Positions 1 through 30,298 of a stretch of DNA of 30,298 nt are shown in pieces. The DNA comes from Desulfobacterales bacterium (GTDB lineage Bacteria; Desulfobacterota; Desulfobacteria; Desulfobacterales; JAHEIW01): positions 2,507,788 to 2,538,085 of the forward strand of contig CP070746.1 in the NCBI GenBank assembly GCA_020348305.1, in the 5' to 3' direction. How positions within the stretch are numbered: the first letter of the stretch is position 1; every line of letters starts with the position of its first letter. The translations under genes were made by a program, and so were the position numbers. The notes beneath the pieces were generated by a model. That model saw only the letters and a program-made list of their open reading frames with translations. It did no database searches and was not told the DNA's origin.

Positions 1-455
1 CGCCCGTGGATGCCATCACGTGTTGGTCTTACAATTTCAGACATATCCGTCCACATGGAATCAAAACCATGACCAGAAAATTTTCCTTGGTACCCTGCTC
101 CGGAAACCGGTACCGCGGCTGTTTCAGCCTGAAGCCAGGTGGTTTGAATAATTTCTGGCGTCCAGTACTGATTCCCCAGCCGCTCATACTCAGGGTTGAT
201 CGTAAGGCTCAAAAGGCCTTTTGTGCAGTCCTGCACGCATGAAAAGCATCCCATGCAGTTGAAAAACAGGGCGTCGACGCTATCCAGATTTCGAATATAG
301 GTTGACTCCTCACGGTAACGATCATAGACACATGCCTTCTTTACACAGTTATGGCAATTGGCGCAGTCTTCACGCCAGTCCACAACGCCAAATTTGCCAA
401 CACGTGGCAGTCGGGGGGGAACAGGGGTTGTATGAATATGATATCTCTTTGGCAT
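1..455 (-). CDS. Ferredoxin-domain/FMN-type glutamate synthase subunit (archaeal-type GltB-like), 5' part only; continues beyond window start
   Basis: The ORF was absent from the supplied track because it has no stop inside the window, so it was translated by hand. ATG at 455 (reverse complement of 'cat' at 453-455), with AAGGTGAAGG about 8 nt upstream. Translation: MPKRYHIHTTPVPPRLPRVGKFGVVDWREDCANCHNCVKKACVYD...NCMGCFSCVQDC...GYQGKFSGHGFDSMWTDMSEIVRPTRDGIHG, with no stop down to position 1. Two Cys clusters resemble 4Fe-4S ferredoxin motifs, and the tail resembles the N-terminal region of the FMN-binding glutamate-synthase domain family. Assignment rests on recalled family features, not a search. 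Confidence 0.45.
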   Translation of the reverse strand, partial: MPKRYHIHTTPVPPRLPRVGKFGVVDWREDCANCHNCVKKACVYDRYREESTYIRNLDSVDALFFNCMGCFSCVQDCTKGLLSLTINPEYERLGNQYWTPEIIQTTWLQAETAAVPVSGAGYQGKFSGHGFDSMWTDMSEIVRPTRDGIHG

Positions 456-743
456 TTGACCTTCACCTTTTCCTTCCAAAGAAAGCCTAGTTCTTTTGGC
501 CGGGTCAGGGGTTTTCGGCTCTGCCTGTGCAAAACGTCCACGGAGTGTTGGAGTATTGGGGTATTGGAAAAATGATTTTTCAAAACCAGAGCTTCGATTC
601 GCGAATAGTGTATTGCCTATACACGATGAAAAAAATTCAATATCCGAAATCATCATTACTCCAGTACTCCAGCAGCTGCCTAATTTTTACCATCCTTCTC
701 TGAGGTAACATCAAAGCCGTGTTCTCTAAATCCAGATCTGCGC

Positions 744-1649
744 TTATAGCCCTGCAGCATTGATCACATCAGGCACAACCGCCTCTTTTCCGCCGGAGAT
801 AATGTGTATCCCTCTTAGCCCTTTAATACCTTTGATCCTTTTAACTGTTTCAGCACATATAGCCAGGCCCTCTTTCTTCTGGGCGTCTTCGTCGCCCACT
901 TGTTTCATGCGTTCAACAACCTTGCCCAGGGCACTGAAATCCGTGTACTTCTCTTTCAGTCTTTCTGCTTCTGTCACGCCTTCGATGGGCATCACGCCTG
1001 CCAGGATGGCTGTTTGTTCAGTAATACCTTCTTTTCGGGCGGCTTCAATCCACTGCTGAAATGCATCGATATCAAACACGGCCTGGGTCTGAATAAAGGT
1101 CGCACCAGCGGCAACCTTTTTTACCAGCCTGATGATATTCAATTCCATCGGTTTCAGGTCCGGATTTGCCGCAGCGCCCACAAGTACCGGAAATCTTCCC
1201 TCGATCTGGGTACCATTCAGGAGTATTCCCTCCGCGTTCATCTTCTTAACCGCTGCAATAAGCTGAATCGAGTCAATATCATAAACATTTGAGGACTCAG
1301 GGCTCAAGGTCAGTGCCTGGTGGTATCCGGATAGGCACAACACATTCCTGATTCCCAAAGATACCGCACCAAGCAAGTCCGACTGAATCGCAATACGATT
1401 CCTGTCACGGGTTACAATCTGGTACACCGGCTCTATTCCTAATCTTTTCAGCGCAACAGAACCGGCAAGGCTGGACATGACGGGCCCATGAGGATTATCG
1501 GCCACATTGACAGCCGTCAGCCCGGAATTAAAAAAGCGTTTCACCTTCTCGACAGCTGAACTGTCGGCACTTGGCTTTGGCAGGTATTCGGCGGTAACAA
1601 TGAAGCTGCCGGCTTCTATCTGACTTGCGAGTTGACTGTCATTCTCCAT
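744..1649 (-). CDS. metF: 5,10-methylenetetrahydrofolate reductase (acetogen/SRB-type MetF)
   Basis: 301-aa ORF whose sequence matches the MTHFR fold family (TIM-barrel type motifs ...LCLSGYHQ..., ...IQTQAVFD...). It lies in the conserved hdrCBA-mvhD-metV-metF gene context known from Moorella and Desulfobacterium. Confidence 0.85.
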   Translation of the reverse strand: MENDSQLASQIEAGSFIVTAEYLPKPSADSSAVEKVKRFFNSGLTAVNVADNPHGPVMSSLAGSVALKRLGIEPVYQIVTRDRNRIAIQSDLLGAVSLGIRNVLCLSGYHQALTLSPESSNVYDIDSIQLIAAVKKMNAEGILLNGTQIEGRFPVLVGAAANPDLKPMELNIIRLVKKVAAGATFIQTQAVFDIDAFQQWIEAARKEGITEQTAILAGVMPIEGVTEAERLKEKYTDFSALGKVVERMKQVGDEDAQKKEGLAICAETVKRIKGIKGLRGIHIISGGKEAVVPDVINAAGL

Positions 1650-1699
1650 CGTATGGTTTCCAAACAGCTGACCGTATCACGGATTATTACTATGCGAAA

Positions 1700-2152
1700 T
1701 TAGTTTTTCGGCACAACCGCTGCGCCAATGGTGCCGCTTCCTACAGGCACCGTCTTGGAGGACGCATAGTTTCTTATCCGTGTACAGAGATGTTCGATTT
1801 CGCCGGCGATCTGTTCCACTGCGCCTTCTTTATCAAGATGGGTGACTTGCATGCGTTCCCTGCCCAGCCCTGTTTCCTCAAGAAGAGCACGCACGGCTTG
1901 CGCTCGCTTGTGCGCCCGTAGATTTCCTTCAAGGTGTCTGCATTCACCCTTGGGACACGTTATCAAAACCGCACCGTCGGCCCCGGTTTCAAAAGTCTTG
2001 AGCAGATAAATAAGTTCCAACTTACCGGAACAGGGCAAACTGACGGTCTTTAACAGGTCATTCCCCCGTTGGCCGCAACACTGCCTCAAGTCCTCAATGT
2101 CAAGGCTGTTGGAGCAGTAAAAAATGTATATTTTCAAAGGTCGATCTGGCAT
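1700..2152 (-). CDS. mvhD: MvhD/FlpD-like [2Fe-2S] electron-transfer protein (methyl-viologen-reducing hydrogenase delta-subunit family), copy 2
   Basis: 150-aa ORF with KIYIFYCSNS...CCG...LPCSGKLE...GADGAVLITCPKGECRHLEGN. It is paralogous to the ORF at 3057-3509. Confidence 0.8.
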   Translation of the reverse strand: MPDRPLKIYIFYCSNSLDIEDLRQCCGQRGNDLLKTVSLPCSGKLELIYLLKTFETGADGAVLITCPKGECRHLEGNLRAHKRAQAVRALLEETGLGRERMQVTHLDKEGAVEQIAGEIEHLCTRIRNYASSKTVPVGSGTIGAAVVPKN

Positions 2153-2199
2153 ATTTCACTGCTTTGAAATTCAATTCATCTCATTTCAATAGGTTATAG

Positions 2200-2241
2200 A
2201 CTCCGGCGCCTGCCCTGGACCCCGATGCGGGGTTCGCCGGA
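2200..2241. other. GC-rich nested hairpin in the metV-mvhD2 intergenic region
   Basis: CTCCGGCG...CGCCGGAG outer stem (8 bp) encloses a CCCCG-ATG-CGGGG inner stem. No flanking T-run on either strand, so it is not a canonical terminator. Confidence 0.35.
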
Positions 2242-2391
2242 GAAACGAAATTGGGACTTTTTCGAAGCAATCAATCATGTTTCGATCATTGAATATTTGA
2301 ATTTGAGATTTATTTGTAATTTGGTTCTTGTAATTTGTAATTTTAAAATGGGCATCATCAATACCTTGTCCTATGGCACGGCCTTTGAATA

Positions 2392-3060
2392 TTAGATCCT
2401 ATGATCTTCACGAACAATAACACGGCATCCGCCGTCAAGGTTCATGCGCCAGTTCTTGGGCTGCTCTATCTTCCTGAGTCTGTCTAACTGGCCGATGCCC
2501 TTCAGCCGCTTATAAATAAGCTGCCAGGCGCATGAAAGGTCAGGTCGGACTTCGCAGCGATCCTCCCGGGAACCGCCGCATGGTCCGTTCAACATGTGCT
2601 TTGCACATCGGGTAATCGGGCAAATACCGCCATATTGATGTAGAACACACGACCCGCAAGCGGCGCATTTTTCGGCCCAAAGTCCCCTTTCTTCGAGTAT
2701 GCCGATAAAGGCCGTGTTTAAGCCGGGATAAACCGGCTTTTCAGCGTAACGTTCGGCAACCGCCTGAACACCGGCTCCGCATCCCAGAGATAGTATCACA
2801 TCATATTTTTCGATAGTTTCAGCAGCTTCTTCAATAAAAACATTGTCACATTGGCGCTCAATGGTAAGTTCGCCAATTTCGAAATCAAGCTCTTGAACAT
2901 TTGATGCGATACGCAATGCCGAAGAAATAATACTCACCTCGCGCTCTCCCCCGGCGAGACATACGGCAACACATGTGCCGCATCCCAGAACCAGGATCCT
3001 TTTGTTTCCTTTTAATATTTCAACAAGTTCAGGTATGCGTTTTCTTTGTGCAACTATCAT
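2392..3060 (-). CDS. metV: MetV-type Cys-rich MTHFR C-terminal-domain protein (small subunit associated with MetF)
   Basis: 222-aa Cys-rich ORF (GCGTCVAVC, CAACGSC, CPITRCAKHMLNGPCGG, CEVRPDLSCAW) positioned between mvhD and metF as in the Moorella thermoacetica hdrCBA-mvhD-metVF cluster. Its start overlaps the mvhD stop by 4 bp (ATGA). Confidence 0.7.
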   Translation of the reverse strand: MIVAQRKRIPELVEILKGNKRILVLGCGTCVAVCLAGGEREVSIISSALRIASNVQELDFEIGELTIERQCDNVFIEEAAETIEKYDVILSLGCGAGVQAVAERYAEKPVYPGLNTAFIGILEERGLWAEKCAACGSCVLHQYGGICPITRCAKHMLNGPCGGSREDRCEVRPDLSCAWQLIYKRLKGIGQLDRLRKIEQPKNWRMNLDGGCRVIVREDHRI

Positions 3061-3509
3061 CTATGGATCTCCTGTTTGACATTTACATGGTCCGACCTCA
3101 CGGGATTGGGTCCCAGCTTGCGAACAGTTTCAATCATGTCTTTAACTGTTTCTGCAAAAACGGTCCCCATGGCAGCTGAGATATTCACCATTCGCAGACG
3201 CTTTCTTTCTAAACCGCTTTCGGACAGAAGTTCACGGGCATAATTTACCCGGCGTTTGGCCATGAGATTGCCTTCGATAAAATGGCAGCTGCCCTCTTCG
3301 CAACCGGCCACAAGAACGCCGTCAGCGCCATATTCAAAAGCCCTCATGAAATATTCAACCTCCAGCTTACCGGTACAGGGAGTACGAATAATTCGGATAT
3401 TCGTCGGATATTGAAGACGCATGGAACCAGCCAGGTCCGCGGCTGCATATGCACAATAATGACAGCAAAAGGCAACAATTTTAGGCTCAAATGGATTTGC
3501 ACGCATCAT
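3057..3509 (-). CDS. mvhD: MvhD/FlpD-like electron-transfer protein, copy 1
   Basis: 150-aa ORF with KIVAFCCHYCAY...TPCTGKLEVEY...GADGVLVAGCEEGSCHFIEGN, the canonical MvhD Cys pattern. It lies immediately downstream of hdrL. Confidence 0.8.
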   Translation of the reverse strand: MMRANPFEPKIVAFCCHYCAYAAADLAGSMRLQYPTNIRIIRTPCTGKLEVEYFMRAFEYGADGVLVAGCEEGSCHFIEGNLMAKRRVNYARELLSESGLERKRLRMVNISAAMGTVFAETVKDMIETVRKLGPNPVRSDHVNVKQEIHR

Positions 3510-3660
3510 TAATATCTTGACTTCCTAGCCCGGACAAACCGGAACCAAAAAGATTCTATTATCACGAAAACACGAAAGGACCCCAGTATGATAGTACCTA
3601 CCTACGGGGCAGGCGAAATCACGAAAAAGAAATATATTTTTTAATTGAGAACCCCGTATC

Positions 3661-3694
3661 CTGACACCTAACACCCGAAATCTGAAATCTTCAA
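3661..3694. repeat. About 34-bp motif copy B (between the hdrL stop and the mvhD start)
   Basis: CTGACACCTAACACCCGAAATCTGAAATCTTCAA, in the same orientation as copy A. Confidence 0.45.
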
Positions 3695-3742
3695 TTTTTT
3701 ACCAACACATTGTAAGTTAACAAGCCCTAAGCGCCTAACATA

Positions 3743-6700
3743 TCACGCGGCTGTCTCTGTTTTTTGGGTTGAGGCTGCATCACTTAAAGAATGGAGCAGA
3801 TTGTCCAACATTACATTAAAATGCTTGGCCTCAAAATGGTTGAGCTGGATTGCACGGGCAGGACATTCCGACGCACAGATGCCGCATCCCATGCAATTGG
3901 CGACAGCAATTTCCGCTTTATGATCAGCGTTAACAAACGGAGCACCATAGGGACATGATTGAACACACGTCATGCATGCAATGCACTTGCTCTGGTCAAC
4001 CCTGCAAATCTGAGCACCGACTTCGAGGTGCGTCCTTGAAAGTACTGTAGCGGCACGGGCAGCTGTGGCACGGGCTTGAGAAATGTTTTCATCAATAAAT
4101 TTTGGTGAATGAGCAAGACCGCACACAAAGATACCCTCTTTGGCAAAGTCAATCGGCCGCAGCTTAAGGTGCGCCTCAACATAAAAACCGTCCGCATTTA
4201 ACGGCACCTTGAGCATATCGGCAATCTTTGTGTTATCTTCAGATGCACTTATGCCGGTGCTCAGCACAACCTTATCTGCTTCTATTTCAATAGTCTCAGG
4301 AAAGTCCGGGCTGTCAAACGTAACCCAAAGACCATCTTCTTCTGAAACCACGGGCGGTTTCTCCGCACTGTAACCAATAAAAACAACACCATTTCTTCGG
4401 GCCTCCTGGTAGTATTTCTCGCGGAAACCGTATGTCCTGACGTCCCTGTATAGGACGAAAACATTGGCATCAGGTGCTTTTGTTTTAATGCTCAATGCAT
4501 TCTTGATCGCCATCGAACAGCATATGCGGCTGCAGTAGGCCCGCTCTTTGTTGCGTGAGCCCACACACTGGATCATAACGATATTTTGCCCCGCTCCTGA
4601 AAATCGGTCGGCATGCAGCTGGTCTGCAAGTTCATGCTGTGTCATGACATGATCCGATTTGCCGTAACGGTATTCCCCTGTTTCGGCCCGCCCGGCTCCG
4701 GTGGCAACAATGATGGCCCCACACGGAGTCTCTGTTTGCTGACCCTTTTGCGAAAGCCTGATATTAAACTTACCGATATGCCCGGCAACAGCCTTCACTT
4801 CTGTCTCGAGATGAAGATCAATATTGGGATGATTCTCCACGCGCTGGATGAGATCCGATGTAAAACCGGAAATGTCATCATGCTCAAGCGTCCCATGGAT
4901 GTCTAAAAGATGCCCTCCCAGCGAACCGGACCGTTCAACAAGGTGAACATCAAAACCCTGGTCTGCCAGTGAAAGCGCGGCGGTCATTCCGCTAAGACCA
5001 CCGCCGATCACAAGGCCCGTTTGATTAATTTCAAGGGACTCGCCCTTCAGAGGTGAAAGCAGACGCGCCCTTGCAATTGACATCCTTGCAAGCTCAATGG
5101 CTTTTGAGGTGGCGGATTCCGGTTCAGATGAATGCACCCATGAGCACTGATCCCTGATATTGGCAAGCTCAAACAAATATGGGTTTAAGCCGGCTTCACG
5201 CAACGTTTCCCGGAATAAAGGCTCATGTGTACGGGGGGTACAGGAGGCAACCACGATACGATTCAGCCGGTGTCTGTGAATCGTTTCCTTGATATCTGAC
5301 AGGCTGGTATCAGAACAGGCGAACATTGAGTGTGTGGCCATAACAACATCCGGCTCACCGCAAACAGCTGCGGTCACTTTCTCAACATCAACTACAGAGG
5401 CGATATTCATACCGCAATGGCACACGAACACGCCGATTCGCGATTCTTCATCAGTTACGTCATGTTCGGCAGGATATTGCTTTCTGGCGGTAAGTGTATT
5501 CCTGGCCCCAGCCAGCAATTCCATTGACACGGATGCTGCTGCGCTTGCCTGTGTCACGGTTTCGGGAATATCCTTGGGTTCCTGAAACGCCCCAGCAACA
5601 AACACACCGGGACGTGATGTTTCAAGCGGATACAGCCGGTCTGTTGCGCAGAATCCAAATTCATTCAGCTCGATTCCAAGACGGGAAATGGTTTGCGAGA
5701 CGGAAGTTTTTGGATCAAGGCCCACGGTCAGGACAACGAGGTCAAAATCACGTTCTTCGAATTCGAAGTTGTCATTCACAAAACGGAGTCTGAGATCCTT
5801 TGTCCCGGGCATTTCGACAATACGTGAGGGCATGCTCTTCATGTACTGGATGCCGTCCATGCTTCTGGCACGCTCGTAATACGGATCAAAATCTTTGCCA
5901 AACGCCCGGATGTCCATGTAAAAAATGGCTGCCTCAAGCCCAGTCACGTGTTCCCGGGCAACCATCGCCTGCTTGGTCGTCGCCATGCAGCATATTGATG
6001 AACAGTATTCATTGCCGCATCTGGAGTCACGTGAACCCACGCATTGAATCCAGGCAATTTTGCGGGCCTCACGACCGTCTGACAGGCGCAAAACATGCCC
6101 CTGAAACGGCCCGGCTGCAGACAGCATTCTTTCAAACTGGACACTGGTGATCACGTTTTGATAACGATCGAAACCATACTCTGCCTTTATCTCTGCACGG
6201 AATTCATCGAAGCCCGGTGCAAGTATGACGGAACCGACGTCAAGCTCGATGATTTCTTCCGCCATCTCGTGATCAATTGCATTTTTCTCACAGGCTTCCG
6301 CACACGCCCCGCATTCCGAACACAAAGCGCAGTTCAGGCATCTTTCGGTTTCAGCCAGTGCGTCCTTTTCGGAAAAACATTTCTCGATTTCAAAAAATGC
6401 CTTAACCCGCTCCTGAGCCGGCAGTTCCTTTGCCATGGCACGCGGCTTATTTTCAATATTTTGTATGGAAGGGAGGTTATTTTCGGGAATCGATTTAAGG
6501 GCGTCCTCGAAACGCTGGATTGCCGCACTTTTGCCCTGCAGATAGTAATCTATGGACTCCGCTGCGCGCTTGCCTGCGGCAACCGCAGCGATGACAGTTG
6601 CGGGGCCGGTGACAATATCGCCGCCGGCAAAAATACCCGGCATGTCTGTCACACCATTTTTATCAGCTACAATATTGCACCACGTGTTTACCGGCAATCC

Positions 6701-8257
6701 AGGGGCTGATTCCCACAAAAGCCTATCCGGCTGGCTTCCAACGGCCAGAATCACCATATCCGCTTCTATCTCAAACTCCGATCGGTCTATTGGCACGGGC
6801 CGCTTTCTTCCGGATTCATCGGGTGTATCCAGTTTCATCCGGATGCATTTTACCCTGTGCAGCCGCCCGTTTTGATTACCGATAAATTCAACCGGAGCGG
6901 TAAGGAACCGAAAATAAATCCCCTCCTCCACGGCATGTTCCACTTCCGCCTTCATGGCCGGCATTTCAGCAGCTGTCCGGCGGTAGACAATGCTGACTTT
7001 TTCAGCACCCAAACGTGCTGCGCAACGGGCGGCATCCATGGCAACATCACCGCCGCCGATCACCACCACATGCCCATTTATGGAGGGTTTATCATTCTCG
7101 GCTACGGCTTTGCGGAGAAAATCCAACCCCTGTTCCACACCGTCAAGATTTTCTCCCTTCACGCCAATGGATGTCCCTTTCTGGGTTCCGATACCAACAA
7201 ATACCGCGCTAAAATCCGCTTGCAAATTTTCAATAGTTATGTCTTTTCCGACACGGCAGTTGTAGACAAGGCTAACGCCTTTGCGACGGATCAGCTCAAC
7301 TTCATAATCAAGAATATTTGCCGGGAGCCTGTATTCAGGAATACCCCAGCGCAGCATCCCGCCCGCTGCCGATGATGCTTCAAATATCGTTACCGCATAC
7401 CCGCGATCCGCGAGATCCTGGGCAGCGGTCAAACCGGAGGGTCCGGCACCGATAATGGCAACTTTTCTGGCATCCACCGCCGGTGTTTTTTCCTTTGGGA
7501 GGGCGATGATACCGGCTTCAACCATTTCCATTTCTTTGTCAGCGGCAAACCGTTTCAACTGTCTGATGGCTACCGCAGAATCAAACCGGCTACGGGTACA
7601 TGCACTTTCGCATGGATGCGTGCATACGCGGCCGCATATGGCTGCCAGGGGATTGCGTTCCCTAATCAGTTTGACCGCCTTGACATACTCTTTTTTCTTT
7701 ATCAGCTGGATATATCCCTGGACATTTATGTTTGCCGGACATGCGATTTTACAGGGTGCATGACCCAACTTGAAAATTTCTGGGACATTGGGTATGGCCT
7801 GCACCGAATGCTTGGCGATTGCCTTGCGGGTTCCCAGACTGCGGTTAAAGCGGTCCTTTATATCAACCGGACAGATCTCGGTGCAGTCACCACAATCATT
7901 GCAAACATGCTCGTCAACATATCGCGGATACTTTTTGATGATTGCTGTAAAATTTCCCGGTTGACCCTCAATCTGAATCAATTCAGATAAGGTATGAATC
8001 TCGATATTCAGATTGCGGTCACACTCGACAAGTTTGGGTGAGACAATGCAGGTTGCACAGTCACCGGTTGGAAAAGTCTTGTCCAGCTGGGACATCATGC
8101 CGCCAATGGAAGCTGAACGTTCGATGATGTAGACCTTGAAACCGGAGTTGGCCAAATCAAGCGAGGCCTGAACCCCTGCAATGCCGCCCCCCTGGACAAG
8201 CACTGCGCCTATTTTTTTATTTCCACCTATTCGCATATCATCTGTATTTTCTGACAC
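3743..8257 (-). CDS. hdrL: HdrL: giant HdrA-like flavoprotein with two tandem HdrA modules and an inserted GltD/NfnB-like NAD(P)H:FAD oxidoreductase domain
   Basis: 1504-aa ORF. N-terminal FAD-binding GAVLVQGGGIAGVQASLDLA with a CxxC cluster. Multiple ferredoxin motifs (CNDCGDCTEICP, CLNCALCSECGACAEAC, CIACMTCVQSCPYG, CMGCGICASECP). An internal GltD-like region (CKIACPANINVQGYIQL; KVAIIGAGPSGLTAAQDL; HVVVIGGGDVAMDAARCAARLG). Two HdrA signature stretches (WIQCVGSRDSRCGNEYCSSICC and MIQCVGSRNKERAYCSRICC). The start is an apparent GTG at 8257; an in-frame ATG 7 codons downstream is an alternative. Confidence 0.85.
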   Translation of the reverse strand: MSENTDDMRIGGNKKIGAVLVQGGGIAGVQASLDLANSGFKVYIIERSASIGGMMSQLDKTFPTGDCATCIVSPKLVECDRNLNIEIHTLSELIQIEGQPGNFTAIIKKYPRYVDEHVCNDCGDCTEICPVDIKDRFNRSLGTRKAIAKHSVQAIPNVPEIFKLGHAPCKIACPANINVQGYIQLIKKKEYVKAVKLIRERNPLAAICGRVCTHPCESACTRSRFDSAVAIRQLKRFAADKEMEMVEAGIIALPKEKTPAVDARKVAIIGAGPSGLTAAQDLADRGYAVTIFEASSAAGGMLRWGIPEYRLPANILDYEVELIRRKGVSLVYNCRVGKDITIENLQADFSAVFVGIGTQKGTSIGVKGENLDGVEQGLDFLRKAVAENDKPSINGHVVVIGGGDVAMDAARCAARLGAEKVSIVYRRTAAEMPAMKAEVEHAVEEGIYFRFLTAPVEFIGNQNGRLHRVKCIRMKLDTPDESGRKRPVPIDRSEFEIEADMVILAVGSQPDRLLWESAPGLPVNTWCNIVADKNGVTDMPGIFAGGDIVTGPATVIAAVAAGKRAAESIDYYLQGKSAAIQRFEDALKSIPENNLPSIQNIENKPRAMAKELPAQERVKAFFEIEKCFSEKDALAETERCLNCALCSECGACAEACEKNAIDHEMAEEIIELDVGSVILAPGFDEFRAEIKAEYGFDRYQNVITSVQFERMLSAAGPFQGHVLRLSDGREARKIAWIQCVGSRDSRCGNEYCSSICCMATTKQAMVAREHVTGLEAAIFYMDIRAFGKDFDPYYERARSMDGIQYMKSMPSRIVEMPGTKDLRLRFVNDNFEFEERDFDLVVLTVGLDPKTSVSQTISRLGIELNEFGFCATDRLYPLETSRPGVFVAGAFQEPKDIPETVTQASAAASVSMELLAGARNTLTARKQYPAEHDVTDEESRIGVFVCHCGMNIASVVDVEKVTAAVCGEPDVVMATHSMFACSDTSLSDIKETIHRHRLNRIVVASCTPRTHEPLFRETLREAGLNPYLFELANIRDQCSWVHSSEPESATSKAIELARMSIARARLLSPLKGESLEINQTGLVIGGGLSGMTAALSLADQGFDVHLVERSGSLGGHLLDIHGTLEHDDISGFTSDLIQRVENHPNIDLHLETEVKAVAGHIGKFNIRLSQKGQQTETPCGAIIVATGAGRAETGEYRYGKSDHVMTQHELADQLHADRFSGAGQNIVMIQCVGSRNKERAYCSRICCSMAIKNALSIKTKAPDANVFVLYRDVRTYGFREKYYQEARRNGVVFIGYSAEKPPVVSEEDGLWVTFDSPDFPETIEIEADKVVLSTGISASEDNTKIADMLKVPLNADGFYVEAHLKLRPIDFAKEGIFVCGLAHSPKFIDENISQARATAARAATVLSRTHLEVGAQICRVDQSKCIACMTCVQSCPYGAPFVNADHKAEIAVANCMGCGICASECPARAIQLNHFEAKHFNVMLDNLLHSLSDAASTQKTETAA

Positions 8258-8285
8258 CTGACACCTGGTAACCTGAAACCTCTGA
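8251..8285. repeat. About 34-bp motif CTGACACCTGACACC..CTGAAACCT (copy A, overlapping the hdrL start codon)
   Basis: CTGACACCTGACACCTGGTAACCTGAAACCTCTGA has a tandem GGTGTCAG x2 on the coding strand. It is about 76% identical to copy B at 3661-3694. Confidence 0.45.
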
Positions 8286-8355
8286 TCTGTCTTCTGTCTT
8301 CTATCCTCTGTCCTCTTTCATCTTTCCTCTGTCATCTGTCATCTGCCTTCTGCCC
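8286..8355 (-). repeat. Polypurine low-complexity intercistronic spacer (coding strand) between hdrB and hdrL
   Basis: The coding strand is about 70 nt of almost pure A/G with reiterated GACAGA / AGAGGA units (CAGATGACAGATGACAGAGGAAAGATGAAAGAGGACAGAGGATAGAAGACAGAAGACAGATCAGAGG). Confidence 0.5.
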
Positions 8356-9228
8356 TCAGACCACTGCACTCACCGCATGAATAACACATGACGGCGATAC
8401 CATCAGCTTTCGCAATCCTAAAGCGTCCATAGAAATGCCCAGGCAAAGACCGAGTAATTGTGAAATATAGACAATCGGCATATCATAATGCCGGCCTTTT
8501 TCGTTGTTAATATCACTTTGTCGCATATCAAGGTTTGCCTGGCACAGGGGACATGCCACGGCGATGCAGTCCGCACCGGCATCTTTGGCCATACCGATGA
8601 TCGAATCAGCCAGATGGACAACGACATCCGTTCTTGTAAGAGCCAGACCGGCACCGCAGCATTCAACCTTGTGGGGCCAGTCGAGGCTTTCCCCGCCCAT
8701 CACGTTGATGAGGCGATCCATGGAAACCGGATTTTCCGGGTTGTCAAACTGGGTAATCTCTTGGGGGCGAACCAGCAGGCAGCCGTAGTAGCATGCCACT
8801 TTAAGTCCGCTTAATGAATGCGTGAATTTATCCTGAAGGAAATCGATTCCGACATCCTCCAGCAGTATTTCTATGAAGTGACGCACATTAACCGAACCGT
8901 CATAATCACGGCCGATGGTTGCACCGATTTGTTTGCGTATTTCGGTATGGTTGACAACTTCATGGTTTGTCATTTTCAGCCGGCTGAAGCATTCGGCACA
9001 GTTGACAACCATATCAAGACCCATCTCCATCGCCAGTATTAGGTTAAAAGCCGGGAGAGATGCGGCTAGGAGCCGATCCGTCTGGTGCGCCGGTGTAGCA
9101 CCGCAGCATGACCATCCATCGGGTTCGATGAGTTCAATACTGAGTCTGCGGGCAACCGCGATACTTGACGAGTGAAGGTCACGTGCGGTCGATTCGGCTG
9201 AACATCCAGGATAATACGCGTATTTCAT
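8356..9228 (-). CDS. hdrB: Heterodisulfide reductase subunit B-like (two CCG domains)
   Basis: 290-aa ORF with two Cys-rich CCG-type motifs (YYPGCS...WSCCGATP...VNCAECF and YYGCLLVRP...VECCGAGL...VACPLCQ). Confidence 0.85.
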   Translation of the reverse strand: MKYAYYPGCSAESTARDLHSSSIAVARRLSIELIEPDGWSCCGATPAHQTDRLLAASLPAFNLILAMEMGLDMVVNCAECFSRLKMTNHEVVNHTEIRKQIGATIGRDYDGSVNVRHFIEILLEDVGIDFLQDKFTHSLSGLKVACYYGCLLVRPQEITQFDNPENPVSMDRLINVMGGESLDWPHKVECCGAGLALTRTDVVVHLADSIIGMAKDAGADCIAVACPLCQANLDMRQSDINNEKGRHYDMPIVYISQLLGLCLGISMDALGLRKLMVSPSCVIHAVSAVV

Positions 9229-9239
9229 TTCCGGATTCC

Positions 9240-9794
9240 TTATTTATGGCTGACGCTGTCGAAAATTCTTTTGACAGTCTTTTTATCTGCCCCCCGGGGT
9301 GGCAAAATAGCGATTTTCCGCTTTTTCAGCATGGATGGAAACTTATCCATGTCATTCATAAACGTTAACGTACCCATTTTATAAGCGGCAATCATGACAA
9401 GATCATATGTACGGCCAAACATGTTCACCGTCTTTAAAAAAGCCCGGTTAAAAAGCGGAATGTCGCCTTTTGGTTTTGCCGCTTGCCTTTTTACTGCAAG
9501 AACCCGCAAGGCATCCATCACCGATGCCATGTCAATGCCCATCGGGCAACGTGCAAAACATGTCTCACATGAGGAACAGATCCATATGATATCACTGCTT
9601 AAGATTTCGTCTCCGGCCCCCAGCTGCAGTCGCCTAATAATTTCAGAAGGTGGGGATTTTGTATGCCCGGATACCGGACAGCCGCAGGAACATTTTTTAC
9701 ATTGATAACATTCGCTGAGATCAACGCCTGCCAGCTCTTCAACAGCACTGATAATATTTTTAACTGCTTTTCCTTTTTTTATCCGAATTGTCAT
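9240..9794 (-). CDS. hdrC: Heterodisulfide reductase subunit C-like (2x[4Fe-4S])
   Basis: 184-aa ORF with CYQCKKCSCGCP and CSSCETCFARCP ferredoxin-type motifs. There is a 34-bp gap to the upstream ORF and an 11-bp gap to hdrB. Confidence 0.8.
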   Translation of the reverse strand: MTIRIKKGKAVKNIISAVEELAGVDLSECYQCKKCSCGCPVSGHTKSPPSEIIRRLQLGAGDEILSSDIIWICSSCETCFARCPMGIDMASVMDALRVLAVKRQAAKPKGDIPLFNRAFLKTVNMFGRTYDLVMIAAYKMGTLTFMNDMDKFPSMLKKRKIAILPPRGADKKTVKRIFDSVSHK

Positions 9795-9828
9795 AGCGGT
9801 TTGGTTACCCTCTTATTCCACTTTCGAA

Positions 9829-12540
9829 TTAAAGAATATCCCCGACGGTTTCCTGCTCTTCAACTTCCACTTTTAAGGCAATGCGCTCTTCTTCTTTCAT
9901 CTCTGCGCCCACACTGGCAGGAACAACTTTTCGATAGACTTTTTCCGGAGGGAGCCTTTCCCCATTCACGGTCAATAGGTCATCGATTGTTATTTGAAAG
10001 AGTCTTTGATTTTCCATCAGATAAGGCAGAATTAATGCCCAGTCCTCCTCGTTCAGCGGCAGAAACATACCGCCGTTTAACTGCTCTTCGATAACATATC
10101 CATCAGGATCGCGTATAAAAATCGCTCCGCCGGAAGCCAGCGAAAACAGGTTGCTGCCCGGATACGGCTCAGACATTGAGACTAAATTGCCGTCATCATC
10201 GAATTGAACACCGTTTAATATAACAAAGCCGCCACCCCTCAGAGGGTCGCCGGCCATAAATGATTCGGCCAAAAAATCAAGACATGTGCCGTTAATAACT
10301 ACCCGTGGTCTGCCAACGGAATTGATCAGCGGCCGGCCGGCGGCATTACCCATTACATAAACCTCCCCCCCCTTGGCGCCGTATAAGAATGTCTGCCCGA
10401 CATCTCCATAAATAACCATTTTTCCGCTTTTGATGATCTGGCCGAGCTGGTCCTGGCCGTTGTTGTGCACCGTGATGGTCAGACCGTCAAGGCCGGAGCC
10501 GAGATAGTCCCCCGAGCTGCCGTACACATCTATGGTCACTTCCTCTGTTTGCGGTCCGAGACCACACCCCACGTATCTCTGGCCTGAACAACCAAAGCAG
10601 ATAAAATTCCGCCATCCTTTGCGATAGGCATCCACCAGGAGTGCTGCATCACATTCATCACCTTCGGGAGGAAACCGATCGGCATTTATAACAAGCGTGG
10701 TTTCTTTTGCCTGCGGGGCCCTTAAGAAGGCACGGGTATTATAATCGATTCGTCGAAACGCACTTTCGTCGCGGTCGTTTGCTTGAATTGAAGGCAGTTT
10801 GTCAAACAAATGATCAAGTTCGCTGCGCACAATATGAAGCATGTGGCTCCGTTTTTTAGTGCCGATAGCGTATCTGAGATCATTTAAAAAGGTCAGGGCA
10901 TTAATCGCCGTTGCAGTGTTCTTCACGTCCTTTGCCCGCTCCCGGATCGTCCTGCAGACCGTCTGAAAATCATCGAAGCCCCATCTGGGAATGTTGTCAC
11001 GCATATACTCAACGAGCGCCTGCCCACCACCTGTTGCATATATATGTTGTATACGCTTGTCAGCACCATTACCCGAGGCGGATGAGACGGATACTTCTTT
11101 TGTAAAATCAAACGATTCGGTCTGCTTGGGCATGGGTACCGGGACCCCGAATTTATCTGTACATGTCATCCGGTAATTTCCGCTGGAATCCTTTTCCAGA
11201 TTGAATATAAATGCTCCGCCATCTGTATGGCTGCCGCCGCGCGCATTCCAGTATCGGTCAGCAACAGGACATATGCGTTTATCTTCCTTGGACAGGCTTA
11301 ACAGGGTTGCATCGATGGCCTGTTTTTCCGATCCAATCAGGCCAACCTGAACCTCTCCTTCTGAAAAGGCAAATACCTGGGGGCGCAGCATTGCTGTGTC
11401 TGTAATTCCCAGAAGCTGGAATCTTTCTTTTCGCGGAATATTACGGGCAATAATAAAAAACCACGGGCCATCCGGCGAACCGTGTATATGTGTGGCTTGT
11501 ACGGCACGATAGACATTTTGTCTTTCTTCGGGGAGACGGTCAAAGTCGAGTTCACTCGTGGGTGCAAGAGCCTCAATAATATATTCCAGTGGATAATGAT
11601 ACGTCCGATCAAGCAGGTCAAACATCAGCGCGGATACCTCTGTGTCGGTAAGAAACTGCGGATATATGTGGCGCTGCCTAAGGTATTCGCAAACAGAATG
11701 ATAATTGGCAAAGTCACCGTTATGGACAAGCGCCATGTTGATGCCTGCAAAAGGATGCGCACCGCCCGGGTGCCAGACCCGGCCCTTGGTGGGAAAACGC
11801 TGATGTCCGAGCCACGCATGTGCACATAGGTCTTCAATCTTGTAATAGGTTACGATCGCCTCTGCATAGCCGACAACTTTCAGGATCATTATGTTTCGCC
11901 CATGGGAGAGGACAAATGCCCTCTGTTCGCCCAAGGAGGCGTAATATTCCTGATTCAGCCCAAAGCTGTTCTGGTTTACAAACTCATCTTCCGCCTCACG
12001 CCGTGGGAACTTTTCCAATTCATTTTGCGTTATGAAGGCATCGAGCAATTCCGGCTTGACACGAACAAAATAACGCCAAACATTCGGCGGTTTAACTTCA
12101 AGGCCCTTGACTGATTTCCAGTCGTCAACGGTATCTAATTCACTGGAAGCGGCCACATCAAAATTGCGTGTAATAAATTTATCTTCAAGTTCTTCCCGGA
12201 CCTCACGGTCAAGAAAGGCGATGTGAAGCATATAGTATTCATCCAAGATCTCACGGCTGACACCGAGTTGATCCGGGATAAACCCGACAGCTGCAACTCC
12301 GCCGCCCTTGCCATTACCCCTGTTGTGCATCAATCTTGATGGCTCATAAATGTGACGACCGGATACAGGTTCTGTGCAGCAAAAGCCAACAACACCGCAA
12401 CCGCCTTCTTCCTCGCTCTTTGACACCGTCACCGGAAACTTTAAACCATCAACTCGGCGTTTTTTGGAATTCAATAATTTTTGTATGAAATCCCTATGCA
12501 TTGTTTGCTTCACAACATCAGTGTAGTTAGCATGCTTCAA
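9829..12540 (-). CDS. Archaeal-type glutamate synthase fusion protein: class-II glutamine amidotransferase domain plus C-terminal GXGXG domain
   Basis: 903-aa ORF. The Ntn-type amidotransferase signature GGCGVVGF lies about 45 residues from the N-terminus, implying a propeptide. The C-terminal region GDYLGSGLDGLTITVHNNGQDQLGQ...GDVGQTFLYGAKGGEVYVMGNAAGRPLINSVGRPRVVINGTCLDFLAESFMAGDP matches the glutamate-synthase alpha-subunit GXGXG domain. No FMN-binding or central domain is present. Confidence 0.75.
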   Translation of the reverse strand: MKHANYTDVVKQTMHRDFIQKLLNSKKRRVDGLKFPVTVSKSEEEGGCGVVGFCCTEPVSGRHIYEPSRLMHNRGNGKGGGVAAVGFIPDQLGVSREILDEYYMLHIAFLDREVREELEDKFITRNFDVAASSELDTVDDWKSVKGLEVKPPNVWRYFVRVKPELLDAFITQNELEKFPRREAEDEFVNQNSFGLNQEYYASLGEQRAFVLSHGRNIMILKVVGYAEAIVTYYKIEDLCAHAWLGHQRFPTKGRVWHPGGAHPFAGINMALVHNGDFANYHSVCEYLRQRHIYPQFLTDTEVSALMFDLLDRTYHYPLEYIIEALAPTSELDFDRLPEERQNVYRAVQATHIHGSPDGPWFFIIARNIPRKERFQLLGITDTAMLRPQVFAFSEGEVQVGLIGSEKQAIDATLLSLSKEDKRICPVADRYWNARGGSHTDGGAFIFNLEKDSSGNYRMTCTDKFGVPVPMPKQTESFDFTKEVSVSSASGNGADKRIQHIYATGGGQALVEYMRDNIPRWGFDDFQTVCRTIRERAKDVKNTATAINALTFLNDLRYAIGTKKRSHMLHIVRSELDHLFDKLPSIQANDRDESAFRRIDYNTRAFLRAPQAKETTLVINADRFPPEGDECDAALLVDAYRKGWRNFICFGCSGQRYVGCGLGPQTEEVTIDVYGSSGDYLGSGLDGLTITVHNNGQDQLGQIIKSGKMVIYGDVGQTFLYGAKGGEVYVMGNAAGRPLINSVGRPRVVINGTCLDFLAESFMAGDPLRGGGFVILNGVQFDDDGNLVSMSEPYPGSNLFSLASGGAIFIRDPDGYVIEEQLNGGMFLPLNEEDWALILPYLMENQRLFQITIDDLLTVNGERLPPEKVYRKVVPASVGAEMKEEERIALKVEVEEQETVGDIL

Positions 12541-12610
12541 CCTGGCCGCACAAACCGTACCTCAAATAGCAAAAAAATTAGCATAAAAAAAGGGGTGGCC
12601 ATAATAAAAT

Positions 12611-12705
12611 TATCTGGTTATCTACAATAGCCAAGTGAGCATAATAATATAAAAGATTATCTTACGTTTAAAAAAGCCTACTTGGTCTTTCTGGATAACC
12701 AGATA
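12611..12705. promoter_or_regulatory. Pair of 12-bp inverted-repeat boxes in the divergent gltS-like/lrp promoter region
   Basis: TATCTGGTTATC at 12611-12622 and its exact reverse complement GATAACCAGATA at 12694-12705, 71 bp apart, in the AT-rich 282-bp divergent intergenic region. Confidence 0.4.
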
Positions 12706-12822
12706 GAATTAATTAATAAATATCGCAAATTCTTTTACAAATGTCAAGATTTCAATAAAATATCTTTACATTTATAAAAATTTTTTTTATATTCAGTTAT
12801 ATATTAGAAAGGAGGAGTAACG

Positions 12823-13263
12823 GTGAACGAAGTGGAACTAAAGATTATTAGAGCGCTTAACGAGAATTCCAGAAAAAGCTTTCGCGAAATAGCCAAGGAG
12901 GTCAAGACGTCTACTCCTGTGGTGATCAATAAAATTAAAAAGCTCGAAGAAATAGGTGCCATAAAGGGCTATATTCCTGTATTGGACCCGGAATACTTCG
13001 GCTATACCCTCATGGCCGTGGTTGCCTTGCGCATTTCTCATGGGAAGCTTATTGAAGCACAGGAAAAGATCGCAGAAGATCCGCATACGCTGGCTATTTA
13101 TGATGTGACCGGAGAGTGGGATTCCATAGTAATTGCCCATTTTAAAGGAAGGAAAGATTTGAACAATTTTATCAAGAATATTCTTGTCCATAACAATGTA
13201 GATAGAACAGTGACCCATATCGTACTCAATGTCGTCAAGGACGAACGCAGACTCGTCGTCTGA
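12823..13263 (+). CDS. lrp: Lrp/AsnC-family transcriptional regulator
   Basis: 146-aa ORF with a GTG start preceded by AAAGGAGGAG. The N-terminus has an HTH (IIRALNENSRKSFREIAKEVKTSTPVVINKIKKLEE) and the C-terminus an AsnC-type ligand-binding (RAM) domain. Confidence 0.85.
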   Translation: MNEVELKIIRALNENSRKSFREIAKEVKTSTPVVINKIKKLEEIGAIKGYIPVLDPEYFGYTLMAVVALRISHGKLIEAQEKIAEDPHTLAIYDVTGEWDSIVIAHFKGRKDLNNFIKNILVHNNVDRTVTHIVLNVVKDERRLVV

Positions 13264-13468
13264 TATTTCCATTCCCACATTCACCAAGCATCGGTAATAA
13301 CGATTAAATTATGGGGTTGGGTGAAGCACTGATTGCCCGATGAAATGAATACATTTTTGTCATTTTTTTAATTTAAAAATACAAAATTGTAACTTACTGT
13401 TTTTATTCAAAGCTACGGCCAAACTTTAACGCATTGAATTTATTAATATTTCTGAGCTGTATCACTGA

Positions 13469-13484
13469 TGGCATACCTGTTGCA
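13469..13484 (+). promoter_or_regulatory. Sigma-54 (-24/-12) promoter upstream of the P-II-like gene
   Basis: TGGCAT-ACCTG-TTGCA has exact consensus spacing (GG to GC = 12 nt). It lies about 140 bp upstream of the 13623 start, in a nitrogen-assimilation context with a sigma-54 activator gene nearby. Confidence 0.5.
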
Positions 13485-13622
13485 GAATACCATCCCATTT
13501 ATTTGTCTTCTTGCCCGATAGATAAATATTGACCACAGGCTGGCACGAGTCCATTTACTTAAATTATTAGCTGTACAATCTTTCAGGTTTTTACGACTGA
13601 GTAACAGAGGAGGAATTTATTA

Positions 13623-13967
13623 ATGAAATTGGTCGTAGCGATGATTCAGCCCCATAAATTGACTGATGTCAAGCAGGCATTATTTGACGAAGAGGTCTAT
13701 GCCATGACGGTCAGCAATGCCTTGGGATGTGGCAGCACGATGGGGTATATGGAAACCTACAGAGGTGTGAGGCAAGAAGTAAATCTTCTGAAAAAAGTGC
13801 GACTTGAAATTGCCGTCAATGATGATTTCGTTGAACGCATCATTGAGGCAATTATAAAAGGCGCACGAACGGGTAACATGGGAGAATGCCATATCCCAAA
13901 TTGCAAGAGAAAACCTCGAAGGGAGTTTGAGCGGAGTTTTGGCCACATTATCGCCGGAAGAAGCTAA
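13623..13967 (+). pseudogene. P-II (GlnB-like) signal-transduction protein, C-terminally truncated and running out of frame into a flotillin fragment
   Basis: The first roughly 85 aa align with P-II ([20 protein letters not shown]...TYRG...[30 protein letters not shown]). After TG the canonical B-loop/C-terminus (GDGKIFV...RIRTGE) is replaced by [26 protein letters not shown], which is the flotillin reading frame read out of frame. A GGAGG RBS and a sigma-54 promoter lie upstream. Confidence 0.6.
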
Positions 13968-14784
13968 CAGTAATCGGTTGGAGTTTGCCGAAAAAATCGT
14001 ACAACAGACCAGAGGTGATCTCGGTCGCCTGGGTTTAGTGCTGGATACGTTTAAAATCAAACATCTCTCTGATAATGAAGGCTATCTGGATGCCATCGGT
14101 CGCAAGAAAAATGCTGAAGTCAGAAAGGATGTCGAAATCGCGGAAACCAATGCGCAAGCTGAATCAAGACAAGTGTCCGCCGAGGCCAAGCGTATCGGAA
14201 ATGTGGCCGAAGCGGAGGCCAACGTAACCATTGTCGAAGCCGAAAACAAGCTACGGATAAAAAAAGCGGACCTGGATGCCGAAGCCCAACGCATAGAAGC
14301 CAAAGCAAAGGTTGCCGGCAACATCGCCAGGGTCGAAGAAGAACAGAAACTGGAAACCCAAAGAGTTGCCTTGAATCAGAGTAAGTATGAGGCTGACGTC
14401 GTGGTGCCGGCTCGGGCAGAAAAAGAAGCCATGGAATTGAAAGCCATTGGCGACGCATCCACTATCGTAGAAAACGGCAAAGCGACAGCAGAAGCAGTGA
14501 ATCTGATGCGTCAGGAATGGGAAAAAGAAGATACCCGGGAGCTTTTCTTAATCCAGCAACTTCCGGATATCCTCGATAAAGTCACCAGTGTGGTTTCCGA
14601 AAATCTTGCCATCGAAAAGGTTACGATACTGGACAGCGGCAACGGGCAGGGCATGCCCACCTATGTCAAAGGCATTGCCGGTTCTATCGTTGCTATTTTC
14701 GAGCAGATTAAAAACGCCACCGGCCTGGATGTACCTGAAATCCTGAGAGCCAAAGGAAAATCCACGGCTGAAATTACCGGATAG
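13858..14784 (+). pseudogene. Flotillin (FloT/YuaG-like SPFH family) lacking about the N-terminal 130 aa (TM segment plus first half of the SPFH domain)
   Basis: Frame 1 is open from 13858. The translation ...[83 protein letters not shown]... aligns with the middle of B. subtilis FloT (EAREVLEGHLRSILGSMTVEEIY...[37 protein letters not shown]). It is followed by an EA-rich coiled-coil and a C-terminal ...ILDSGNGQG... tail. There is no ATG; the track used TTG at 13927. Confidence 0.65.
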
Positions 14785-14798
14785 AAAGGGAATCGAAC

Positions 14799-16130
14799 AT
14801 GCTGAAGCTGAAATCAAAAAAGGATGTCCTAAAAGTTGTTAAGGACCAGGATGTAAGTTTTATTCAAATCTGGTTCACGGATATTTTGGGAATTTTAAAA
14901 TCATTTGCCATCACGCCTTCTGAACTGGAGGGTGCTCTCACCGAAGGCATGGGATTTGACGGCTCTTCGATTGAAGGGTTTGCCCGCATCGAAGAAAGTG
15001 ACATGATCGCCATGCCGGATCCTACGACATTTCAGTTTCTACCCTGGCGCCCCAAGGATCGCCCGGTGGCCCGCATGTTCTGCGATATTCTGACACCGGA
15101 TGGCTCCCACTATGCCGGTGATCCACGCTATGTATTTAAGCGGGCGCTTCAAAAGGCGGCTGATAAAGGCTACAAATTTTTCATCGGACCTGAACTGGAA
15201 TTTTTCTATTTTGAAAGCAGTGAAAATCCAAAATTTATTGATATGGGAGGCTATTTTGATTCACGACCGCTTGATCTGGCCAGTGACTTGCGCAGAGACA
15301 CGATATTTATGCTCCAGCGCATGGGGATCCAGGTTGAATACAGCCACCATGAGGTGGCACCCAGCCAGCATGAAATCGATTTGCGATTTGATGAAGGTCT
15401 TAAAATGGCGGATAAGACCATGACCTATCGCGTGGTTGTCAAAGAGGTTGCCCGCAAACAAGGCGTCTATGCCACCTTTATGCCCAAGCCCATCTTCGGA
15501 GAAAACGGCAGTGGCATGCATGTTCACCAATCGCTTTTTCGCGGTGATATGAACGCCTTTTATGATCCATCAGATAAATACCATTTATCCGAAATGGCCA
15601 AATCCTATATTGCCGGCATCATGCGACACGCGCGGGAAATTGTCGGGGTTACCAATCAATGGGTGAACTCTTACAAGCGTCTGGTGCCAGGCTATGAAGC
15701 GCCCGTATATATCTCCTGGGCGCGGCGCAACCGCTCGACAATGATACGGGTACCCATGTACAAGCCCGGCAAGGAAGTTGCCACTCGCATTGAGTTTCGT
15801 TCACCGGATCCGGCCTGCAATCCTTATCTGGCTTTTGCAGTTATGCTGATGGCCGGTTTAAAAGGAGTTGAACAGAACTACGCGCTGCCGGATCCGATCG
15901 AAGAGGATATTTACGAGATGGATGAAGCGGCAAGGGAAAAGGCTGGCATTGTTTCGTTGCCGGGAAGTCTTTTTGAAGCCATTCAGGAGCTGGAACAAAG
16001 CGAGGTGGTTCGAGAAACCCTTGGGGACCACATCTTCCAGCAATTCATTGCCAACAAGAAAATCGAATGGAACCGCTTCCGAACGCACGTCAGCAGGTAC
16101 GAGATCGAAAACTATCTTCCCAAGCTTTAA
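14799..16130 (+). CDS. glnA: Glutamine synthetase type I-alpha (443 aa)
   Basis: Canonical GS motifs: [51 protein letters not shown]...EFRSPDPACNPYLAF. It has no adenylylation-loop insertion. Confidence 0.9.
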   Translation: MLKLKSKKDVLKVVKDQDVSFIQIWFTDILGILKSFAITPSELEGALTEGMGFDGSSIEGFARIEESDMIAMPDPTTFQFLPWRPKDRPVARMFCDILTPDGSHYAGDPRYVFKRALQKAADKGYKFFIGPELEFFYFESSENPKFIDMGGYFDSRPLDLASDLRRDTIFMLQRMGIQVEYSHHEVAPSQHEIDLRFDEGLKMADKTMTYRVVVKEVARKQGVYATFMPKPIFGENGSGMHVHQSLFRGDMNAFYDPSDKYHLSEMAKSYIAGIMRHAREIVGVTNQWVNSYKRLVPGYEAPVYISWARRNRSTMIRVPMYKPGKEVATRIEFRSPDPACNPYLAFAVMLMAGLKGVEQNYALPDPIEEDIYEMDEAAREKAGIVSLPGSLFEAIQELEQSEVVRETLGDHIFQQFIANKKIEWNRFRTHVSRYEIENYLPKL

Positions 16131-16343
16131 AAAGGAGACGATATCACTGGCCTTGGAATTATTCGCCCAGAATAAATTCTCGCCGGGCACTACCGGCGAC
16201 GGCCTTTTCTTCGATTGATATAAAGTGATATTTTCATGGGCGTCCATTTCGTATCTCTCGTGTTTTTCTTATTAAAATCAATCTATCGGATAATTTCGTT
16301 GCTTTTTTTAGGAAAACTTTTTAGGAGTGACATTTCATATTGA

Positions 16344-16712
<369 letters not shown>

Positions 16713-16769
16713 AATATAAAACATTTAGATACTTTTTCAAGAAAAGAAAATAATAGGGAGGAAAAACGT

Positions 16770-18182
16770 ATGACACCCAAAGAAGTCTTAGATATGGCTA
16801 AGGAAAACGGAGCCAAGGTGGTTGACTTGCGCTTTATGGATTTTCCGGGCGTCTGGCAGCACTTTAGTGTGCCGATCAACGAATTGGATGAATCGAGTTT
16901 TGAAGATGGGTATGGGTTTGACGGTTCCAGTATTCGTGGCTGGCAGCCGATTCACGCCAGCGATATGCTGGTAGTCCCCGATGCGGATACCGCCAAAATG
17001 GACCCATTTTATGAAGCGCCAACGCTGGTGTTAATCGGCAACATCGTTGATCCGGTAACCCGGGAGCCTTACACCCGGGACCCGAGAAATATTGCTCAAA
17101 AAGCCGAAGCCTATCTAAAAAGCACGGGTATTGGTGATATCGCATATTTCGGCCCTGAGCCCGAATTTTTCATCTTTGACGACATTCGCTTTGAGTCCAC
17201 CCGGTTTGGCGCCTTTTATGAAATTGACTCCATTGAAGGGGTCTGGAACTCCGGTCGTGAGGAAATGCCCAACCTGGGCTATAAACCGCGACACAAAGAA
17301 GGATATTTCCCGGTTCCACCCATGGACAAGTTTCAGGATCTGAGAACGGAGATGGTTTTGACCTTGGAAAATCTGGGGATCGCAACCGAAGCCCAGCATC
17401 ATGAAGTCGCCACCGCCGGCCAGGCAGAAATCGATATGCGTTTTATGCCGCTGCTCCAGATGGCCGATCAACTCATGTGGTTCAAATATGTGCTTAAAAA
17501 TGTCGCCTATCGCAATAACCATACAGTGACCTTCATGCCCAAACCGATTTTCGAAGACAACGGAACCGGCATGCACACCCATATCAGCATTTGGAAAGAA
17601 GACCAGCCGCTGTTTGCCGGCGATAAATATGCCGGTCTTTCCCAGGAGGCATTGTATGCCATCGGCGGCATTTTAACCCACTGCAAGGCGCTATGCGCCT
17701 TTACCAACCCGACCACCAATTCCTATAAACGATTGGTGCCGGGTTTTGAAGCACCGGTGAACTTGGCCTACTCCAGCCGCAACCGCAGTGCGGCGATTCG
17801 AATCCCAATGTATTCCCCGTCACCGAAAACAAAACGCATTGAGTTCCGCACCCCGGATCCTTCCTGCAACGGCTATTTAGCATTTTCAGCCATGCTGATG
17901 GCGGTCATCGATGGTATCCGGAACAAGATCGATCCCGGCGATCCCCTGGATAAAAACATTTACAACCTGCCGCCCGAAGAACTGGCTGAAATTCCATCGG
18001 CGCCCGGTTCCTTGGAAGAGGCGCTGGCCTCTTTAAAAGATGACCAGGAATTCCTTTTAAAAGGCGATGTCTTTACCTCGGATGCCATCGATATGTGGAT
18101 CGAATACAAAATCGAAAATGAGGTCAACGACGTCAAATTGCGACCCCACCCGCATGAGTTCTTTCTGTATTTTGATATTTAA
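16770..18182 (+). CDS. glnA: Glutamine synthetase type I-beta (470 aa) with adenylylation-site motif
   Basis: GS motifs [65 protein letters not shown], plus a NIYNLPPEE adenylylation-type Tyr segment. The RBS is GGGAGG. Confidence 0.9.
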
Positions 18183-18241
18183 TTGCTCCTCAAAATAACA
18201 GCAGTCCGCTGATAGTAGTGGGAAAAGGAAAAACCGATAAG

Positions 18242-19307
18242 GGGACGTTGTTGACTGAATTGACTTAGTTTCTCGCCCGTTTTATGATCTTTGATATGGC
18301 CGAGGTGGAAACGCCCAGTCGCCGAGCAACTTCGGCTAAAGCAACCCCTTGGTTCTTTACCAACCCAATCGCAATCCGAGCTCGAATCCCTGATACCTCT
18401 TTGCGCCGGCTGCCGGATCTTAATTCTTCAATTGATACTTTTCCATTTTTGCACAATTTGGCTATCAATTCATCAATTTTTTGATGATGCTCCTTCACCG
18501 GCAGTTGATATTTGATTTGGCTTTCAGCTTCTTTTATGACCCGCTTGACAAATTCACCACTGCCTAAAATCCGCTCATCACTCAACTCGCGATCTGCTGA
18601 GCGGCGCAACGCTTTCACCGCCGACCAACCACCCAAGGACCGTATTAATCCCCCACCAACAAGGTCCGGGCGACGCCCTTCATTTATTCCCTTTTGAACA
18701 TATTTGCGATAAGCTTTTTTAGCCTCGGCCTGCTTGGGCCCAAACCATTTCAATACATAGTCTCGATTCTGCCAGTCATTTTTAACGCGACCCATTAAAA
18801 CGCTGTGACCACACCAGCGGTAGCGGTCTAATTGTGCTAAAGTTTTAACTAATTTAGCCCGCAAAGGATTTAAATGGATATATCGTACCAATTCTTTAAA
18901 ATAGGCATCTTCTTCACAGATAATCGACTTATAGCGGTTTTGAAATAAATGACCCCAGCGTCGATGACGCCGATTGTAAAAAATCGCATAGCCCGTCAGC
19001 AACCGTCGCATAAATCCCGAAAGCCCATACTCAGAGCTGCGTAAAAGAATGTGCGCATGATTGCTCATCAGTGCCCAGGCATATATGGCGGTTTTGGTAC
19101 CTACGGCAAGCTTTGCCAAGCGCCTTACAAAATCTTTTCGATCCGTCACATCATTGACAATTTTGCCTCTTTCTATTCCTCGTACCATCACATGATGCAA
19201 TGTTCCAGGGGCATCCAATCTGGCTCGCCGCGGCATCTTCCCCCTCCTCCTTTAAAATTCTAACCATTTGCATAACATAAATTAGTCAACTCAGTCAACA
19301 ACGTCCC
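18242..19307 (-). mobile_element. Compact IS-like/REPtron-like element: Y1 transposase gene bracketed by about 26-bp imperfect inverted repeats
   Basis: Left repeat 18242-18268 is GGGACGTTGTTGACTGAATTGACTTAG. The reverse complement of 19282-19307 is GGGACGTTGTTGACTGAGTTGACTAA (24/26 identical). Each repeat contains a tandem TTGACT-N3-TTGACT. The left repeat overlaps the transposase stop codon. Confidence 0.55.
18265..19236 (-). CDS. Y1 HUH transposase (IS200-like/RAYT-like) with C-terminal HTH (DnaA-C-like) domain
   Basis: 323-aa ORF with a HUH motif (ALMSNHAHILL) and a catalytic Tyr context (GHLFQNRYKS), typical of the IS200/IS605 TnpA and REP-associated tyrosine transposase superfamily. 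The C-terminal ...LVKNQGVALAEVARRLGVSTSAISKIIKRA is an HTH. Confidence 0.75.
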   Translation of the reverse strand: MPRRARLDAPGTLHHVMVRGIERGKIVNDVTDRKDFVRRLAKLAVGTKTAIYAWALMSNHAHILLRSSEYGLSGFMRRLLTGYAIFYNRRHRRWGHLFQNRYKSIICEEDAYFKELVRYIHLNPLRAKLVKTLAQLDRYRWCGHSVLMGRVKNDWQNRDYVLKWFGPKQAEAKKAYRKYVQKGINEGRRPDLVGGGLIRSLGGWSAVKALRRSADRELSDERILGSGEFVKRVIKEAESQIKYQLPVKEHHQKIDELIAKLCKNGKVSIEELRSGSRRKEVSGIRARIAIGLVKNQGVALAEVARRLGVSTSAISKIIKRARN

Positions 19308-19351
19308 TAAACAATTCCCTACACAGCTACACAGCCCTAAGACAGATTCCC

Positions 19352-19450
19352 TATTTCATCGAATACATGTATAATCACAAGCTACTTCACTCCGCTATTG
19401 GTTATCGTCCTCAATGTGAATTTGAGATGATGCTGGAATCAACTCCAAAT
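19352..19450 (+). pseudogene. Remnant of the 3' end of a DDE (IS3/rve-type) transposase gene
   Basis: Frame-2 translation ...YFIEYMYNHKLLHSAIGYRPQCEFEMMLESTPNPCQNTLIT* carries the conserved C-terminal tail of integrase-core transposases (YN..R.HSalGY.sP.eFE). The upstream reading frame degenerates immediately at the IS-like element boundary. Confidence 0.4.
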
Positions 19451-19546
19451 CCCTGTCAAAACACTCTGATCACATAGCTGTGATCTTTGCAGTTTTATGG
19501 GGTCATTCCAACCTGCCCTTTAATGTGCGACCCTTATTTTTCGTTC

Positions 19547-20155
19547 TTATTTCCATGACTCGTCTTTATACAGCCCATTTCTGCTTATTTCTAGCGCTGA
19601 TTTTGCTAAATCCATATCTTTCTTAAGTTCAGAGTTCGGATTTAAATTAAATGCCTTTCTGTAAGCTTCGTAAGATTTAGCATAGTCCCCAATTTTGTAA
19701 TAGCAGTATGCCACATTTTCCAATATTAAAGAATCATCTCTTTCTAAATTTAAACTTTTTTCAAAATACGATATAGCCTCACGGTATTCATTTCTTATTA
19801 CGTTAATACGTCCCAAATAGTCTATCGCAGCTTTGTTATTAGGATTAGTTTCGAGAACCTTTCTAAAATATTCTTGCGATTCAATATACCGTTGTGCGTT
19901 GAATGAGGCCTTGGCAAGACCATACATAATCTTTATGTTATTGAAACCATATTGCATTAACTTTTTGTATTCATCTATTGCCTCTCTATTTTTACCTTCA
20001 GATCTGTATAACTCGCCCAACAAAAAACGAGCGTGATAATCCTCAGGTTTATGATTTATCCTCTTTATACAGAACTCTTTAACAGAATGTATTGAAAAAT
20101 TAAATCTAGGGACGAGATATATCAACAACCGGATATAAAAAATATATTTTTTCAT
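19547..20155 (-). CDS. Secreted or membrane-anchored TPR-repeat protein; candidate immunity protein for the upstream RHS toxin
   Basis: 202-aa ORF, very AT-rich. The N-terminus is hydrophobic (MKKYIFYIRLLIYLVP), followed by at least four TPR-like repeats (...AIDEYKKLMQYGFNN..., ...YFRKVLETNPNNKAAIDYLG..., ...AISYFEKSLNLERDD..., ...YEAYRKAFNLNPNS...). It starts 14 bp after the RHS gene stop on the same strand. Confidence 0.7.
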   Translation of the reverse strand: MKKYIFYIRLLIYLVPRFNFSIHSVKEFCIKRINHKPEDYHARFLLGELYRSEGKNREAIDEYKKLMQYGFNNIKIMYGLAKASFNAQRYIESQEYFRKVLETNPNNKAAIDYLGRINVIRNEYREAISYFEKSLNLERDDSLILENVAYCYYKIGDYAKSYEAYRKAFNLNPNSELKKDMDLAKSALEISRNGLYKDESWK

Positions 20156-20169
20156 ATTCAGTAAAACCT

Positions 20170-23100
20170 CTAGGGATTATGAAAAGCTGAAAATATCTTC
20201 GCTGCAAACTTCTTAGCTTGCCACTTAAACTTTTTCCATTTCGACCACTTGTCATAATCATTTGGCTCTTTCATAAAATCTGGATCATTAGGATCATTTG
20301 AGGGATAACTCCAACCAGGCATTCCTGGTGCATCCCATAAGGGACCATATTCATCTCCCATTCCTCTAGATTCATATGCTGGGCAGGCACTACTGTCCTC
20401 ACCACGAGCCATCAAGATATCGAATAGAATATCTTCAGCCTCATCCTCACTGGGGATATAAGGAATATCAGGTAAATTTACGTCAGGAAGATCAGCACCA
20501 GTTGCGTACCCTAAAGCTCCTATAAGTAGCGGTGCACCATATAAAAATGCTCGAAGAGCAGCCTGTCCTCCAAAAAGCCCTCTTGGATCAACCGCATTAA
20601 TTGGATCATTTAAACAATACCCATAAAGATCCGTATCACCTCCAGCAAAAAAAATAGGATCTTTGGCGGTCCATCGCCCTGTGTCGGGATCATAGTCGCG
20701 GAAACCAAACCTAACTAGGCCTGTATCCCGGTCGTCAAGCCCTCCTGCAAATCCAAAAGGCACCTCAATTGTCGGATTGGTATCATTTATTATATTGCCA
20801 AATGAATCATACTCAATTAATTCTACCACATTGCCGGAAGCATCTGCAACAACCCGCAACGAGCCCACCTGGTCATAAGTAAGAAAATAGGTTGTCCCAC
20901 CGCTTTTCATAGCCACCGGCATGCGATCATCAGCATACTCGAAGCGCATCAGTAGATTATTAGAACCATCATAGACGGCCAGCAGACGCGTTAGACCCTC
21001 CCACAGGTATTTCTCGACAACAACTCCATCTACCTTCTTGGCGATTCGTCTTCCCAGTGGATCATGGAGATATTCGATAACGCGACCATCGGACAAATCA
21101 ACGCTTAGTAGCTCTCCACGAGAAGAATATTTATAGTTGGTCACGTCATCTCCATCTTTCTTAGTAGTTAAAAAGCCGTCTAGATTATAAGAATAGCTCA
21201 TAGATCCAGCCGATAAGAGATGATCCCCAGCCGAATAACTAAAGCTCCTTACAGAAAATCCTCTCAGCGTGTTTGTTTCAGAGATTCGTGTTCCACTGAG
21301 ATCATAGCCATACGCTTCAACTAAATTACCGTCTTTGGTTACAGTCAAGAGTCTTCCCATGGAGTCATATGTATAAGCATAATTTGTGGTAACACTACCA
21401 ACCGTCTCGGTTTTGTTTATGATTCTTCCGTTATCATCGCGGGTTAATATCCACGTGGTTACATTTTGGCTACCAACCGTAAAGTTCTGCCCTTCCACCT
21501 CACCGTAACCATTGAATGCGCGAGAAAGACTCAACGCACCGCCGGTAACCGCTTCAGGCAATCCATTCTGAGTATTACGAGAAATTGAATAGGAACCTGC
21601 AGCGGTTAATAGCCCGTCATTATCATAATCATAACTAACGGTGCCTCCCGCATAGGTAAAACTGGAAACATCAAAGTCGTTATTGTAGGTGTAATTTAAT
21701 GATTGATTCAACGTGCCGCTCAACATCTCCAGTGTGACCAGCTTTCCATCATAGCCGTAAGTAATTGATTCGGTGTCTTTTGTGATTGATTCAACTTTTG
21801 TTCCACACAGATAGGTAAAATCAATGTTGCCTTCCGGTGTCTGAATTTGAGAAAGTCTAGTCTTGTCCCAGATGTTGAATATCTGTTTGCCGGAAGGGAA
21901 GTTTGTCTGGATCAAACGCCTGTCCTTATCATACACATAACTGTAACTCCCGCTCAATGGCGTCGTATAAGCGCGATATAGATTGACGCTGTTAAATCCA
22001 AAACCGTGGTTGATATCCACCGGATTAGTCAACACCGTCATATTGCCGTTTTTGTCATAAGTAAATCCCACATAGCCATCGTCCGGGCGGCTTATCCCGG
22101 TTATCCGCCCAACCGGATCATAGCTGTAAGTTGTGGTGTAATTCTCTGGATTGGTGATGGATTCAGGAAATCCCTGTGCATTATAAGCAAATGTGGTTTG
22201 CCTGGCATTGGTGCTGATGGAGGTCAACCTTCCCCTTGAATCGTAGCCATATGCTGTGGAATGAAGGCCAGGCACGCTAACACTTTCGACTAGCAAAGTA
22301 GCAGGATCGTAAAGCGATGTTATTGACCTACCCTCAGGTGAAGTGACTAATTTCCGCGCCTGAAGGGTATTATGTTCAAGTGTCGTGGTTTTGCCATTGA
22401 TCGTTACCGTCTCTGTGATCATGTCCGGTGCTTCATCAGCGTCCGTATCTTGATAAGCCTTATCCCTCAGCGTCACCCATTCTAGTCCTGAAGGGGCACT
22501 TTCTCTCATTTCTTTGACGTATTTATACTTATACTCATAATCCACATCGTATTTGAATTCAAGCTCCATTCCACAGGGCAAGGACTTATTTACGGTTAAT
22601 CCATCTGCTGATTGAGTAAATAATGTTTGAGCTCCCGTGGGATCTGTTATGGTTGAGCTGTAGGCACCGGTGGAATCTGTGCGGTCCAGATAGGAATTAA
22701 GGTTGCCCTCCGCTGTTAGAACCTGGATTAATATATCTCCATTCTCATTTACAATTCTGTTGTAATTCCAATGACCTCCTTCCTCGTCATATACGTCAAT
22801 CAATCCACTGTATTCGAAGCGGTTGCCTTCGGGTTCCACCTTTGCAGTTATCAGACCACCCTCGGCATACTCAAAAGTGTAGTAACTGTCATCGGGATAC
22901 GTGATCCAGGTAAGGTGATTGTTTGCATCAATTGTCAAACTGGTATAAATTCCATCCGGAGAAATGATTGAGGTCGGCGAACCGCTACTATCCCTGGAAA
23001 TGATGGTTTGGTTGCCGAATCGGTCGGTAATCGAAGCCAATCTTCCATCCGAGTCATATCCAAAATCATAAAGGGTTACCCCGGTATCAAGGTCAATGGT

Positions 23101-26100
23101 TGTCTTGTGACGTCCGGAACTTGACGCGATGTAGCCCAGGCCGTTCTCCTCAGCAAATGTTAGATCCCCCTCGCTCGTTATGTTGGCGAAAGCTGAAGGA
23201 GGGGCAACCTTCCGGATACGTCCATTATTATCAGCTATGTAAATGTTGTTTAGGGCATCCACTGCTACGTCCATAATCGTATTGAATAAGGCTTCGGTGG
23301 CGGGTCCACCGTCGCCGCCGTAAGTAAATTCTGAGTCGGATTTGCCGGCCACCGTGCTGATTATTCCTTTCGTATTAACTTTCCTCACTACACGATTCTT
23401 AAAACCTGCTATATATAGATCTCCTGCCGAATCAACGGCTAAACCACGAGGGTTATAAATACTCGCTTCAGTGGCAGGTCCGCCATCTCCACTGTAGCCC
23501 GGAGTGCCGTTTCCAGCTACGGTCGTGATGATACCACTCTTATCCACTTTACGAACGCGGTGGTTGTTGACGTCGGCAATATATAGATTGCCCTCCAAGT
23601 CGACAGCCATGCCTAATGGATATTTAAATTGGGCGTCAGTGGCAAACCCGCCATCTCCGCTATAACCATTATTTCCATTGCCAGCCACAGTGGTTATGAT
23701 GCCGCCTGTGTCCACTTTCCGAATGCACTGATTCCCTGAATCGGAAATATACAGATTTCCCGACGCATCCACAGCAACGTCATACGGATGGTTAAGTGAT
23801 GCTTCGGTAGCAGATCCTCCATCTCCACTATAGGCCGGAGTGGCAGTTCCAGCCACGGTGGTGATAATGCCACTCTTATCCACCTTACGAACGCGGTTGT
23901 TATAGTAATCCGCTATGTAAATATTACCAGAGGCGTCTGCGGTAACCCCGGTTGGATAGTATAGTGACGCTTCATTTGCAGGACCACCATCTCCACTATA
24001 GCCCGGAGTGCTGGTTCCAGCTACGGTAGTGATGATGCCGCCACTATCCACCTTGCGAATACAGTGATTACCGAAATCTGCTATATAAAGGTTGCCTTCA
24101 GCATCCAAATAAACACTGTAGGGTTGTGTAATCTGAGCTTCAGTAGCAGATCCGCCATCACCGCTATAGCCATTCGTTCCGTTTCCGGCCATGGTGTCAA
24201 CGATGGCAGTGTTATTTCTTGTTTGCGTCCCGTCTCCCTTGTGCAAGGTAGATAAGTCCATGAGGTTCACTTGATGATGGGCGGACAATGTCCAGCCCTC
24301 GGCGATAACACCACCTCCTTGAGCGGAAATAGGAGGTATTGTTATATCAACATCGTTTCGCTTCCATGAAGTTATCTCCATCCTCGCTATAACTGCGGTT
24401 TCATCTCTACCTGCCTGGGCAAATGCTCTGATCAATTCCCGAGGCTCTAAATAGACTATATCGTACACGAAGCCTATTTCCACATGTGCTGTTGTAGAAC
24501 CAATAACACGCCTTCCTAAATGGTCCTTTCCATCCCATCCAAATTCAGCCGACTGGTTTGGAAGGGGGTCTATTATTTGTTCGTAAACACGGCCTGCCAC
24601 CTCGACTCTTGCGATGATCCGTTTCAGACTTTCGGGAACTGTTTCTCCGCTTGCAGGAACCGTGATTCTATAAAGGTAGCCTGGCACTCTGTTAATTGCA
24701 TAATGAAGGGTAAGATCTGTGCCGGGAATGGGGATGTCCTCGTGGAAAACTCTGCTGCGTGCTTCTACAAAAGAGCCAAGTCGTTTTTGGCAATCATCTT
24801 CTTCATTTTTTTGCTCATCAATTGCAACTTCGCCATTTGGATTAGGAGGAATAGAATCTGTTGGCGGGCCAAAAGGCCAGTTGATATCCCAAGGTGTGAA
24901 ATGGGTGATGGCCACTCGCCAGAAGGAAAAACCGGGTGCGTATCTTCCGGGATCATAAAGTCCGGTCACCTCATCGTTAAAAAAACCATTGCCATTGAGA
25001 TCATCCGGCTGATCATCGCCATCTGCGTCCAGAGCGTCTACGCTACCGTCAGCGTCCGTGTCGAGAAGTTTTACCACAACACCATTGTCAGCAGGCACCC
25101 AAACACCTCTATCTCGATCGTAATAACCAACAGGAGCCGCCATGCCCACATCAAAACCCAAGAAATTATCTACCCAGATAATAACAGGCTTTTCAAACCT
25201 TATTCGTTGTGCCCCATCTACGCTGAGTTCCACGCAATAGGTGTATGCGGAGTTAGGCGGCAACTTGGCCGGCATGGACTGCTCGGTGGCGAATTCGGTG
25301 GCACGGGCCGTAATAGTAGTAAGTTCTTGGATGTCATTTCCATTTTCATCCACTAAATAGGCCCGGTTGTCCCCTGTAAATACTATAGAGGCCGAGCGAC
25401 TGCCGAACTCATCAGTCACTGGGGTGCTCTGGTGAGTGACCACCGTGTCCGGATTGCCGTCAAATGTCAGTATGGTGGCAGCCGGATCTTCGGCGATCAT
25501 CTGAATTGTCTCTGGAATCGCAATGTCGTTCCAGGTGACGTAGACCTTCCGCTGGCCCGGGACCAAGCCATCTTTTTGATACACAACGGTCATCGTTGCC
25601 CCACCTTCAACCGGAATGGAAAACCGACCTTCTGCATCGGTGGTGACTGTGCCGTATTCCGGATGACTATGTATGGTTATGGCAACATCTGCTATGGGAG
25701 TTTCTGCTAAATCCTGAACCAAACCGGTGATAACCGAAAACCGTTTTGGATCATATTCTTCAACTGTTGCATCCGGCGGTACAAGATCTTCATACTGTTG
25801 CCCGAAAGATCCCTCAGGTTGGAGCTCGGGATTGCCGGCCACATGAACCGTAACCCTGTCACCGATTGTGCCATAAGGACCACTTGCAGTGATGCTATAG
25901 ACAGTGGTTTGAGTGGGCGATACAGCATACGTACCATTTGCTTGTACGATACCGATGCCGGGCTCGATGAAGCAAAAATCAGCATTGGTGGAATTCCAGG
26001 CAAGGTTAGCTGTCTCTCCAACTGAGATAGTCTTAGGATTCGCAGCGATGCTGACGGTTATGGGCGCCTCGCCGAAACCGCTATTTTCGTCCACCTCGAC

Positions 26101-26949
26101 ACTCGATCCGATCTGGACGTTTTTCCCGATAAACGCGCCCTCGGCAACGCTCCCCTGCTTGATCAAAATGGTGCCGTTGGGTGCATAGATGTTTGCCTTT
26201 AGACTGTTGTTGCAGCCAATTGTTGCCGCTTTAGGGGTGGCTCCCAAGTTGCCCCTGGTGCCGTTGATGCCGTTGACATAGATGCGGATGTCCTTGGCAC
26301 TGATACCTGATTTATCAGCCGGACCGATGACCGCGTTTAGTCCCGGCTCCAGCCGGTTGTTAATAATCAGGTCGGTGGGTGCTTGAAAAAACACCTTTGC
26401 ATTGCGATAGCCCAGATCAAGGTTTTCAAAATGATAGGTACCGCCGGTCAAAATGAGCGTGGCATTTGCTCTCACCAGAATCTCACCGTAAGCACCAGGC
26501 TCCAGCACAAGGGTTTCACCCCGGGGGAGGTCATGATTTTCAGTCCCGGGAGCCGGTGCAGGGAAATCCGGCAAGGATATATCCAGGGGCATTTGTAAGG
26601 GGGTATATTCGTTGCCCCTGATAGTGCCGAGGTTCATCAGCTCATTGTAATGGACATCGTCTACTGAAGCATTTATTTTGATTTTGACAGTGTCTGCATA
26701 GATCGACGTACCATCCGGCATGTATACCTTTTTGCCGATGATTACCTCTGACTGGGGGCCAGGCCATAGACCAAGGCTTGCATTTTTGACACCGATCTTG
26801 CCACTTTTAACCGTAGCACCTTGACGAATCCAGATACTATCTGTGGCAAATACTGAAAATGAAGAGAGGTCGTTGATCGCATGGGAGAATTCTGGAAAGG
26901 AAGGAAAAATTACAAGCACAGCAAGCAGGCAGAAAATCTTTCTTAGCAT
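20170..26949 (-). CDS. Teneurin-like YD-repeat/RHS polymorphic toxin (about 2259 aa from the probable start; the long track ORF begins 30 codons further upstream at 27039)
   Basis: The probable start is the ATG at 26949, preceded by GGAGG 5 nt upstream, giving a signal peptide MLRKIFCLLAVLVIFPSFPEFSHA. Domains in order: a CarbopepD_reg/TTR-like domain (LVQDLAETPIADVAITIHSHPEYGTVTTDAEGRFSIPVEGG); an Asp-rich Ca-binding-like stretch (DTDADGSVDALDADGDDQPDDLNGNG); at least 6 NHL repeats (GYSGDGGxATEA...GNLYIAD..N.RVRKVD...GIITTVAG); many YD/RHS repeats; an RHS core ending in ...NAVDPRGLFGG (DPxGL autoproteolysis motif); then a 131-aa C-terminal domain with no recognisable motif. Confidence 0.9.
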   Translation of the reverse strand: MLRKIFCLLAVLVIFPSFPEFSHAINDLSSFSVFATDSIWIRQGATVKSGKIGVKNASLGLWPGPQSEVIIGKKVYMPDGTSIYADTVKIKINASVDDVHYNELMNLGTIRGNEYTPLQMPLDISLPDFPAPAPGTENHDLPRGETLVLEPGAYGEILVRANATLILTGGTYHFENLDLGYRNAKVFFQAPTDLIINNRLEPGLNAVIGPADKSGISAKDIRIYVNGINGTRGNLGATPKAATIGCNNSLKANIYAPNGTILIKQGSVAEGAFIGKNVQIGSSVEVDENSGFGEAPITVSIAANPKTISVGETANLAWNSTNADFCFIEPGIGIVQANGTYAVSPTQTTVYSITASGPYGTIGDRVTVHVAGNPELQPEGSFGQQYEDLVPPDATVEEYDPKRFSVITGLVQDLAETPIADVAITIHSHPEYGTVTTDAEGRFSIPVEGGATMTVVYQKDGLVPGQRKVYVTWNDIAIPETIQMIAEDPAATILTFDGNPDTVVTHQSTPVTDEFGSRSASIVFTGDNRAYLVDENGNDIQELTTITARATEFATEQSMPAKLPPNSAYTYCVELSVDGAQRIRFEKPVIIWVDNFLGFDVGMAAPVGYYDRDRGVWVPADNGVVVKLLDTDADGSVDALDADGDDQPDDLNGNGFFNDEVTGLYDPGRYAPGFSFWRVAITHFTPWDINWPFGPPTDSIPPNPNGEVAIDEQKNEEDDCQKRLGSFVEARSRVFHEDIPIPGTDLTLHYAINRVPGYLYRITVPASGETVPESLKRIIARVEVAGRVYEQIIDPLPNQSAEFGWDGKDHLGRRVIGSTTAHVEIGFVYDIVYLEPRELIRAFAQAGRDETAVIARMEITSWKRNDVDITIPPISAQGGGVIAEGWTLSAHHQVNLMDLSTLHKGDGTQTRNNTAIVDTMAGNGTNGYSGDGGSATEAQITQPYSVYLDAEGNLYIADFGNHCIRKVDSGGIITTVAGTSTPGYSGDGGPANEASLYYPTGVTADASGNIYIADYYNNRVRKVDKSGIITTVAGTATPAYSGDGGSATEASLNHPYDVAVDASGNLYISDSGNQCIRKVDTGGIITTVAGNGNNGYSGDGGFATDAQFKYPLGMAVDLEGNLYIADVNNHRVRKVDKSGIITTVAGNGTPGYSGDGGPATEASIYNPRGLAVDSAGDLYIAGFKNRVVRKVNTKGIISTVAGKSDSEFTYGGDGGPATEALFNTIMDVAVDALNNIYIADNNGRIRKVAPPSAFANITSEGDLTFAEENGLGYIASSSGRHKTTIDLDTGVTLYDFGYDSDGRLASITDRFGNQTIISRDSSGSPTSIISPDGIYTSLTIDANNHLTWITYPDDSYYTFEYAEGGLITAKVEPEGNRFEYSGLIDVYDEEGGHWNYNRIVNENGDILIQVLTAEGNLNSYLDRTDSTGAYSSTITDPTGAQTLFTQSADGLTVNKSLPCGMELEFKYDVDYEYKYKYVKEMRESAPSGLEWVTLRDKAYQDTDADEAPDMITETVTINGKTTTLEHNTLQARKLVTSPEGRSITSLYDPATLLVESVSVPGLHSTAYGYDSRGRLTSISTNARQTTFAYNAQGFPESITNPENYTTTYSYDPVGRITGISRPDDGYVGFTYDKNGNMTVLTNPVDINHGFGFNSVNLYRAYTTPLSGSYSYVYDKDRRLIQTNFPSGKQIFNIWDKTRLSQIQTPEGNIDFTYLCGTKVESITKDTESITYGYDGKLVTLEMLSGTLNQSLNYTYNNDFDVSSFTYAGGTVSYDYDNDGLLTAAGSYSISRNTQNGLPEAVTGGALSLSRAFNGYGEVEGQNFTVGSQNVTTWILTRDDNGRIINKTETVGSVTTNYAYTYDSMGRLLTVTKDGNLVEAYGYDLSGTRISETNTLRGFSVRSFSYSAGDHLLSAGSMSYSYNLDGFLTTKKDGDDVTNYKYSSRGELLSVDLSDGRVIEYLHDPLGRRIAKKVDGVVVEKYLWEGLTRLLAVYDGSNNLLMRFEYADDRMPVAMKSGGTTYFLTYDQVGSLRVVADASGNVVELIEYDSFGNIINDTNPTIEVPFGFAGGLDDRDTGLVRFGFRDYDPDTGRWTAKDPIFFAGGDTDLYGYCLNDPINAVDPRGLFGGQAALRAFLYGAPLLIGALGYATGADLPDVNLPDIPYIPSEDEAEDILFDILMARGEDSSACPAYESRGMGDEYGPLWDAPGMPGWSYPSNDPNDPDFMKEPNDYDKWSKWKKFKWQAKKFAAKIFSAFHNP

Positions 26950-27232
26950 GATGAACCTCCAGCAACTTTTAATTAACTTTGAACTAATGCGGTATATGAT
27001 GTCAAACAGCCTAAAGAAGAAACAGGGATAAGTTGACATAATGCCAATTGATTTGGGTAGGTTTGGACTGAAAAAATAAAGATCTTTTGGAGTAATTTAA
27101 GAAAGACCTGTCATGACTGTTTGCGATCACAACACCCCCTCCGCGAGACCTTGAAGGGTATTGACAGCATGAACTCCGTAGTTAGCTTTGTTTTAGTTAA
27201 TGGAGCGTTGGATGAACCCTTCCAGCGTCCAT

Positions 27233-27273
27233 AAAAAAAGGGATCTAAATGCAATCAGATCCCTTAATTTTTT
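27233..27273. terminator. Bidirectional rho-independent terminator (mainly terminating the minus-strand sigma-54 activator gene)
   Basis: Stem GGGATCT...AGATCCC (7 bp, 10-nt loop) is flanked by AAAAAAA on one side and TTAATTTTTT on the other. On the minus strand it reads AAGGGATCTGATTGCATTTAGATCCCTTTTTTT. Confidence 0.55.
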
Positions 27274-27463
27274 GGCTCAACACTGATCATCGCCATAGCT
27301 TCAATTCTTCAAATCTCGATTTCGCTAGTGTTGCAGTTTTAGTTCTTAGGCTTCGTATATTCTGGGTATGGGTTTGTCAAGATTTTTTTGTCCGTGATTC
27401 CCGTGCTTAGCGACTATTTTTCAGGAATAGAATCGGTCGCTTTTGGTCACGCAGTGTTAGCGT

Positions 27464-28987
27464 TTAACGATAAAGACGATAATCCACCCCATACTTTTGG
27501 GCCTTATAGGCGAACTTGCGGACGGTGGTCTGTAATATTTTGGCCGCCATGCTAGTATTGCCGCGGGTGTTTTTGAGCGCATCGATGATCATTTCCCTTT
27601 CCAAGCTGACTACGGCATCCTCCAGTGACATCGCCGGAACCGTATCGGATTCTTTACCGGTTTGCAGCGTCGGCGGCAAATGGTAGCTGTGAATCACTCC
27701 CTCTTCGCATAACAGCACGGCGCGCTCGATACAGTTTTCGAGTTCTCTCACATTTCCCGGCCAATGGTATTCCATCATCATGTCGATGGCCGGCGTGGAG
27801 AACCTTCGGATGTCTTTGTGATTTTCCTCGACATATTTTTCCAAGAAATAATCGGCCAGCAGCAATATATCGGTTTTGCGCTCTCTGAGTGGCGGCAGAT
27901 AGATGGGAAAAACATTCAAGCGGTAATACAAATCGCCCCGGAAGGTCTCTTCTTCAACAGCTTCCTCGAGATTTTTGTTGGTTGCGGCAATGATGCGAAC
28001 GTCTGTTTTGAGGGTTCTGTGGCCGCCGACGCGTTCAAATTCCTTTTCCTGGAGGATGCGCAGTAGGTTGGCCTGCACATCCAGACCCAGGGATCCGATT
28101 TCATCCAGAAATAGGGTTCCCTTATGGGCCAGTTCAAATTTTCCGATCTTCTGCTTGATAGCCCCCGTGAAGGCACCTTTTTCATGTCCGAACAACTCGC
28201 TCTCAATCAGCGTGGCGGGCAGCGCCGCGCAGTTCACTTTGACAAACGGGTTTTTGGCGCGCTGGCTGTTGTAGTGAATGGAGTTTGCCACAAGCTCTTT
28301 GCCGGTACCGCTCTCGCCGCGAATCAGCACGGTCGCATTGCTTCCGGAAACCTGAGAGATCATTTGAAAGACCTCTCGCATCTTGTTGCTGTTTCCAATG
28401 ATGTTGCTGATACTGTATTTGCCTTTCAGCACATTCTGCAGTCTGCGATTTTCCTCCCGTAAGCGTTCTTTTTCCATGCGAATGGTTTCCAGTTTGATGA
28501 CCTGACTGGCAATCATCGTGGCAATCACAGACAAAAGCTTTTCGCCATCCTTCAGGGAGTATGATTCATCAAACGGCTTATCCACACTCAAGGCACCGAT
28601 TACCTGTTTGCCTTTTTTTACGGGAACACAGATAAAGGAAAGATCCTGATCCTTCTTTTTTTTTCTGGAGCCGGTGCGGTCCAGAAAAAGCGGCTCCTCG
28701 CTAATTTTTGGAATGGCCACCGCCTTTCCGGTCTCAACGACCCGGCCGGTGATGCCCTCCCCGAGCTTGTACGTCACGCGCTCCATGGCACTGCGGTTCA
28801 AACCGTGGGCAACTTCAATGTTTATCTCGTTGCGCACCGGATTTAAAATTGTTATAGTTCCCCGGACCATGTTCATTAAGTTGGAAAGGATATCCAACAC
28901 CTTGTACAATGACTTTTTGAGATCCAGGTGCTCATTGAGTGCTTTGGTGATTTCGTACAACAACGTGACTTCTTCAATGGGTTTCAT
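27464..28987 (-). CDS. Sigma-54-dependent transcriptional activator with N-terminal GAF domain (NifA-like)
   Basis: 507-aa ORF. It has an N-terminal GAF-like region; an AAA+ sigma-54 interaction domain with Walker A (GESGTGKE), the GAFTGA motif (HEKGAFTGA) and the arginine finger region (...YRLNVFPI...); and a C-terminal Fis-type HTH ([27 protein letters not shown]). No receiver domain is present. Confidence 0.85.
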
Positions 28988-29155
28988 GACTAAAATTTAT
29001 ATTCAAAAATTTTCGAGACGATCAGTTACGAATTTGTCGAGGTATGGTAAAGATAATACAATTTTGTAACAAATTGCAACAAAGTTATTTTAATTCCGCA
29101 TTCGACTCGGCTGAGCTTGTCGCTGGCCGCAATCCGAATTTTGCAATCTTGTATC

Positions 29156-30298
29156 ATGATTTTGCACATCGACATGGATGCTTTTTATGCCTCCGTTGAG
29201 CAGCTGGATAATCCCTGGCTTGAAGGAAAATGTGTGATTGTCGGGGGAACGTCCAACAGAGGCGTGGTCTCGGCTGCAAATTACGAAGCAAGAAAATATG
29301 GTGTCCACTCTGCCATGCCGATATTTCAGGCCAAGCAAAAATGTCCCGACGGAATTTTTATTCCCCCGCGGATGGAACGCTATAAAGAAATATCCAGAAA
29401 AATCATGGCCCTACTCAGGGAGTTTACACCGCTGGTCGAGGTGGTTTCCATTGATGAGGCTTACTTAGATATTAGTGCCAGCACTTTGCTGCACGGCGAT
29501 CCGGAAGATATCGCTCTGCAGATTAAACAAAAAATCAAAGAAACGGTAACCCTCACCTGTTCGGTGGGGGTTGCGCCGATAAAATTTCTTGCGAAAATTG
29601 CCTCGGATTTGGATAAACCGGACGGCCTTACGGTCATATTACCGGATGACGTCCCCCAGTTTATTGATGCACTTCCCATCCAAAAGGTGCCCGGGGTTGG
29701 CAAAAAGACGTTCCAACAGCTGGAATTAATGGCAATCAAAACCTTGGGCGACATCAACAGGTGTCCTCAAAAAACCTTATTGGACCGCCTGGGAAAATTC
29801 GGTAAACGATTAATTGAACTTGCGGCAGGCAGTGATCGATCGAGGGTGACGCCCTACGCCCAGCATAAATCGATCAGCAGCGAGCGCACACTCAGCAGAA
29901 ACACCGACGACAAAAACATATTGAAAGGTTATCTTCTGAAACAGGCGGAAGACGTTGCCAAACACATGAGAAAGGCAGGCGTAAGAGGCCGGACGATTAC
30001 TCTTAAACTGAAACACGCCGATTTCAAACAGGTTACGCGCAGCTCAACGAGCAGCAACACAACCCAGTCTTCCAAAACAATTTTCCAACAAGCGGCAGCA
30101 TTGCTGGATACATACACCCTGACGCAAAAAATACGACTAATCGGTGTGGCCGTATCCGGGTTTACATCCGTAGATACTCCGGTGCAATTGGATCTTTTTG
30201 ATCGTAACACCAACACGGGGAAAAACTGGGAAAAGGTGGATCGAACGGTGGAGAATATCTCCAAAAAATTCGGCCGGGATGCGATCAAACGGGCAACC
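29156..30298 (+). CDS. dinB: DNA polymerase IV (DinB, Y-family), 3' end beyond window
   Basis: Translated by hand, since the track lacks ORFs without an in-window stop. MILHIDMDAFYASVEQLDNPWLEGKCVIVGG...VSIDEAYLDISAS...SVGVAPIKFLAKIASDLDKPDG...IQKVPGVGKKTFQQL... has the canonical DinB palm/finger motifs. The frame is open to the window end. Confidence 0.85.
   Translation, partial: MILHIDMDAFYASVEQLDNPWLEGKCVIVGGTSNRGVVSAANYEARKYGVHSAMPIFQAKQKCPDGIFIPPRMERYKEISRKIMALLREFTPLVEVVSIDEAYLDISASTLLHGDPEDIALQIKQKIKETVTLTCSVGVAPIKFLAKIASDLDKPDGLTVILPDDVPQFIDALPIQKVPGVGKKTFQQLELMAIKTLGDINRCPQKTLLDRLGKFGKRLIELAAGSDRSRVTPYAQHKSISSERTLSRNTDDKNILKGYLLKQAEDVAKHMRKAGVRGRTITLKLKHADFKQVTRSSTSSNTTQSSKTIFQQAAALLDTYTLTQKIRLIGVAVSGFTSVDTPVQLDLFDRNTNTGKNWEKVDRTVENISKKFGRDAIKRAT

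What the first reader, a model, noticed from the sequence alone, without database searches (positions are those of the whole stretch)
1..12540. All four glutamate-synthase domain types are distributed across the Hdr/MetF electron-bifurcation operon
On one strand, with short gaps, the order is: a fused amidotransferase+GXGXG GltS-like protein (9829-12540), then hdrC, hdrB, hdrL, mvhD, metV, mvhD, metF, then a ferredoxin/FMN-type glutamate-synthase subunit (1-455, truncated by the window). HdrL itself carries a GltD-like NAD(P)H/FAD domain. Together these pieces add up to a complete GOGAT (amidotransferase, FMN, GXGXG, GltD) interleaved with the HdrABC-MvhD-MetVF module that acetogens and sulfate reducers use for flavin-based electron bifurcation. 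This suggests a supercomplex in which glutamate synthesis draws electrons from, or is confurcated with, the NADH/ferredoxin/methylene-THF system. It would be a direct physical link between the Wood-Ljungdahl C1 branch and nitrogen assimilation, which sits immediately next door (P-II, two GS, NifA-like activator). I am not aware of a biochemical description of such a complex; recalled literature on HdrL/MetF clusters does not, to my memory, include the GOGAT pieces.
Basis: partly seen in the sequence, partly recalled or inferred. Interest (0 to 1): 0.8.

Follow-up and report, generated by a model that had tools for sequence, protein, structure and literature searches.

The report
Glutamate synthase wired to Hdr/MetF operon
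A split glutamate synthase is encoded in one tightly conserved operon with a methylene-tetrahydrofolate reductase and a heterodisulfide-reductase-type electron-splitting module in many uncultured anaerobes, which points to an undescribed way of powering nitrogen assimilation.

Summary
One detail is wrong. The truncated ORF at 1-455 is not the catalytic FMN subunit but a degenerate Fe-S paralog, here called GltB2'. The genuine Fer4+FMN subunit (GltB2) is the next gene, beyond the window edge.

The ten-gene set is GAT-GXGXG, hdrC, hdrB, hdrL, mvhD, metV, mvhD, metF, gltB2', gltB2. It recurs in all loci where the GAT-GXGXG protein is at least 62% identical and the flanks can be seen (Thermodesulfobacteriota, Chloroflexota, Planctomycetota, Verrucomicrobiota). 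It occurs in two circularly permuted orders, often with overlapping start and stop codons.

More distant relatives show a modular series:
- MvhD + GltB2' + GltB2 + GAT-GXGXG alone
- the same plus MetVF
- the same plus HdrCB and a tandem HdrA without a GltD insert
- the same with HdrL
- rare 2,200-3,150-aa proteins that fuse a GlcD-like dehydrogenase to GltB2'-GltB2-GAT-GXGXG

Neighbours are nitrogen genes (GS, P-II, GlnD, Amt, NrpR, CarAB), not Wood-Ljungdahl genes.

Best reading: a nitrogen-assimilation GOGAT core with exchangeable electron-input modules, here MetVF/MvhD and NAD(P)H-binding HdrL/HdrBC. One physical complex is probable but unproven, and bifurcation is inference. I found no description in the searchable literature. 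I rate it a new variant of a known kind.

The parts
9829..12540 (-). Fused GAT-linker-GXGXG protein, equivalent to a GltB1-GltB3 fusion. It is 903 aa from the TTG start. The real start is probably the ATG at 12501 (M14), judged from the N-terminal consensus of homologs.
   Evidence: Pfam and NCBIfam. 34-sequence alignment A1 with invariant C48 (GGCGVVGF), HQRFPTKG, HNGDFANY and TDTEV. More than 7,600 homologs.
11131..12399 (-). Class-II (Ntn) glutamine amidotransferase domain, about aa 48-470, preceded by a conserved 34-47-aa N-terminal extension that would have to be cleaved to expose Cys48.
   Evidence: GlmS and PurF NCBIfam matches at aa 214-308. Invariant catalytic motifs. GATase_6 is just below the Pfam cut-off.
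10069..10581 (-). GXGXG beta-helix domain (aa 654-824).
   Evidence: PF01493, 51 bits. Aligns with FwdC (5t5i) and with the Fd-GltS C-terminal domain (1llw).
9240..9794 (-). HdrC-like 2x[4Fe-4S] subunit.
   Evidence: It directly follows the GAT-GXGXG gene in 55 of 72 loci.
8356..9228 (-). HdrB-like subunit with two CCG domains.
   Evidence: TIGR03288 scores 208 bits, below its equivalog cut-off of 345.
3743..8257 (-). HdrL: a tandem HdrA-like flavoprotein (two HdrA modules) carrying an NAD(P)H-binding insert and a C-terminal 2x[4Fe-4S].
   Evidence: NCBIfam HdrA2 and HdrA matches at aa 637-918 and 1166-1488. PRK12771 scores 555 bits against a cut-off of 516. Pfam.
6533..7762 (-). GltD/NfnB-like insert of HdrL (aa 166-575): Fer4_20 plus Pyr_redox_2, with GGGDVAMD...VYRR.
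   Evidence: TIGR01316 gltA scores 394 bits, below its cut-off of 472.
3057..3509 (-). MvhD1, a [2Fe-2S] adaptor. Its stop overlaps the metV start by 4 nt.
   Evidence: PF02662, 167 bits. Falls in the clade of Hdr-adjacent MvhD.
2392..3060 (-). MetV, the Fe-S subunit of MetVF-type MTHFR.
   Evidence: PF12225 (DUF5981), 127 bits.
1700..2152 (-). MvhD2, a second divergent MvhD. It belongs to the clade that accompanies the MetF/GOGAT block, including clusters without Hdr.
   Evidence: PF02662, 75 bits. NJ tree.
744..1649 (-). MetF (MTHFR TIM-barrel flavoprotein, acetogen/Firmicute type).
   Evidence: PF02219 matched over its full length. NF006396 C-terminal domain, 182 bits. PDB MTHFR matches.
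1..455 (-). N-terminal 151 codons of GltB2', a degenerate paralog of the FMN subunit. It holds a 2x[4Fe-4S] dicluster and the invariant block VPVSGAGY.G.F.G.GFD.MWTDMSEIVRPTRDGIHG. The gene is cut by the window edge. The catalytic gltB2 is expected to follow it outside the window.
12719..12747 (-). Candidate sigma-70-type promoter (TTGACA-17-GATATT with TG) in the AT-rich region upstream of the first gene. No terminator-like or promoter-like site lies in the internal intergenic gaps on this strand.
   Evidence: This is a consensus match only.
12823..13263 (+). Divergently transcribed Lrp/AsnC-family regulator, a possible regulator of the operon.
13469..18182 (+). Adjacent nitrogen-assimilation block. 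It holds a sigma-54-like promoter (13469-13484), a P-II-like ORF (13623-13967), GS type I-alpha (14799-16130), P-II (16374-16712) and GS type I-beta (16770-18182).
   Evidence: Both GS pass the GlnA equivalog cut-off.

Best explanation
The locus is one nitrogen-assimilation operon. It encodes a split, Fe-S-rich glutamate synthase together with the redox modules that feed it.

The GOGAT core has three proteins. The first is the GAT-linker-GXGXG fusion, which hydrolyses glutamine at Cys48 and whose beta-helix scaffolds the ammonia path. The second is the Fer4+FMN subunit GltB2, which reduces 2-iminoglutarate and is encoded just outside the window. The third is its degenerate paralog GltB2', which keeps 2x[4Fe-4S] plus a four-Cys cluster and probably acts as an electron-wire or scaffold subunit.

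This core always comes with an MvhD [2Fe-2S] adaptor. In the window's clade it is joined to MetV-MetF and to HdrC-HdrB-HdrL with a second MvhD.

Proposed mechanism (inferred). NAD(P)H is oxidised at the GltD-like insert of HdrL. Electrons pass to the HdrA-type flavin(s) and through HdrC/HdrB, the MvhDs, MetV and GltB2' to two TIM-barrel flavin sites. GltB2 converts 2-oxoglutarate plus glutamine-derived NH3 to glutamate. MetF converts methylene-THF to methyl-THF. Both acceptors lie well above NAD(P)H in potential, so the HdrA flavin probably bifurcates and sends the second electron to ferredoxin through HdrL's C-terminal dicluster. That would recover energy from the otherwise wasteful NAD(P)H-to-GOGAT step.

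Shown here: gene content, conservation, modular variants, catalytic motifs and the nitrogen context. Inferred: co-transcription, one physical complex, the direction of electron flow, and bifurcation.
For: (1) Conserved synteny. All 8 genomes found with HdrL as query keep the whole set, in two circularly permuted orders. 80 metagenome loci found with the GAT-GXGXG alignment as query give 55/72 hdrC-next and 56/62 gltB2-previous. 22 of 24 fully visible loci have all ten genes. Independent look-ups in Verrucomicrobiota, Desulfobacteraceae and other contigs show the same cluster in unrelated surroundings.

(2) Translational coupling across the functional boundaries. In L010/L011, mvhD2/metF overlap by 4 nt, metF-gltB2' are 14 nt apart, gltB2/GAT overlap by 4 nt, GAT-hdrC are 15 nt apart, and hdrC/hdrB, hdrB/hdrL and mvhD1/metV overlap. 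The window has no terminator-like site in its intergenic gaps.

(3) In the window's gene order the GOGAT genes sit at opposite ends of the Hdr/Met genes. That is hard to reconcile with two independent enzymes.

(4) GOGAT identity. GltB2 scores 187 bits to Azospirillum GltS alpha and keeps AQGAKPGLGG, GGTGA and a Cys cluster. The GAT motifs are invariant. GXGXG is present.

(5) Rosetta-stone fusions. Bacterial proteins of 2,200-3,150 aa carry GltB2', GltB2 and GAT-GXGXG in one chain, preceded by a GlcD-like FAD dehydrogenase plus Fe-S domains. The three core proteins are therefore one enzyme, and a redox-partner module is physically attached upstream of GltB2', where MetVF is encoded in the operons.

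(6) A modular series. Core only: L077. Plus MetVF: L080, L083, L084, L088-L092. Plus HdrCB and tandem HdrA: L074. Plus HdrL: most loci.

(7) MvhD is known only as an HdrA-docking adaptor (established knowledge: the MvhAGD-HdrABC structure). It accompanies the GOGAT core even where hdr genes are not in the cluster. Clusters with Hdr carry two MvhD of different clades.

(8) Nitrogen context. GS, P-II, GlnD, Amt, CarA/B, NadE and NrpR flank the cluster in different lineages, and the GS are true GlnA.

(9) Precedent for exchangeable donors. Fd-, NAD(P)H- and F420-linked GOGATs exist (PMC9012536).
Against: There are no expression, purification or activity data. Nearly all carriers are uncultured.

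Conserved operons can hold enzymes that do not touch. Both MTHFR and GOGAT are high-potential acceptors, so the need for both in one complex is unexplained.

The role of HdrB's disulfide-type active site is unknown.

In the Hdr-less subclade the donor is unknown, and Hdr may or may not be encoded elsewhere in those genomes.

One genome (L092) has a canonical GXGXG+GltD GOGAT right beside the cluster. The system is therefore not simply the housekeeping GOGAT.

The window has three intergenic gaps of 233-288 nt that could hold internal promoters.

The AlphaFold model of the 903-aa protein was poor (pLDDT 59.7). The amidotransferase fold therefore rests on motifs and weak HMM hits.
Confidence: 0.5

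Rival explanations
1. There are two (or three) physically independent enzymes: a ferredoxin-dependent split GOGAT and a Moorella-type MetFV-HdrCBA-MvhD methylene-THF reductase. They are merely co-transcribed and have travelled together by operon-level horizontal transfer.
For: hdrC-hdrB-hdrA-mvhD-metV-metF is a known self-sufficient cluster in acetogens and marine Chloroflexi, without GOGAT genes (PMC5736913; PMC7325909). A GOGAT core without MetVF or Hdr exists (L077). GltB2 and GltB2' each have their own ferredoxin-like N-terminal diclusters that could accept electrons from free ferredoxin.
Against: The set stays contiguous through at least three gene orders and four phyla. In the window's order the GOGAT genes are split to opposite ends of the Hdr/Met genes. 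Start and stop overlaps bridge metF-gltB2' and GAT-hdrC. Every cluster with Hdr also has a second MvhD tied to the MetF/GOGAT block. Identity is very high across phyla (60-75%) for all subunits.
Confidence: 0.25
2. MetVF is the electron-donor module. 5-methyl-THF (about -200 mV) is oxidised at MetF and the electrons drive glutamate synthesis. In the HdrL version the electrons are bifurcated between the GOGAT (high potential) and NAD(P)+ (low potential).
For: In the giant fusion proteins, the position upstream of GltB2' that MetVF occupies in the operons holds a GlcD-family FAD dehydrogenase. That family normally oxidises 2-hydroxy acids of similar potential. By homology with MvhAGD-HdrABC, the MvhD side is the electron-input side and HdrC/HdrB the high-potential output. 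hdrC is always adjacent to the GAT-GXGXG gene. From textbook potentials recalled from memory, 2 CH3-THF + 2-OG + Gln + NAD(P)+ is roughly isoenergetic. SHMT lies beside one cluster (L076).
Against: Many carriers (Verrucomicrobiota, Sedimentisphaerales) are not known to generate methyl-THF other than through MetF itself (general knowledge, not tested here). Tying nitrogen assimilation to a supply of methyl groups seems physiologically odd. Purified MetVF enzymes work in the reductive direction with reduced ferredoxin (PMC8515935 and PMC8760232, abstracts).
Confidence: 0.12
3. The GltS-like proteins are not a glutamate synthase. They would carry out a related amide-transfer and imine-reduction chemistry on another substrate, for example an N-methylglutamate-synthase-like reaction or another gamma-glutamyl amide or 2-oxo acid linked to C1-folate metabolism.
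For: N-methylglutamate synthase (MgsABC) is built from the same three GltS domain types and feeds C1 units into folate (established knowledge). The 903-aa protein matches no GltS equivalog model. GATase_6 is below its cut-off. GltB2' is a family with no curated annotation.
Against: The adjacent GS genes pass the GlnA equivalog cut-off rather than looking like gamma-glutamylmethylamide synthetases. GltB2 keeps the GltS 2-oxoglutarate/FMN motifs and, unlike a redox-neutral NMG synthase, carries dedicated electron-entry Fe-S domains. The neighbours are GlnD, Amt, P-II and NrpR.
Confidence: 0.08

Closest known systems
MetFV-HdrCBA-MvhD methylene-THF reductase of Moorella thermoacetica ('type III' MTHFR; Mock et al. 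2014, as cited in PMC5736913 and PMC7325909)
   Same: The same six protein families and the same local order hdrC-hdrB-hdrA-mvhD-metV-metF. It is an NADH-linked, presumed flavin-based bifurcating enzyme whose second acceptor is still unidentified.
   Different: Here HdrA is a fused tandem HdrA with a GltD-like NAD(P)H insert (HdrL). There is a second MvhD between metV and metF. Three GOGAT-type genes are part of the unit. The context is nitrogen assimilation rather than acetogenesis.
Split ('archaeal-type') glutamate synthases, with separate GltB1 (GAT), GltB2 (Fer4+FMN) and GltB3 (GXGXG) proteins, including F420-linked forms (FGltS; PMC9012536)
   Same: GltS domains on separate polypeptides. 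The FMN subunit has an N-terminal 2x[4Fe-4S] ferredoxin domain and a Cys cluster in the barrel. The electron-input partner is exchangeable.
   Different: GAT and GXGXG are fused through a helical linker of about 200 aa. An extra degenerate GltB2 paralog is obligatory. The partners are MvhD, MetVF and Hdr rather than GltD, FrhB or free ferredoxin. L092 carries a standard 255-aa GXGXG protein plus GltD beside the cluster, which shows that the two systems are distinct.
Bacterial NADPH-GOGAT alpha-beta (Azospirillum brasilense; PDB 1ea0, 2vdc, 6s6s)
   Same: GltB2 aligns with the alpha-subunit FMN domain (187 bits). The HdrL insert is a GltD (beta-subunit)-type Fer4_20+FAD/NAD(P)H module.
   Different: There is no central domain of the PF04898 type. 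The GltD-like module is embedded in HdrA, scores below the gltA/gltD equivalog cut-offs, and is absent from some variants of the cluster (L074 and the Hdr-less subclade).
HdrL of Desulfobacterium autotrophicum HRM2 (PMC2702500)
   Same: [quoted passage not shown]
   Different: As far as the parts of that paper I searched show, its HdrL loci are described next to mvhD genes, and HdrL1 next to dsrABC. None of the passages retrieved mentions GltS large-subunit-type genes.
Hdr-formylmethanofuran dehydrogenase supercomplex of Methanospirillum hungatei (recalled from memory; not checked here)
   Same: A precedent for an Hdr/MvhD bifurcating core wired directly into a second enzyme that contains a GXGXG beta-helix subunit (FwdC/FmdC), without free ferredoxin.
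   Different: There the attached enzyme takes the low-potential electrons for CO2 reduction. Here the attached enzymes are high-potential acceptors.

Membership tests
Glutamate synthase (GOGAT) | Class-II (Ntn) glutamine amidotransferase with a nucleophilic Cys and glutamine-binding and oxyanion motifs. | tested here: met
   C48 in GGCGVVGF, R74, HQRFPTKG, HNGDFANY and TDTEV are invariant in 34 homologs. GlmS and PurF HMMs match aa 214-308. Caveats: GATase_6 scores 26.6 bits against a cut-off of 27, and Cys48 needs propeptide removal.
Glutamate synthase (GOGAT) | FMN/2-oxoglutarate-binding synthase domain (PF01645) with a Fe-S cluster Cys motif. | tested here: inconclusive
   This is not encoded inside the window. 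The window fragment belongs to the degenerate paralog GltB2'. In every related locus with enough flank a genuine GltB2 follows (295 bits PF01645; AQGAKPGLGG; GCxRCxRCx5C). Its presence in this genome is therefore inferred.
Glutamate synthase (GOGAT) | C-terminal GXGXG beta-helix domain. | tested here: met
   PF01493, 51 bits against a cut-off of 32.5. Aligns to the Fd-GltS C-terminal domain and to FwdC.
Glutamate synthase (GOGAT) | Glutamine- and 2-oxoglutarate-dependent glutamate formation with a defined electron donor. | not testable with these tools
   Needs enzymology.
NAD(P)H-GOGAT beta subunit (GltD) as partner of the large subunit | A GltD-type Fer4_20+FAD/NAD(P)H module that co-occurs with, and serves, the GltS large-subunit domains. 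| tested here: inconclusive
   The module is present inside HdrL. It scores below the gltA/gltD equivalog cut-offs (394 vs 472; 335 vs 483). It is missing from L074's HdrA and from the Hdr-less clusters, so it is not a constant partner of this GOGAT core.
MetFV-HdrABC-MvhD (type III MTHFR) | Co-localised hdrC, hdrB, hdrA, mvhD, metV and metF. | tested here: met
   The order hdrC-hdrB-hdrL-mvhD-metV-(mvhD)-metF is seen.
MetFV-HdrABC-MvhD (type III MTHFR) | A six-subunit composition only, with a single-module HdrA. | tested here: not met
   HdrL is a 1,504-aa tandem HdrA with a GltD-like insert. It scores below the HdrA and HdrA2 cut-offs (955 vs 1100; 728 vs 1400). A second MvhD and three GltS-type genes belong to the unit.
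Flavin-based electron-bifurcating Hdr complexes | Ferredoxin reduction coupled to reduction of a high-potential acceptor at an HdrA flavin. | not testable with these tools
   Only domain content is seen here: HdrA-type FAD sites, Fe-S domains, HdrBC and MvhD.
N-methylglutamate synthase (MgsABC) | GltS-domain proteins together with a gamma-glutamylmethylamide synthetase and NMG dehydrogenase. The reaction is redox-neutral, with no external electron wire. | tested here: not met
   The neighbouring GS pass the GlnA equivalog (541-657 bits against a cut-off of 429). No NMG dehydrogenase was seen. GltB2 and GltB2' carry electron-entry Fe-S domains.

The most novel reading that the evidence does not exclude
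The cluster encodes a new class of flavin-based electron-bifurcating (or methyl-THF-driven) enzyme. It would be a roughly ten-subunit Hdr-type supercomplex in which glutamate synthesis itself is the exergonic, high-potential half-reaction. Nitrogen assimilation in energy-starved anaerobes would then regenerate reduced ferredoxin (or NAD(P)H) instead of wasting the NAD(P)H-to-GOGAT potential drop. MetVF would be wired into the same electron hub. This would also supply a concrete candidate for the kind of 'missing' partner reaction long sought for HdrABC-MvhD-MetFV enzymes.
Probability: 0.3. Interest if true: 0.9.

Novelty: new variant of a known kind. Interest (0 to 1): 0.72.

Why it matters
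GOGAT is the main entry of nitrogen into biomass. Its known electron donors are ferredoxin, NAD(P)H through GltD and, in some archaea, F420. This is a very widespread but apparently undescribed GOGAT lineage: thousands of metagenomic homologs across Thermodesulfobacteriota, Chloroflexota, Planctomycetota and Verrucomicrobiota from peat, wetland, sediment and subsurface samples. It is built as a core with plug-in redox modules.

In its commonest form the core is locked into one operon with an Hdr-type bifurcation module and a MetVF methylene-THF reductase.

If the proteins form one complex, three things follow. Nitrogen assimilation would be tied directly to the energy-conserving electron-splitting machinery of anaerobes. 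There would be a testable model for the unknown donor of split GOGATs. And there would be a new angle on the unresolved second substrate of Hdr-MetFV enzymes.

There is also a practical annotation point. 'MetF/Hdr' genes in these MAGs should not be read automatically as Wood-Ljungdahl catabolism.

Tried and rejected
- An exact-sequence look-up of the window's MetF, meant to extend the contig, found no record. Extension was done through relatives instead (L001-L003, L009, L094).
- Rfam at gathering thresholds found no riboswitch or other RNA in the window.
- The 288-nt metF-gltB2' gap folds no better than shuffles (z = -0.15). It holds only an imperfect inverted repeat.
- No sigma-54 promoter lies upstream of the operon. 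The only good match (1 mismatch) is upstream of the P-II/GS block.
- The NrpR operator pattern GGAA-N6-TTCC is not enriched and is absent near the operon.
- AlphaFold2 on the 903-aa protein, with a shallow alignment (at least 69% identity), gave mean pLDDT 59.7, with the amidotransferase core below 50. I ran no fold search, because matches to such a model would be meaningless.
- A phmmer search of the 903-aa protein and of GltB2' against PDB sequences gave only weak GXGXG and FMN-loop hits.
- I considered the N-methylglutamate pathway and rejected it.
- I rejected the idea that HdrL's GltD-like insert is the dedicated GOGAT beta subunit as a general rule, because of L074 and the Hdr-less subclade.
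- Nine literature searches with combinations of HdrL, HdrA, MvhD, MetF, MetV, MetFV, GltB and glutamate synthase found no description of the association. Subscription-only papers are not covered.
I therefore could not census complete carrier genomes for other GOGAT, MetF, Hdr or Wood-Ljungdahl genes.

Full report
**1. What is in the window**

The minus strand of 1-12540 carries nine consecutive ORFs. Pfam and NCBIfam identify them as follows.

| Coordinates | Size | Identity |
|---|---|---|
| 12540-9829 | 903 aa | GXGXG beta-helix (PF01493, 51 bits) in the C-terminal third; class-II amidotransferase in the N-terminal half (GATase_6 at 26.6 bits, just below the cut-off; GlmS and PurF models match aa 214-308) |
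| 9794-9240 | 184 aa | HdrC |
| 9228-8356 | 290 aa | HdrB (two CCG domains) |
| 8257-3743 | 1,504 aa | 'HdrL' |
| 3509-3057 | 150 aa | MvhD |
| 3060-2392 | 222 aa | MetV |
| 2152-1700 | 150 aa | second, divergent MvhD |
| 1649-744 | 301 aa | MetF |
| 455-1 | 151 codons | fragment with a 4Fe-4S dicluster |

HdrL contains two HdrA-like modules (aa 637-918 and 1166-1488 both match HdrA models). It also contains an inserted GltD/NfnB-like Fer4_20+Pyr_redox_2 unit at aa 166-575. That unit carries the sequence GGGDVAMD...VYRR, which resembles an NADPH site (read from the sequence).

Comparison with the N-terminal consensus of homologs suggests the first gene really starts at the ATG at 12501 (M14).

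**2. The truncated ORF is not the catalytic FMN subunit**

The exact-sequence look-up failed, so I extended the locus through relatives. In eight genomes found with HdrL as query, tblastn shows the fragment's ortholog at 74-84% identity. It is a 465-473-aa protein. I checked its properties on L003 and on the 57-sequence alignment.

- It matches only the C-terminal half of the glutamate-synthase FMN model (54 bits).
- It is a full-length paralog (27% identity, E = 5e-34) of the gene that follows it.
- It has lost the GGGMSFGS, AQGAKPGxGG and GGTGA motifs.
- It keeps eight N-terminal cysteines, a C-x2-C-x2-C-x5-C motif, and an invariant block VPVSGAGY.G.F.G.GFD.MWTDMSEIVRPTRDGIHGRE, which is present in the window fragment.

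I call it GltB2'.

The next gene (522-559 aa) is a bona fide Fer4+FMN GltS subunit. It scores 295 bits to PF01645 and 187 bits to the Azospirillum GltS alpha FMN domain, with the 2-oxoglutarate/FMN motifs and the cluster cysteines. In L094, a relative with the window's gene order whose GltB2' is 86% identical to the fragment, the operon ends with this gene. The catalytic FMN subunit should therefore lie just beyond position 1 of the window.

**3. The amidotransferase looks functional**

In 34 homologs of 69-91% identity, several motifs are invariant:

- Cys48 within GGCGVVGF, which resembles the mature CGVGF N-terminus of GltS
- Arg74
- HQRFPTKG, compared with PurF HVRYPTAG and GlmS HTRWATHG (both recalled from memory)
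- HNGDFANY, which contains the oxyanion Asn-Gly
- TDTEV, whose Asp binds the alpha-amino group of glutamine

The comparison motifs are established knowledge of class-II amidotransferases. Their presence here is read from the alignment.

A conserved extension of 34-47 aa precedes the Cys. It would have to be removed, as happens in Azospirillum GltS and B. subtilis PurF (from memory). The AlphaFold model was too poor to use (pLDDT 59.7).

**4. Conservation of the whole set**

All eight HdrL-defined genomes keep every gene. They comprise three Thermodesulfobacteriota (including the ORM2a MAG, whose record is a complete genome), four Chloroflexota and one Phycisphaerales.

Two orders occur:

- Order A (the window and the Thermodesulfobacteriota): GAT-GXGXG, hdrC, hdrB, hdrL, mvhD1, metV, mvhD2, metF, gltB2', gltB2.
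- Order B: mvhD2, metF, gltB2', gltB2, GAT-GXGXG, hdrC, hdrB, hdrL, mvhD1, metV.

Order B is an exact circular permutation of the two blocks.

The 903-aa protein has more than 7,600 database homologs, and the best 120 are at least 69% identical. GltB2' has more than 7,800. Context look-ups show the same cluster in unrelated surroundings, in Verrucomicrobiota (order B) and Desulfobacteraceae (order A), and on an 837-kb contig of unstated taxonomy (order A).

A metagenome scan with the GAT-GXGXG alignment gave 80 further loci. Over the 92 loci held at that point and counted (L001-L093, with the near-duplicate L011 left out):

- hdrC directly follows the GAT-GXGXG gene in 55 of 72 loci with enough downstream sequence.
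- gltB2 directly precedes it in 56 of 62. The other six are order A.
- 22 of 24 fully visible loci have all ten genes.

Called genes in L010/L011 overlap or nearly abut across the functional boundaries:

- mvhD2/metF overlap by 4 nt.
- metF-gltB2' are 14 nt apart.
- gltB2/GAT overlap by 4 nt.
- GAT-hdrC are 15 nt apart.
- hdrC/hdrB, hdrB/hdrL and mvhD1/metV overlap.

In the window there is one sigma-70-like promoter upstream of the first gene. No terminator-like or promoter-like sites lie in the internal gaps on that strand. The gaps of 233, 239 and 288 nt are, however, longer than in most relatives.

**5. A modular series**

The 17 loci without hdrC next to the GAT-GXGXG gene are informative. 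One (L040) has a foreign ATPase gene inserted. The other 16 belong to a subclade at 57-60% identity.

| Form | Loci | Content |
|---|---|---|
| Order C | L080, L083, L084, L088-L092 | mvhD-metV-metF-gltB2'-gltB2-GAT-GXGXG, with no hdr genes within up to 10 kb |
| Core only | L077 | mvhD-gltB2'-gltB2-GAT-GXGXG between GS and carA; no metVF within 10 kb upstream or 6 kb downstream |
| Tandem HdrA | L074 | mvhD-gltB2'-gltB2-GAT-hdrC-hdrB-(1,042-aa tandem HdrA without any GltD-like insert)-mvhD-metV-metF |

A rough NJ tree puts the window's mvhD2 with the single MvhD of order C. It puts mvhD1 with the Hdr-adjacent copies.

An exhaustive search of 1.8 billion cluster representatives found only 295 clusters at E < 1e-30. 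Among them are five bacterial proteins of 2,200-3,150 aa, one from Candidatus Brocadiia. Mapping showed that four contain, in this order in a single chain, a GltB2'-like segment, GltB2 and GAT-GXGXG. The fifth (P0286) has the same segments with GAT-GXGXG placed first. In the three I scanned with Pfam, two of them also with NCBIfam, these come with a GlcD-family FAD-linked dehydrogenase (Fe-S domains detected in one).

These fusions show two things. The three GOGAT-type proteins form one enzyme. A redox-partner dehydrogenase is physically attached upstream of GltB2', where MetVF is encoded in the operons.

**6. Context**

The neighbours are nitrogen genes:

- The window: a divergent Lrp/AsnC regulator, a sigma-54-like promoter, a P-II-like ORF, GS, P-II and GS.
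- L003: class-I GATase and GS.
- L004: NrpR immediately upstream of mvhD2.
- L091: carA upstream; GS, glnD and amt downstream.
- L074: GS and nadE.
- L076: nadE, glyA, carA and carB.
- L092: GS-III plus a canonical 255-aa GXGXG protein and a GltD, which represents a second, ordinary GOGAT next door.

The GS genes pass the GlnA equivalog cut-off. This argues against a gamma-glutamylmethylamide/N-methylglutamate pathway. No CODH/ACS or other Wood-Ljungdahl genes were seen beside any sampled cluster.

**7. Interpretation**

The data support a GOGAT core (GAT-GXGXG + GltB2 + GltB2', always with an MvhD) to which redox modules have been added: MetVF, then HdrCB and a tandem HdrA, then a GltD-like NAD(P)H insert.

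That fits the known pattern of GOGATs with exchangeable donors: ferredoxin, GltD-NAD(P)H and F420 (PMC9012536). It also explains the nitrogen context.

Several observations make a single complex the most likely reading. I put it at about 0.5, against about 0.25 for independent co-transcribed enzymes.

- The GOGAT genes are split around the Hdr/Met genes in order A.
- Coupling is tight across the functional boundaries.
- A second MvhD is present.
- The fusions exist.

The proposed electron path is: NAD(P)H, then the HdrL insert, then the HdrA flavin, then HdrC/B, MvhD, MetV and GltB2', then the GltB2 FMN and the MetF flavin, with ferredoxin as the low-potential acceptor. This path is inferred from homology to MvhAGD-HdrABC and Nfn/GltD, and from approximate midpoint potentials recalled from memory:

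- NAD(P)H: -320 mV
- CH2-THF/CH3-THF: -200 mV
- 2-OG+NH4+/Glu: about -140 mV, and more positive with glutamine hydrolysis

A minority alternative is that MetF is the donor site (methyl-THF). The GlcD-type donor in the fusions suggests it, as does the MvhD-in, HdrBC-out topology of methanogen Hdr.

**8.

The emphasis on 'four domains adding up' is partly misplaced. The FMN piece in the window is a pseudo-subunit, and the GltD-like insert is not a constant partner. The Wood-Ljungdahl framing is not supported by context. The core idea, that GOGAT is functionally and probably physically joined to an Hdr/MvhD/MetVF electron module, is strongly supported at the comparative-genomic level and untested biochemically.

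**9. Novelty**

The papers that describe HdrL (PMC2702500), Moorella-type clusters in Chloroflexi and Actinobacteria (PMC5736913, PMC7325909), the survey of bifurcating enzymes (PMC6085437), HdrA diversity (PMC12054007) and Fe-S flavoenzymes including GltS (PMC8097209) do not mention GltS large-subunit-type genes in such clusters. Nine full-text searches found nothing else. Subscription-only literature could not be searched. I classify it as a new variant of a known kind, with about 0.3 probability that it is a new type of bifurcating (or methyl-THF-driven) GOGAT supercomplex.

Noticed in passing
window 20170-27039 (-), with 19547-20155 (-): A 2,289-aa protein with teneurin-like TTR, NHL-repeat, YD-shell and RHS-repeat domains (a polymorphic-toxin or teneurin-like architecture). 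A 202-aa TPR protein follows it.
   Followed up: no
window 18265-19236 (-): A 323-aa ORF with an IS200/Y1-transposase-like N-terminal domain and a C-terminal HTH/sigma-70 region-4-like domain. It separates the GS block from the RHS-like gene.
   Followed up: no
window 13469-13484 (+) and 13623-14784: A near-consensus sigma-54 promoter (TGGCATACCTGTTGCA) lies upstream of a 114-aa P-II-like ORF. That ORF matches only part of the P-II model. It overlaps the start of a 285-aa ORF that has only the C-terminal part of an SPFH/flotillin domain. This is an odd pair in front of glnA.
   Followed up: partly
window 12600-12720: The AT-rich operon-upstream region contains two copies of TCTGGTTATC in opposite orientation, about 80 bp apart. 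They flank the candidate promoter region next to the divergent Lrp/AsnC gene and may be an operator (read).
   Followed up: no
window 456-743: The metF-gltB2' spacer is 288 nt here and about 380 nt in the 98% relative L009. In other order-A loci it is 17-53 nt. It holds an imperfect 21-nt inverted repeat (546-566 / 654-674). Its predicted RNA structure is no better than shuffles.
   Followed up: partly
P0265, P0286, P0313, P0337, P0363 (representative library): Rare giant bacterial proteins (2,200-3,150 aa; one from Candidatus Brocadiia). They fuse a GlcD-family FAD dehydrogenase and Fe-S domains to GltB2'-GltB2-GAT-GXGXG. This looks like a substrate-dehydrogenase-driven GOGAT in one polypeptide.
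   Followed up: partly
L004 342-1490: An NrpR homolog, the 2-oxoglutarate-sensing nitrogen repressor known from methanogens, sits directly upstream of the cluster in a Dehalococcoidales MAG.
   Followed up: no
L092 92-4458: A canonical 255-aa GXGXG protein (299 bits), a 478-aa GltD and a type-III GS lie immediately upstream of an Hdr-less MetVF-GOGAT operon. Two different GOGAT systems therefore sit side by side.
   Followed up: partly
L006 1982-14420: In the Phycisphaerales MAG, hdrL, metF and gltB2' each appear as several tblastn segments in different frames. These are either sequencing frameshifts or a decaying copy.
   Followed up: no
GltB2' family, aa 115-155 (window about 1-113): The block VPVSGAGY.G.F.G.GFD.MWTDMSEIVRPTRDGIHGRE is invariant across 57 GltB2' sequences. 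It is partly retained in the giant fusions (IVRPTRDGI in P0265). This protein has otherwise lost the catalytic motifs, and the function of the block is unknown.
   Followed up: partly

What the first reader, a model, noticed from the sequence alone, without database searches (positions are those of the whole stretch)
3743..8257. HdrL is a 1504-aa composite: two HdrA modules plus an inserted GltD/NfnB-like domain
HdrA signature segments appear twice (..IQCVGSRDSRCGNEYCSSICC.. and ..IQCVGSRNKERAYCSRICC..), each with its own FAD-binding GxGxxG and ferredoxin motifs. Between them sits a complete glutamate-synthase-small-subunit-like unit (CKIACPANINVQGY; GAGPSGLTAA; GGGDVAMDAA). Such an architecture would place two bifurcating flavins and an NAD(P)H entry site in one polypeptide. 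Large HdrA homologues ('HdrL') are reported in Desulfobacterium-type genomes but are poorly characterised.
Basis: partly seen in the sequence, partly recalled or inferred. Interest (0 to 1): 0.5.

Follow-up and report, generated by a model that had tools for sequence, protein, structure and literature searches.

The report
Tandem HdrA–GltD flavoprotein beside split glutamate synthase
The 1504-residue protein really is two different HdrA-type flavoprotein modules fused around an NADPH-binding GltD/NfnB-like insert, a design already described for the Moorella methylene-tetrahydrofolate reductase complex; what looks new is that in this lineage it always sits in a ten-gene cluster that also encodes a complete split glutamate synthase.

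Summary
Observation confirmed. ORF 3743-8257 (-) encodes a 1504-aa protein (probable ATG start at 8236). It has three parts:
- An HdrA thioredoxin-reductase-like module with no N-terminal domain. Its inserted ferredoxin domain is split by a ~480-aa NfnB/GltD-like unit.
- That unit, which carries FAD, a NADPH-type site and Fe-S ligands.
- A second, only 29%-identical HdrA module with the N-terminal domain and C-terminal ferredoxin, but no inserted ferredoxin and no Cys197 equivalent.

All cofactor ligands are invariant in 117 homologues.

The architecture is not new. Kremp et al. 2022 describe it for Moorella thermoacetica HdrA of the MetFV-HdrABC-MvhD complex. Chadwick et al. 2022 describe the tandem fusion and the NfnB insertion separately.

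The operon context appears undescribed. In the window and 15 related loci from several bacterial phyla, down to 48% identity, HdrL lies in a conserved ten-gene set: MvhD2, MetF, two GltB-FMN-like proteins, an amidotransferase/GXGXG protein, HdrC, HdrB, HdrL, MvhD and MetV. More distant HdrL relatives sit in Wood-Ljungdahl or acyl-CoA dehydrogenase/Etf contexts instead.

Best reading: an NADPH-fed, flavin-based bifurcating core serving MetVF and probably a split glutamate synthase.

The parts
3743..8257 (-). HdrL / large HdrA: 1504-codon ORF from GTG at 8257; the probable true start is the ATG at 8236.
7778..8215 (-). Module 1, N-terminal part (residues 15-160). It holds FAD-binding GGGIAG (23-28), DCATC (C67, C70 = Cys194/Cys197 of 5ODC HdrA) and the first half of the inserted ferredoxin domain (C119, C122, C125, C129).
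   Evidence: Residues 19-157 align to 5odc_A 146-284. All listed Cys are invariant in 117 homologues.
6341..7777 (-). GltD/NfnB-like insert (residues 161-639). It holds the Fer4_20 Fe-S region (C169, C173, C208, C212, C216, C220), FAD site GAGPSG (270-275) and NAD(P)H site GGGDVA (401-406) with a Y425-R426-R427 NADPH-type beta2 end.
   Evidence: Pfam Fer4_20 and Pyr_redox_2. NCBIfam PRK12771 and gltA. NfnB 4ylf_B E=1e-104. Fold TM 0.78-0.80 to NfnB/NfnI-L and GOGAT beta. YRR versus xLE split.
5453..6340 (-). Module 1, C-terminal part (residues 640-935). It holds RCLNC (C640, C643), the second half of the inserted ferredoxin (C646, C649, C652, C656), E709, the TrxR-domain cluster motif C739/C752/C756/C757 and K762. 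There is no C-terminal ferredoxin.
   Evidence: Residues 645-863 align to 5odc_A 292-511. Conservation.
5048..5449 (-). Module 2, N-terminal MvhD-like domain (residues 937-1070) with invariant C946, C948, C981, C1006 and C1038.
   Evidence: Residues 937-1103 align to 5odc_A 2-168 at 174 bits. Conservation.
4028..5047 (-). Module 2, TrxR-like FAD domain (residues 1071-1410). It holds GGGLSG (1085-1090), no DCxxC, no inserted ferredoxin, E1209, cluster motif C1231/C1242/C1246/C1247 and K1252.
3818..4027 (-). C-terminal 2x[4Fe-4S] ferredoxin domain (residues 1411-1480; C1425, C1428, C1431, C1435, C1455, C1458, C1461, C1465).
   Evidence: Pfam Fer4 families at 1419-1471. Residues 1346-1478 align to 5odc_A 505-640. 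Conservation.
8356..9228 (-). HdrB, with two complete CCG motifs.
   Evidence: PF02754 in two copies and TIGR03288 E=1.6e-61. Motif conservation.
9240..9794 (-). HdrC, a 2x[4Fe-4S] protein.
9829..12540 (-). Class II (Ntn) glutamine amidotransferase fused to a GXGXG beta-helix (GltB domains 1 and 4; probable ATG start at 12501). It lies directly upstream of hdrC in every related locus that extends that far.
   Evidence: PF13522 and PF01493. Catalytic Cys in EGGCGVVGF and the HQRFPTKG, HNGDFANY and TDTEV motifs are invariant in 121 homologues. The best fold match is GltA/GltB 7mfm_G, E=1.4e-9. Synteny.
3057..3509 (-). MvhD1 (FlpD family, [2Fe-2S]-type Cys motif).
   Evidence: PF02662 E=1.5e-49 and VhuD E=1.7e-47. 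Conservation.
2392..3060 (-). MetV (Cys-rich partner of MetF; DUF5981).
   Evidence: PF12225 E=3e-37. Conservation.
1700..2152 (-). MvhD2, a second and more divergent FlpD-family protein with four conserved Cys.
   Evidence: PF02662 E=6.5e-21. Conservation. Always paired with metF.
744..1649 (-). MetF, methylenetetrahydrofolate reductase.
   Evidence: PF02219 E=2.9e-30.
3..455 (-). 5' part (151 codons; ATG at 455-453) of GluS1, a Glu_synthase-family (PF01645) protein with N-terminal ferredoxin-like Cys motifs. The gene runs off the left edge of the window. In related loci it is followed by GluS2 (ferredoxin plus GltB FMN domain).
   Evidence: 81% identity to the L010 GluS1 N-terminus. Family assignment.

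Best explanation
The ORF encodes a large HdrA-family iron-sulfur flavoprotein ('HdrL'). A single polypeptide reproduces an asymmetric HdrA dimer and has a built-in NfnB/GltD-type NADPH dehydrogenase.

Shown here:
- There are three flavin-binding folds, two HdrA TrxR-like and one GltD-like.
- There is one NAD(P)H site of NADPH type (YRR).
- Ligand sets for about nine [4Fe-4S] clusters are all conserved.
- The two HdrA modules are complementary. The Cys197 equivalent and inserted ferredoxin are in module 1. The N-terminal domain and C-terminal ferredoxin are in module 2.
- The gene lies in one operon with hdrC, hdrB, two mvhD, metV and metF. It is also tightly linked to the genes of a split glutamate synthase.

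Inferred mechanism, by analogy with the MvhADG-HdrABC structure and with the Moorella MetFV-HdrABC-MvhD enzyme:
1. NADPH reduces the GltD-FAD.
2. Electrons pass through the two GltD clusters into the split inserted-ferredoxin clusters. In methanogen HdrA this is the site where ferredoxin docks.
3. They continue via the N-domain cluster, which is bridged by C70 of module 1, to the HdrA flavin(s).
4. From there, branches run through the TrxR-domain clusters to HdrC/HdrB, and through the C-terminal ferredoxin/MvhD to MetV-MetF (methylene-THF/methyl-THF).
5. In this clade a further branch probably runs to the ferredoxin domains of GluS1/GluS2 (2-oxoglutarate + glutamine to 2 glutamate).

The complex would work by flavin-based electron bifurcation or confurcation. 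NADP(H) would be the low-potential partner. Methylene-THF and/or the glutamate synthase reaction would be the higher-potential partners. Module 1's flavin is the best candidate for the bifurcating site.
For: Architecture and cofactors:
- Searches give the domain map against Pfam, NCBIfam and 5ODC.
- Searches show every ligand and motif invariant or nearly so in 117 homologues.
- One search shows the same in 19 representatives at 39-50% identity. The E/K signature is invariant in module 1.
- Searches give the model and fold matches.

The same architecture is published for an NADH-oxidising enzyme. Moorella HdrA has 1487 aa, with a GltD domain interrupting the first Fd/TrxR unit and a second unit lacking the inserted Fd (PMC9430772). 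The complex was studied biochemically and reported to hold 2 FAD in HdrA (PMC5861303). The intramolecular heterodimer logic comes from PMC9012536. The proposal that a GltD insert blocks the Fd site and feeds NAD(P)H electrons comes from PMC12054007.

Operon: searches identify HdrC, HdrB, MvhD, MetV, MvhD2 and MetF.

Glutamate synthase linkage:
- The ten genes are present in every locus with enough DNA: 13 loci plus the window. Two relatives at 48-50% identity carry them as well.
- They occur in two block orders. In order A the known partners MetF and MetV bracket the whole array.
- No separate gltD is present inside the cluster.
- The GATase catalytic residues are invariant.
- GluS2 has the GltB FMN-domain hallmarks.
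- The fold of the GATase/GXGXG protein matches GltB best.
- The window neighbourhood holds two GlnA, two P-II and a NifA-type activator.
Against: - No biochemical data exist for this clade. Physical association of the glutamate-synthase-like proteins with the Hdr/MetVF proteins is inferred from synteny only.
- Moorella and other relatives use the same HdrL architecture without any glutamate synthase genes. The GltD insert therefore does not by itself imply GOGAT function.
- The insert is closer to NfnB (44% identity) than to GOGAT beta (30-34%).
- At least two carriers also have canonical gltB-gltD next to the cluster, so the cluster is not needed as the only GOGAT.
- Module 2's 'bifurcation' Glu is not conserved in the wider family.
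- The substrate of HdrB is unknown.
- GluS2 is not inside the window.
Confidence: 0.65

Rival explanations
1. This is a plain Moorella-type methylene-THF reductase. HdrL-HdrBC-MvhD-MetVF is the whole enzyme: NAD(P)H plus methylene-THF, with an unknown second partner. The split glutamate synthase genes encode an independent enzyme, for instance a ferredoxin-dependent one. On this view they are merely co-transcribed or co-inherited with it.
For: - The six Moorella subunit types are all present in the same relative order, hdrC-hdrB-hdrA-mvhD-metV...metF.
- The same HdrL architecture occurs with MetVF and FolD/AcsE, and without glutamate synthase genes, in L016.
- GluS1 and GluS2 carry their own ferredoxin-like domains that could accept electrons from free ferredoxin.
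- Canonical gltBD is also found beside the cluster in L011 and L013. That suggests general clustering of glutamate genes.
Against: - The linkage survives across several phyla, down to 48% HdrL identity, and through a block rearrangement.
- In order A, MetF and MetV lie at opposite ends with the glutamate synthase genes between them, and the genes overlap or abut.
- No stand-alone GltD-type subunit accompanies the split GltB inside the cluster.
Confidence: 0.25
2. This is an Hdr-dependent glutamate synthase. The GltD insert of HdrL is the functional beta subunit of the split GltB. The HdrA modules, HdrBC, the MvhDs and MetVF serve as a bifurcating electron-distribution scaffold. That scaffold lets the very exergonic NADPH-dependent glutamate synthase reaction drive reduction of a low-potential carrier. 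MetF is accessory or has been recruited for another purpose.
For: - All four GltB domains plus a GltD domain are encoded in the ten-gene set.
- The nitrogen neighbourhood in the window has two GlnA, two P-II and a NifA-like activator.
- GDH and gltBD lie beside the cluster elsewhere.
- From textbook potentials (own knowledge), the NADPH-GOGAT reaction releases roughly 45-50 kJ/mol. That is enough to pay for ferredoxin reduction.
Against: - MetF and MetV are universally retained, and MetF keeps normal MTHFR family scores.
- The insert is more Nfn-like than GOGAT-beta-like.
- In methanogen HdrA the ferredoxin exit site is the inserted ferredoxin domain. Here it is occupied by the GltD unit, so no obvious ferredoxin-reducing site remains.
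- The GS adjacency is not conserved in other loci.
Confidence: 0.12
3. This is an HdrL of the kind proposed for Desulfobacterium autotrophicum. That would be an NADH:DsrC (bacterial heterodisulfide) oxidoreductase feeding dissimilatory sulfite reduction through HdrBC.
For: - The name and the fusion type (HdrA plus a glutamate-synthase-like NADH site, followed by mvhD) match Strittmatter et al. 2009.
- HdrB retains both complete CCG motifs, so a disulfide-type substrate is possible.
- The closest relatives are Thermodesulfobacteriota.
Against: - No dsr genes lie within 30 kb.
- The identical cluster occurs in Verrucomicrobiota, Planctomycetota, Chloroflexota and Spirochaetota, which are not known sulfate reducers.
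- The conserved partners are MetVF and glutamate synthase parts, not DsrC.
Confidence: 0.04
4. The second HdrA module is a degenerate duplication that no longer binds cofactors.
For: Module 2 lacks the inserted ferredoxin domain and the DCxxC motif. Its E1209 is variable in distant relatives.
Against: - The GxGxxG motif, the four-Cys TrxR-domain cluster motif, the five N-domain Cys, the eight C-terminal ferredoxin Cys and K1252 are invariant or nearly so.
- The missing parts are exactly those supplied by module 1.
- The modules are only 29% identical, so this is an old fusion of different HdrA types kept under selection.
Confidence: 0.01

Closest known systems
HdrA (Moth_1194) of the Moorella thermoacetica MetFV-HdrABC-MvhD methylene-THF reductase (Mock et al. 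2014; domain description in Kremp et al. 2022, PMC9430772)
   Same: - Almost identical length (1487 versus 1497-1504 aa).
- Same domain order: Fd/TrxR-like unit interrupted by a GltD domain, then an MvhD-like N-domain, a TrxR-like unit without inserted Fd, and a C-terminal Fd.
- E/K residues present in both TrxR units.
- Same neighbouring subunit types: HdrC, HdrB, MvhD, MetV, MetF.
   Different: - I could not obtain the Moorella sequence, so orthology is inferred from the published description.
- The window protein has an NADPH-type YRR motif, whereas the Moorella enzyme oxidises NADH.
- The window operon has a second MvhD and is linked to split glutamate synthase genes. These are not in the published hdrCBA-mvhD-metVF unit, which is flanked by acs genes (own knowledge).
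ANME-1 and Bathyarchaeota 'type III' HdrA (HdrA9-11) with an NfnB/GltD insertion (PMC9012536; PMC12054007)
   Same: A ~500-aa GltD/NfnB-like unit is inserted in the inserted-ferredoxin domain of HdrA. It is proposed to replace ferredoxin by NAD(P)H at that site.
   Different: - The archaeal proteins are single-module HdrAs.
- They have the GXGXXG (NADH-type) motif.
- They sit with CoM/CoB-type Hdr or Mvh genes.
- Here the insert is combined with a second HdrA module.
Fused or tandem 'type II' HdrA (ANME HdrA3/4) (PMC9012536; PMC12054007)
   Same: Two HdrA modules sit in one chain with a complementary N-terminal domain and Cys197, read as an intramolecular heterodimer. The two halves derive from different HdrA classes.
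   Different: - The order is reversed. In HdrA3/4 the N-terminal module carries the N-domain and lacks Cys197. Here the N-terminal module carries Cys197 (C70) and lacks the N-domain.
- HdrA3/4 have no GltD insert.
HdrL1-3 of Desulfobacterium autotrophicum HRM2 (PMC2702500) and HdrABC/HdrL of Syntrophobacter fumaroxidans (PMC5947623)
   Same: A large HdrA/glutamate-synthase-like fusion with an NAD(P)H site, followed by mvhD.
   Different: - Some of those proteins contain selenocysteine.
- They lie next to dsr, fdh or other hdr genes.
- Here Cys replaces Sec, and the partners are MetVF and glutamate synthase parts.
NfnB / NfnI-L and related GltD-like subunits (4YLF, 5JCA; StnC 8OH5; Nfn-ABC 9BOV)
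   Same: The insert shares 42-44% identity, fold TM 0.78-0.80, the FAD and NADPH sites and the Fe-S region.
   Different: - No NfnA/PyrK-like partner is present in the cluster.
- The unit is embedded in HdrA rather than being a free subunit.
NADPH-glutamate synthase GltBD and archaeal-type split GltB
   Same: The cluster encodes all the domains: amidotransferase, FMN 'synthase' domain with the KPGxGG, GGTGA and SGG motifs, the GXGXG helix, and a GltD-like NADPH unit.
   Different: - GltB is split into three proteins, one of them a degenerate paralogue with its own Fe-S motifs.
- A four-Cys motif replaces the [3Fe-4S] C-x5-C-x4-CP motif.
- The GltD unit is part of HdrL.
- HdrBC, two MvhD and MetVF are interleaved.

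Membership tests
HdrA family (as defined by the 5ODC structure) | Thioredoxin-reductase-like FAD domain with an N-terminal GxGxxG | tested here: met
   Present twice: G23-G28 and G1085-G1090. Both are invariant. HMM and PDB matches. TM 0.88 to the HdrA TrxR core.
HdrA family (as defined by the 5ODC structure) | [4Fe-4S] cluster in the TrxR domain (CVGSR...C...CC motif) | tested here: met
   C739/C752/C756/C757 and C1231/C1242/C1246/C1247 are invariant in 117 sequences.
HdrA family (as defined by the 5ODC structure) | Glu356/Lys409 signature used to flag bifurcating HdrA flavins (Appel et al. 2021, as cited in PMC9430772) | tested here: met
   E709/K762 are invariant even in distant relatives. 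E1209/K1252 are present in the window but variable across the wider family.
HdrA family (as defined by the 5ODC structure) | N-terminal domain cluster completed by Cys197 of the partner protomer | tested here: inconclusive
   Both elements exist on different modules: C70 in module 1 and the N-domain Cys in module 2. Their spatial proximity could not be measured because no model coordinates were accessible.
HdrA family (as defined by the 5ODC structure) | An inserted ferredoxin domain and a C-terminal ferredoxin domain in each protomer | tested here: not met
   Each domain is present only once per polypeptide. The inserted Fd is in module 1 only, and is split by GltD. The C-terminal Fd is in module 2 only. 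The protein is a derived HdrA, not a canonical one.
Moorella-type large HdrA of MetFV-HdrABC-MvhD | Domain order Fd/TrxR[GltD] - MvhD-like N-domain - TrxR (no inserted Fd) - C-terminal Fd, ~1490 aa | tested here: met
   The domain map and 20 matches the published description.
Moorella-type large HdrA of MetFV-HdrABC-MvhD | Co-transcription with hdrC, hdrB, mvhD, metV and metF | tested here: met
   All are on the same strand in the window. The window adds a second mvhD and the glutamate synthase genes.
Moorella-type large HdrA of MetFV-HdrABC-MvhD | NADH:benzyl viologen activity and methylene-THF reduction by the complex | not testable with these tools
   Biochemical property. Reported for Moorella only.
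GltD / NfnB-like NAD(P)H-FAD-[4Fe-4S] module | N-terminal Fe-S region (Fer4_20) plus adrenodoxin-reductase-like FAD and NAD(P)H Rossmann folds | tested here: met
   PF14691 E=1e-20 and PF07992 E=2e-61. Six invariant Cys plus C640/C643. GAGPSG and GGGDVA motifs. Fold match.
Nfn transhydrogenase (NfnAB) | Partner NfnA (PyrK-like FAD/[2Fe-2S] subunit) | tested here: not met
   No such gene is in the window or in the ten-gene cluster. A PyrK-like gene appears only in the distant Wood-Ljungdahl-type locus L016.
HdrL sensu Strittmatter et al. 2009 | HdrA fused to a glutamate-synthase-like NADH-binding region, followed by mvhD | tested here: met
Glutamate synthase (for the gene cluster, not HdrL alone) | Class II amidotransferase with N-terminal catalytic Cys and the Arg / Asn-Gly / Asp glutamine-site residues | tested here: met
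   Window 9829-12540. The motifs are invariant in 121 homologues. The fold matches GltB and GlmS glutaminase domains.
Glutamate synthase (for the gene cluster, not HdrL alone) | FMN 'synthase' TIM barrel with the 2-oxoglutarate/FMN motifs | tested here: inconclusive
   Met in GluS2 of related loci: PF01645 E=7e-90, and a match to GltB positions 864-1178. In the window, only the first 151 codons of GluS1 are visible. GluS2 would lie beyond the left edge.
Glutamate synthase (for the gene cluster, not HdrL alone) | [3Fe-4S] cluster motif C-x5-C-x4-CP in the FMN domain | tested here: not met
   GluS2 has C-x2-C-x2-C-x5-CP (four Cys) at that position. I take the canonical motif from my own knowledge of GltB.
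Glutamate synthase (for the gene cluster, not HdrL alone) | Glutamate formation from 2-oxoglutarate + glutamine | not testable with these tools
   Requires enzyme assays.

The most novel reading that the evidence does not exclude
The window's HdrL is the redox core of a previously undescribed multi-subunit enzyme of about ten subunits. The enzyme would physically join a Moorella-type MetFV-HdrABC-MvhD module to a split glutamate synthase.

NADP(H) would occupy the low-potential (former ferredoxin) site. The methylene/methyl-THF couple and the 2-oxoglutarate + glutamine / glutamate couple would be the other two arms of a flavin-based bifurcation or confurcation. This would be the first Hdr-linked, energy-coupled glutamate synthase.

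It would also suggest a candidate for the long-sought 'second partner' of Hdr-type methylene-THF reductases, at least in this widespread clade of uncultured anaerobes.
Probability: 0.3. Interest if true: 0.85.

Novelty: new variant of a known kind. Interest (0 to 1): 0.58.

Why it matters

The context is what matters. The electron partner and the energetic role of Hdr-type methylene-THF reductases have been open since 2014. Here the same core is locked, across several phyla, to a complete but unconventional glutamate synthase.

If the proteins form one enzyme, two things follow:
- Central nitrogen assimilation and C1 metabolism would be coupled by electron bifurcation in many energy-limited anaerobes.
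- GOGAT would be added to the list of reactions exploited for energy conservation.

Even if they do not form one enzyme, the cluster defines a clear set of genes to test. The NADPH/NADH motif split within the family gives an easy biochemical prediction.

Tried and rejected
1. Degenerate second module: rejected on conservation.
2. Recent internal duplication: rejected, because the modules are only 29% identical.
3. RNA elements in the larger intergenic gaps: no Rfam match anywhere in the window. The apparent 1.3-kb 'gap' after metF in related loci is really the GluS1 gene, which my first ORF filter had missed.
4. Sigma-54 control of the cluster: no convincing -24/-12 site lies upstream of 12501. 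The pattern is not enriched overall (23 matches versus 17.4 expected). The best site (13469-13484, + strand) belongs to the P-II/GlnA side. Only a sigma-70-like match lies at 12747-12719, which is not evidence of function.
5. GS/P-II adjacency as a conserved feature: not found in the other loci.
6. N-methylglutamate-synthase-like reading of the GATase/GXGXG/FMN triad (a resemblance recalled from memory). No family hit supports it. GluS2 scores only against GltB, and the neighbouring GS genes score as true type I GlnA. It is not excluded.
7. Measuring the distance from C70 to the N-domain cluster: impossible, because model coordinates are not exposed and the protein exceeds the 1200-residue limit. 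Only residues 8-1207 were modelled.
8. Direct comparison with the Moorella sequence: I could not retrieve the sequence. The Mock et al. 2014 paper is not held.
9. 'RCLNC' (C640/C643) as a circularly permuted GltD N-terminus: not pursued. StnC/Nfn-ABC-type GltD proteins align through this stretch, so it is more simply a feature of that GltD subtype.
10. Literature searches for any description of the glutamate synthase-Hdr-MetVF linkage found none. The library holds only open-access papers.

Full report
**1. The observation**

A single ORF runs from 8257 to 3743 on the minus strand (1504 codons, GTG start). An ATG at codon 8 (nt 8236) is the more likely start, because all homologues align from residue 7-15.

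Domain searches leave no doubt:
- NCBIfam HdrA2 matches at E=2.6e-287 in five stretches.
- GltD-type families match over residues 166-674 (PRK12771, E=1.6e-166).
- Pfam Fer4_20, Pyr_redox_2 and C-terminal 4Fe-4S dicluster domains are found.
- Against solved structures the best hits are HdrA of Methanothermococcus thermolithotrophicus (5odc_A, E=9e-176, four stretches) and NfnB-type proteins (4ylf_B, E=1e-104).

**2. Anatomy**

The residue-level alignment to 5ODC and motif conservation in 117 full-length homologues give the following map.

| Residues | Element | Key features |
|---|---|---|
| 15-160 | Start of HdrA TrxR-like domain (module 1) | GGGIAG; DCATC, i.e. C67/C70 = Cys194/Cys197 of 5ODC; first CxxCxxCxxxCP of the inserted ferredoxin domain |
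| 161-639 | NfnB/GltD-like unit | Six invariant Cys in the Fer4_20 region; FAD site GAGPSG; nucleotide site GGGDVA |
| 640-935 | Rest of module 1 | RCLNC; second ferredoxin motif; E709; cluster motif C739/C752/C756/C757; K762 |
| 937-1070 | MvhD-like N-terminal domain of a second HdrA | Five invariant Cys; 174 bits to 5ODC residues 2-168 |
| 1071-1410 | Second TrxR-like domain (module 2) | GGGLSG; E1209; C1231/C1242/C1246/C1247; K1252 |
| 1411-1480 | C-terminal ferredoxin | 2x[4Fe-4S] |

Module 1 has no N-terminal domain and no C-terminal ferredoxin. Module 2 has no DCxxC and no inserted ferredoxin. Together the two modules carry one copy of each element that an HdrA homodimer has twice, which is the 'intramolecular heterodimer' logic.

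They are only 29% identical. This is an old fusion of two different HdrA types, not a recent duplication.

By my count the invariant Cys can ligate about nine [4Fe-4S] clusters, and there are three flavin folds.

An AlphaFold2 model of residues 8-1207 (54-sequence alignment; pLDDT 80.9, pTM 0.72) has low confidence only at the cluster-binding loops. Its fold matches are:
- NfnB, TM 0.80, 44% identity.
- GOGAT beta, TM 0.78, 34% identity.
- The HdrA TrxR core, 8rwn_A, TM 0.88, spanning the insertion.

**3. Is it known?**

Yes, as an architecture.
- Kremp, Roth and Mueller 2022 (PMC9430772) describe HdrA of the Moorella thermoacetica MetFV-HdrABC-MvhD complex. It has 1487 aa (162.8 kDa). Its N-terminal Fd and TrxR-like domain are interrupted by a GltD domain. 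[quoted passage not shown] They predict three FAD sites, one NAD(P)H site and E/K residues in both TrxR units.
- The Moorella enzyme was studied biochemically by Mock et al. 2014. It has NADH:benzyl viologen activity, and its second partner is unknown (PMC5861303).
- Chadwick et al. 2022 (PMC9012536) describe fused HdrAs with complementary Cys197 and N-domain. They state that the Moorella HdrA is of this kind. [quoted passage not shown]
- A 2025 survey (PMC12054007) calls these type II and type III. It proposes that the GltD insert blocks the ferredoxin site and feeds NAD(P)H electrons instead.
- The name HdrL comes from Desulfobacterium autotrophicum (PMC2702500).

One difference from the ANME fused HdrA3/4 is module order. 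Here the Cys197-bearing module comes first.

**4. Distribution**

More than 120 clusters at 90% identity share the full-length architecture at 63-93% identity. They come from Thermodesulfobacteriota, Chloroflexota, Spirochaetota, Latescibacterota, Verrucomicrobiota and others.

An exhaustive search with residues 8-1207 finds 7077 relatives at E<=1e-30. Nineteen further 50%-identity representatives have the full ~1470-1530-aa architecture. There are also shorter variants with only module 1 + GltD, or only the tandem modules.

In those 19 representatives nearly all ligands persist. The E/K signature is invariant in module 1 but variable in module 2. Module 1's flavin is therefore the safer candidate for a bifurcating site.

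The beta2 end of the nucleotide site splits the family into YRR (window; NADPH-like) and x-L-E (NADH-like) forms: 52 versus 65 of 117. Both forms occur in glutamate-synthase-linked clusters. The specificity assignment is an inference from general Rossmann-fold rules.

**5. Surroundings**

The minus-strand genes in the window, in order of transcription:

| Coordinates | Gene |
|---|---|
| 12540-9829 | GATase/GXGXG |
| 9794-9240 | hdrC |
| 9228-8356 | hdrB |
| 8257-3743 | hdrL |
| 3509-3057 | mvhD1 |
| 3060-2392 | metV |
| 2152-1700 | mvhD2 |
| 1649-744 | metF |
| 455-3 | 5' end of a Glu_synthase-family gene (GluS1), running off the window |

Evidence on the accessory proteins:
- HdrB keeps both CCG motifs, and both MvhDs keep four Cys.
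- The 890-aa protein is a class II amidotransferase with an invariant catalytic Cys (EGGCGVVGF) and invariant glutamine-site motifs in 121 homologues.
- Its model (pLDDT 67) matches the GltB-type large subunit best (7mfm_G, E=1.4e-9), followed by Ntn glutaminase domains.

In related loci GluS1 is followed by GluS2. GluS2 is a ferredoxin domain plus a GltB FMN domain with the KPGxGG, GGTGA and SGG motifs (PF01645, E=7e-90; match to GltB positions 864-1178).

**6. The conserved ten-gene set**

All ten genes are present wherever the DNA reaches far enough. This covers 13 loci and the window, and two relatives at 48-50% identity.

The two block orders are:
- Order A: MvhD2-MetF-GluS1-GluS2-GATase/GXGXG-HdrC-HdrB-HdrL-MvhD-MetV. 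It is seen in Verrucomicrobiota, Spirochaetota and L013. The Chloroflexota and Planctomycetota loci are consistent with it.
- Order B: the two blocks are swapped. It is seen in Thermodesulfobacteriota, including the window.

In order A the known partners MetF and MetV bracket the array, and the genes abut or overlap. No stand-alone gltD is in the set.

More distant HdrL proteins (43-46% identity) lie in other contexts:
- A Wood-Ljungdahl neighbourhood with AcsE-like, MetV, MetF and FolD genes and no glutamate synthase genes (L016). This is the Moorella-like situation.
- Acyl-CoA dehydrogenase-EtfBA-HdrCBA-HdrL (L018).
- HdrB-HdrL-MvhD-HdrA (L017).

HdrL is thus a reusable NAD(P)H-linked module, and the window belongs to the glutamate-synthase-linked clade.

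I found no paper describing this linkage. The searchable library is open-access only.

**7. Mechanism**

Steps shown: the cofactor sites, the complementarity of the modules, and the gene linkage.

Steps inferred, from the 5ODC electron paths as summarised in PMC9012536 and from the type III proposal in PMC12054007:
1. NADPH reduces the GltD FAD.
2. Electrons pass through the GltD clusters to the split inserted-ferredoxin clusters.
3. They pass to the N-domain cluster, completed by C70.
4. They reach the HdrA flavin.
5. Branches leave via the TrxR-domain clusters to HdrC/HdrB, and via the C-terminal ferredoxin and the MvhDs to MetV/MetF. In this clade a further branch goes to the ferredoxin domains of GluS1/GluS2.

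NAD(P)H sits where ferredoxin leaves in methanogen HdrA, so it is plausibly the low-potential arm. The methylene-THF couple (-200 mV; PMC5861303) and the glutamate synthase reaction (more positive; own knowledge) would be the other arms.

Whether the glutamate synthase proteins are physically part of the enzyme, or merely co-transcribed, is the main open point. I give about 0.25 to the 'separate enzymes' rival and about 0.3 to a true energy-coupled supercomplex.

Points against a simple GOGAT-beta role:
- The insert is closer to NfnB.
- The same HdrL occurs without glutamate synthase genes.
- Canonical gltBD lies next to the cluster in two genomes.

**8. Verdict**

The protein architecture is already known. 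The conserved association with a split glutamate synthase is, as far as I could check, a new variant worth experimental follow-up.

The window's nitrogen neighbourhood fits a link to glutamate metabolism. It holds two type I GlnA, two P-II proteins, a NifA-type activator and an apparent Lrp/AsnC regulator. That adjacency is not conserved elsewhere.

Noticed in passing
window 8285-8345 (between hdrB and hdrL): A purine-rich heptamer tandem repeat (GACAGAT on the coding strand, 8.7 copies, 83% matches) fills most of the hdrB-hdrL intergenic spacer, just upstream of the HdrL start.
   Followed up: no
window 20170-27039 (-) and 19547-20155 (-): A 2289-aa teneurin-like protein (TTR, FN-plug, NHL propeller, YD-shell/RHS repeats) is followed by a 202-aa TPR protein. 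A large NHL/HYR surface protein also lies beside the cluster in the Verrucomicrobiae loci L009/L010.
   Followed up: partly
window 13469-18182 (+): A nitrogen-assimilation block lies divergent from the cluster. It has a sigma-54-like -24/-12 match (13469-13484), a P-II-like ORF (13623-13967), GlnA (14799-16130), P-II (16374-16712) and a second GlnA (16770-18182). An ORF with a partial Band_7 hit (13927-14784) overlaps this region.
   Followed up: partly
window 12823-13263 (+): A 146-aa ORF divergent from the GATase/GXGXG gene reads like an Lrp/AsnC-type winged-helix regulator (VNEVELKIIRALNENSRKSFREIAKEV...). It was judged by eye only. The Pfam scan was run on the opposite-strand ORF and found nothing.
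   Followed up: no
window 27464-28987 (-): A GAF-AAA+-HTH sigma-54 activator scores just above the NCBIfam NifA equivalog cut-off (533 versus 528.85 bits).
   Followed up: partly
window 18265-19236 (-): A 323-aa ORF combines an IS200-like Y1 transposase domain with a C-terminal sigma-70 region 4/HTH.
   Followed up: no
HdrL residues 425-427 (window 6977-6985) and homologues: The nucleotide-site beta2 end is YRR in 52 homologues and x-L-E in 65 of 117. This suggests NADPH- and NADH-specific subclades within one otherwise highly conserved family. Both types occur in glutamate-synthase-linked clusters.
   Followed up: partly
L011 15717-21670; L013 1-843 and 18993-20351: Canonical gltB (1513 aa) and gltD (470 aa) lie immediately beside the ten-gene cluster in a Spirochaetota genome. 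A canonical gltB and a glutamate dehydrogenase flank it in another genome.
   Followed up: partly
L016, L017, L018: Full-length HdrL relatives at 43-46% identity sit in quite different operons. One has AcsE-like/MetV/MetF/FolD genes with a PyrK/NfnA-like protein. One has acyl-CoA dehydrogenase-EtfBA-HdrCBA. One has a second 978-aa HdrA-like gene.
   Followed up: partly
proteins P0041 (1655 aa), P0054 and P0091 (1562 aa): A few close HdrL homologues are 60-150 residues longer and carry extra Pfam hits (PF01488, PF25160). These possible additional fused domains were not examined.
   Followed up: no
L006 7001-11483; L012 8815-9733 and 17926-19348: In these metagenome loci HdrL, HdrB or GluS1 appear split into two or three ORFs. 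These may be frameshifts, assembly errors or pseudogenes. They were not examined.
   Followed up: no

Follow-up and report, generated by a model that had tools for sequence, protein, structure and literature searches.

The window analysed here is a stretch of 30,298 nucleotides from a metagenome-assembled genome of a Desulfobacterales bacterium (contig CP070746.1). As shown in Table 1, a remnant of a P-II (GlnK-like) gene is joined there to a remnant of a flotillin gene, and the two are followed by an intact glutamine synthetase gene (glnA1), a short remnant of an ammonium-transporter gene (amt), a second P-II gene and a second glutamine synthetase gene (glnA2). The second P-II gene is of the canonical GlnB/GlnK type; its NCBIfam matches reach 167 and 158 bits, which is under the curated cutoffs. 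An Rfam search of positions 12500-17000 gave one sub-threshold chance match and no glutamine riboswitch or other RNA element.

Table 1. Genes, gene remnants and other features of the nitrogen locus (positions in the window; a slash marks a breakpoint)
Feature	Position	Strand	Evidence
Intact gene of an Lrp/AsnC-family regulator, next to the operon on its upstream side	12823..13263	+	Pfam AsnC_trans_reg and HTH_24; 95% aa identity with the syntenic L047 gene
Predicted sigma-54 type -24/-12 promoter element, TGGCAT-N5-TTGCA	13469..13484	+	Located 139 nt before the P-II ATG
P-II (GlnK-like) gene remnant, codons 1-87 and two bases of codon 88	13623..13885	+	Pfam P-II; comparison with L047
Deletion junction GGGAGA/ATGCC	13885..13886	+	Breakpoint alignment to both sides of L047
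P-II ORF tail of 26 codons, read out of frame from flotillin DNA up to a TAA	13886..13967	+	Translation
Flotillin gene remnant, codons 123-421 and stop	13885..14784	+	Band_7 profile; tblastn to L002 flotillin residues 123-421
glnA1, type I glutamine synthetase, 443 aa, intact	14799..16130	+	Pfam Gln-synt_N and Gln-synt_C; TIGR00653 541 bits
Second deletion junction GATATCA/CTGGCC	16146..16147	+	Breakpoint alignment to L047 7262/8358
Remnant (67 bp) of the ammonium-transporter gene amt, about codons 366-388	16147..16213	+	95.5% nt identity to L047 8358-8424
68 bp without L047 counterpart, in place of the amt 3' end and downstream spacer	16214..16281	+	
Second P-II gene, canonical GlnB/GlnK type, intact	16374..16712	+	Pfam P-II 1-102/102, E=3e-35
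glnA2, glutamine synthetase, 470 aa, intact	16770..18182	+	TIGR00653 657 bits

The ORF at 13623-13967 encodes 114 amino acid residues and is matched by the Pfam P-II profile at positions 1-87 of 102 only (E=5e-18). Residues 1-87 contain the N-terminal beta-alpha-beta core and the T-loop and are 92-99% identical to intact orthologues; up to 13885 the nucleotide identity with the P-II gene of L047, the closest intact relative, is 99%. Homology ends at residue 87-88, short of the complete domain of about 112 residues, and solved P-II structures align with the ORF only up to residue 89-91. The preliminary description of this DNA had recognised the loss of P-II similarity but placed it at about 13875, whereas the actual end is nt 13885, two bases into codon 88. 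It had also recognised that the ORF closes by reading flotillin DNA out of frame, for which the count is 26 codons and not about 25. This tail is not conserved. In four related JGI metagenomes (L062-L065) it has no codon at all, since a C>A change gives a TGA straight after codon 88 and leaves an ORF of 88 residues. A conserved short P-II variant, as considered before, is not what relatives carry; they encode full-length P-II proteins of 112-113 residues. Among the elements lost here are the GDGK stretch of the B-loop and the arginines at the C-terminus that bind ATP/ADP. As the remnant lacks the last beta-strand and the C-terminal segment with these elements, we infer that the truncated P-II is non-functional.

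The flotillin frame is open from 13858, behind a TAA at 13855-13857, to the TAG at 14782-14784. The open frame was thus correctly reported from 13858, but homology starts at 13885, in codon 123 of 421, and the 27 nt of 13858-13884 are P-II sequence that by chance is open in the flotillin frame. The remnant matches positions 78-176 of 176 of the Band_7/SPFH profile and the start of the Flot domain, with profile positions 1-77 absent. Its residues 123-421 are colinear with intact orthologues (85-88% amino acid identity) and comprise the coiled-coil flotillin domain and the C-terminal region. The first half of the SPFH domain and the N-terminal hydrophobic membrane anchor, which reads MIGIWVATAVIAALILLAF in the intact L047 flotillin, are missing. 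A survey of the first 100 codons of the frame found no ATG and only TTG or GTG codons, none of them with usable Shine-Dalgarno spacing. The profile match, the start survey and the beginning at codon 123 all agree with the earlier statement that the fragment has no ATG, no transmembrane segment and no SPFH N-terminus. TTG 13927, which had been put forward as a start, is not credible: the GGAG that resembles a Shine-Dalgarno sequence stops 1 nt short of it and belongs to a conserved LEGSL coding sequence that is present in intact genes too. Since both a start codon and the membrane anchor are absent and only half of the SPFH domain remains, the flotillin fragment is probably untranslated or useless. 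As described before, 14 nt separate its stop codon from the ATG of glnA1 (14799).

In Desulfobacterales-like bacteria, more than 40 related loci have the order P-II (112 aa), full-length flotillin (412-421 aa), glnA, and amt lies next to these genes. The intact cluster was found at two loci via P0003, in 12 species genomes and at about 35 metagenome loci. These syntenic loci show that a deletion removed the 3' end of P-II and the 5' end of flotillin, as had been proposed. The further proposal that intervening genes such as NfeD were lost does not hold: in no relative are P-II and flotillin separated by a gene, and a spacer of 33-105 bp is all that lies there. Like NfeD-SPFH operons, the cluster has an SPFH-family gene in an operon; unlike them, none of more than 50 related loci has an NfeD-like gene beside flotillin, whose constant neighbours are P-II, glnA and amt. 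A second lineage (L015) likewise retains a 3' flotillin fragment directly before glnA, and L051, a relative of L015, has an in-frame stop inside its flotillin remnant. The L015/L051 lineage appears to have lost amt, P-II and the flotillin 5' end independently, again with glnA kept.

Compared with L047 (~92% nucleotide identity), exactly 478 bp are missing from the window, corresponding to L047 4524-5001 (breakpoints 4523/5001), i.e. P-II codons 88-112, a 35-bp spacer and flotillin codons 1-122. The two loci are colinear on both sides of the deletion, from a GltB-like gene to glnA2, at ~92-94% nucleotide identity. The junction is not a product of chance, since both of its halves are 92-99% identical in DNA to the matching parts of intact genes in a relative. 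Microhomology at the junction is 1 nt (A13885); short direct repeats that would allow slippage at the breakpoints were sought, and only an out-of-register AACAT and this single nucleotide were present. No intact relative nearer than L047 came out of the metagenome and genome scans.

The identical junction was found in six assemblies: the MAG of the window (UCE56096.1), Logan SRR31444222 (L001), which differs from the window by 4 SNPs in 1018 bp, and L062-L065, which are ~94-95% identical to the window and 99.3-99.9% identical among themselves. Exact-protein look-ups of the 114-residue ORF, of the 285-residue ORF from the TTG and of glnA1 had no match; a homology search and a cluster listing then gave UCE56096.1, which is identical to the 114-residue ORF, and the Logan copy. 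The deletion is inherited by two sublineages ~5% apart and appears to be fixed in a clade.

The pattern TGGCAY-N5-TTGCW has a single exact match in the 30-kb window, with 0.12 expected by chance. An equivalent sigma-54 element lies upstream of P-II in 14 relatives that have P-II as the first gene, so a predicted -24/-12 element conserved in relatives precedes the first gene of what is probably a sigma-54-dependent nitrogen operon. A promoter and terminator scan of the + strand from the P-II start to glnA1 gave no terminator-like or sigma-70-like site. It had been suggested that the deletion newly placed glnA under sigma-54 read-through; with the element conserved in relatives, a predicted sigma-54 promoter reading into glnA1 is instead the ancestral operon layout. 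The intact genes glnA1, second P-II and glnA2 are under strong constraint (omega 0.04-0.08; glnA1 dN/dS 0.036 vs L047).

A second scar, absent from the preliminary description, lies after glnA1 in the same operon. Here L047 has ~1095 bp that the window lacks, running from the start codon of amt to about codon 365, and tblastn aligns the remaining piece with Amt residues 367-389 (E=5e-5). The amt junction is identical in nine assemblies and is the same in L062-L068 and L070; the L062 group has a 14-nt indel within the 16214..16281 stretch.

The P-II/flotillin junction is a genuine, vertically inherited deletion scar, and we consider it highly probable that both genes are ordinary pseudogene remnants. 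The ancestral sigma-54-dependent nitrogen operon would have consisted of P-II (GlnK-like, 112 aa), flotillin (421 aa), glnA1 and amt. A single non-homologous deletion of 478 bp, with 1 nt of microhomology, joined the first two genes, and as 478 is not divisible by three, the P-II frame enters the flotillin DNA out of frame. The conserved promoter would still drive transcription through both remnants into the intact glnA1, as before the deletion, with co-transcription presumed. The same clade has dropped the ammonium-uptake part of the operon (Amt, the GlnK-type P-II and flotillin) and kept glutamine synthetase, and the losses of amt, P-II and flotillin are probably linked. By itself the scar is routine pseudogenisation, of little weight.

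Like other deletion-generated pseudogene remnants, those of the window arise from a non-homologous deletion with 0-1 nt of microhomology, are out of frame, have intact orthologues in close relatives and are accompanied by a second scar in the same operon; recent polymorphisms may point to relaxed constraint as well. Unlike such remnants, they lie inside a still-used operon, between a promoter and an essential-looking glnA1, and the flotillin remnant, partly overwritten by intact alleles, looks healthy in having an open frame and a low deep dN/dS.

This healthy appearance raises the possibility, which we regard as unlikely, that the C-terminal 285-299 flotillin residues are still made, by translation from TTG 13927 or after re-initiation downstream of the P-II ORF, and are selected either for scaffolding in soluble form or, as a translated leader, for shielding glnA1 mRNA from polarity. 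Such a fragment would hold the last part of the SPFH domain together with the coiled-coil flotillin domain and the oligomerisation region at the C-terminus. Its 299 codons have no stop or frameshift in any of the six copies from the two sublineages, TTG 13927 and the preceding AAGGGAG are conserved, the gene callers of the four JGI assemblies report a 285-residue Band_7 protein, and the 3' fragment kept before glnA in the L015 lineage would also fit. In the deep comparison of the window with L062-L065, all of them deletion carriers, dN/dS of the remnant is 0.09-0.10, and it is ~0.1-0.17 in the "native" first 80 codons. Taken at face value, these figures and the open frame suggest purifying selection. 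However, dS of the remnant is 0.75, seven times that of the flanking genes (0.05-0.11), and the identity profile is mosaic. Because of these two features, we infer that the low deep dN/dS and the open frame are mostly the donor-shaped product of homologous recombination, which brought in patches from lineages whose flotillin is intact. Recent polymorphisms in the remnant comprise 8 nonsynonymous and 4 synonymous changes, which, small as the counts are, fit neutrality (p=0.29) and reject omega=0.1 (p=0.003), and they are 4.2 times as dense as in the intact neighbouring genes (p=0.003). At positions conserved in at least 95% of sequences, the window has 7 private substitutions, the most of all, vs 0-5 in 38 homologues. 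The comparison of the native segment with L047 (5N:13S) is uninformative for relaxed selection. The coding origin of the GGAG before the TTG, the stop codon in the L051 remnant and the loss of the membrane anchor that defines flotillin function also argue against a living fragment. Pseudogene remnants thus make a cautionary case, in that overwriting by recombination with intact alleles may preserve an open frame and a low dN/dS.

Imported DNA might also have made or spread the deletion itself, either by homology-facilitated illegitimate recombination with foreign flotillin-glnA DNA or by a later allele transfer between diverged strains. This would be a variant of the deletion reading and not exclusive of it, and we think it improbable. 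The 3' part of flotillin and the boundary between flotillin and glnA1 are patched together from segments that are each nearest to a different lineage, the window, L062 and L047 stand in a reticulate near-trichotomy, and a microhomology of only 1 nt is consistent with such an event. However, the sequence is native for the first 240 nt to the right of the junction (92-97% to L047) and no donor was identified. Three differences within 12 nt right of the junction separate the two deletion-bearing sublineages; they are not explicable by recombination with an intact donor, count as a point against the inherited-scar reading too, and speak against a recent allele transfer.

An artefact, whether a chimeric join, a collapsed region in one MAG or a frameshift error hiding a longer ORF, had been offered as an alternative and might be suspected in a metagenome-assembled genome whose 23-nt junction string was not found in JGI metagenome contigs. 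As far as assemblies can show, it is excluded because the same junction stands in five further independent assemblies from two sublineages, made from other samples with other pipelines (Logan, JGI) and ranging from 4 SNPs per kb to 5% divergence. The missed string is accounted for by SNPs right beside the junction in the JGI copies, and what is absent is 478 bp, not one base, with colinear synteny on both sides. A deliberate fusion or a programmed +1 frameshift giving a P-II(1-88)-flotillin(123-421) hybrid is hardly credible: the frames do overlap by 110 nt (13858-13967), anywhere in which a +1 shift would join them, but the TGA at the junction in L062-L065 shuts the P-II frame and leaves no overlap right of the junction, such a fusion is absent from all of the more than 50 related loci, neither a slippery motif nor a conserved structure turned up (Rfam gave nothing), and the breakpoints fall in the middle of a folded domain in both proteins.

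In the GlnK-AmtB pair, encoded by the glnK-amtB operon of E. coli, the P-II protein plugs the ammonium channel. Like GlnK, the intact orthologues at these loci are P-II proteins of 112-113 residues (PF00543); P-II of this clade directly follows amt in L010, L013, L016, L026, L028-L046 and L058-L061 and shares an operon with amt in L002, L005 and L047. Unlike GlnK, this P-II clade has the T-loop GCGNTMGYTETYRGV and not GRQKGHTELYRGAEY, and it scores ~100 bits with the NCBIfam GlnB/GlnK equivalogs, vs cutoffs of 181-202. In Desulfobacterales, moreover, a flotillin gene follows P-II, and the P-II of the window is truncated after residue 87.

The intact flotillin of L047 (421 aa) aligns end to end (residues 27-417, E=2e-37) with flotillin-1 (PDB 9l3g_A, 9bq2_B). 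Like eukaryotic flotillin-1/2 and bacterial FloT/FloA, SPFH-family membrane scaffolds, it has a hydrophobic N-terminus and Band_7 (PF01145) and Flot (PF15975) domains. However, the intact type is not a FloT equivalog (181 bits vs a cutoff of 700) and, unlike other flotillins, is embedded in a nitrogen operon; the window keeps residues 123-421 only, without anchor or start codon.

In the literature searched, no paper links flotillin with P-II, GlnK, Amt or glnA, and the conserved P-II-flotillin-GS-Amt cluster appears to be undescribed. We put forward, tentatively and as somewhat less than an even chance, that flotillin is a working part of ammonium uptake and sensing in Desulfobacterales and relatives. 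It may serve as a membrane scaffold together with Amt and the unusual P-II of GlnK type, controlled by sigma-54 and encoded beside a type I glutamine synthetase gene, in which case the clade of the window would be a natural knockout of the whole module. Separate deletions hit P-II with flotillin on one side and amt on the other, and glnA1 between them stayed intact. The occurrence of the cluster at more than 50 loci in sulfate-reducer-like sediment bacteria, with a conserved predicted sigma-54 promoter, suggests an unexplored link between microdomain scaffolds and P-II/Amt nitrogen signalling, for which the scar-bearing clade would provide a natural loss-of-module comparison.

The annotation of the remnants needs correction. 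GenBank labels the 114-residue ORF "P-II family nitrogen regulator", and the JGI assemblies call an 88-residue P-II and a 285-residue Band_7 protein.

The feature is a pair of pseudogene remnants generated by deletion, a well-known kind of event. The P-II ORF matched the Pfam P-II profile over positions 1-87 of 102 only (E=5e-18), and every alignment to 38 solved P-II structures ended at residue 89-91. The flotillin frame covered Band_7/SPFH profile positions 78-176 of 176, which is the C-terminal half, as well as the beginning of the Flot domain; the first glnA gene (glnA1), which is complete, starts at 14799, 14 nt past the flotillin stop. These ORFs and Pfam matches agree with the preliminary description of an out-of-frame P-II/flotillin join except for small coordinate changes. 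The P-II homology ends at 13885 rather than at about 13875, true flotillin homology begins at 13885 (codon 123) and not at 13858, and the P-II ORF ends with 26 codons of out-of-frame flotillin sequence instead of about 25. The defining parts of the functional P-II and flotillin families were tested and are missing, so neither remnant is a functional member of its family. Gene fusion and programmed frameshift were rejected as identities of the feature.

Location of the remnants and of other features in the window and in two related contigs
Feature	Location	Strand	Details
P-II remnant ORF	13623-13967	+	114 aa
Flotillin frame, +1 relative to the P-II ORF	open 13858 to TAG 14782-14784	+	Band_7/SPFH and Flot matches
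amt remnant	16147-16213		67 bp; ~codons 366-388; 95.5% identity to L047 8358-8424
Independent-loss locus, L015	3029-4293		remnants, then intact glnA
Independent-loss locus, L051	588-1892		remnants, then intact glnA
Upstream genes	744-12540	-	MTHFR; two MvhD/FlpD-like proteins; 1504-aa HdrA-like flavoprotein/iron-sulfur fusion; CCG-domain and 4Fe-4S proteins; 903-aa GXGXG/GATase glutamate-synthase-like protein
2289-aa ORF	20170-27039		

The closest intact relative, L047 (White Oak River metagenome contig WOR8_10000802), has the entire neighbourhood in common with the window at ~92-94% nucleotide identity, in the order GltB-like gene, Lrp, P-II, flotillin, glnA1, amt, a second P-II gene (P-II2) and glnA2. 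Colinearity breaks at L047 4523 (window 13885) and picks up at L047 5001 (window 13885), which bears out a deletion of the P-II 3' end and the flotillin 5' end. Of the missing 478 bp, 76 nt come from P-II (what is left of codon 88, through the stop), 35 nt are a spacer bearing the flotillin ribosome-binding site, and 367 nt come from flotillin (codons 1-122 plus one base). Because 478 = 1 mod 3, the two frames clash. The junction, GGGAGA/ATGCC, shows a single base of microhomology, and in-register repeats are absent from its flanks; this indicates an illegitimate (non-homologous) deletion.

The scar is not an assembly artefact, since the junction recurs in other assemblies. GenBank protein UCE56096.1 ('MAG: P-II family nitrogen regulator [Desulfobacterales bacterium]', 6,969,660-bp contig) is identical to the window ORF, and the Logan assembly of SRR31444222 (L001) covers 13060-14077 gap-free with 4 SNPs. 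Looking up the downstream P-II2 protein by exact match led to four JGI metagenome contigs (L062-L065) with the same junction; identity is 94-95% with the window and 99.3-99.9% among the four. The deletion is thus fixed across a clade that comprises at least two sublineages. In L062-L065 a C>A change at the junction makes TGA of the first out-of-frame codon, which shortens the P-II ORF to 88 aa; the 26-codon tail is thus not conserved. Three substitutions separate the window from L062-L065 within 12 nt right of the shared junction (13886-13897), and two match the state of distant relatives; recombination with an intact donor was considered as their source and cannot produce them.

Used as a homology query, the 88 P-II residues retrieved thousands of P-II proteins of 112-113 aa, which leaves no place for a short P-II as a conserved intact variant, and one 114-aa protein sharing the aberrant tail. 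The flotillin fragment, used as query, found 14 genome loci (mostly Desulfobacterales/Desulfobacteraceae MAGs) and 39 metagenome loci. All contigs of sufficient reach show P-II followed by full-length flotillin (412-421 aa) and then glnA, with amt 3' of glnA or 5' of P-II. The contigs of an intact relative (P0003) carry P-II (112 aa), Band_7/flotillin (421 aa), glnA (443 aa), amt, P-II and glnA. The proposed comparison with syntenic loci thus identified the lost part. It involved no NfeD partner, as had been suggested, since no locus of the genome and metagenome scans has a gene between P-II and flotillin.

The intact flotillin aligns over its whole length with flotillin-1 in the structures of the flotillin complexes 9l3g and 9bq2 (E=2e-37) and is a bona fide flotillin. 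With 181 bits, where the cutoff is 700, it does not qualify as a FloT equivalog. More distant members of this P-II clade lie directly 3' of amt, so the clade is GlnK-type, and its T-loop is atypical (GCGNTMGYTETYRGV). The cluster of P-II with this unusual T-loop, flotillin (412-421 aa), glnA (443 aa) and amt before or after is conserved, with the sigma-54 promoter, across dozens of loci of Desulfobacterales-like bacteria from sediment (L002, L004-L014, L016, L019-L050, L052, L054, L056). No description of it was found in the searched literature, and it is a by-product of greater interest than the scar. At 1747-2068, L061 (Omnitrophica MAG contig) encodes a P-II fragment of 75 aa and then a 50-aa ORF, upstream of amt and an intact P-II; this could be a further disrupted P-II gene.

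P-II proteins need the end of the B-loop, beta-4 and the C-terminus for folding and for nucleotide binding. These are the parts lost in the window, and we infer that the P-II fragment lacks what both require. Its omega is ~0.2-0.27 in deletion-bearing lineages versus 0.01-0.04 among intact lineages. In the flotillin fragment there is no ATG in the first 100 codons; the GGAG lying 1 nt in front of TTG 13927, the proposed start, is only conserved LEGSL coding sequence. Polymorphisms certainly younger than the deletion (within L062-L065; window versus L001) number 8 nonsynonymous to 4 synonymous in this fragment, consistent with neutral change (p=0.29) but not with omega=0.1 (p=0.003), and their density is 4.2 times that of intact neighbours (p=0.003). 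The window copy also has 7 private changes at positions conserved at ≥95%, the highest number, versus 0-5 in 38 homologues.

Against decay, the 299-codon flotillin frame is open in all six copies, and the deep dN/dS of the remnant is 0.10. However, dS between the window and L062 is 0.75 in the remnant and 0.05-0.11 in flanking genes, and sliding identity is mosaic. The window, L062 and L047 are alike at 13885-14124 and all differ at 14305-14484 and 14605-14784; 14125-14304 is L002/L004-like in the window only, and at 14485-14604 the window and L047 are alike. The three form a reticulate near-trichotomy. Homologous recombination with intact-flotillin lineages would have repeatedly overwritten parts of the remnant, and we conclude that this probably accounts for its low omega and open frame. 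Patches alternate between L047-like and L002/L004-like across 14125-14904 (the 3' part of the remnant and the start of glnA1), with dS of 0.68-0.75 to the two closest lineages versus 0.05-0.28 in flanking genes; the pattern suggests that a local homologous-recombination hot spot overlaps the pseudogene.

An exact sigma-54 -24/-12 element occurs just once in the window, at 13469-13484 (0.12 expected by chance). Equivalent elements lie 5' of P-II in 14 relatives with P-II as first gene; where amt comes before P-II, the stretch directly 5' of P-II has none. Read-through into glnA, earlier regarded as a product of the deletion, is instead ancestral. A scan of the remnants found no terminator-like or sigma-70-like site on the + strand, and glnA1 was transcribed from this promoter before the deletion and presumably still is. 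Without translation of the flotillin fragment, glnA1 would now lie behind ~830 nt of untranslated RNA, and the transcript could become open to predicted Rho-dependent polarity.

Relatives have amt (~457 aa) between glnA1 and P-II2, where the window has 243 bp only (16131-16373). The left junction of the amt scar, GATATCA/CTGG, coincides exactly with the amt start codon, and ~1095 bp have been lost; 68 unmatched bases stand in place of the 3' part of amt, which is missing too. Nine assemblies have this scar in common. A 14-nt indel (16247-16260) and dense substitutions distinguish the 68-bp filler from that of L062-L066, consistent with unconstrained sequence. The clade has thus lost Amt, the GlnK-like P-II and flotillin from this operon, while glnA1, P-II2 and glnA2 are kept under strong constraint (omega 0.04-0.08 versus L047). 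L047 itself has ~640 bp extra between amt and P-II2 (8628-9264), with an apparent reverse-strand ORF and without counterpart in other relatives.

L051 and L015, two related contigs of another lineage (81% mutual identity), have an NtrC-type activator and a sigma-54 promoter, followed by remnants. Those of L051 join amt residues 31-319 directly to flotillin from about residue 172, with an in-frame stop in the flotillin remnant; the amt part is reduced further in L015. P-II is absent and an intact glnA is next in both. On sequence comparison, this lineage lost amt, P-II and flotillin independently and retained glnA. Purely as a hypothesis, Amt, P-II and flotillin may act as one module, which would be compatible with their double loss beside a kept glnA.

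The upstream gene set (see table) is typical of anaerobic Desulfobacterota metabolism. The 323-aa ORF directly after glnA2 (18265-19236, - strand), present also in L062 and L063, has an IS200-like Y1 transposase domain and is closest to REP-associated tyrosine transposases (61 bits, under the cutoff of 80).

What the first reader, a model, noticed from the sequence alone, without database searches (positions are those of the whole stretch)
18242..19307. Minimal Y1-transposase element bounded by 26-bp inverted repeats that contain tandem TTGACT boxes (REPtron-like)
Classical IS200/IS605 elements lack terminal inverted repeats. Here the HUH/Y1 gene is bracketed by near-identical inverted 26-mers (24/26 identical), each containing TTGACT-N3-TTGACT, and the transposase carries an extra C-terminal HTH. 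This resembles REP-RAYT-REP units, with the boxes possibly serving as HTH binding sites. Searching the genome for the 26-mer could reveal a dispersed REP-like family.
Basis: seen in the sequence. Interest (0 to 1): 0.5.

Follow-up and report, generated by a model that had tools for sequence, protein, structure and literature searches.

The report
Tyrosine-transposase gene framed by inverted repeats
This is a compact 1.07-kb selfish DNA unit of a known but never experimentally studied kind (a "TIRtron"), and its 30-base end sequence also occurs, mostly without the gene, in many sediment and groundwater bacteria.

Summary
Window 18242-19307 holds one 323-aa gene (18265-19236, minus strand). It is bracketed by 29-nt inverted repeats that match at 26 of 29 positions, and each repeat carries TTGACT-N3-TTGACT. 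The protein has an N-terminal HUH/Y1 nuclease domain whose best structural match is E. coli TnpA-REP (RAYT, PDB 4er8). Its C-terminal domain is homologous to DnaA domain IV.

This architecture is already named: TIRtron/TIRYT (Di Nocera 2013), equivalent to TnpA-REP subclass 2.1 (Quentin 2018). "REPtron-like" is therefore close but imprecise, because a single repeat is not a palindrome and cannot fold.

About 70% of evaluable copies are gene-less singletons. Some are 77-250 bp inverted doublets that fold into long hairpins.

Full units are an invariant 1065-1066 bp, show no target duplications, occur nested in one another, and have several different flanks between strains.

The proposed mechanism is inferred: HUH chemistry, recruited by the DnaA-like domain binding the tandem 9-bp boxes. 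This is a new member of a known kind, of moderate interest.

The parts
18242..18270 (+). Terminal inverted repeat on the gene's 3' side (core): GGGACGTTGTTGACTGAATTGACTTAGTT. It contains the gene's stop codon.
   Evidence: The same core flanks homologous genes in L001, L003, L008, L009, L188, L246 and others.
19279..19307 (-). Terminal inverted repeat on the gene's 5' side (core): GGGACGTTGTTGACTGAGTTGACTAATTT when read on the minus strand.
   Evidence: Strain comparison puts the flank break at -8 to -1 outside GGGACG.
18251..18265 (+). Two tandem TTGACT boxes with a 9-bp period in the left repeat. Candidate binding sites for the DnaA-domain-IV-like domain (inferred).
   Evidence: In the logo of 125 copies, the positions not fixed by the search pattern are also conserved.
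19284..19298 (-). Two tandem TTGACT boxes with a 9-bp period in the right repeat.
18265..19236 (-). TIRYT gene, 323 aa, including the stop codon.
18742..19236 (-). HUH/Y1 nuclease domain (about aa 1-165), RAYT-like fold. HUH motif at 19051-19059 and catalytic Tyr119 at 18880-18882.
   Evidence: Pfam Y1_Tnp. NCBIfam REP_Tyr_transpos scores 61 bits, below its cut-off of 80. The AF2 model has pLDDT 88. Foldseek's top hit is 4er8_A, E 2.4e-6, TMt 0.73, over 166 columns.
18487..18741 (-). Helical linker region (about aa 166-250). It includes two low-confidence loops, and no function was assigned.
   Evidence: pLDDT is below 50 at aa 196-202 and 242-246.
18268..18486 (-). C-terminal DNA-binding domain (about aa 251-323), homologous to DnaA domain IV.
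Evidence: The family profile hits DnaA structures 2hcb/1l8q at E 1.5e-6, and 1j1v at 1.4e-4. Weak Pfam Bac_DnaA_C, Sigma70_r4 and HTH_23 hits.
19241..19252 (-). Shine-Dalgarno-like GGAGGAGGGG stretch a few bases upstream of the ATG.
   Evidence: Read directly from the sequence.
19308..19318 (-). Possible outer extension of the 5' end (GGAATTGTTTA). Uncertain.
   Evidence: Related strains carry AGAATATA(TA)n at this position, with different DNA beyond it. Other subfamilies extend the inverted repeat by 5-12 A/T-rich nt.

Best explanation
**What it is.** The feature is a TIRtron: a 1066-bp unit made of one gene and two 29-nt terminal inverted repeats. The gene encodes a TIRYT, a RAYT-like HUH/Y1 single-strand DNA nuclease-ligase fused to a DnaA-domain-IV-like DNA-binding domain.

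**Proposed mechanism.**
- The C-terminal domain recognises the tandem 9-bp TTGACTNNN boxes in the repeat. It could do so on duplex DNA, or on the duplex stem that forms when two inverted copies pair in single-stranded DNA.
- This places the HUH/Tyr119 active site near the conserved outer GGGGACG end.
- The active site then cuts and rejoins one strand without making target-site duplications.
- The same protein would act in trans on gene-less copies of the repeat. These include singletons, hairpin-forming doublets and internal-deletion derivatives, and together they form a dispersed REP/MITE-like population.

**Shown here.** The anatomy, the protein folds and homologies, the intact catalytic residues, the dispersal of the repeat, the absence of target duplications, the fixed length, and the nested and polymorphic copies.

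**Inferred.** Binding of the boxes by the DnaA-like domain, the cleavage position, single-strand chemistry, and action in trans.

**Confidence.** I am about 0.9 sure of the identity as a TIRtron/TIRYT unit and about 0.4 sure of the mechanism. The single figure given is a compromise between the two.
For: **Anatomy**
- Repeats, boxes and gene.

**Protein**
- Y1_Tnp scores above its cut-off.
- The AF2 model has pLDDT 88. Its best PDB match is E. coli TnpA-REP bound to a REP hairpin (4er8_A, E 2.4e-6), ahead of the ISDra2 and IS608 transposases.
- The family profile hits DnaA domain IV at E 1.5e-6 and 4er8 at E 0.003.
- H60, H62 and Y119 are conserved in at least 90% of 83 relatives that share 38-82% identity with the window protein.

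**Same design in relatives**
- The GGGACG...CGTCCC span is 1065-1066 bp in at least 10 copies with 74-99% protein identity. None has a direct target duplication.
- A relative with 35% identity (L001 2937-3911: Y1_Tnp plus Bac_DnaA_C above its cut-off) has its own, different inverted repeats.

**Evidence of mobility**
- Copies lie inside other TIRYT genes (L003; L252).
- Four different flanks lie beyond the 5' repeat in strains that share the glnA flank.
- L175 is a 132-bp internal-deletion derivative that keeps the 5' UTR of the L188-type element of the same MAG.
- Many homologues sit on contigs of 1.0-1.3 kb, and repeats often lie at contig ends.

**Dispersal of the repeat**
- More than 119 genome loci were found, against about 9 expected by chance.
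- 105 of 132 copies have no gene remnant within 1.2 kb.
- 83 of 116 evaluable copies have no inverted partner.
- The conserved unit is about 30 nt with sharp edges.
- Only 8 of about 96 singletons lie inside predicted ORFs.
- The metagenome scan gave the same picture: 69 singletons, 7 doublets, 6 full genes and 16 partial genes among 126 copies.
- Doublets fold into 22-28 bp stems with z-scores of -5 to -11.

**Literature**
- PMC3733652 and PMC6006769 describe this class from sequence surveys.
Against: - No experiment exists for any TIRYT in the searched literature, so every mechanistic step is inferred.
- The repeat begins GGGGACGT. This matches only 6 of 8 positions of the GGGGWSAS motif reported for many TIRYT repeats.
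- Quentin et al. noted that TIRYT repeats do not resemble DnaA boxes and questioned whether the C-terminal domain recognises them.
- Known Y1 enzymes recognise hairpins in single-stranded DNA, but a single repeat here has no structure.
- Most copies are singletons, which a two-ended cut-and-paste model does not readily produce.
- The truncated terminal copies outside many repeats do not share one breakpoint. They therefore do not define a cleavage site.
- The window's own genome could not be scanned. All strains recovered at the glnA site carry the element, so no empty site was seen.
- Some of the different flanks could be assembly chimeras across a repeat.
Confidence: 0.7

Rival explanations
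1. It is a domesticated, immobile RAYT-type gene. A single vertically inherited copy maintains a population of short gene-less repeats for the host, as proposed for group 2/3 RAYTs and REPINs. On this view the 1066-bp unit itself no longer moves.
For: - About 70% of repeat copies are gene-less singletons, mostly between genes.
- The element is present at the same glnA site in every related strain recovered.
- The protein's fold is closest to E. coli TnpA-REP.
Against: - Full units occur inside other TIRYT genes (L003, L252).
- Contigs carry two or three family members (L001, L003, L167).
- Four different flanks lie at the 5' repeat.
- Internal-deletion derivatives lie next to or in the same MAG as full copies (L143, L175/L188).
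- Homologues pile up on contigs about one unit long.
- Hosts span several phyla with a near-identical repeat, which argues for horizontal spread.
Confidence: 0.15
2. It is an ordinary insertion sequence whose inverted repeats are bound and cut as duplex DNA. The HUH domain would be used differently or not at all. The many gene-less repeats would be decay products: solo ends left by deletions and recombination.
For: - It has the classic IS layout of repeat, gene, repeat, with a fixed length.
- A duplex-DNA-binding domain is present.
- Gene remnants lie next to 14 of 132 repeats.
Against: - No target-site duplications were seen at any of about 30 paired ends.
- There is no DDE or serine recombinase domain. 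The HUH and Tyr residues are conserved across the family, which argues that they are used.
- Singletons keep a perfectly conserved 30-nt unit while everything around it is unrelated. Simple decay would not leave this pattern.
Confidence: 0.1
3. The 30-nt motif is primarily a host regulatory site, such as a promoter -35 array or an operator for an HTH protein. The element would merely carry it or have captured it.
For: - TTGACT resembles the sigma-70 -35 hexamer.
- One promoter-like match starts in the left repeat (18260, 10 of 12 positions).
- The motif lies mostly between genes.
Against: - Singletons show no orientation bias towards neighbouring genes: 27 against 36 on the inward side and 35 against 39 on the outward side.
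- Promoter-like matches in the region are not above the shuffled expectation: 4 found, 2.4 expected.
- The motif occurs as inverted pairs at exact element ends, as hairpin doublets, and with stuttered terminal copies. These are features of mobile DNA.
Confidence: 0.05

Closest known systems
TIRtrons / TIRYT (Di Nocera, De Gregorio, Rocco 2013, BMC Genomics 14:522, PMC3733652), equivalent to TnpA-REP subclass 2.1 (Quentin et al. 2018, BMC Genomics 19:475, PMC6006769)
   Same: - A RAYT-like HUH/Y1 gene flanked by terminal inverted repeats instead of REPs.
- A long protein of about 320 aa with a C-terminal Bac_DnaA_C/HTH_23/HTH_28-like domain.
- The repeat starts with a G-run.
- In some genomes the repeats also occur as single, dimeric or grouped copies away from the gene.
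   Different: - The repeat begins GGGGACGT, 6 of 8 positions of the reported GGGGWSAS motif, and carries two tandem TTGACT boxes.
- This particular repeat is conserved almost base for base across Thermodesulfobacteriota, Binatia, Nitrospirota, NC10 and Acidobacteriota MAGs.
- The hosts here are uncultured sediment and groundwater lineages. I could not see the 26 published examples (their Figure 9 is not held in the library), so I could not check whether any comes from such hosts.
REPtron / REPIN system: E. coli TnpA-REP (RAYT, PDB 4er8) with REP/BIME sequences
   Same: - Best structural match of the N-terminal 165 aa.
- Catalytic Tyr in a YI-x-x-NP context. That this context is typical of RAYTs is from my own knowledge, not tested here.
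- The gene is bracketed by inverted copies of a short repeat that is also dispersed between genes.
- Inverted doublets fold into long hairpins, as REPINs do.
   Different: - A single repeat is not a palindrome and has no GTAG tag.
- The protein is twice as long and has a duplex-DNA-binding domain.
- It scores below NCBIfam's RAYT cut-off (61 against 80 bits).
- The gene-plus-repeat unit itself behaves as multi-copy mobile DNA.
IS200/IS605 family (IS608, ISDra2 TnpA)
   Same: - HUH/Y1 fold (E about 3e-4).
- Pfam Y1_Tnp hit.
- No target-site duplication.
   Different: - Those elements have no terminal inverted repeats. They have different subterminal hairpins at the left and right ends.
- Their TnpA is about 130-155 aa, with no HTH domain.
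- No hairpins are present at the ends here.
DnaA domain IV bound to 9-bp DnaA boxes (PDB 1j1v, 3pvp)
   Same: - The C-terminal 70-80 aa are homologous by profile (E 1.5e-6 to 1e-3).
- They superpose at 1.4-1.6 A.
- The candidate sites are tandem 9-bp units, the same length as a DnaA box.
   Different: - The boxes read TTGACTNNN, not TTATCCACA.
- From the alignment printed and my recollection of the E. coli DnaA sequence, the recognition-helix residues differ: GVSTSAISK here against DHTTVLHA in DnaA.
- There is no AAA+ domain.
MITEs derived from insertion sequences
   Same: - Short gene-less derivatives bounded by the parent's inverted repeats.
- L175 (132 bp) and L143 3562-3823 (262 bp) keep pieces of the parent's UTR or coding ends.
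   Different: - No target duplications.
- Most gene-less copies are single repeats rather than pairs.

Membership tests
TIRtron / TIRYT (Di Nocera 2013) | RAYT-like HUH/Y1 gene flanked by terminal inverted repeats rather than REPs | tested here: met
   Inverted repeats of 29 nt at 90%. Y1_Tnp hit. 4er8 is the best fold match. Single arms are unstructured.
TIRtron / TIRYT (Di Nocera 2013) | Repeat shares the GGGGWSAS motif (reported for many but not all TIRYT repeats) | tested here: inconclusive
   The window repeat with its preceding G reads GGGGACGT, matching 6 of 8 positions. A 35%-identical neighbour in L001 reads GGGGTCAA, matching 7 of 8.
TIRtron / TIRYT (Di Nocera 2013) | Repeat may form a family of single, dimeric or grouped copies elsewhere in genomes | tested here: met
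   Shown in other genomes and metagenomes. The window's own genome could not be tested.
TnpA-REP subclass 2.1 (Quentin 2018) | Long protein with a C-terminal Bac_DnaA_C / HTH_23 / HTH_28-like domain | tested here: met
   323 aa. Weak Pfam hits at aa 254-322. The profile hits DnaA domain IV at E 1.5e-6. Foldseek matches 1j1v and 3pvp.
TnpA-REP subclass 2.1 (Quentin 2018) | No REP-like palindromes next to the gene | tested here: met
TnpA-REP subclass 2.1 (Quentin 2018) | Placement inside that clade of their phylogeny | not tested
RAYT / REPtron | HUH motif and catalytic Tyr in a RAYT-type fold | tested here: met
   H60-A-H62 and Y119 are present. 4er8_A matches at E 2.4e-6, TMt 0.73.
RAYT / REPtron | Scores above the curated NCBIfam equivalog cut-off (NF047646) | tested here: not met
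   61.3 bits against a cut-off of 80.
RAYT / REPtron | Flanked by REPs: 20-40 nt imperfect palindromes with a GTAG-type tag | tested here: not met
   Each arm folds with dG 0 and scores no better than shuffles. No GTAG tag in the sequence.
RAYT / REPtron | Typically one vertically inherited copy per genome | tested here: inconclusive
   Nested copies, several family members per contig and four flanks argue against this. No complete host genome could be examined.
IS200/IS605 | Y1 HUH transposase | tested here: met
IS200/IS605 | Different subterminal hairpins at the two ends, and no terminal inverted repeats | tested here: not met
IS200/IS605 | No target-site duplication | tested here: met
Classical DDE-type insertion sequences | DDE transposase and fixed-length target duplications | tested here: not met
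   No DDE domain. No duplications at about 30 paired ends.

The most novel reading that the evidence does not exclude
TIRYT units may be a true, currently active insertion-sequence family that ISfinder-type classifications lack, as far as I know. They would combine duplex-DNA end recognition with HUH single-strand chemistry. End recognition would use a DnaA-domain-IV module reading tandem 9-bp iterons. The family would also seed a 30-nt gene-less repeat that is kept almost base-perfect across several bacterial phyla. That would make it a cross-phylum counterpart of species-specific REP/REPIN populations. The stuttered partial end copies seen outside many repeats would be footprints of its joining reaction.
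Probability: 0.35. Interest if true: 0.65.

Novelty: new member of a known kind. Interest (0 to 1): 0.4.

Why it matters
- **An untested class.** TIRYTs are the least understood branch of the HUH/Y1 transposase superfamily. The literature I could search holds only two survey papers on them and no experiment.
- **A simple test case.** This locus is a clean, intact, minimal example. It has clear candidate protein-binding boxes, and its repeat turns out to be widely dispersed.
- **If the inferred mechanism holds.** It would show how an enzyme that acts on single-stranded DNA can be targeted by a duplex-binding module borrowed from the replication initiator. It would also extend the REP/RAYT idea of a gene that maintains a population of short repeats. 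The extension is to non-palindromic repeats shared across phyla.
- **Practical consequence.** These 1.07-kb units and their 30-nt relics break assemblies of Desulfobacterales-type MAGs. They are annotated loosely as "RayT" or "transposase".

Tried and rejected
- **Chance inverted repeat.** Rejected by shuffles.
- **Known RNA family in 17900-19800.** No match at E up to 1.
- **Direct PDB sequence hits.** The single protein and the shallow alignment A1 gave nothing meaningful. Only the diverse alignment A2 worked.
- **First AF2 model.** Built from 33 close homologues, it was poor (pLDDT 50). Its N-terminal part was not used; only its C-terminal match to DnaA domain IV is cited.
- **Search for an empty site.**
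  - Exact-protein look-ups of the TIRYT and of glnA found nothing.
  - The TPR neighbour led only to the same arrangement.
  - The glnB look-up found related strains, but all carry the element.
  - A metagenome scan with a 27-mer from the glnA-downstream spacer found nothing. So there is no filled-versus-empty comparison.
- **14-mer scan of viral contigs.** It gave only single chance-type matches and was uninformative.
- **Promoter reading of the TTGACT boxes.** Promoter-like sites are not enriched, and singletons show no orientation bias.
- **Hidden partners or hidden gene remnants for singletons.** Not found within 1.2-1.4 kb, and indistinguishable from the outward control.
- **Chance or coding matches set aside.** Three Clostridia hits (L157, L166, L237) and a few hits inside long ORFs (for example L197, L244), consistent with the roughly 9 chance hits expected.
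- **A unique cleavage point from truncated end copies.** Rejected because the breakpoints vary.
Full report
**1. The observation**

The sequence at 18242-19307 is as described.
- The repeat finder ranks the pair 18242-18270 / 19279-19307 as the best inverted repeat of the region: 29 nt, 90% complementary.
No shuffle produced a match.
- TTGACT-N3-TTGACT occurs only inside these two arms.
- The single long ORF between them (18265-19236, minus strand, 323 aa) hits Pfam Y1_Tnp above its cut-off. Several HTH models hit aa 254-322.
- NCBIfam's RAYT model scores 61 bits, below its cut-off of 80.
- The unit is very compact. The ATG lies 71 nt from the outer end of one repeat, behind a GGAGG-rich ribosome-binding site. 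The stop codon lies inside the other repeat.

**2. The protein**

A shallow alignment gave a poor model. An alignment of 83 relatives sharing 38-82% identity with the window protein gave a confident model with pLDDT 88.
- *N-terminal domain.* The best PDB match is the E. coli REP-associated tyrosine transposase bound to a REP hairpin (4er8_A, E 2.4e-6, TMt 0.73 over the whole 165-aa chain). The ISDra2 and IS608 transposases follow at E about 3e-4.
- *C-terminal domain.* The family profile hits DnaA domain IV in solved structures (2hcb/1l8q at E 1.5e-6; the DnaA-box complex 1j1v at 1.4e-4). It also hits 4er8 at E 0.003. The C-terminal 70 aa superpose on 1j1v and 3pvp at 1.4-1.6 A.
- *Catalytic residues.* H60-A-H62 and Tyr119 (RYIHLNP) are conserved in at least 90% of the 83 relatives.
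The exhaustive search found 1,215 clusters at 50% identity with E up to 1e-30, and 14,833 with E up to 1e-10.

**3. What is already known**

Two papers describe this architecture.
- Di Nocera et al. (PMC3733652) named RAYT-like genes flanked by terminal inverted repeats "TIRYT" and the units "TIRtrons". They noted a GGGGWSAS motif in many of the repeats. They also noted that some repeats form families of single, dimeric or grouped copies.
- Quentin et al. (PMC6006769) placed 20 of the 26 TIRYTs in TnpA-REP subclass 2.1. That subclass is defined by a C-terminal Bac_DnaA_C/HTH_23/HTH_28-like domain and the absence of REPs. They questioned whether that domain reads the repeats.
- No other paper in the searchable library mentions TIRYT or TIRtron, and I found no experiments.

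The precise name is TIRtron, because the arms are not palindromes: each folds with dG 0.

**4. Relatives carry the same design**

- Homologous genes in L001, L003, L008, L009, L188, L246 and others are bracketed by the same core (A)ATAGGGGACGTTGTTGAC.
- The distance between the outer GGGACG ends is 1065-1066 bp in at least ten copies that differ by up to about 25% in protein sequence.
- None of about 30 paired ends shows a direct target duplication. In several copies the inverted repeat continues outward for 5-12 A/T-rich bases.
- A second family member on L001 has 35% identity and scores Y1_Tnp plus Bac_DnaA_C above their cut-offs. It has different repeats, GGGGTCAAATCTACGATTGACC, which fit GGGGWSAS at 7 of 8 positions.

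**5. Signs of mobility**

- In L003 the unit sits inside another TIRYT gene.
- At the window's own locus, contigs from related strains share the glnA flank but show four different sequences beyond the 5' repeat. These are the window's IS3 remnant, two unrelated flanks, and in L252 a fragment of another TIRYT gene. The break lies within 8 nt of GGGACG. Some of these flanks may be assembly joins across a repeat. Even so, they would show several copies in different contexts.
- L143 carries a full unit next to a 262-bp derivative that keeps only the coding ends. L175 is a 132-bp derivative that keeps the 5' UTR of the L188-type unit from the same MAG.
- Many homologues lie on contigs about one unit long, and repeats often sit at contig ends.
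- No empty site was found.

**6. The proposed test: is the repeat dispersed?**

*Genome scan.* I scanned one genome per species with GGACGTTGTTGACTNNNTTRAC. I estimated about 9 chance hits from 1.2e12 positions.
- Most blocks come from Desulfobacterales, Syntrophales and Syntrophobacterales MAGs. Others come from Binatia, Nitrospirota, NC10, Acidobacteriota and further groups.
- Positions the pattern did not fix are also conserved. The logo reads t-a-G-GGGACGTTGTTGACT-A-n-G-TTGAC-T-W-A-C-T, and information falls to zero beyond -3 and +28.
- Pairwise similarity between copies starts at -1 or 0 and ends at a median of +27.
- Of 132 copies, 105 have no TIRYT coding remnant within 1.2 kb, 14 have partial remnants and 13 flank full genes.
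- 83 of 116 evaluable copies have no inverted partner within 1.4 kb, the same as an outward control.
- At least eleven are inverted doublets 77-250 bp apart. The seven doublets folded form 22-28 bp hairpins with z-scores of -5 to -11.
- Only 8 of about 96 singletons lie inside predicted ORFs. They show no orientation bias towards neighbouring genes.
- Several MAGs have 3-6 loci even in this truncated list.

It gave 69 singletons, 7 doublets, 6 full genes, 16 partial genes and 28 copies at contig ends.

I could not scan the window's own genome. The window itself holds only the two arms.

**7. Mechanism (inferred)**

The domain pairing suggests a division of labour.
- The DnaA-domain-IV-like module would read the tandem TTGACTNNN units. 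These are 9 bp long, like DnaA boxes. Some relatives have a third box (L003, L265, L293).
- The HUH/Tyr119 site would then cut and rejoin one strand near the conserved outer end, leaving no duplication.
- Two inverted copies can pair in single-stranded DNA, as the doublets do. That would give the enzyme a duplex stem to bind while it works on single strands, much as RAYT uses a REP hairpin.

This model does not readily explain why singletons dominate. It also rests on no experiment.

**8. An unexplained signature**

Just outside many repeats lie truncated tandem copies of the terminus.
- One example is gttttaggggacg|gttttagGGGACG in L154.
- Another is ggggtcaagttt|gggggtcaattt|GGGGGTCAAATC... 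in the divergent L001 element.
- 13 of 139 copies have GGGAC within 45 nt outward, against 2 in control windows.
- The breakpoints vary: after 4-9 nt, after the first box, or after the whole repeat. They therefore do not fix a cleavage site.
- They could be footprints of the joining reaction, of insertion into existing repeats, or of slippage.

**9. Verdict**

It has the right enzyme family, and the prediction of a dispersed repeat was right. However, the class is already described as TIRtron/TIRYT, and the repeats are not REPs.
- This is a new member of a known kind.
- It is of moderate interest because the class is experimentally untouched. This repeat is also unusually conserved across phyla and mostly gene-less.

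Noticed in passing
window 19334-19477 (+): Immediately beyond the 5' repeat lies the last ~45 codons of an IS3-family transposase (..YNHKLLHSAIGYRPQCEFE..). It has no upstream part. NCBIfam transpos_IS3 matches profile positions 340-369 of 369, at E 0.049 only. The TIRtron, or a rearrangement at its end, appears to have truncated an IS3 element.
   Followed up: partly
window 19319-19334 (+): A tandem 8-mer, CTACACAG x2, lies between the repeat and the IS3 remnant. The related strain L004 has a similar stuttered TGTGTAG(AAT)GTATAGAAT at the same place.
   Followed up: partly
L154 ~5190-5215; L182; L153; L136; L003 3996-4012; L342; L355; L317; L001 2861-2905: Truncated tandem copies of the outer terminus lie just outside many repeats, in subfamilies as distant as 35% protein identity. 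13 of 139 copies show this, against 2 controls. The breakpoints vary and the cause is unexplained.
   Followed up: partly
L178, L332, L286 (~1830-2111), L355, L311, L329: A ~285-nt gene-less unit recurs at 86-92% identity (pairwise blastn) in different contigs. It starts with AACTCG plus the repeat, has a repeat at one end only, and its far end was not characterised.
   Followed up: partly
L163 137-250 and 2079-2190; also L191, L235: A ~120-nt unit that starts with the repeat occurs as direct copies on both sides of an AbiEii toxin / DUF6088 (AbiEi-like) gene pair.
   Followed up: partly
L291, L374, L317 (inward of the repeat): In one singleton subfamily the repeat is followed inward by an open frame encoding an HTH-like stretch (..LTNQQIGEKFGLTYSAVSRRVGVF..). 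This is the opposite orientation to the TIRYT 3' end, and stop codons inside the repeat cut it off. It may be a rearranged remnant.
   Followed up: no
L157, L166, L237: Three Clostridia hits share AGGACGTTGTTGACTT.GTTAAC inside a long conserved ORF. They are homologous to each other over 500 nt. These are coding matches, not repeats.
   Followed up: yes
window 13623-18182 (+): There are two consecutive PII / glutamine synthetase modules: a short PII, Band_7, a 443-aa GlnA, then a 112-aa PII and a 470-aa GlnA. The same order is seen in L251-L254. The TIRtron sits directly after the second glnA in every strain recovered.
   Followed up: partly
window 19547-27039 (-): On the other side of the element lie a 2289-aa protein and a 202-aa TPR protein. 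From reading its translation, the large protein has NHL-like and RHS/YD-like repeats and a divergent C-terminal tip. It was not analysed with tools. L009 also has an RHS gene near a TIRtron.
   Followed up: no
window 744-12540 (-): The left part of the window encodes MetF-type methylenetetrahydrofolate reductase, MvhD/FlpD, HdrBC-like CCG and Fe-S proteins, and a GXGXG glutamate-synthase-like protein. I read this as ordinary chromosomal metabolism, so the element would sit in a chromosome rather than in an obvious island.
   Followed up: partly
L186, L196, L201, L212, L247 (Olavius Delta 1 symbiont, CACVKW01): Five contigs of this assembly carry the repeat. Several are 106-247 bp long and consist of little more than the repeat and the gene's 3' end. 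This suggests many copies that break the assembly.
   Followed up: no

Follow-up and report, generated by a model that had tools for sequence, protein, structure and literature searches.

A four-repeat TPR protein encoded behind a teneurin-like RHS gene as the putative immunity factor of a rare C-terminal toxin tail

Organisation and base composition of the RHS-TPR locus

The window (the whole stretch of Desulfobacterales DNA that was analysed, 30,298 nt) carries on its minus strand a teneurin-like RHS/YD polymorphic toxin gene (20170..27039, 2289 aa as listed), followed by a small gene for a tetratricopeptide repeat (TPR) protein (19547..20155, minus strand, an ATG-to-stop ORF of 202 aa), which is its putative cognate immunity gene. 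The RHS protein was matched by the Pfam models TEN_NHL (4.5e-48), TEN_YD-shell (5.2e-40), RHS_repeat (1.1e-34), TTR_TEN1-4 and FN-plug. Its true start is likely M31 at position 26949, the first residue of a Sec signal peptide with the signal-like N-terminal segment MLRKIFCLLAVLVIFPSFPEFSHA, and canonical Sec signals were seen in all three RHS proteins examined. Type VI and type III secretion genes are absent from the window.

In translation, the RHS shell ends at DPRGL and is followed by a pre-toxin linker (aa 2151-2218; 20386..20589, minus strand), composed of a hydrophobic Gly/Ala-rich helix (~20500-20580) and then a strongly acidic stretch; the AF2 model places the linker helix at residues 4-30 with low confidence. 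The sequence-only reading had invoked a hydrophobic start of the C-terminal domain. The hydrophobic segment is real, but it belongs to a separate linker that is common to toxins with other tails and other downstream genes. The linker of the window is also fused to other tails (P0009 and P0010), and the TPR gene goes with the tail and not with the hydrophobic linker segment.

The remaining residues, RHS aa 2219-2289 (20173..20385, minus strand), form a conserved C-terminal toxin tail, for which alignments gave the pattern C..YGPLWDAPGMPGW..P.NDPNDPDFMKEP.DYDKWSKWKKFKWQAKKFAAKIFSAFHNP and the family consensus C..YGPLW.APGMPGW..DP.DPDF..KWSKWKK.KW..KK... This tail family has 17 representatives in 1.84e9 proteins, all of them at C-termini, and the tail had no match in Pfam (E <= 10), NCBIfam, PADLOC or PDB profile searches. 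The AF2 model of the whole toxin domain is of low confidence (pLDDT 64), with a better-defined C-terminal helix (residues 117-137 of the 139-aa C-terminal region, pLDDT 85-90) that has a charge of +7. Because the alignments show no catalytic-looking invariant residues in the tail and because a hydrophobic Gly/Ala-rich helix precedes it, the tail is probably membrane-active (depolarising or pore-forming) and not an enzyme.

The junction between the two genes is short. The RHS gene ends in a TAG stop codon at 20170-20172, and a spacer of 14 nt (20156..20169, minus strand) separates this from the start codon of the TPR gene on the same strand. A Shine-Dalgarno-like AGAGG (20167-20171) overlaps the TAG, 11 nt before the ATG, and no promoter-like or terminator-like site was found between the two genes. 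As for an internal promoter of the TPR gene, a single sigma-70-like site was found within the RHS gene; the total count of such sites is below the shuffle expectation, and this candidate was discarded. In relatives, the spacing of the two genes ranges from an ATGA overlap (L013 and L031) to 44 nt (L028). The genes had been called translationally coupled before; the shared strand, the 14-nt gap and the AGAGG over the stop codon support this, but the ORFs do not overlap in the window, and coupling is best described as plausible from the layout of the junction.

Beyond the TPR gene lie the C-terminal remnant of a DDE transposase (19334..19477, plus strand; translation ..IPYFIEYMYNHKLLHSAIGYRPQCEFE..), which from the motif IPYFIEYMYNHKLLHSAIGYRPQCEFE we take to be IS3-like, and a Y1 transposase gene (18265-19236, minus strand; Pfam Y1_Tnp, 2.1e-11). 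The remnant and the Y1 transposase gene mark the downstream edge of the cassette.

The unusual AT-richness that had been reported for the TPR gene was borne out. Its GC content is 31.9% (36.5, 27.6 and 31.5% at the first, second and third codon positions), whereas the window averages 47.2%; no other ORF of the window is as AT-rich, the next-lowest ones being at ~42-44% GC. Its 609-nt span is also the lowest in GC in the window (z = -3.7), and equally low values are confined to spans starting at 19544-19694. The run atgaaaaaatatattttttatatccgg, which had been quoted earlier as an example, is the 5' end of the TPR ORF. The low-GC block starts within the last ~90 nt of the toxin gene. A lower GC content at the immunity end than in the core is the classic pattern of Rhs loci, and a low-GC immunity end is present in the window locus and in all related loci, where the homologous TPR genes have a GC content of 0.28-0.37, compared to 0.44-0.55 in their flanks. 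The TPR gene is under purifying selection, with a dN/dS of ~0.12-0.22 in four homologue pairs.

Fold and N-terminal helix of the TPR protein

Three Pfam models, TPR_2 (E=6.9e-21, 73 bits, cut-off 27), TPR_1 (E=3.2e-16, 58.8 bits, cut-off 27.8) and TPR_8 (E=3.6e-16, 58.3 bits, cut-off 25.7), matched the TPR protein over residues 47-174, all of them exceeding their gathering scores. The AF2 model (mean pLDDT 90.9, pTM 0.80) has 11 helices, which show a 34-residue period from residue 40, with A-helices starting at 40, 74, 108 and 142. The helix pairs 40-52/56-68, 74-86/90-103, 108-120/124-137 and 142-154/158-171 make up four canonical 34-residue TPR repeats (residues 38-173; 19637..20044, minus strand; AF2, Pfam and Foldseek), after which residues 175-196 form a C-terminal capping helix. 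A Foldseek comparison with the PDB returned consensus-TPR, OGT, MamA and PilF structures (E 1e-9 to 1e-6, TM ~0.6-0.75). As modelled, the protein is a right-handed alpha-solenoid of the TPR clan, and the predicted solenoid has five hairpins, with an N-terminal helical hairpin ahead of the four canonical TPRs and the cap behind them. The N-terminal hairpin was rejected as a degenerate fifth TPR, since with a family repeat HMM (built from 24 repeats of six TPR family members) residues 1-37 scored -0.1 bits and 83 of 300 shuffles equalled this score; the sole basis for a fifth repeat is that helix 22-35 lies in the 34-residue register of the AF2 model.

More specific assignments did not hold either. 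The LcrH/SycD model (TIGR02552) gave 36.1 bits against a cut-off of 104.8, with no type III secretion genes in the window, and the MamA model (NF040959) gave 54 bits against an equivalog cut-off of 200, the structural likeness to MamA being generic to TPR proteins. The protein is not of the Sel1-repeat type, as Sel1 (PF08238) was absent from the 23 Pfam families at E <= 0.01 and the period is exactly 34 residues. When known toxin or immunity families were sought for the TPR protein with Pfam, NCBIfam, PADLOC and PDB profiles, just sub-threshold generic matches were returned. The proteins of the TPR family are basic, with a pI of ~9 in most.

The sequence-only reading had described a signal or anchor sequence at the N-terminus and had taken the protein as exported, placing the toxin in the periplasm. 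Codons 1-19 (MKKYIFYIRLLIYLVPRFN; 20099..20155, minus strand) do encode a hydrophobic/amphipathic helix and a turn, as judged from AF2 and conservation, with the hydrophobic segment MKKYIFYIRLLIYLVPRF and an AF2 helix at residues 2-14 (pLDDT 64-70). However, charged or strongly polar residues break up the TPR N-terminus so that no stretch free of them exceeds 6-7 residues, compared to 11 in the RHS signal of the window and 11-17 in the signals of the three RHS proteins examined (window, L003 and L011). A basic R/K at position 9 sits in the middle of the stretch in all subfamily-1 members, the member P0004 has an additional Asp within it, and the subfamily-2 N-terminus has two basic residues within 12 positions, a K and an R four residues apart. 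In this assessment, which is a heuristic one (uncharged run and hydropathy), the TPR N-terminus lacks the hydrophobic core of ~8-15 uninterrupted residues of a Sec (SPI) signal. Its Kyte-Doolittle 11-residue maximum is 2.25 (2.25-2.68 across several TPR members), and for most members the Kyte-Doolittle mean of the best 19-residue window lies at 1.2-1.6. On the Hessa scale, the best 19-residue windows sum to +4.6 to +9.5 kcal/mol, that is, no membrane-spanning segment was found in the TPR family.

The lipobox [LVI][ASTVI][GAS]C is absent from the TPR protein, where the sole N-terminal Cys, C29, lies in K-E-F-C, a position kept as F-C in the TPR homologues. Position 17 is R/K, and any conceivable cleavage site would lie between R17 and K26; the formally possible one, between IHS and VK, has R17 before it and K26 at +2, and lies inside the confident helix 22-35. 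Moreover, N-terminus and TPR core are equally conserved (mean pairwise identity 65% for each), and the former contains invariant aromatic residues. With a core interrupted in this way, no lipobox, at best a doubtful cleavage site and core-like conservation, an export signal in the TPR protein looks doubtful, and the protein is most likely cytoplasmic or membrane-peripheral rather than Sec-exported. It may still have a non-canonical signal or anchor, as the N-terminus is quite hydrophobic and its AF2 pLDDT is just 64-70. As a counterpoint from first principles, the RHS carriers are Sec-exported, so that the toxin would first fold in the periplasm of the producer, which would favour a periplasm-facing immunity.

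Linkage of the TPR family to one toxin tail

The TPR family is small, with ~15 proteins found in 5.8e9 by profile search. All distinct members with readable DNA (11/11) are encoded directly downstream of one RHS tail family, and this linkage is kept on different RHS backbones as well as in an orphan module; a twelfth member, P0020, is preceded by a gene of 2108 aa. Homologues that are widespread without adjacent RHS genes had been named as evidence against an immunity role, and a search of 185,579 species-representative genomes, of plasmids and of viral contigs found no family member that was not next to an RHS C-terminus. The matches in the genome representatives were generic TPR proteins (22-30% identity), those on plasmids reached at most 28.5% identity to the family alignment, and the viral contigs gave zero matches. 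This off-context scan used the closer TPR family alignment.

The TPR family comprises two diverged subfamilies, each of which goes with one of two likewise diverged tail subfamilies. One and the same linker is joined to an FHNP tail and TPR subfamily 1 in the window locus, to an AGNP tail and TPR subfamily 2 in L011, and to an unrelated Cys-rich tail and a non-TPR gene in L012. The identity matrices of the tails and of the TPR proteins are strongly correlated (r = 0.93, Mantel p ~0.001), also within subfamily 1 (r = 0.79, p ~0.003). Linkage alone would likewise yield co-divergence of tail and TPR protein. In the orphan module of L003-L006, the toxin has frame-breaking indels and the TPR ORF is intact (dN/dS 0.19); an immunity gene would be expected to stay intact and constrained beside a broken orphan toxin, whereas a secretion helper would not.

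Two further observations concern the tails. The full-length RHS protein of L003 has a distant relative of the tail, with no TPR gene directly after it, and some tails end in HNPC, HNPF or LGSN.

Proposed immunity function, rival explanations and known systems

The earlier proposal that the TPR protein is an immunity factor is supported by the genomic association, namely the 11/11 linkage, the lack of off-context members and the correlation of r = 0.93, and the protein is probably the antidote of the RHS toxin. In the model proposed here, the toxin tail and the TPR gene would form a single mobile AT-rich cassette, which recombines onto different RHS backbones and can survive as orphan modules. 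The TPR protein would neutralise the toxin stoichiometrically, with the conserved tail held in the TPR groove. Since the TPR proteins are basic (pI ~9), the likelier ligand would be the acidic segment rich in Asp and Pro (APGMPGW..NDPNDPDF), to which the neighbouring Trp/Lys-rich amphipathic helix may contribute, and APGMPGWSYPSNDPNDPDFMKEP and DKWSKWKKFKWQAKKFAAKIFSAFHNP are candidate ligand peptides. The immunity protein would reside in the cytoplasm, possibly at the inner membrane face via its conserved amphipathic N-terminal helix. Taken as a whole, i.e. an immunity protein for the ~70-aa tail, a mobile AT-rich cassette, groove capture and a cytoplasmic location, we consider this reading slightly more probable than its negation. 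Two other modes of recognition were considered. An acidic TPR groove that binds the +7 toxin helix was rejected as a simple model, as the TPR proteins are themselves basic, and a carboxylate-clamp recognition of ..HNP-COOH is weakened by the tails with other ends.

A more far-reaching version would have a non-enzymatic peptide toxin, delivered from Sec-exported RHS cocoons, that is disarmed by a TPR peptide clamp at the membrane face. With the help of the hydrophobic pre-toxin helix, the cationic tail would then reach the inner leaflet of the target membrane. This version is tentative, and we expect it to fail rather than to hold. If the peptide-capture reading is true, it would represent an immunity mode so far undescribed for Rhs toxins.

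The immunity protein might instead be exported or anchored and its TPR domain periplasmic; there it would intercept a toxin attacking the inner membrane from the outer side. The evidence for immunity applies in full to this arrangement too, and the Sec signals of the RHS carriers would make the toxin periplasmic or extracellular in the producer. The TPR N-terminus begins with MKK and continues with a hydrophobic stretch whose Kyte-Doolittle maximum reaches 2.25-2.68 in several members, the AF2 confidence of this helix is below that of the rest, as is often the case for detached signal helices, and the toxin itself opens with a transmembrane-like helix. In addition, the known membrane-targeting Rhs toxins have a membrane-located immunity, as in Tse5/Tsi5 (PMC9637101). 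However, a basic residue interrupts the hydrophobic core in every member (in P0004 an Asp as well, in subfamily 2 a K and an R), and the uncharged run of 6-7 falls short of the 11-17 in RHS signals from the same kinds of organisms. R17 and K26 flank the possible cleavage, a cut near S24 would go through the confident helix 22-35, and there is no lipobox. A membrane anchor is opposed by the best 19-residue window, which at about +7 kcal/mol (Hessa) is too unfavourable, and the N-terminus with its invariant aromatics is conserved like a mature domain. Export or anchoring of the TPR protein thus appears unlikely to us.

Strict co-occurrence with the tail would equally fit a chaperone or holdase, in the style of class II type III chaperones, that keeps the C-terminal domain soluble until export or shell closure. 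Such a role would suit a small (~200 aa) TPR protein whose encoded neighbour has hydrophobic and amphipathic helices, and there is a weak LcrH/SycD similarity (36 bits). This score is far below 104.8 bits, however, and there is no type III context. The gene lies downstream of the toxin, which is the canonical position of the immunity gene in Rhs loci, and it is intact and constrained beside a frameshifted orphan toxin, which cannot need a chaperone. A chaperone role is therefore improbable. The sharp difference in GC from the neighbouring genes, the transposase remnants immediately downstream and the generic character of the protein at the Pfam level could also point to an unrelated, horizontally acquired TPR gene that landed beside the RHS gene by chance, e.g. 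with IS debris. Yet the same arrangement is found at 11/11 independent loci, which differ in their flanks and have no IS elements in common. The drop in GC already sets in within the final ~90 nt of the toxin gene, and the collections searched yielded no family member outside the RHS-tail context. A chance landing is thus highly improbable and effectively refuted by the conserved synteny.

The preferred reading, a TPR immunity protein for the tail, describes a system of what is probably an ordinary kind, in which the toxin/antidote pair is rare and unannotated. Should the pairing hold up, a defined and very rare toxin/immunity family (~17 tail and ~15 TPR representatives), from poorly studied sulfate-reducer-type sediment bacteria, would join the Rhs repertoire. 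An unusually small, apparently non-enzymatic toxin with a plain TPR solenoid would, if confirmed, be a compact model for neutralisation by a repeat protein, and would bear on the delivery of cargo by RHS cocoons that are Sec-exported and not of type VI. For annotation, TPR genes of this family would be named Rhs immunity protein instead of the generic 'tetratricopeptide repeat protein'. No long-standing question is opened, since TPR-type and Sel1-type immunity as well as membrane-active Rhs toxins are already known.

The TPR gene resembles RhsI genes in being a small same-strand gene directly downstream of a variable C-terminal toxin, with a GC content below that of the RHS core; it also appears to form a mobile cassette together with the toxin tip and persists in orphan modules. 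Compared to the catalogued Rhs systems, the tail and the TPR family match no Tox, Ntox or Imm Pfam model. Zhang et al. 2012 list Imm-Ank, Imm-HEAT and Imm-LRR, together with TPR repeats fused to immunity domains (PMC3482391). Stand-alone TPR solenoids, TPR-Imm1-4, are predicted from their gene neighbourhoods to neutralise toxins via a concave groove or loops, and accompany the S8-PTS toxins of Gram-positive bacteria, which have BECR and further enzymatic domains (PMC9424270). Compared by description, the family studied here differs in following a Sec-exported teneurin-like RHS protein with a non-enzymatic-looking tail in Desulfobacterales-type metagenomes. The TPR protein is also similar to Sel1E of K. 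pneumoniae, a toxin-adjacent Sel1-repeat immunity protein with experimentally shown protection against VgrG4 (PMC7108748), and to P. aeruginosa PA5087 (PDB 5JKP), in that a TPR-like alpha-solenoid is encoded beside a toxin. However, these have Sel1 repeats of 36-38 residues and lie in type VI loci, whereas the repeats of the TPR protein are strictly 34 residues long and have no type VI context.

The Rhs-borne pore-forming toxin Tse5-CT of P. aeruginosa has a cognate downstream immunity gene, Tsi5 (PMC9637101), and is likewise an Rhs C-terminal domain without predicted enzymatic activity; the target of Tse5-CT is the cytoplasmic membrane. Two transmembrane segments are predicted for Tsi5, an integral membrane protein, in contrast to the TPR solenoid, which has no credible one, and Tse5 is delivered by type VI, whereas the RHS protein here has a Sec signal. 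Profile searches detected no sequence similarity to Tse5-CT or Tsi5. A mechanistic analogue of the proposed model is ExiAB of S. aureus, a soluble cytoplasmic immunity pair whose groove sequesters a motif of the membrane-depolarising toxin EsxX (PMC12744356), i.e. a soluble, cytoplasmic-side capture of a short toxin motif. ExiAB has a different fold, however, and delivery of EsxX uses type VII secretion by way of an LXG domain. This toxin is also countered by the membrane immunity proteins ExiCD, which act against attack from outside, and a second immunity gene is not evident in the window. Finally, LcrH/SycD chaperones are small all-TPR proteins whose concave groove holds hydrophobic or amphipathic partners that insert into membranes, and the TPR protein may work likewise, but its gene order and its retention in orphan modules fit immunity and not export assistance. 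The two roles are compatible, as an immunity protein that sequesters its toxin works like a holdase.

The TPR gene and the RHS gene preceding it

The gene at 19547..20155 (-) is an ORF of 202 residues, and its product is unambiguously a TPR protein, as the sequence-only reading had held. The Pfam models TPR_2 (E = 6.9e-21), TPR_1 and TPR_8 each score above their gathering thresholds, and the AlphaFold2 model built with five homologues as input (mean pLDDT 90.9) has eleven helices, with A-helices beginning at residues 40, 74, 108 and 142, an exact 34-residue period. A Foldseek search of the PDB matched this model to consensus-TPR designs, OGT, MamA and PilF. Membership of the Sel1-repeat proteins was rejected (no Sel1 match, 34-residue period), as were an LcrH/SycD chaperone (36 bits vs a cut-off of 104.8) and MamA itself (54 bits vs 200). 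In NCBI, an identical protein carries the name 'MAG: tetratricopeptide repeat protein [Desulfobacterales bacterium]'. The gene is under purifying selection (dN/dS of 0.12-0.22 in four homologue pairs).

The AT-richness noted earlier was confirmed, with a GC content of 31.9% compared to 47.2% for the window and ~42-44% for the next-lowest ORFs; the 609-nt span of the gene is the GC minimum of the whole window (z = -3.7). GC is low at all three codon positions (36.5/27.6/31.5), owing to a protein rich in Lys, Tyr, Ile, Asn and Glu together with codon choice, and the low-GC block runs from within the last ~90 nt of the RHS gene to the TPR stop codon. The sole other region nearing this composition (12500-13300, GC ~0.33-0.39) is an intergenic/regulatory stretch around an Lrp/AsnC-type regulator gene (12823-13263, +), between glutamate-synthase-like and P-II/glnA genes.

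The RHS gene (20170..27039, -), a 2289-aa ORF, ends 14 nt upstream of the TPR gene on the same strand, in keeping with the adjacency first described. Overlapping its TAG stop is an AGAGG, which lies 11 nt ahead of the TPR start codon; no promoter-like or terminator-like site was found between the two genes. Pfam recognises teneurin-type TTR, FN-plug, NHL and YD-shell/RHS-repeat domains. Since a textbook Sec signal, MLRKIFCLLAVLVIFPSFPEFSHA|IN, begins at Met31, the true start is probably this residue (26949) and not the listed 27039. Beyond the DPRGL end of the RHS shell (aa 2151) lies a 139-aa C-terminal domain composed, in order, of a hydrophobic Gly/Ala-rich helix, a very acidic stretch and a conserved tail, C..YGPLWDAPGMPGWSYPSNDPNDPDFMKEPNDYDKWSKWKKFKWQAKKFAAKIFSAFHNP, whose last ~23 residues are modelled as a +7 amphipathic helix (pLDDT 85-90). 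A sigma-70-like site (TTGAGT-16-TATAAT, 10/12 matches) is present inside the RHS gene at 20789-20816 (-), ~200 nt upstream of the DPRGL boundary, and might allow the toxin-tip/immunity cassette to be transcribed separately; sigma-70-like sites in that region are fewer than the shuffle expectation.

Linkage of the TPR family to the toxin tail

A search of 5.8 billion proteins by single sequence and profile returned only ~15 members of the TPR family, with generic TPR proteins below them. They form two subfamilies, one with 46-68% identity to the window protein and a second with 25-28% identity, equal length and the same N-terminal pattern. For all 11 distinct members with readable DNA, the directly upstream same-strand gene ends in the same tail family, at spacings from an ATGA overlap up to 44 nt; a twelfth, P0020, is preceded by a 2108-aa gene. 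The tail family is rare as well: an exhaustive HMMER scan found 17 proteins in 1.84 billion representatives, and the match is C-terminal in every one; wherever the sequence ahead of it is available, this includes an RHS DPxGL motif and a segment that is hydrophobic or Gly-rich. The tail had no match in Pfam, NCBIfam, PADLOC or the PDB. The sequence-only reading had named homologues widespread without RHS genes as evidence against itself; such homologues did not turn up, as searches of the genomes of 185,579 representative species, of 72,556 plasmids and of the viral contigs gave no member of the TPR family.

The pre-toxin linker of the window (20386-20589, -), a hydrophobic Gly/Ala helix with an acidic PDIPYIPSEDEAEDIL stretch, occurs as LLIGALGYATG.D.PD..PDIPYIPSEDEAEDIL in three combinations: with an FHNP-type tail and a subfamily 1 TPR gene in the window; with an AGNP-type tail and a subfamily 2 gene at L011 (RHS protein P0010); and with an unrelated Cys-rich tail at L012 (P0009), followed by a gene whose visible N-terminus lies outside the TPR family. 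Hence, the TPR gene tracks the tail, and neither the RHS core nor the hydrophobic linker. As the linker is 76-85% identical to those of P0009 and P0010, whose tails differ entirely, recombination also occurs inside the C-terminal domain, beyond the DPxGL boundary. Tail and TPR pairwise identities are correlated across eight loci (r = 0.93, Mantel p ~0.001) and within subfamily 1 (r = 0.79, p ~0.003), which shows inheritance as a unit, although not by itself proof of contact.

At four related loci (L003-L006), the TPR gene follows an orphan C-terminal fragment (L003 9374-10000, 5' of the TPR homologue P0005) whose reading frame is broken by several indels relative to the intact L030 and L022 versions, whereas the TPR ORF is intact (dN/dS 0.19). 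The defect recurs in four assemblies and is therefore not a sequencing error of a single read set. Retention beside a broken toxin favours an antidote, which is useful without the toxin, over a secretion helper, which is not. The full-length RHS protein of L003 carries a distant relative of the tail, with no TPR gene directly after it. A ~156-aa HExxH protein (HEIDHH or HEIGHH; L003 8233-8703 (-), L008 1875-2420 (+), L024 5564-6040 (+)) is encoded repeatedly at related RHS loci, in most cases immediately ahead of an orphan RHS fragment; Pfam gives no match for it, and the window lacks it. Directly 3' of the subfamily 2 TPR gene, a RelB/ParE-type toxin-antitoxin pair was seen at L024 (4467-4927, +), and also at L025 and L026.

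A putative immunity protein and the question of export

The TPR solenoid gene is thus genetically locked to a small RHS toxin tail. The strict tail linkage, the swap series, the co-divergence and the orphan retention make it likely that the product is an immunity protein in some compartment, as had been proposed, and on every feature open to in silico testing (position, tip linkage, orphan retention and low GC) the locus conforms to what defines an Rhs toxin/immunity cassette. The fuller statement, that it is a cognate immunity protein which is not exported, is only modestly favoured.

The alternative, that the immunity protein is exported, was part of the sequence-only reading and now appears rather unlikely. 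It is kept alive by the carriers: the L003 and L011 RHS proteins, which bear related tails, have canonical-looking Sec signals, as does that of the window, so that in all three carriers examined the folded toxin would first exist in the periplasm. No type VI secretion genes lie near the Sec-signal RHS genes. The N-terminal stretch MKKYIFYIRLLIYLVPRFNFS is hydrophobic (Kyte-Doolittle maximum of 2.25 over 11 residues), but on several counts looks unlike a signal or an anchor. Every subfamily 1 member has R or K at position 9, mid-stretch (P0004 adds Asp13), and in subfamily 2 (..VILGFKIIARLI..) K and R lie four residues apart. Uninterrupted by charged or strongly polar residues, the stretch extends over 6-7 positions at most, compared to 11 in the RHS signal of the window, and the N-terminus holds no lipobox. 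The sole formally possible cleavage site, IHS|VK, is flanked by the invariant R17 and by K26, and falls within a confidently predicted helix. No 19-residue window comes close to a transmembrane segment, the best having a Kyte-Doolittle mean of 1.2-1.6 and a summed Hessa free energy of +4.6 to +9.5 kcal/mol. Finally, the conservation of residues 1-19 equals that of the TPR core (65% mean pairwise identity for each), with Y4, F6 and Y7 invariant in five aligned homologues; invariant residues of this sort are unusual in a signal peptide. We read residues 1-19 as a sequence-specific amphipathic helix, which could be a solenoid cap, an in-plane membrane tether or an interaction surface. This reading is qualified by a pLDDT of only 64-70 for the stretch, and by the first hairpin going unrecognised as TPR when scored with an HMM made from the repeats of the family itself.

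The TPR protein, as the putative cognate immunity protein, would neutralise the toxin through stoichiometric binding of the conserved tail. As a pI of ~9 makes most TPR family members basic (range 6.8-9.5) and the toxin ends in a +7 helix, the better candidate ligand of the TPR groove may be the acidic Asp/Pro-rich tail segment (net -5), whose DP.DPD is kept in both tail subfamilies. The invariant or near-invariant tail positions (C, P, L, A, P, G, G, P, D, P, W, W, K) include no catalytic-looking set in the family alignment. Our best guess is a membrane-active toxin, because the tail follows a hydrophobic Gly/Ala-rich helix.

Known systems and the surroundings of the cassette

Soluble capture in a groove has a precedent in ExiAB/EsxX, where a soluble immunity protein sequesters a short motif of a membrane-depolarising toxin and so disarms it (PMC12744356). 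Tse5 is a precedent for an Rhs-borne membrane toxin, in this case pore-forming, although the immunity protein that counters it, Tsi5, is integral to the membrane (PMC9637101). Immunity proteins built from repeats are not new as a kind: Imm-Ank, Imm-HEAT, Imm-LRR and fusions of TPR repeats with Imm domains (PMC3482391), four TPR-Imm families of Gram-positive bacteria that were defined computationally (PMC9424270) and the experimentally shown Sel1-repeat protein Sel1E (PMC7108748). What appears to be new, as judged from sequence comparison, is the pairing of an unannotated rare toxin tail with a putative TPR immunity family of its own, on Sec-type teneurin-like RHS proteins from sediment-type metagenomes.

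The downstream boundary of the cassette is formed by the C-terminal remnant of a DDE transposase (19334-19477, +), which we take to be IS3-like from its ..YNHKLLHSAIGYRPQCEFE.. motif, and an adjoining intact Y1/IS200-like transposase gene with a C-terminal HTH (18265-19236, -). No type VI or type VII secretion genes lie within the window, the remainder of which is housekeeping, including the Lrp/AsnC regulator, a sigma-54 activator, MTHFR, FlpD and Hdr-like genes. Within 13623-18182 (+), each of two glnA glutamine synthetase genes (14799-16130 and 16770-18182) has a P-II gene before it (13623-13967 and 16374-16712), with an SPFH/flotillin-like ORF (13927-14784, +) between the first P-II gene and its glutamine synthetase gene.

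Follow-up and report, generated by a model that had tools for sequence, protein, structure and literature searches.

The sequence features of a 30,298-nucleotide stretch of a Desulfobacterales genome (the window) identified the C-terminal fragment of a teneurin-like RHS carrier protein, together with the TPR gene located downstream, as a polymorphic toxin/immunity-type cassette, similar to those reported in 2026 for bacterial teneurin-like proteins (TLPs). This assignment was based on an autoprotease site, exchangeable modules in the C-terminal fragment (referred to as the cargo), tail-specific partner genes, and orphan cassettes. The cargo and its partner add a new member to a type of bacterial competition system that is already known; the type itself is not new. 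As for the mechanism, which we infer, the cargo would be small and non-enzymatic and would most likely act on the membrane; we placed the probability of this explanation as a whole, cassette and membrane-acting cargo included, at about 50%.

The carrier gene was assigned to positions 20170..26949 of the minus strand on the basis of its open reading frame, its Pfam matches, and its closest PDB matches, which were entries 9pt5 and 9ifo of the Bacillus inaquosorum teneurin-like protein (BiTLP). The longest open reading frame, 20170..27039(-), encodes 2289 aa, and the true start is probably M31, with which a predicted Sec-type signal peptide (MLRKIFCLLAVLVIFPSFPEFSHA) begins. Pfam detected the TTR_TEN1-4, FN-plug (FN-plug_TEN1-4), TEN_NHL, and TEN_YD-shell domains, and the FN-plug, NHL, and YD-shell superfold was contained within a single chain. 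By these features, the carrier is classed as a Sec-exported bacterial teneurin-like RHS protein of the Desulfobacterales genome. Near its C-terminus is an RHS-associated core (20575..20811, minus strand; TIGR03696, aa 2077-2155, E 2e-20) that ends in PxxxxDPxGL and contains an aspartyl autoprotease motif formed by R2114, D2127, and D2151. These residues and L2155 aligned with R2103, D2116, D2140, and L2144 of BiTLP. Cleavage is predicted after L2155, inside the sequence DPRGL-FGG; because the autoprotease motif is intact, the cargo should be cut at this position and kept inside the YD shell. The C-terminus of the carrier reads ...NDPINAVDPRGLFGG-QAALRAFLYGAPLLIGALGYATGADLPDV...KWSKWKKFKWQAKKFAAKIFSAFHNP, followed by the stop codon. 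The FN-plug domain contains a cysteine, C750 (NEEDDCQKRLGS; 24790..24792, minus strand), that aligned with C719 of BiTLP beside the second autoproteolytic site.

The region under study, positions 20170-20565 of the minus strand, corresponds to the last 131 residues of the carrier (codons 20173-20565) and the stop codon (20170-20172), directly after DPRGL-FGG. The sequence-only reading had described a 131-aa domain after DPRGLFGG. Its residues were exact, but the released piece should begin at F2156 and consist of FGG plus the 131 residues. Thus, the complete cargo is predicted to be aa 2156-2289 (20173..20574, minus strand), a fragment of 134 aa with a net charge of -9. The composition of the cargo is biased, with 14 Pro, 14 Asp, and 12 Gly among the 134 residues. 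A coding feature on the plus strand of 20170-20565 was ruled out because stop codons occur throughout.

The cargo starts with a Gly/Ala-rich, moderately hydrophobic helix, QAALRAFLYGAPLLIGALGYATG (20497..20565, minus strand), which had been proposed to insert into membranes. The hydrophobic stretch is present, but its Kyte-Doolittle (KD) maximum over 19 residues is 1.34, which is below the usual transmembrane (TM) cut-off of 1.6, and the segment includes Arg, Pro, and several Gly residues. AF2 modeled this segment as a helix with a pLDDT of just 47-57. Overlapping it is a portable N-module that includes an acidic helix (20410..20538, minus strand; GAPLLIGALGYATGxDxPD...PDIPYIPSEDEAEDILxDIL), which was defined by its similarity in sequences P0004 and P0005. 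The sole cysteine of the cargo, C2219 (CT position 64), was located at 20383..20385 of the minus strand with the family alignment A1. The family-defining tail, YGPLWDAPGMPGWSYPSNDPNDPDFMKEPNDYDKWSKWKKFKWQAKKFAAKIFSAFHNP (20173..20349, minus strand), was delimited by conservation, AF2, and dN/dS, and ends in a Lys/Trp helix (20179-20241, minus strand; CT residues 112-132) in a block with a pLDDT of 81-91. The charge layout is an acidic front followed by a tail of +4 to +7; the final 30 residues have a net charge of +6, and about 85 residues separate the hydrophobic segment from the basic tail that follows. A Lys/Trp-rich amphipathic tail had been claimed as well. The helix is indeed rich in Lys and Trp, but its amphipathicity is ordinary: the hydrophobic moment is 0.33 (25-mer) with a maximum of 0.45 (18-mer), and 11% of shuffled sequences matched it. 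Structure prediction, which the sequence-only reading had proposed as a check, was partly confident. With a 10-sequence alignment, the tail block reached a pLDDT of 71-91, and the tail helix was among its best-predicted parts, but the mean for the whole cargo was 62; a prediction from the single cargo sequence had a pLDDT of 46 and was uninformative.

Searches over several billion proteins yielded about 25 metagenomic relatives of the cargo, and of 1.84 billion representative clusters searched with the tail, 15 matched at E<=1e-3. Every relative that reached far enough upstream was located at an RHS C-terminus, as a continuation from the DPxGL of an RHS core. The relatives have in common a Pro/Trp/Lys-rich tail of about 60 aa, GPLWxAPGMPGW...DPxDPDF...KWSKWKKxKW, and this tail occurs on both the TLP carrier and ordinary DUF6531-type RHS carriers. 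In alignment A1, the only invariant tail columns were P, A, P, G, D, P, W, and K, with no conserved His, Ser, or Glu; the equivalent of C2219 was kept in 13 of 16 family members. The cargo is under purifying selection (dN/dS 0.13-0.24), with tail omega values of 0.13 for P0002 versus L005 and 0.22 for the window versus P0006. No relative was found when viral contigs were scanned with the tail profile. Some relatives (L002, L006/7, and L010) were frameshifted or truncated. As judged from these sequences, the cargo is a rare RHS C-terminal family without annotation in any database.

The sequence-only reading had treated the cargo as a single domain, a view that gave way to one of two exchangeable modules, a hydrophobic/acidic N-module and the conserved Pro/Trp/Lys-rich tail, when the relatives were compared. 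The hydrophobic N-part was found elsewhere with other tails, and the tail was found with several other N-parts; for example, P0004 and P0005 carry the same N-module and unrelated tails. The P0005 tail was considered as a distant family member and rejected (hhalign against the A1 profile gave a 4% probability); it is nonetheless followed by a divergent TPR-like fragment. The KD maximum (19 residues) of the relatives ranges from 0.54 to 2.29, and six tail-bearing members (five with a GAGGVG-type tail and P0013) score below 1.1.

The view that the region lacks a recognizable toxin motif was borne out, both by the short list of invariant columns and by Pfam and NCBIfam scans, in which the cargo had no domain match. 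Profiles of enzymatic toxin families in Pfam and NCBIfam (HNH/GHH, deaminase, RNase, ART, peptidase, and nuclease) did not match, and when 10 family members (the window CT and nine relatives) were scanned with Pfam at E<=5, a check proposed earlier, there was likewise no match. When the 131 aa were compared with PDB sequences, including the 2237-aa BiTLP chain, phmmer produced two chance matches only. The chance matches to PDB sequences in the phmmer and profile searches were beta-crystallin and kallikrein, and designed coiled coils matched the K/W helix by composition. Thus, these searches connected the cargo to no known domain, enzyme family, or fold. No NCBIfam model of a sorting signal (PEP-CTERM, GlyGly-CTERM, LPXTG, etc.) matched the cargo. 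The region was also rejected as a stop-transfer anchor or C-terminal sorting signal, since the autoprotease motif puts the fragment in the interior of the shell and none of the sorting models fits.

The cognate partner, a presumed immunity protein, is a 202-aa TPR protein (19547..20155, minus strand) that was recognized with Pfam TPR and is conserved in other loci. Its gene begins 14 nt past the carrier stop codon and is preceded by a GAGG Shine-Dalgarno sequence. This gene arrangement marks the carrier/cargo gene as co-transcribed with the TPR gene and the TPR partner as translationally coupled to the cargo gene. The GC content of the TPR gene is 31.9% versus 47.2% in the window, and that of cargo and partner units is 0.32-0.40 versus 0.47 in the window. 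The TPR partner has a dN/dS of 0.18-0.25. It lacks a signal peptide and a TM segment, and the strong conservation of its N-terminus is unlike that of a signal peptide; hence the protein looks cytoplasmic or soluble. A weak, sub-threshold LcrH/SycD-like score was also recorded. In a comparison with the Desulfoluna TLP immunity protein (PMC13018210), the similarity of the TPR partner was generic TPR similarity only.

The type of partner followed the type of tail. A TPR gene was present after every FHNP-type tail whose downstream DNA was available, and these homologues were 57-68% identical (L001, L004/5, the orphan of L006/7, and L016-18). The sister tails of the GAGGVG type were paired with an HExxH protein (L003, L008, L009/10, L011/12, and the main gene of L007). 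These associations come from about five loci for the TPR partner and about five for the HExxH partner in a tiny family. The N-terminus of the HExxH partner is polar, no signal peptide is present, and the family of this protein had no match in Pfam, NCBIfam, or PDB. Orphan cassettes consisting of a tail and a partner were found in L007 and L010, and the orphan cassettes adjoin transposases.

The system that most resembled the one in the window was BiTLP. The C-terminal domains (CTDs) of TLPs are toxic and are neutralized by downstream genes (Raoelijaona et al., Nat Commun 2026, PMC13018210). The BiTLP-CTD is hydrophobic and permeabilizes E. coli when it is sent to the periplasm (PMC13018210), and BiTLP contains a C719-C2216 disulfide (PMC13018210; PDB 9pt5/9ifo). 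Both carriers have the TTR domain, the FN-plug, NHL, and YD-shell superfold, the R/D/D autoprotease, the DPxGL cleavage site, and the FN-plug Cys. Both also have a cargo of about 15 kDa that is hydrophobic near its start and a small gene immediately downstream; the cargo Cys is 64 residues after the cut here versus 72 in BiTLP. In contrast, phmmer against the PDB detected no sequence similarity between the BiTLP-CTD and the cargo in the window, which is paired with a TPR protein and whose conserved Pro/Trp/Lys tail is shared with ordinary RHS carriers. The tail, junction, and TPR motifs were not found in the supplementary sequences of PMC13018210, where one alignment file is incomplete and the absence is therefore not absolute.

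The best model for how the cargo might work, by analogy, is Tse5-CT, a pore former carried by the RHS effector Tse5 of the Pseudomonas aeruginosa T6SS (PMC10684867). Tse5-CT is a small, non-enzymatic fragment that is produced by RHS autoproteolysis, encapsulated in a shell, and active on the target membrane. It differs in having no sequence match to the cargo (the Tse5 shell was matched by the RHS core only) and in belonging to a T6SS effector, whereas the carrier here is predicted to be Sec exported. Tox-WTIP is the only pore-forming toxin domain in the polymorphic-toxin catalogue of Zhang et al. 2012 and is defined by two membrane-spanning helices and the motifs RxxR and Wx[ST]IP (PMC3482391). 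It was considered as an RHS-associated, membrane-targeting, non-enzymatic C-terminal domain, but both motifs are absent from the cargo and Pfam gave no match. Two functional analogies without homology were also noted. CdiA-CT and colicin-type toxins are bipartite, with an entry domain and a toxin domain, and the N- and C-modules of the cargo likewise shuffle independently. Cecropins and leaderless bacteriocins are cationic, Trp/Lys-rich, membrane-active peptides, and the cargo has a cationic Trp/Lys helix after a neutralizing acidic segment, although the amphipathicity of this helix is not significant.

According to the favored mechanism, the cargo would be freed by RHS autoproteolysis after L2155 and held in the YD shell, where its lone Cys perhaps tethers it to the FN-plug fragment as in BiTLP; by analogy, this tether may be a disulfide between C2219 and C750 of the FN-plug. 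We infer that the cargo is non-enzymatic because its conserved part is too small and the only catalytic-type residues are one Asp and one or two Lys. Once delivered to a neighboring cell, the cargo would most likely act on the cytoplasmic membrane, which is anionic: its hydrophobic N-helix and its cationic Trp/Lys helix would attach to or enter this membrane and impair its integrity or potential. Neutralization would fall to the TPR partner, which would bind the tail, possibly by clamping the invariant ...FHNP C-terminus. By analogy, a small pore-forming or membrane-depolarizing effector, as the sequence-only reading had suggested, is plausible.

Several observations weakened the proposal of a membrane effector. 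The N-terminal helix is under the usual TM threshold and several family members have no such helix, the amphipathicity of the tail is unexceptional, and the TPR partner is without a signal peptide or TM segment. To our knowledge, known membrane-targeting toxins have immunity proteins that reside in the membrane or the periplasm; those of Tse5 (Tsi5) and CdiA-CT EC93 are membrane embedded, in contrast to the soluble-looking TPR partner. Given the borderline helix, the unremarkable amphipathicity, and the cytoplasmic-looking partner, an intracellular target was a serious rival. The N-module could be an element for membrane entry or translocation, comparable to the N-terminal half of CdiA-CTs or colicins, and the 60-aa tail could bind an essential cytoplasmic target and inhibit it without enzymatic activity, with the TPR protein blocking the tail or the HExxH protein degrading it. 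This is possible, and we would give it real though minority weight. The independent shuffling of N-modules and tails matches the entry-domain and toxin-domain layout of CdiA-CTs, and the N-termini of both partners fit a cytoplasmic location. On the other hand, no candidate target can be proposed, no small toxin that acts in the cytoplasm without enzymatic activity is known to us from RHS systems, and the cationic Trp/Lys helix with its acidic, pro-region-like front is closer to membrane-active peptides. Moreover, the BiTLP-CTD, the closest experimental precedent, is toxic from the periplasm only (PMC13018210).

We considered it unlikely that the cargo is not a toxin at all and instead serves as a tether, retention element, or surface anchor, or as a signaling or kin-recognition peptide among social Desulfobacterales, with the TPR protein as its chaperone or receptor. 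The conserved Cys could merely tether the fragment to the FN-plug, TPR proteins are typically peptide-binding chaperones or receptors (the LcrH/SycD-like score points the same way), TLPs are enriched among bacteria with social behavior, and catalytic residues are not conserved in the cargo family. However, the low-GC CT and partner units and the orphan cassettes beside transposases are hallmarks of polymorphic toxins, the two alternative partner families track the tail type, the same tail is found on two kinds of RHS carrier, and NCBIfam detected no known sorting signal. An enzyme with a new fold, such as a minimal peptidase or lipid-modifying domain, seemed very improbable. It could draw on the near-conserved Cys, the invariant Asp, and the invariant Lys residues, and AF2 predicted the tail with fair confidence in a defined, non-regular conformation. 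Yet no more than about 60 residues are conserved, one-third of them Pro and Gly, with a single helix, the Cys is absent from 3 of 16 members, and neither an enzyme family nor a fold was matched. Almost no weight was given to an inactive, disordered leftover linker or decaying remnant, despite the biased composition, the low pLDDT of the single-sequence prediction, and the damaged relatives. The open reading frame is intact and under purifying selection, motif columns are invariant across otherwise divergent carriers, the tail is well predicted with an alignment, and the cognate partner gene accompanies the tail and is conserved and translationally coupled. We therefore do not regard the region as a linker devoid of function.

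Bacterial TLPs were recognized as shell-encapsulated polymorphic toxins only in 2026, and most of their cargos have no assigned function. The findings on this cargo challenged no current concept; its family, which is modular and apparently non-enzymatic, is unusually small and comes with either of two partner families. If the cargo is membrane active or peptide-like, it would add to the few RHS cargos that are non-enzymatic (Tse5-CT and BiTLP-CTD), and studies of shell exit and target-cell entry would gain a compact toxin/immunity pair from anaerobic sediment bacteria.

A further reading, which we put forward tentatively and regard as doubtful, is that RHS and teneurin-like shells of sediment Desulfobacterales deliver the Trp/Lys-rich tail as a bacteriocin-like peptide warhead of about 60 residues instead of an enzyme, with immunity provided by a TPR clamp on the invariant ...FHNP C-terminus or, for the sister tail, by HExxH-dependent destruction. 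If true, this would place peptide-toxin delivery and protease-type immunity within a polymorphic toxin system. The two partner families, TPR and small HExxH metallopeptidase-like proteins, would on this reading be unrelated and cytoplasmic.

On the plus strand, the segment at 20170-20565 had stop codons throughout; it was the 3' end of a minus-strand ORF (20170..27039) of 2289 aa. The 131 residues quoted in the sequence-only reading were the exact translation of minus-strand codons 20173-20565, and they stood between DPRGLFGG and a TAG stop at 20170-20172. The carrier encoded by this ORF contained Teneurin TTR, FN-plug, NHL, and YD-shell domains in Pfam, followed by an NCBIfam RHS-associated core at aa 2077-2155. 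Its true start was probably M31, where a classical Sec signal peptide (MLRKIFCLLAVLVIFPSFPEFSHA) begins; the longest ORF started 30 codons upstream (26950-27039). The stretch of ~370 residues between signal peptide and TTR (aa 55-330 region) had no Pfam match, and aa ~325-400 gave a visual impression of an Ig-like stretch.

The solved structures nearest to the carrier were 9pt5 and 9ifo of BiTLP, the teneurin-like protein (TLP) of Bacillus inaquosorum (Raoelijaona et al., Nat Commun 2026; PMC13018210). In BiTLP, the autoprotease consists of R2103, D2116, and D2140, and map density ends after L2144 of DPSGL (PMC13018210). Because these four residues aligned with R2114, D2127, D2151, and L2155 of the carrier, the released cargo should be F2156-P2289, a fragment of 134 aa and ~15 kDa, which fits the typical size of TLP cargo. 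BiTLP is also cut a second time within the FN-plug, and a C719-C2216 disulfide joins its plug to its cargo (PMC13018210). C750 in the carrier FN-plug (NEEDDCQKRLGS; 24790-24792) aligned with C719, and the sole Cys of the cargo, C2219 (20383-20385), lay 64 residues past the cut, compared to 72 in BiTLP, and was kept in 13 of 16 family members. A similar, perhaps conserved, plug-to-cargo tether may thus be present. The sequence around C750, DDCQKRLGS, resembled the second autoproteolytic site of BiTLP.

The earlier impression that the cargo has no recognizable toxin motif held up: the 131 residues had no match in Pfam or NCBIfam at E<=1, and ten family members searched singly had none in Pfam at E<=5. 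Single-sequence and profile searches of PDB sequences returned only chance matches and designed coiled coils, the latter matching the K/W helix through composition. AF2 models had a mean pLDDT of 46 from the single sequence and 62 from a 10-sequence alignment; the latter contained a block with pLDDT 71-91 across residues 81-130 of the C-terminal fragment and a helix at 112-132. Foldseek found no PDB match to the cargo model.

Relatives were nevertheless found. When 1.84 billion representative proteins were searched exhaustively with HMMER, 15 clusters passed E<=1e-3; a few additional relatives came from word-indexed searches and from scans of contigs. All relatives that reached far enough upstream ran on from the DPxGL of an RHS core; their carriers included ordinary DUF6531-type RHS proteins and one from a Desulfonema MAG. 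Only the last ~60 residues were common to the family, with the pattern GPLWxAPGMPGW-x2-P-x2-DPxDPDF-xKxP-x4-KWSKWKKxKW-x2-KK and invariant P, A, P, G, D, P, W, and K columns. There were two tail types, ending in FAAKIL..FHNP or GALxGAGGVG. The window front half (GAPLLIGALGYATGxDxPD...PDIPYIPSEDEAEDILxDIL) recurred with unrelated tails in the relatives P0004 and P0005, and five or more distinct front halves preceded the FHNP tail; the cargo is thus two exchangeable modules rather than a single domain. P0004 (201 aa, on a 950-nt JGI contig) paired this N-module with a wholly different acidic 8-Cys tail (...KCDDEGDDEDRCKKIRDFCIDICSD...NCLNQCMEEYGCL) that may be another small disulfide-rich cargo. 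P0005 (L002:4408-5004) was the cargo of a 1282-aa RHS protein, carried a frameshift, and ended in LIRAGNP; downstream of it, a divergent TPR-like gene began, 40 aa of which were 35% identical to the window TPR partner.

The TPR gene in the window (19547-20155, minus strand; 202 aa), presumed to encode immunity, started 14 nt past the carrier stop behind a GAGG Shine-Dalgarno sequence, with no promoter-like site in the gap. Its product was 100% identical to an NCBI protein of a "Desulfobacterales bacterium" MAG. Homologues with 57-68% identity lay downstream of all FHNP-type tails with downstream DNA (loci L001, L004/5, L006/7/13-15, and L016-18). GC content fell from within the cargo tail (39.7%; window, 47.2%) into the TPR gene (31.9%); such low GC is typical of exchanged cassettes and consistent with a cargo-plus-partner unit acquired through recombination.

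We propose that the cargo is a membrane-active effector. The window cargo began with a hydrophobic helix and ended with a cationic Trp/Lys helix, the hydrophobic BiTLP-CTD (the cargo of BiTLP) deforms model membranes in simulations (PMC13018210), and Tse5-CT is an RHS-encapsulated pore former (PMC10684867). BiTLP-CTD made E. coli permeable to propidium iodide only upon periplasm targeting (PMC13018210). Throughout the family, an acidic front (net -15 in the window cargo excluding the last 30 residues) was followed by a basic end (+4 to +7 in the last 30 residues). The hydrophobic helix and Lys/Trp-rich tail of the sequence-only reading were both present, but as a membrane-inserting segment the helix was borderline (KD19 maximum 1.34, below the usual 1.6), and the hydrophobic moment of the tail was equalled by 11% of shuffles. 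KD19 was also <1.1 in six tail-bearing members (five GAGGVG-type and P0013). Moreover, the TPR partner looked soluble, having a highly conserved N-terminus, no signal peptide or TM segment, and no uncharged run longer than 8 in its first 40 residues. To our knowledge, the immunity proteins of known membrane toxins are located in the membrane or periplasm. Because of the borderline helix, ordinary moment, and soluble-looking partner, the main rival to membrane action would be a cytoplasmic, non-enzymatic inhibitor whose N-module mediates entry, as in CdiA-CTs.

The remaining explanations seemed less likely. A minimal new enzyme would have to reside in a conserved part that appears too small and too Pro/Gly-rich, and the tail alignment had no conserved His, Ser, or Glu. 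A decaying remnant was another such explanation; dN/dS was 0.13 in the tail and 0.24 in the front for P0002 versus locus L005, and 0.22 in the tail for the window versus P0006. These values (0.13-0.24) point to selection on the cargo and exclude the functionless linker that had been named as the refuting alternative. The cargo could also be a non-toxic tether or signalling peptide.

The companion of GAGGVG-type tails was instead a protein of 140-156 aa in which GHEIDHH (HExxH) was invariant. The genes were at L003:8226-8690, L008:338-760, L010:6244-6690 (L009/10), L012:693-1142 (L011/12), and L007:4450-4920 (minus strand; beside the main gene of L007). Each was downstream of the RHS gene on the same strand, except in L007, where it was convergent with the RHS gene and overlapped its end. 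The family shared an invariant WQPW...FPY...LGHEIDHH and a hydrophobic/basic C-terminus and had no relative in Pfam, NCBIfam, or PDB; its members may act as immunity or processing factors of the metallopeptidase type.

Both arrangements occurred in L007 (214-6844; same locus as L013-L015), where a complete RHS gene with a GAGGVG-like tail and its convergent HExxH gene came first. After them stood an orphan fragment of an RHS core whose FHNP cargo was frameshifted, together with a TPR gene that was intact. In L010, a 52-aa tail remnant and HExxH gene adjoined a Y1 transposase. The partner pairing and these two arrangements are hallmarks of polymorphic toxin/immunity cassettes. Nearly all TLPs have downstream immunity genes, and one pair was validated experimentally (PMC13018210); the cargo and partner motifs were not found in the searched supplementary sequences of that paper. 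Judged by sequence, the cargo had every computationally testable feature of RHS/TLP polymorphic toxin cargo. It belonged to none of the BiTLP-CTD, Tse5-CT, and Tox-WTIP families and to no enzymatic toxin family. It represents a new, rare, unannotated family with two alternative partner families, and the kind of system that it is part of was described only recently.

A 323-aa Y1 protein (IS200/REP-associated tyrosine transposase-like; 18265-19236, minus strand), which had an HTH at its C-terminus, was encoded in the window ~300 nt downstream of the TPR gene. Because similar genes lay beside cassettes in L010 (6893-7831) and L008 (961-1464), and IS110-type transposases were present in L001 and L013, the cassettes seem to be located in spots rich in mobile elements. 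The genes nearby (MTHFR, MvhD/HdrA-like, two glutamine synthetases, and a sigma-54 activator) point to a chromosomal region of an anaerobe. The glutamine synthetase genes (443 and 470 aa) were in tandem at 14799-18182 on the plus strand, with a 112-aa ORF between them (16374-16712).

Follow-up and report, generated by a model that had tools for sequence, protein, structure and literature searches.

A bacterial protein with the architecture of a teneurin bears on how these essential wiring receptors of animal nervous systems descended from a bacterial toxin, and the locus described here raises the question of how much of that architecture one Desulfobacterales gene holds, and whether it still carries a toxin. 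The analysed window, a stretch of 30,298 nucleotides, contains a minus-strand open reading frame at 20170..27039 (all features below lie on this strand). The start taken by the first-pass annotation, position 26949 (Met31 of the open reading frame), is likely the true one, with GGAGG 7 nt upstream. The resulting gene (20170..26949; 2259 aa plus stop) encodes a product exactly identical to NCBI UCE56101.1, and its source, a Desulfobacterales MAG, bears out the deltaproteobacterial origin proposed earlier. We consider it highly probable that the gene encodes a real, intact bacterial teneurin-like protein (TLP); TLPs form one class within the Rhs/YD polymorphic toxins.

Domain order of the Desulfobacterales TLP

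From the N-terminus to the C-terminus, the protein comprises a signal peptide, an N-terminal module, an Ig-like module, TTR, TIP, FN-plug, a six-blade NHL propeller, a YD-repeat shell, an Rhs core, and a 134-aa tip. The teneurin domain order claimed in the first-pass annotation is present in this series, but not the full ectodomain, as EGF, ABD, and Tox-GHH domains were not detected in the domain search and TIP is additional; the teneurin intracellular domain and EGF also gave no Pfam match. TTR is present but does not come first, being preceded by a 398-aa N-terminal region. This region begins with a putative Sec (SPI-type) signal peptide (aa 1-24, MLRKIFCLLAVLVIFPSFPEFSHA/I; 26878..26949), read from the sequence and lacking a lipobox, followed by a module of no known family (aa 25-320; 25990..26877), which matches DUF7305 at 27.0 bits, i.e., at the cutoff (27), and is common to only 4 of 120 homologues. 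The Ig-like module (aa 321-398; 25756..25989), delimited by homologue comparison, varies in copy number among homologues. The protein would be exported via its Sec signal peptide, and the lineage-variable N-terminal module and the Ig-like module would probably retain it at the cell surface.

The teneurin-type TTR domain (aa 399-484; 25498..25755) matches Pfam TTR_TEN1-4 at 57.6 bits (cutoff 27). The region that follows, described earlier as plug-like, does contain an FN-plug but resolves into two units, a TIP-like domain (about aa 485-715; 24805..25497) and the FN-plug itself (about aa 716-880; 24310..24804). The TIP-like domain, for which neither Pfam nor NCBIfam has a model, was located by its colinear alignment with the TIP region of the solved Bacillus inaquosorum TLP (BiTLP; 9PT5/9IFO) and is 74-77% identical to homologues. 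Bacterial TLPs have TIP, whereas higher teneurins lack it (PMC13018210); it is present in 96% of TLPs, and TTR followed by TIP upstream of the plug is a TLP trait. The FN-plug, assigned from Pfam, alignment, and PDB matches, scores 23.7 bits with Pfam FN-plug_TEN1-4, under the cutoff of 27.8; searched alone against the PDB, aa 700-880 match only BiTLP (72 bits) and metazoan teneurins (39-55 bits).

The NHL propeller (aa 881-1254, with blades at aa 921-1254; 23188..24309) is supported by Pfam TEN_NHL (164.6 bits), by its repeat register, and by a predicted model in which the region has pLDDT > 90. It has the six blades counted earlier, each with a GDGG anchor, five in an exact 56-aa register and a sixth. 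They are not near-identical, as had been thought: identity between blades is 57-71% for protein and 60-68% for DNA, and TRF detects no repeat at the DNA level. Nor were they recently duplicated: the same codon is used at just 29-50% of identical residues, and this scrambling of synonymous codons, together with the divergence of the blades, argues against the proposed recent internal duplication. A blade resembles its same-numbered counterpart in a homologue (0.62) no more closely than it does other blades (0.615). The YD-repeat shell (aa 1255-2046; 20812..23187), recognised by Pfam and fold search, matches TEN_YD-shell at 137.8 bits as well as RHS_repeat, and against the PDB it scores higher with BiTLP (297 bits) than with teneurins (51-108 bits; vertebrate 97-108) or Rhs proteins (37-88 bits). 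It is followed by the Rhs-associated core (aa 2047-2125; 20575..20811; NCBIfam, 73 bits), also supported by alignment.

Self-cleavage motifs and relation to solved structures

Judged by their conserved residues, both autoproteolysis sites are intact, and cleavage is predicted at each. In the Rhs core, R2084 and D2097 (in DPIFF) are each kept in 117 of 121 homologues and D2121 (in DPRGL, D2121-P-R-G-L2125) in 115, with a D-to-D spacing of 24 residues, the same as for D2116/D2140 of BiTLP; the presence of this motif agrees with the earlier reading of an intact toxin tip. In the FN-plug, the N-terminal site comprises C720 and G725/S726 (nt 24772-24777), of which S726 is kept in 117 of 121 homologues and C720 in 99, and G725/S726 aligns with G723/S724 of BiTLP. 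By homology to the solved BiTLP structure, the TTR-TIP-FN-plug-NHL-YD-shell superfold would form a closed cocoon, with the FN-plug sealing its N-terminal end. The aspartyl protease of the Rhs core (R2084, D2097, D2121) would cut after L2125, freeing the 14.9-kDa C-terminal domain, which would remain in the shell, and a second self-cleavage would take place at G725/S726.

BiTLP is the best solved relative (E=0, 1036 bits), colinear over aa 399-2126 (1728 residues), with the same order from TTR to Rhs core and with both cleavage sites shared at the same spacing. TLPs carry a variable tip of ~15 kDa and a small gene directly downstream, as here. However, BiTLP has a different N-terminal module (the one here is without a lipobox), its tip is unrelated to the present one, and the predicted immunity protein here is a TPR protein, unlike that of the BiTLP system. 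After BiTLP, the PDB sequence search returns metazoan teneurins (250-316 bits) and then ordinary Rhs proteins (~100 bits). Fold searches with two AlphaFold models rank 9IFO first, followed by 13-15 teneurin entries, T6SS Rhs proteins, and, last, Tc toxins; one Rhs entry (7q97) lies above teneurin 6cmx, and the other Rhs and Tc structures lie below all teneurins. Global confidence is low for both models (pTM 0.47 and 0.40), and TM-scores to teneurins accordingly reach only 0.33-0.38. Since sequence and fold searches give the same ranking (TLP, teneurins, T6SS Rhs, Tc), the superfold is of the teneurin type and not that of an ordinary Rhs or WapA protein, as the first reading held.

The metazoan teneurins (chicken Ten2 6FB3, mouse Ten3 6FAY, fly Ten-m 8FIA) share homologous TTR, FN-plug, six-blade NHL, and YD-shell domains with fold-search E-values of 1e-26 to 1e-43, at an identity of only about 18-27%. 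They differ in having a type II transmembrane/intracellular region, EGF repeats, ABD, and Tox-GHH, where the protein here has a putative signal peptide. The Rhs cleavage motif is intact here, whereas the alignment with teneurins covers just 52-56 residues at the start of the core, and they are not cleaved there (PMC5851990).

A YD shell with an Rhs-core cleavage motif is also common to T6SS Rhs proteins (RhsA 7Q97, RhsP 8H8A, Tse15, Tre23) and to the TcB/TcC cocoons of Tc toxins (4O9X, 4IGL), all of which wrap a YD cocoon around a self-cleaved C-terminal toxin and share the DPxGL aspartyl protease core. The protein might on these grounds be an ordinary Rhs effector of a T6SS or Tc (ABC) complex, with teneurin-like features that are incidental, but we regard this as very improbable. 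Its N-terminal plug differs; Pfam finds no PAAR, VgrG, or TcA/TcB-type domain that could provide such an interface, and the putative signal peptide predicts Sec-dependent export. The similarity is also much weaker (~100 bits) and limited to the end of the shell and the core, with Tc structures lowest in both sequence and fold searches, while the FN-plug, TTR, and NHL regions match teneurins and TLPs only. The 30-kb window contains no T6SS or Tc genes, among them no TcA-like gene, and encodes no delivery machinery. A further parallel is offered by the WapA-type YD toxins of Gram-positive bacteria with their WapI partners, in which a Sec signal peptide likewise brings an Rhs shell to the cell surface, the tip is polymorphic, and an immunity gene lies downstream; WapA is not known to have TTR, FN-plug, or NHL domains.

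The C-terminal tip and its downstream TPR gene

The polymorphic tip (aa 2126-2259; 20173..20574), delimited by homologue comparison and a tip family search, has 134 aa and 14.9 kDa, which fits the ~15 kDa typical of TLPs. It is missing from all 120 of the nearest scaffold homologues, and a search of 1.84 billion representatives yielded only 15 relatives, 12 of which start with Rhs-core or PxxxxDPxGL sequence; the other three are short fragments without such sequence. The tip is likewise not among the supplementary sequences of PMC13018210. It combines a hydrophobic Gly/Ala-rich segment (only moderately so, Kyte-Doolittle 1.34), an acidic central part holding one Cys (C2189), the motif GPLWxAPGMPGW, and an amphipathic tail that is rich in Lys and Trp and has FHNP as its last residues. 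In P0004 and P0005, the nearest relatives by scaffold, the tip is unrelated, and so is the small gene that follows it; on scaffolds 61-66% identical the tip is thus hypervariable and the downstream gene changes with it. GC3, at 0.45-0.53 over the gene body, drops to 0.30 for the Rhs core and 0.29 for the tip.

The gene that begins 14 nt past the TLP stop (19547..20155; GC 0.32) encodes a 202-aa TPR protein (UCE56100.1), the predicted cognate immunity protein. In the closest tip subfamily, a TPR orthologue (49-68% identical) lies directly downstream of the tip in all four other loci, whereas a more distant tip subfamily has a different partner, conserved inside that subfamily. This consistent co-occurrence supports a toxin/immunity pair, making the immunity candidate suggested earlier a credible one, and the conserved pairing points to the TPR protein as the cognate immunity protein. 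Tip and immunity gene may constitute an exchangeable AT-rich cassette whose junction with the scaffold is at the Rhs core; the tip + TPR pair is also found as a stand-alone Rhs-end cassette (L001). For TLPs, the toxicity of tips and their neutralisation by the products of downstream genes have been demonstrated experimentally (PMC13018210). Alternatively, the TPR protein might serve as a chaperone dedicated to the tip.

That possibility is part of a broader alternative in which the main role of the protein is adhesion at the surface or recognition between cells, so that it would resemble teneurins in function and not in fold only, the C-terminal domain being structural or membrane-anchoring and the TPR protein a chaperone or assembly factor. 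Such a role is consistent with the adhesin-like and Ig-like modules of the N-terminal region, with a tip devoid of an enzymatic motif, and with the weak match of the TPR protein to LcrH/SycD-type chaperones (36 bits, far under cutoff), and a function in cell-cell communication is left open in PMC13018210. We nevertheless consider it improbable, because this protein has kept intact the autoproteolysis motifs lost by teneurins, because a hypervariable tip with a co-varying downstream gene is the signature of toxin/immunity conflict, and because the tip and its partner also occur away from this scaffold.

As a toxic cargo, the C-terminal domain would belong to a rare, unannotated family, and it may damage membranes, as does the unrelated BiTLP tip. 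This tentative suggestion comes from the hydrophobic segment and the +6 amphipathic Lys/Trp-rich helix, together with the lack of an enzyme-like motif; it is drawn from composition, since the tip has no match in Pfam, NCBIfam, or the PDB and its model is unreliable (pLDDT < 50). The tip might alternatively be an enzyme or a binder of an intracellular target, which we regard as possible but doubtful. The family pattern GPLWxAPGMPGW...D...P...W...K, with its invariant Pro, Gly, Asp, and Trp, could build a binding or active site, and the TPR partner has no clear signal peptide, as expected of a cytoplasmic immunity protein. However, the family conserves no catalytic set of His, Glu, or Cys, bar one Cys that may be a tether, and the conserved part spans only ~65 residues, ending in the +6 amphipathic helix.

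The locus among published TLPs and its Y1 element

A bacterial protein with the teneurin superfold would have been notable before 2018, when bacterial TLPs were first noted by Jackson et al. (PMC5851990). The family has since been surveyed, solved by cryo-EM, and shown to consist of toxin/immunity pairs (Raoelijaona et al. 2026; PMC13018210), in a survey that takes in Desulfobacterales isolates, among them Desulfosarcina alkanivorans with a TLP 59% identical to the one here. The same study places metazoan teneurins beside the TLPs of Paenibacillaceae, not those of Thermodesulfobacteriota. The present protein is absent from the published list, but it adds one more to the family that gave rise to animal teneurins, and the usefulness for the evolution of teneurins that had been expected of it is small, given these publications. 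The gene adds a well-preserved Desulfobacterales TLP and a tip family, hitherto without annotation, that is paired with a TPR protein; TLPs also prove abundant in metagenomes of sulfate reducers and extend to more phyla than were reported in the survey of isolates. None of these additions changes the evolutionary picture.

The association with a Y1 element is the sole point that might lead somewhere new. Just after the tip/immunity cassette, here and at other TLP and Rhs loci, lies a Y1 (IS200/RAYT-like HUH) + HTH element (18242..19307), whose ORF (18265..19236) is bracketed by 29-nt inverted repeats (18242-18270 and 19279-19307). It is rather unlikely, in our estimate, that the Y1 enzyme promotes or targets cassette exchange and, as a separate matter, that the tip founds a new non-enzymatic, membrane-acting toxin family neutralised by the TPR protein; were the Y1 enzyme to drive exchange, it would constitute a dedicated diversification device for polymorphic toxins. 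In this clade, the layout in which the variable cassette is flanked by two conserved elements, the Rhs core on the left and a Y1 + HTH gene with its own 29-31-nt inverted repeats on the right, occurs at a minimum of six TLP-type loci, among which six different cassettes are seen, and at four ordinary Rhs loci, and ~22% of informative Y1 loci occupy this position to the right of a cassette.

Domain order and kinship of the teneurin-like protein

The window contains a single long minus-strand open reading frame (20170..27039), whose earliest ATG would add 30 residues to the product of the ATG at 26949. A GGAGG lies 7 nt upstream of 26949, and the 2259-residue product from this position is exactly UCE56101.1, annotated at NCBI as 'hypothetical protein JSV31_11845' on a 6.97-Mb Desulfobacterales MAG contig. 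In this protein (to which all residue numbers refer), Pfam places TTR_TEN1-4 at residues 399-484 (57.6 bits), together with TEN_NHL (164.6 bits), TEN_YD-shell (137.8 bits) and RHS_repeat, and FN-plug_TEN1-4 at residues 768-830 scores slightly below its cutoff (23.7 bits; cutoff 27.8); NCBIfam assigns the Rhs-associated core to residues 2047-2125. Given these matches, the domain order claimed in the first-pass annotation is real, far beyond chance. The term 'full', which it applied to the teneurin architecture, is not upheld, while the remainder of that observation is sound except for its 'near-identical' blades. The chain begins with a signal-peptide-like segment without a lipobox (residues 1-24, judged by eye), followed by an N-terminal module (25-320), an Ig-like unit (321-398), the TTR domain, the TIP domain of bacterial teneurin-like proteins (TLPs), the FN-plug, the NHL domain, the YD shell and the Rhs core. 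The N-terminal module gave only a borderline family match, to DUF7305 (27.0 bits at a cutoff of 27), and none in NCBIfam or PDB searches; it is common only to the homologues P0004, P0005, P0085 and P0010.

Kinship was judged by ranking scores region by region. The top PDB sequence matches are 9PT5 and 9IFO, the Bacillus inaquosorum TLP (BiTLP), both named 'Teneurin-like protein' (E=0, ~1036 bits) and aligned in one colinear stretch from residue 399 to 2126; metazoan teneurins follow at 250-316 bits, and T6SS Rhs proteins at ~100-110 bits over the shell end and core only. The FN-plug region (residues 700-880) matches solely BiTLP and teneurins in the PDB. BiTLP leads for the YD shell with 297 bits, against 97-108 for vertebrate teneurins, 51 for fly Ten-m and 37-88 for Rhs proteins. 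In the Rhs core, BiTLP scores 101 bits and the teneurin alignment covers only the first 52-56 residues; the alignments of bacterial Rhs and Tc proteins extend across the cleavage motif. The BiTLP counterparts of C720 and G725|S726 are C719 and G723|S724, and R2084, D2097 (DPIFF) and D2121 (DPRGL) correspond, at identical spacing, to BiTLP R2103, D2116 and D2140. Across 121 homologues, S726, R2084 and D2097 are each present in 117, D2121 in 115 and C720 in 99.

Two AlphaFold models were built, each from a 38-sequence alignment: residues 399-1270 reached a mean pLDDT of 75 (above 90 in the NHL domain) and residues 1255-2259 a mean of 65.5. Foldseek searches of the PDB with both models ranked 9IFO first, then teneurins, T6SS Rhs proteins and Tc toxins. 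The pTM values are low (0.47 and 0.40), and because of this low global confidence the TM-scores are only 0.33-0.38; the modelled fold ranking is thus consistent with, rather than decisive for, TLP kinship. The relationship to teneurins proposed from the sequence was right, the sequence ranking and the Foldseek ranking of the predicted structures being in agreement.

The protein is an additional member of a published family. Jackson et al. described bacterial TLPs as widespread, with variable C-termini of 100-150 aa and an intact cleavage site (PMC5851990). Raoelijaona et al. (2026) surveyed 139 TLP genomes from six phyla including Thermodesulfobacteriota, solved BiTLP by cryo-EM, and defined the TIP domain, the FN-plug G723|S724 cut and the D2116/D2140/R2103 Rhs protease (PMC13018210). 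Their genome list takes in Desulfosarcina alkanivorans PL12, whose TLP is 59% identical to the one studied here, and other Desulfobacterales. Since metazoan teneurins have Paenibacillaceae TLPs as their neighbours (PMC13018210), our protein holds no special position in the origin story, and the evolutionary value claimed for it is low because the family was already published.

With a word-indexed search, 382 proteins were recovered at E<=1e-20. Identity to the query is 50-69% among the best 120, mostly over ~80% of its length and in a few cases over only 47-51%, and all 120 carry teneurin-type Pfam domains. When one genome of each GTDB species was scanned (loci L008-L087), at least 224 loci proved to encode the TTR-to-NHL region, mostly in Desulfobacterales and Syntrophales, and also in Ca. 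Scalindua, Omnitrophota, Nitrospirae, Spirochaetia, Sulfurimonas, Ca. Electronema, Pelotomaculum, Myxococcota, Acidobacteria and Actinomycetota. Beyond the six phyla of the 2026 survey lie Ca. Scalindua and other Planctomycetes, Omnitrophota, Nitrospirae, Spirochaetia, and Sulfurimonas and other Campylobacterota; Ca. Electronema among the carriers represents the cable bacteria.

Family-wide likeness of the NHL blades

The NHL domain (23188-24309) consists of five blades in an exact 56-aa register followed by a sixth. The blades had been described as near-identical and recently duplicated, yet they share only 57-71% identity in protein and 60-68% in DNA, the same codon is used at only 29-50% of the residues identical between blades, and TRF found no DNA repeat among them; recent duplication is therefore wrong. 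Compared with the blades of homologues, similarity is 0.62 for same-numbered and 0.615 for differently numbered pairs. As same-numbered blades are no closer than others, their likeness reflects a strongly constrained family-wide consensus, not recent duplication. The pattern suggests either such consensus-driven constraint or a shuffling of blades within the family; the exact register of five blades is kept in only 15 of 122 proteins.

The C-terminal tip and its TPR partner

The 2026 study located the ~15-kDa tip inside the shell and showed TLP tips to be toxic, with the downstream genes conferring immunity (PMC13018210). Predicted cleavage after L2125 would release 134 residues (2126-2259; 14.9 kDa, pI 4.4), comprising a hydrophobic Gly/Ala-rich stretch, an acidic middle with a net charge of -15 and one Cys, and an amphipathic tail rich in Lys and Trp (charge +6). 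The tip had been read as intact, correctly so, with the cleavage residues R2084, D2097 and D2121 all present. On its composition, toxicity by membrane damage is tentatively favoured, with low confidence. Searches of the PDB, Pfam and NCBIfam gave no match, and kinship with the BiTLP tip or any solved or annotated domain was rejected on these searches; BiTLP and our protein differ in carrying unrelated tips. The AlphaFold fold of the tip was unusable (pLDDT below 50, three isolated helices only).

The tip is absent from all of the best 120 scaffold homologues. Searching 1.84 billion representatives exhaustively with HMMER yielded 15 relatives, mostly short ends of Rhs-core proteins, with the common pattern C...GPLWxAPGMPGW...DPxDPDF.K.P....KWSKWKK.KW..KK. 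Each of the four closest-subfamily loci (L001-L004) has, as the gene immediately after the tip (0-32 nt downstream), an orthologue (49-68% identical) of the TPR protein UCE56100.1 encoded after our tip, a pairing that bears out the nomination of this protein as an immunity candidate. Two loci of a more distant subfamily (L005 and L006) have a different partner gene, conserved between them. This partner (L005:4635-5060; L006:1097-1516) is 140 aa long and 56% identical between the loci, where the tips end in GGVG; it carries a conserved GHEIDHH (HExxH-like) motif, unusual in a presumed immunity protein.

In the nearest scaffold relatives, P0004 and P0005, the tips (117 and 85 aa) are unrelated to ours and are followed by unrelated small membrane proteins. 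GC3 is 0.45-0.53 in the gene body (0.39 in the FN-plug) and falls to 0.30 in the Rhs core (20173-20811, core plus tip) and 0.29 in the tip, and the TPR gene (19547-20155) has a GC of 0.32. The sharp fall at the Rhs core would mark the recombination joint of a cassette. Judged from sequence, the tip and the TPR gene bear the signatures of a swappable, putative toxin/immunity cassette because the tip is rare, its pairing with the TPR gene is conserved, the nearest relatives have unrelated tips and partners, and GC3 drops. Although unrelated in sequence, 87 of 88 TLP tips of 40-300 aa (P0004-P0122) contain at least one Cys, which, with C720 present in 99 of 121 homologues, is compatible with a possible general plug-to-tip disulfide like C719-C2216 of BiTLP. 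The co-occurrence test did not discriminate, since nearly every tip has a Cys whether or not C720 is present (p=0.17).

The Y1 element and the surrounding genes

Directly after the TPR gene, a minus-strand ORF (18265..19236) encodes an IS200/RAYT-like Y1 protein with an HTH, a HUH motif and the tyrosine motif RYIHLNP. Inverted repeats of 29 nt, with 90% complementarity and no further copy in the window, bracket it (18242-19307 with the repeats included). The ORF appears to be unannotated in the NCBI record, since a look-up of its translation gave no exact match in the protein collection, and UCE56099 and UCE56100, the accessions of the flanking genes, are consecutive. Downstream of the P0004 and P0005 TLPs, orthologues (46-58% identical) are placed and oriented as here, and the Y1 gene of L088 also has inverted repeats, which share the AGGGACGT core. 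Across the window's element and the comparison elements (L088:13537-14640, L090:9025-9864, L094, L095 and L128), the inverted repeats measure 29-31 nt. A fourth relative, P0085, has DDE transposases in the place of Y1, and the P0012 contig ends at the TLP gene.

Y1 genes of this family abound, with at least 576 matches in a metagenome scan. Upstream sequence of 1.5 kb or more was available for 27 Y1 loci; in six of them (~22%) an Rhs core lies on the same strand 0.9-2.3 kb upstream, as is also the case in L095, whose flank is shorter. L094, L095 and L128 are of TLP type, each with a different tip and small gene, four Rhs-associated loci are ordinary Rhs, and the remaining Y1 loci have unrelated neighbourhoods. 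At least six TLP-type loci, differing in their cassettes, and the four ordinary Rhs loci show this layout of Y1 after a cassette. Y1 may take part in cassette exchange, may prefer such sites for insertion or may simply hitch-hike.

The TLP-TPR-Y1 block is placed between glnA and a same-strand GAF/sigma-54 activator gene upstream of the TLP gene. Sigma-54-driven expression was considered and rejected: no sigma-54 promoter was seen by eye in 26950-27240, and the activator gene has its own terminator (27238-27265). In the same interval, a consensus scan gave no sigma-70 promoter on the minus strand. A syntenic arrangement with the closest homologue was likewise dismissed, the activators of the window and L088 being 36% identical in the AAA+ domain only and not orthologues. 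No secretion or delivery genes were seen in the window, the remainder of which (744-12540, 13623-18182) holds housekeeping genes: a MetF/MetV, MvhD and HdrA-like cluster including a 1504-aa fusion (3743..8257), HdrBC-like genes, glutamate-synthase-like genes (one of 903 aa), an Lrp regulator, two P-II genes and two glutamine synthetase genes. About 60 nt past the TPR stop codon lies a hairpin with a perfect 7-bp stem (19468-19485, GATCACA GCTA TGTGATC), which may act as a terminator or serve as a recognition site for the Y1 enzyme.
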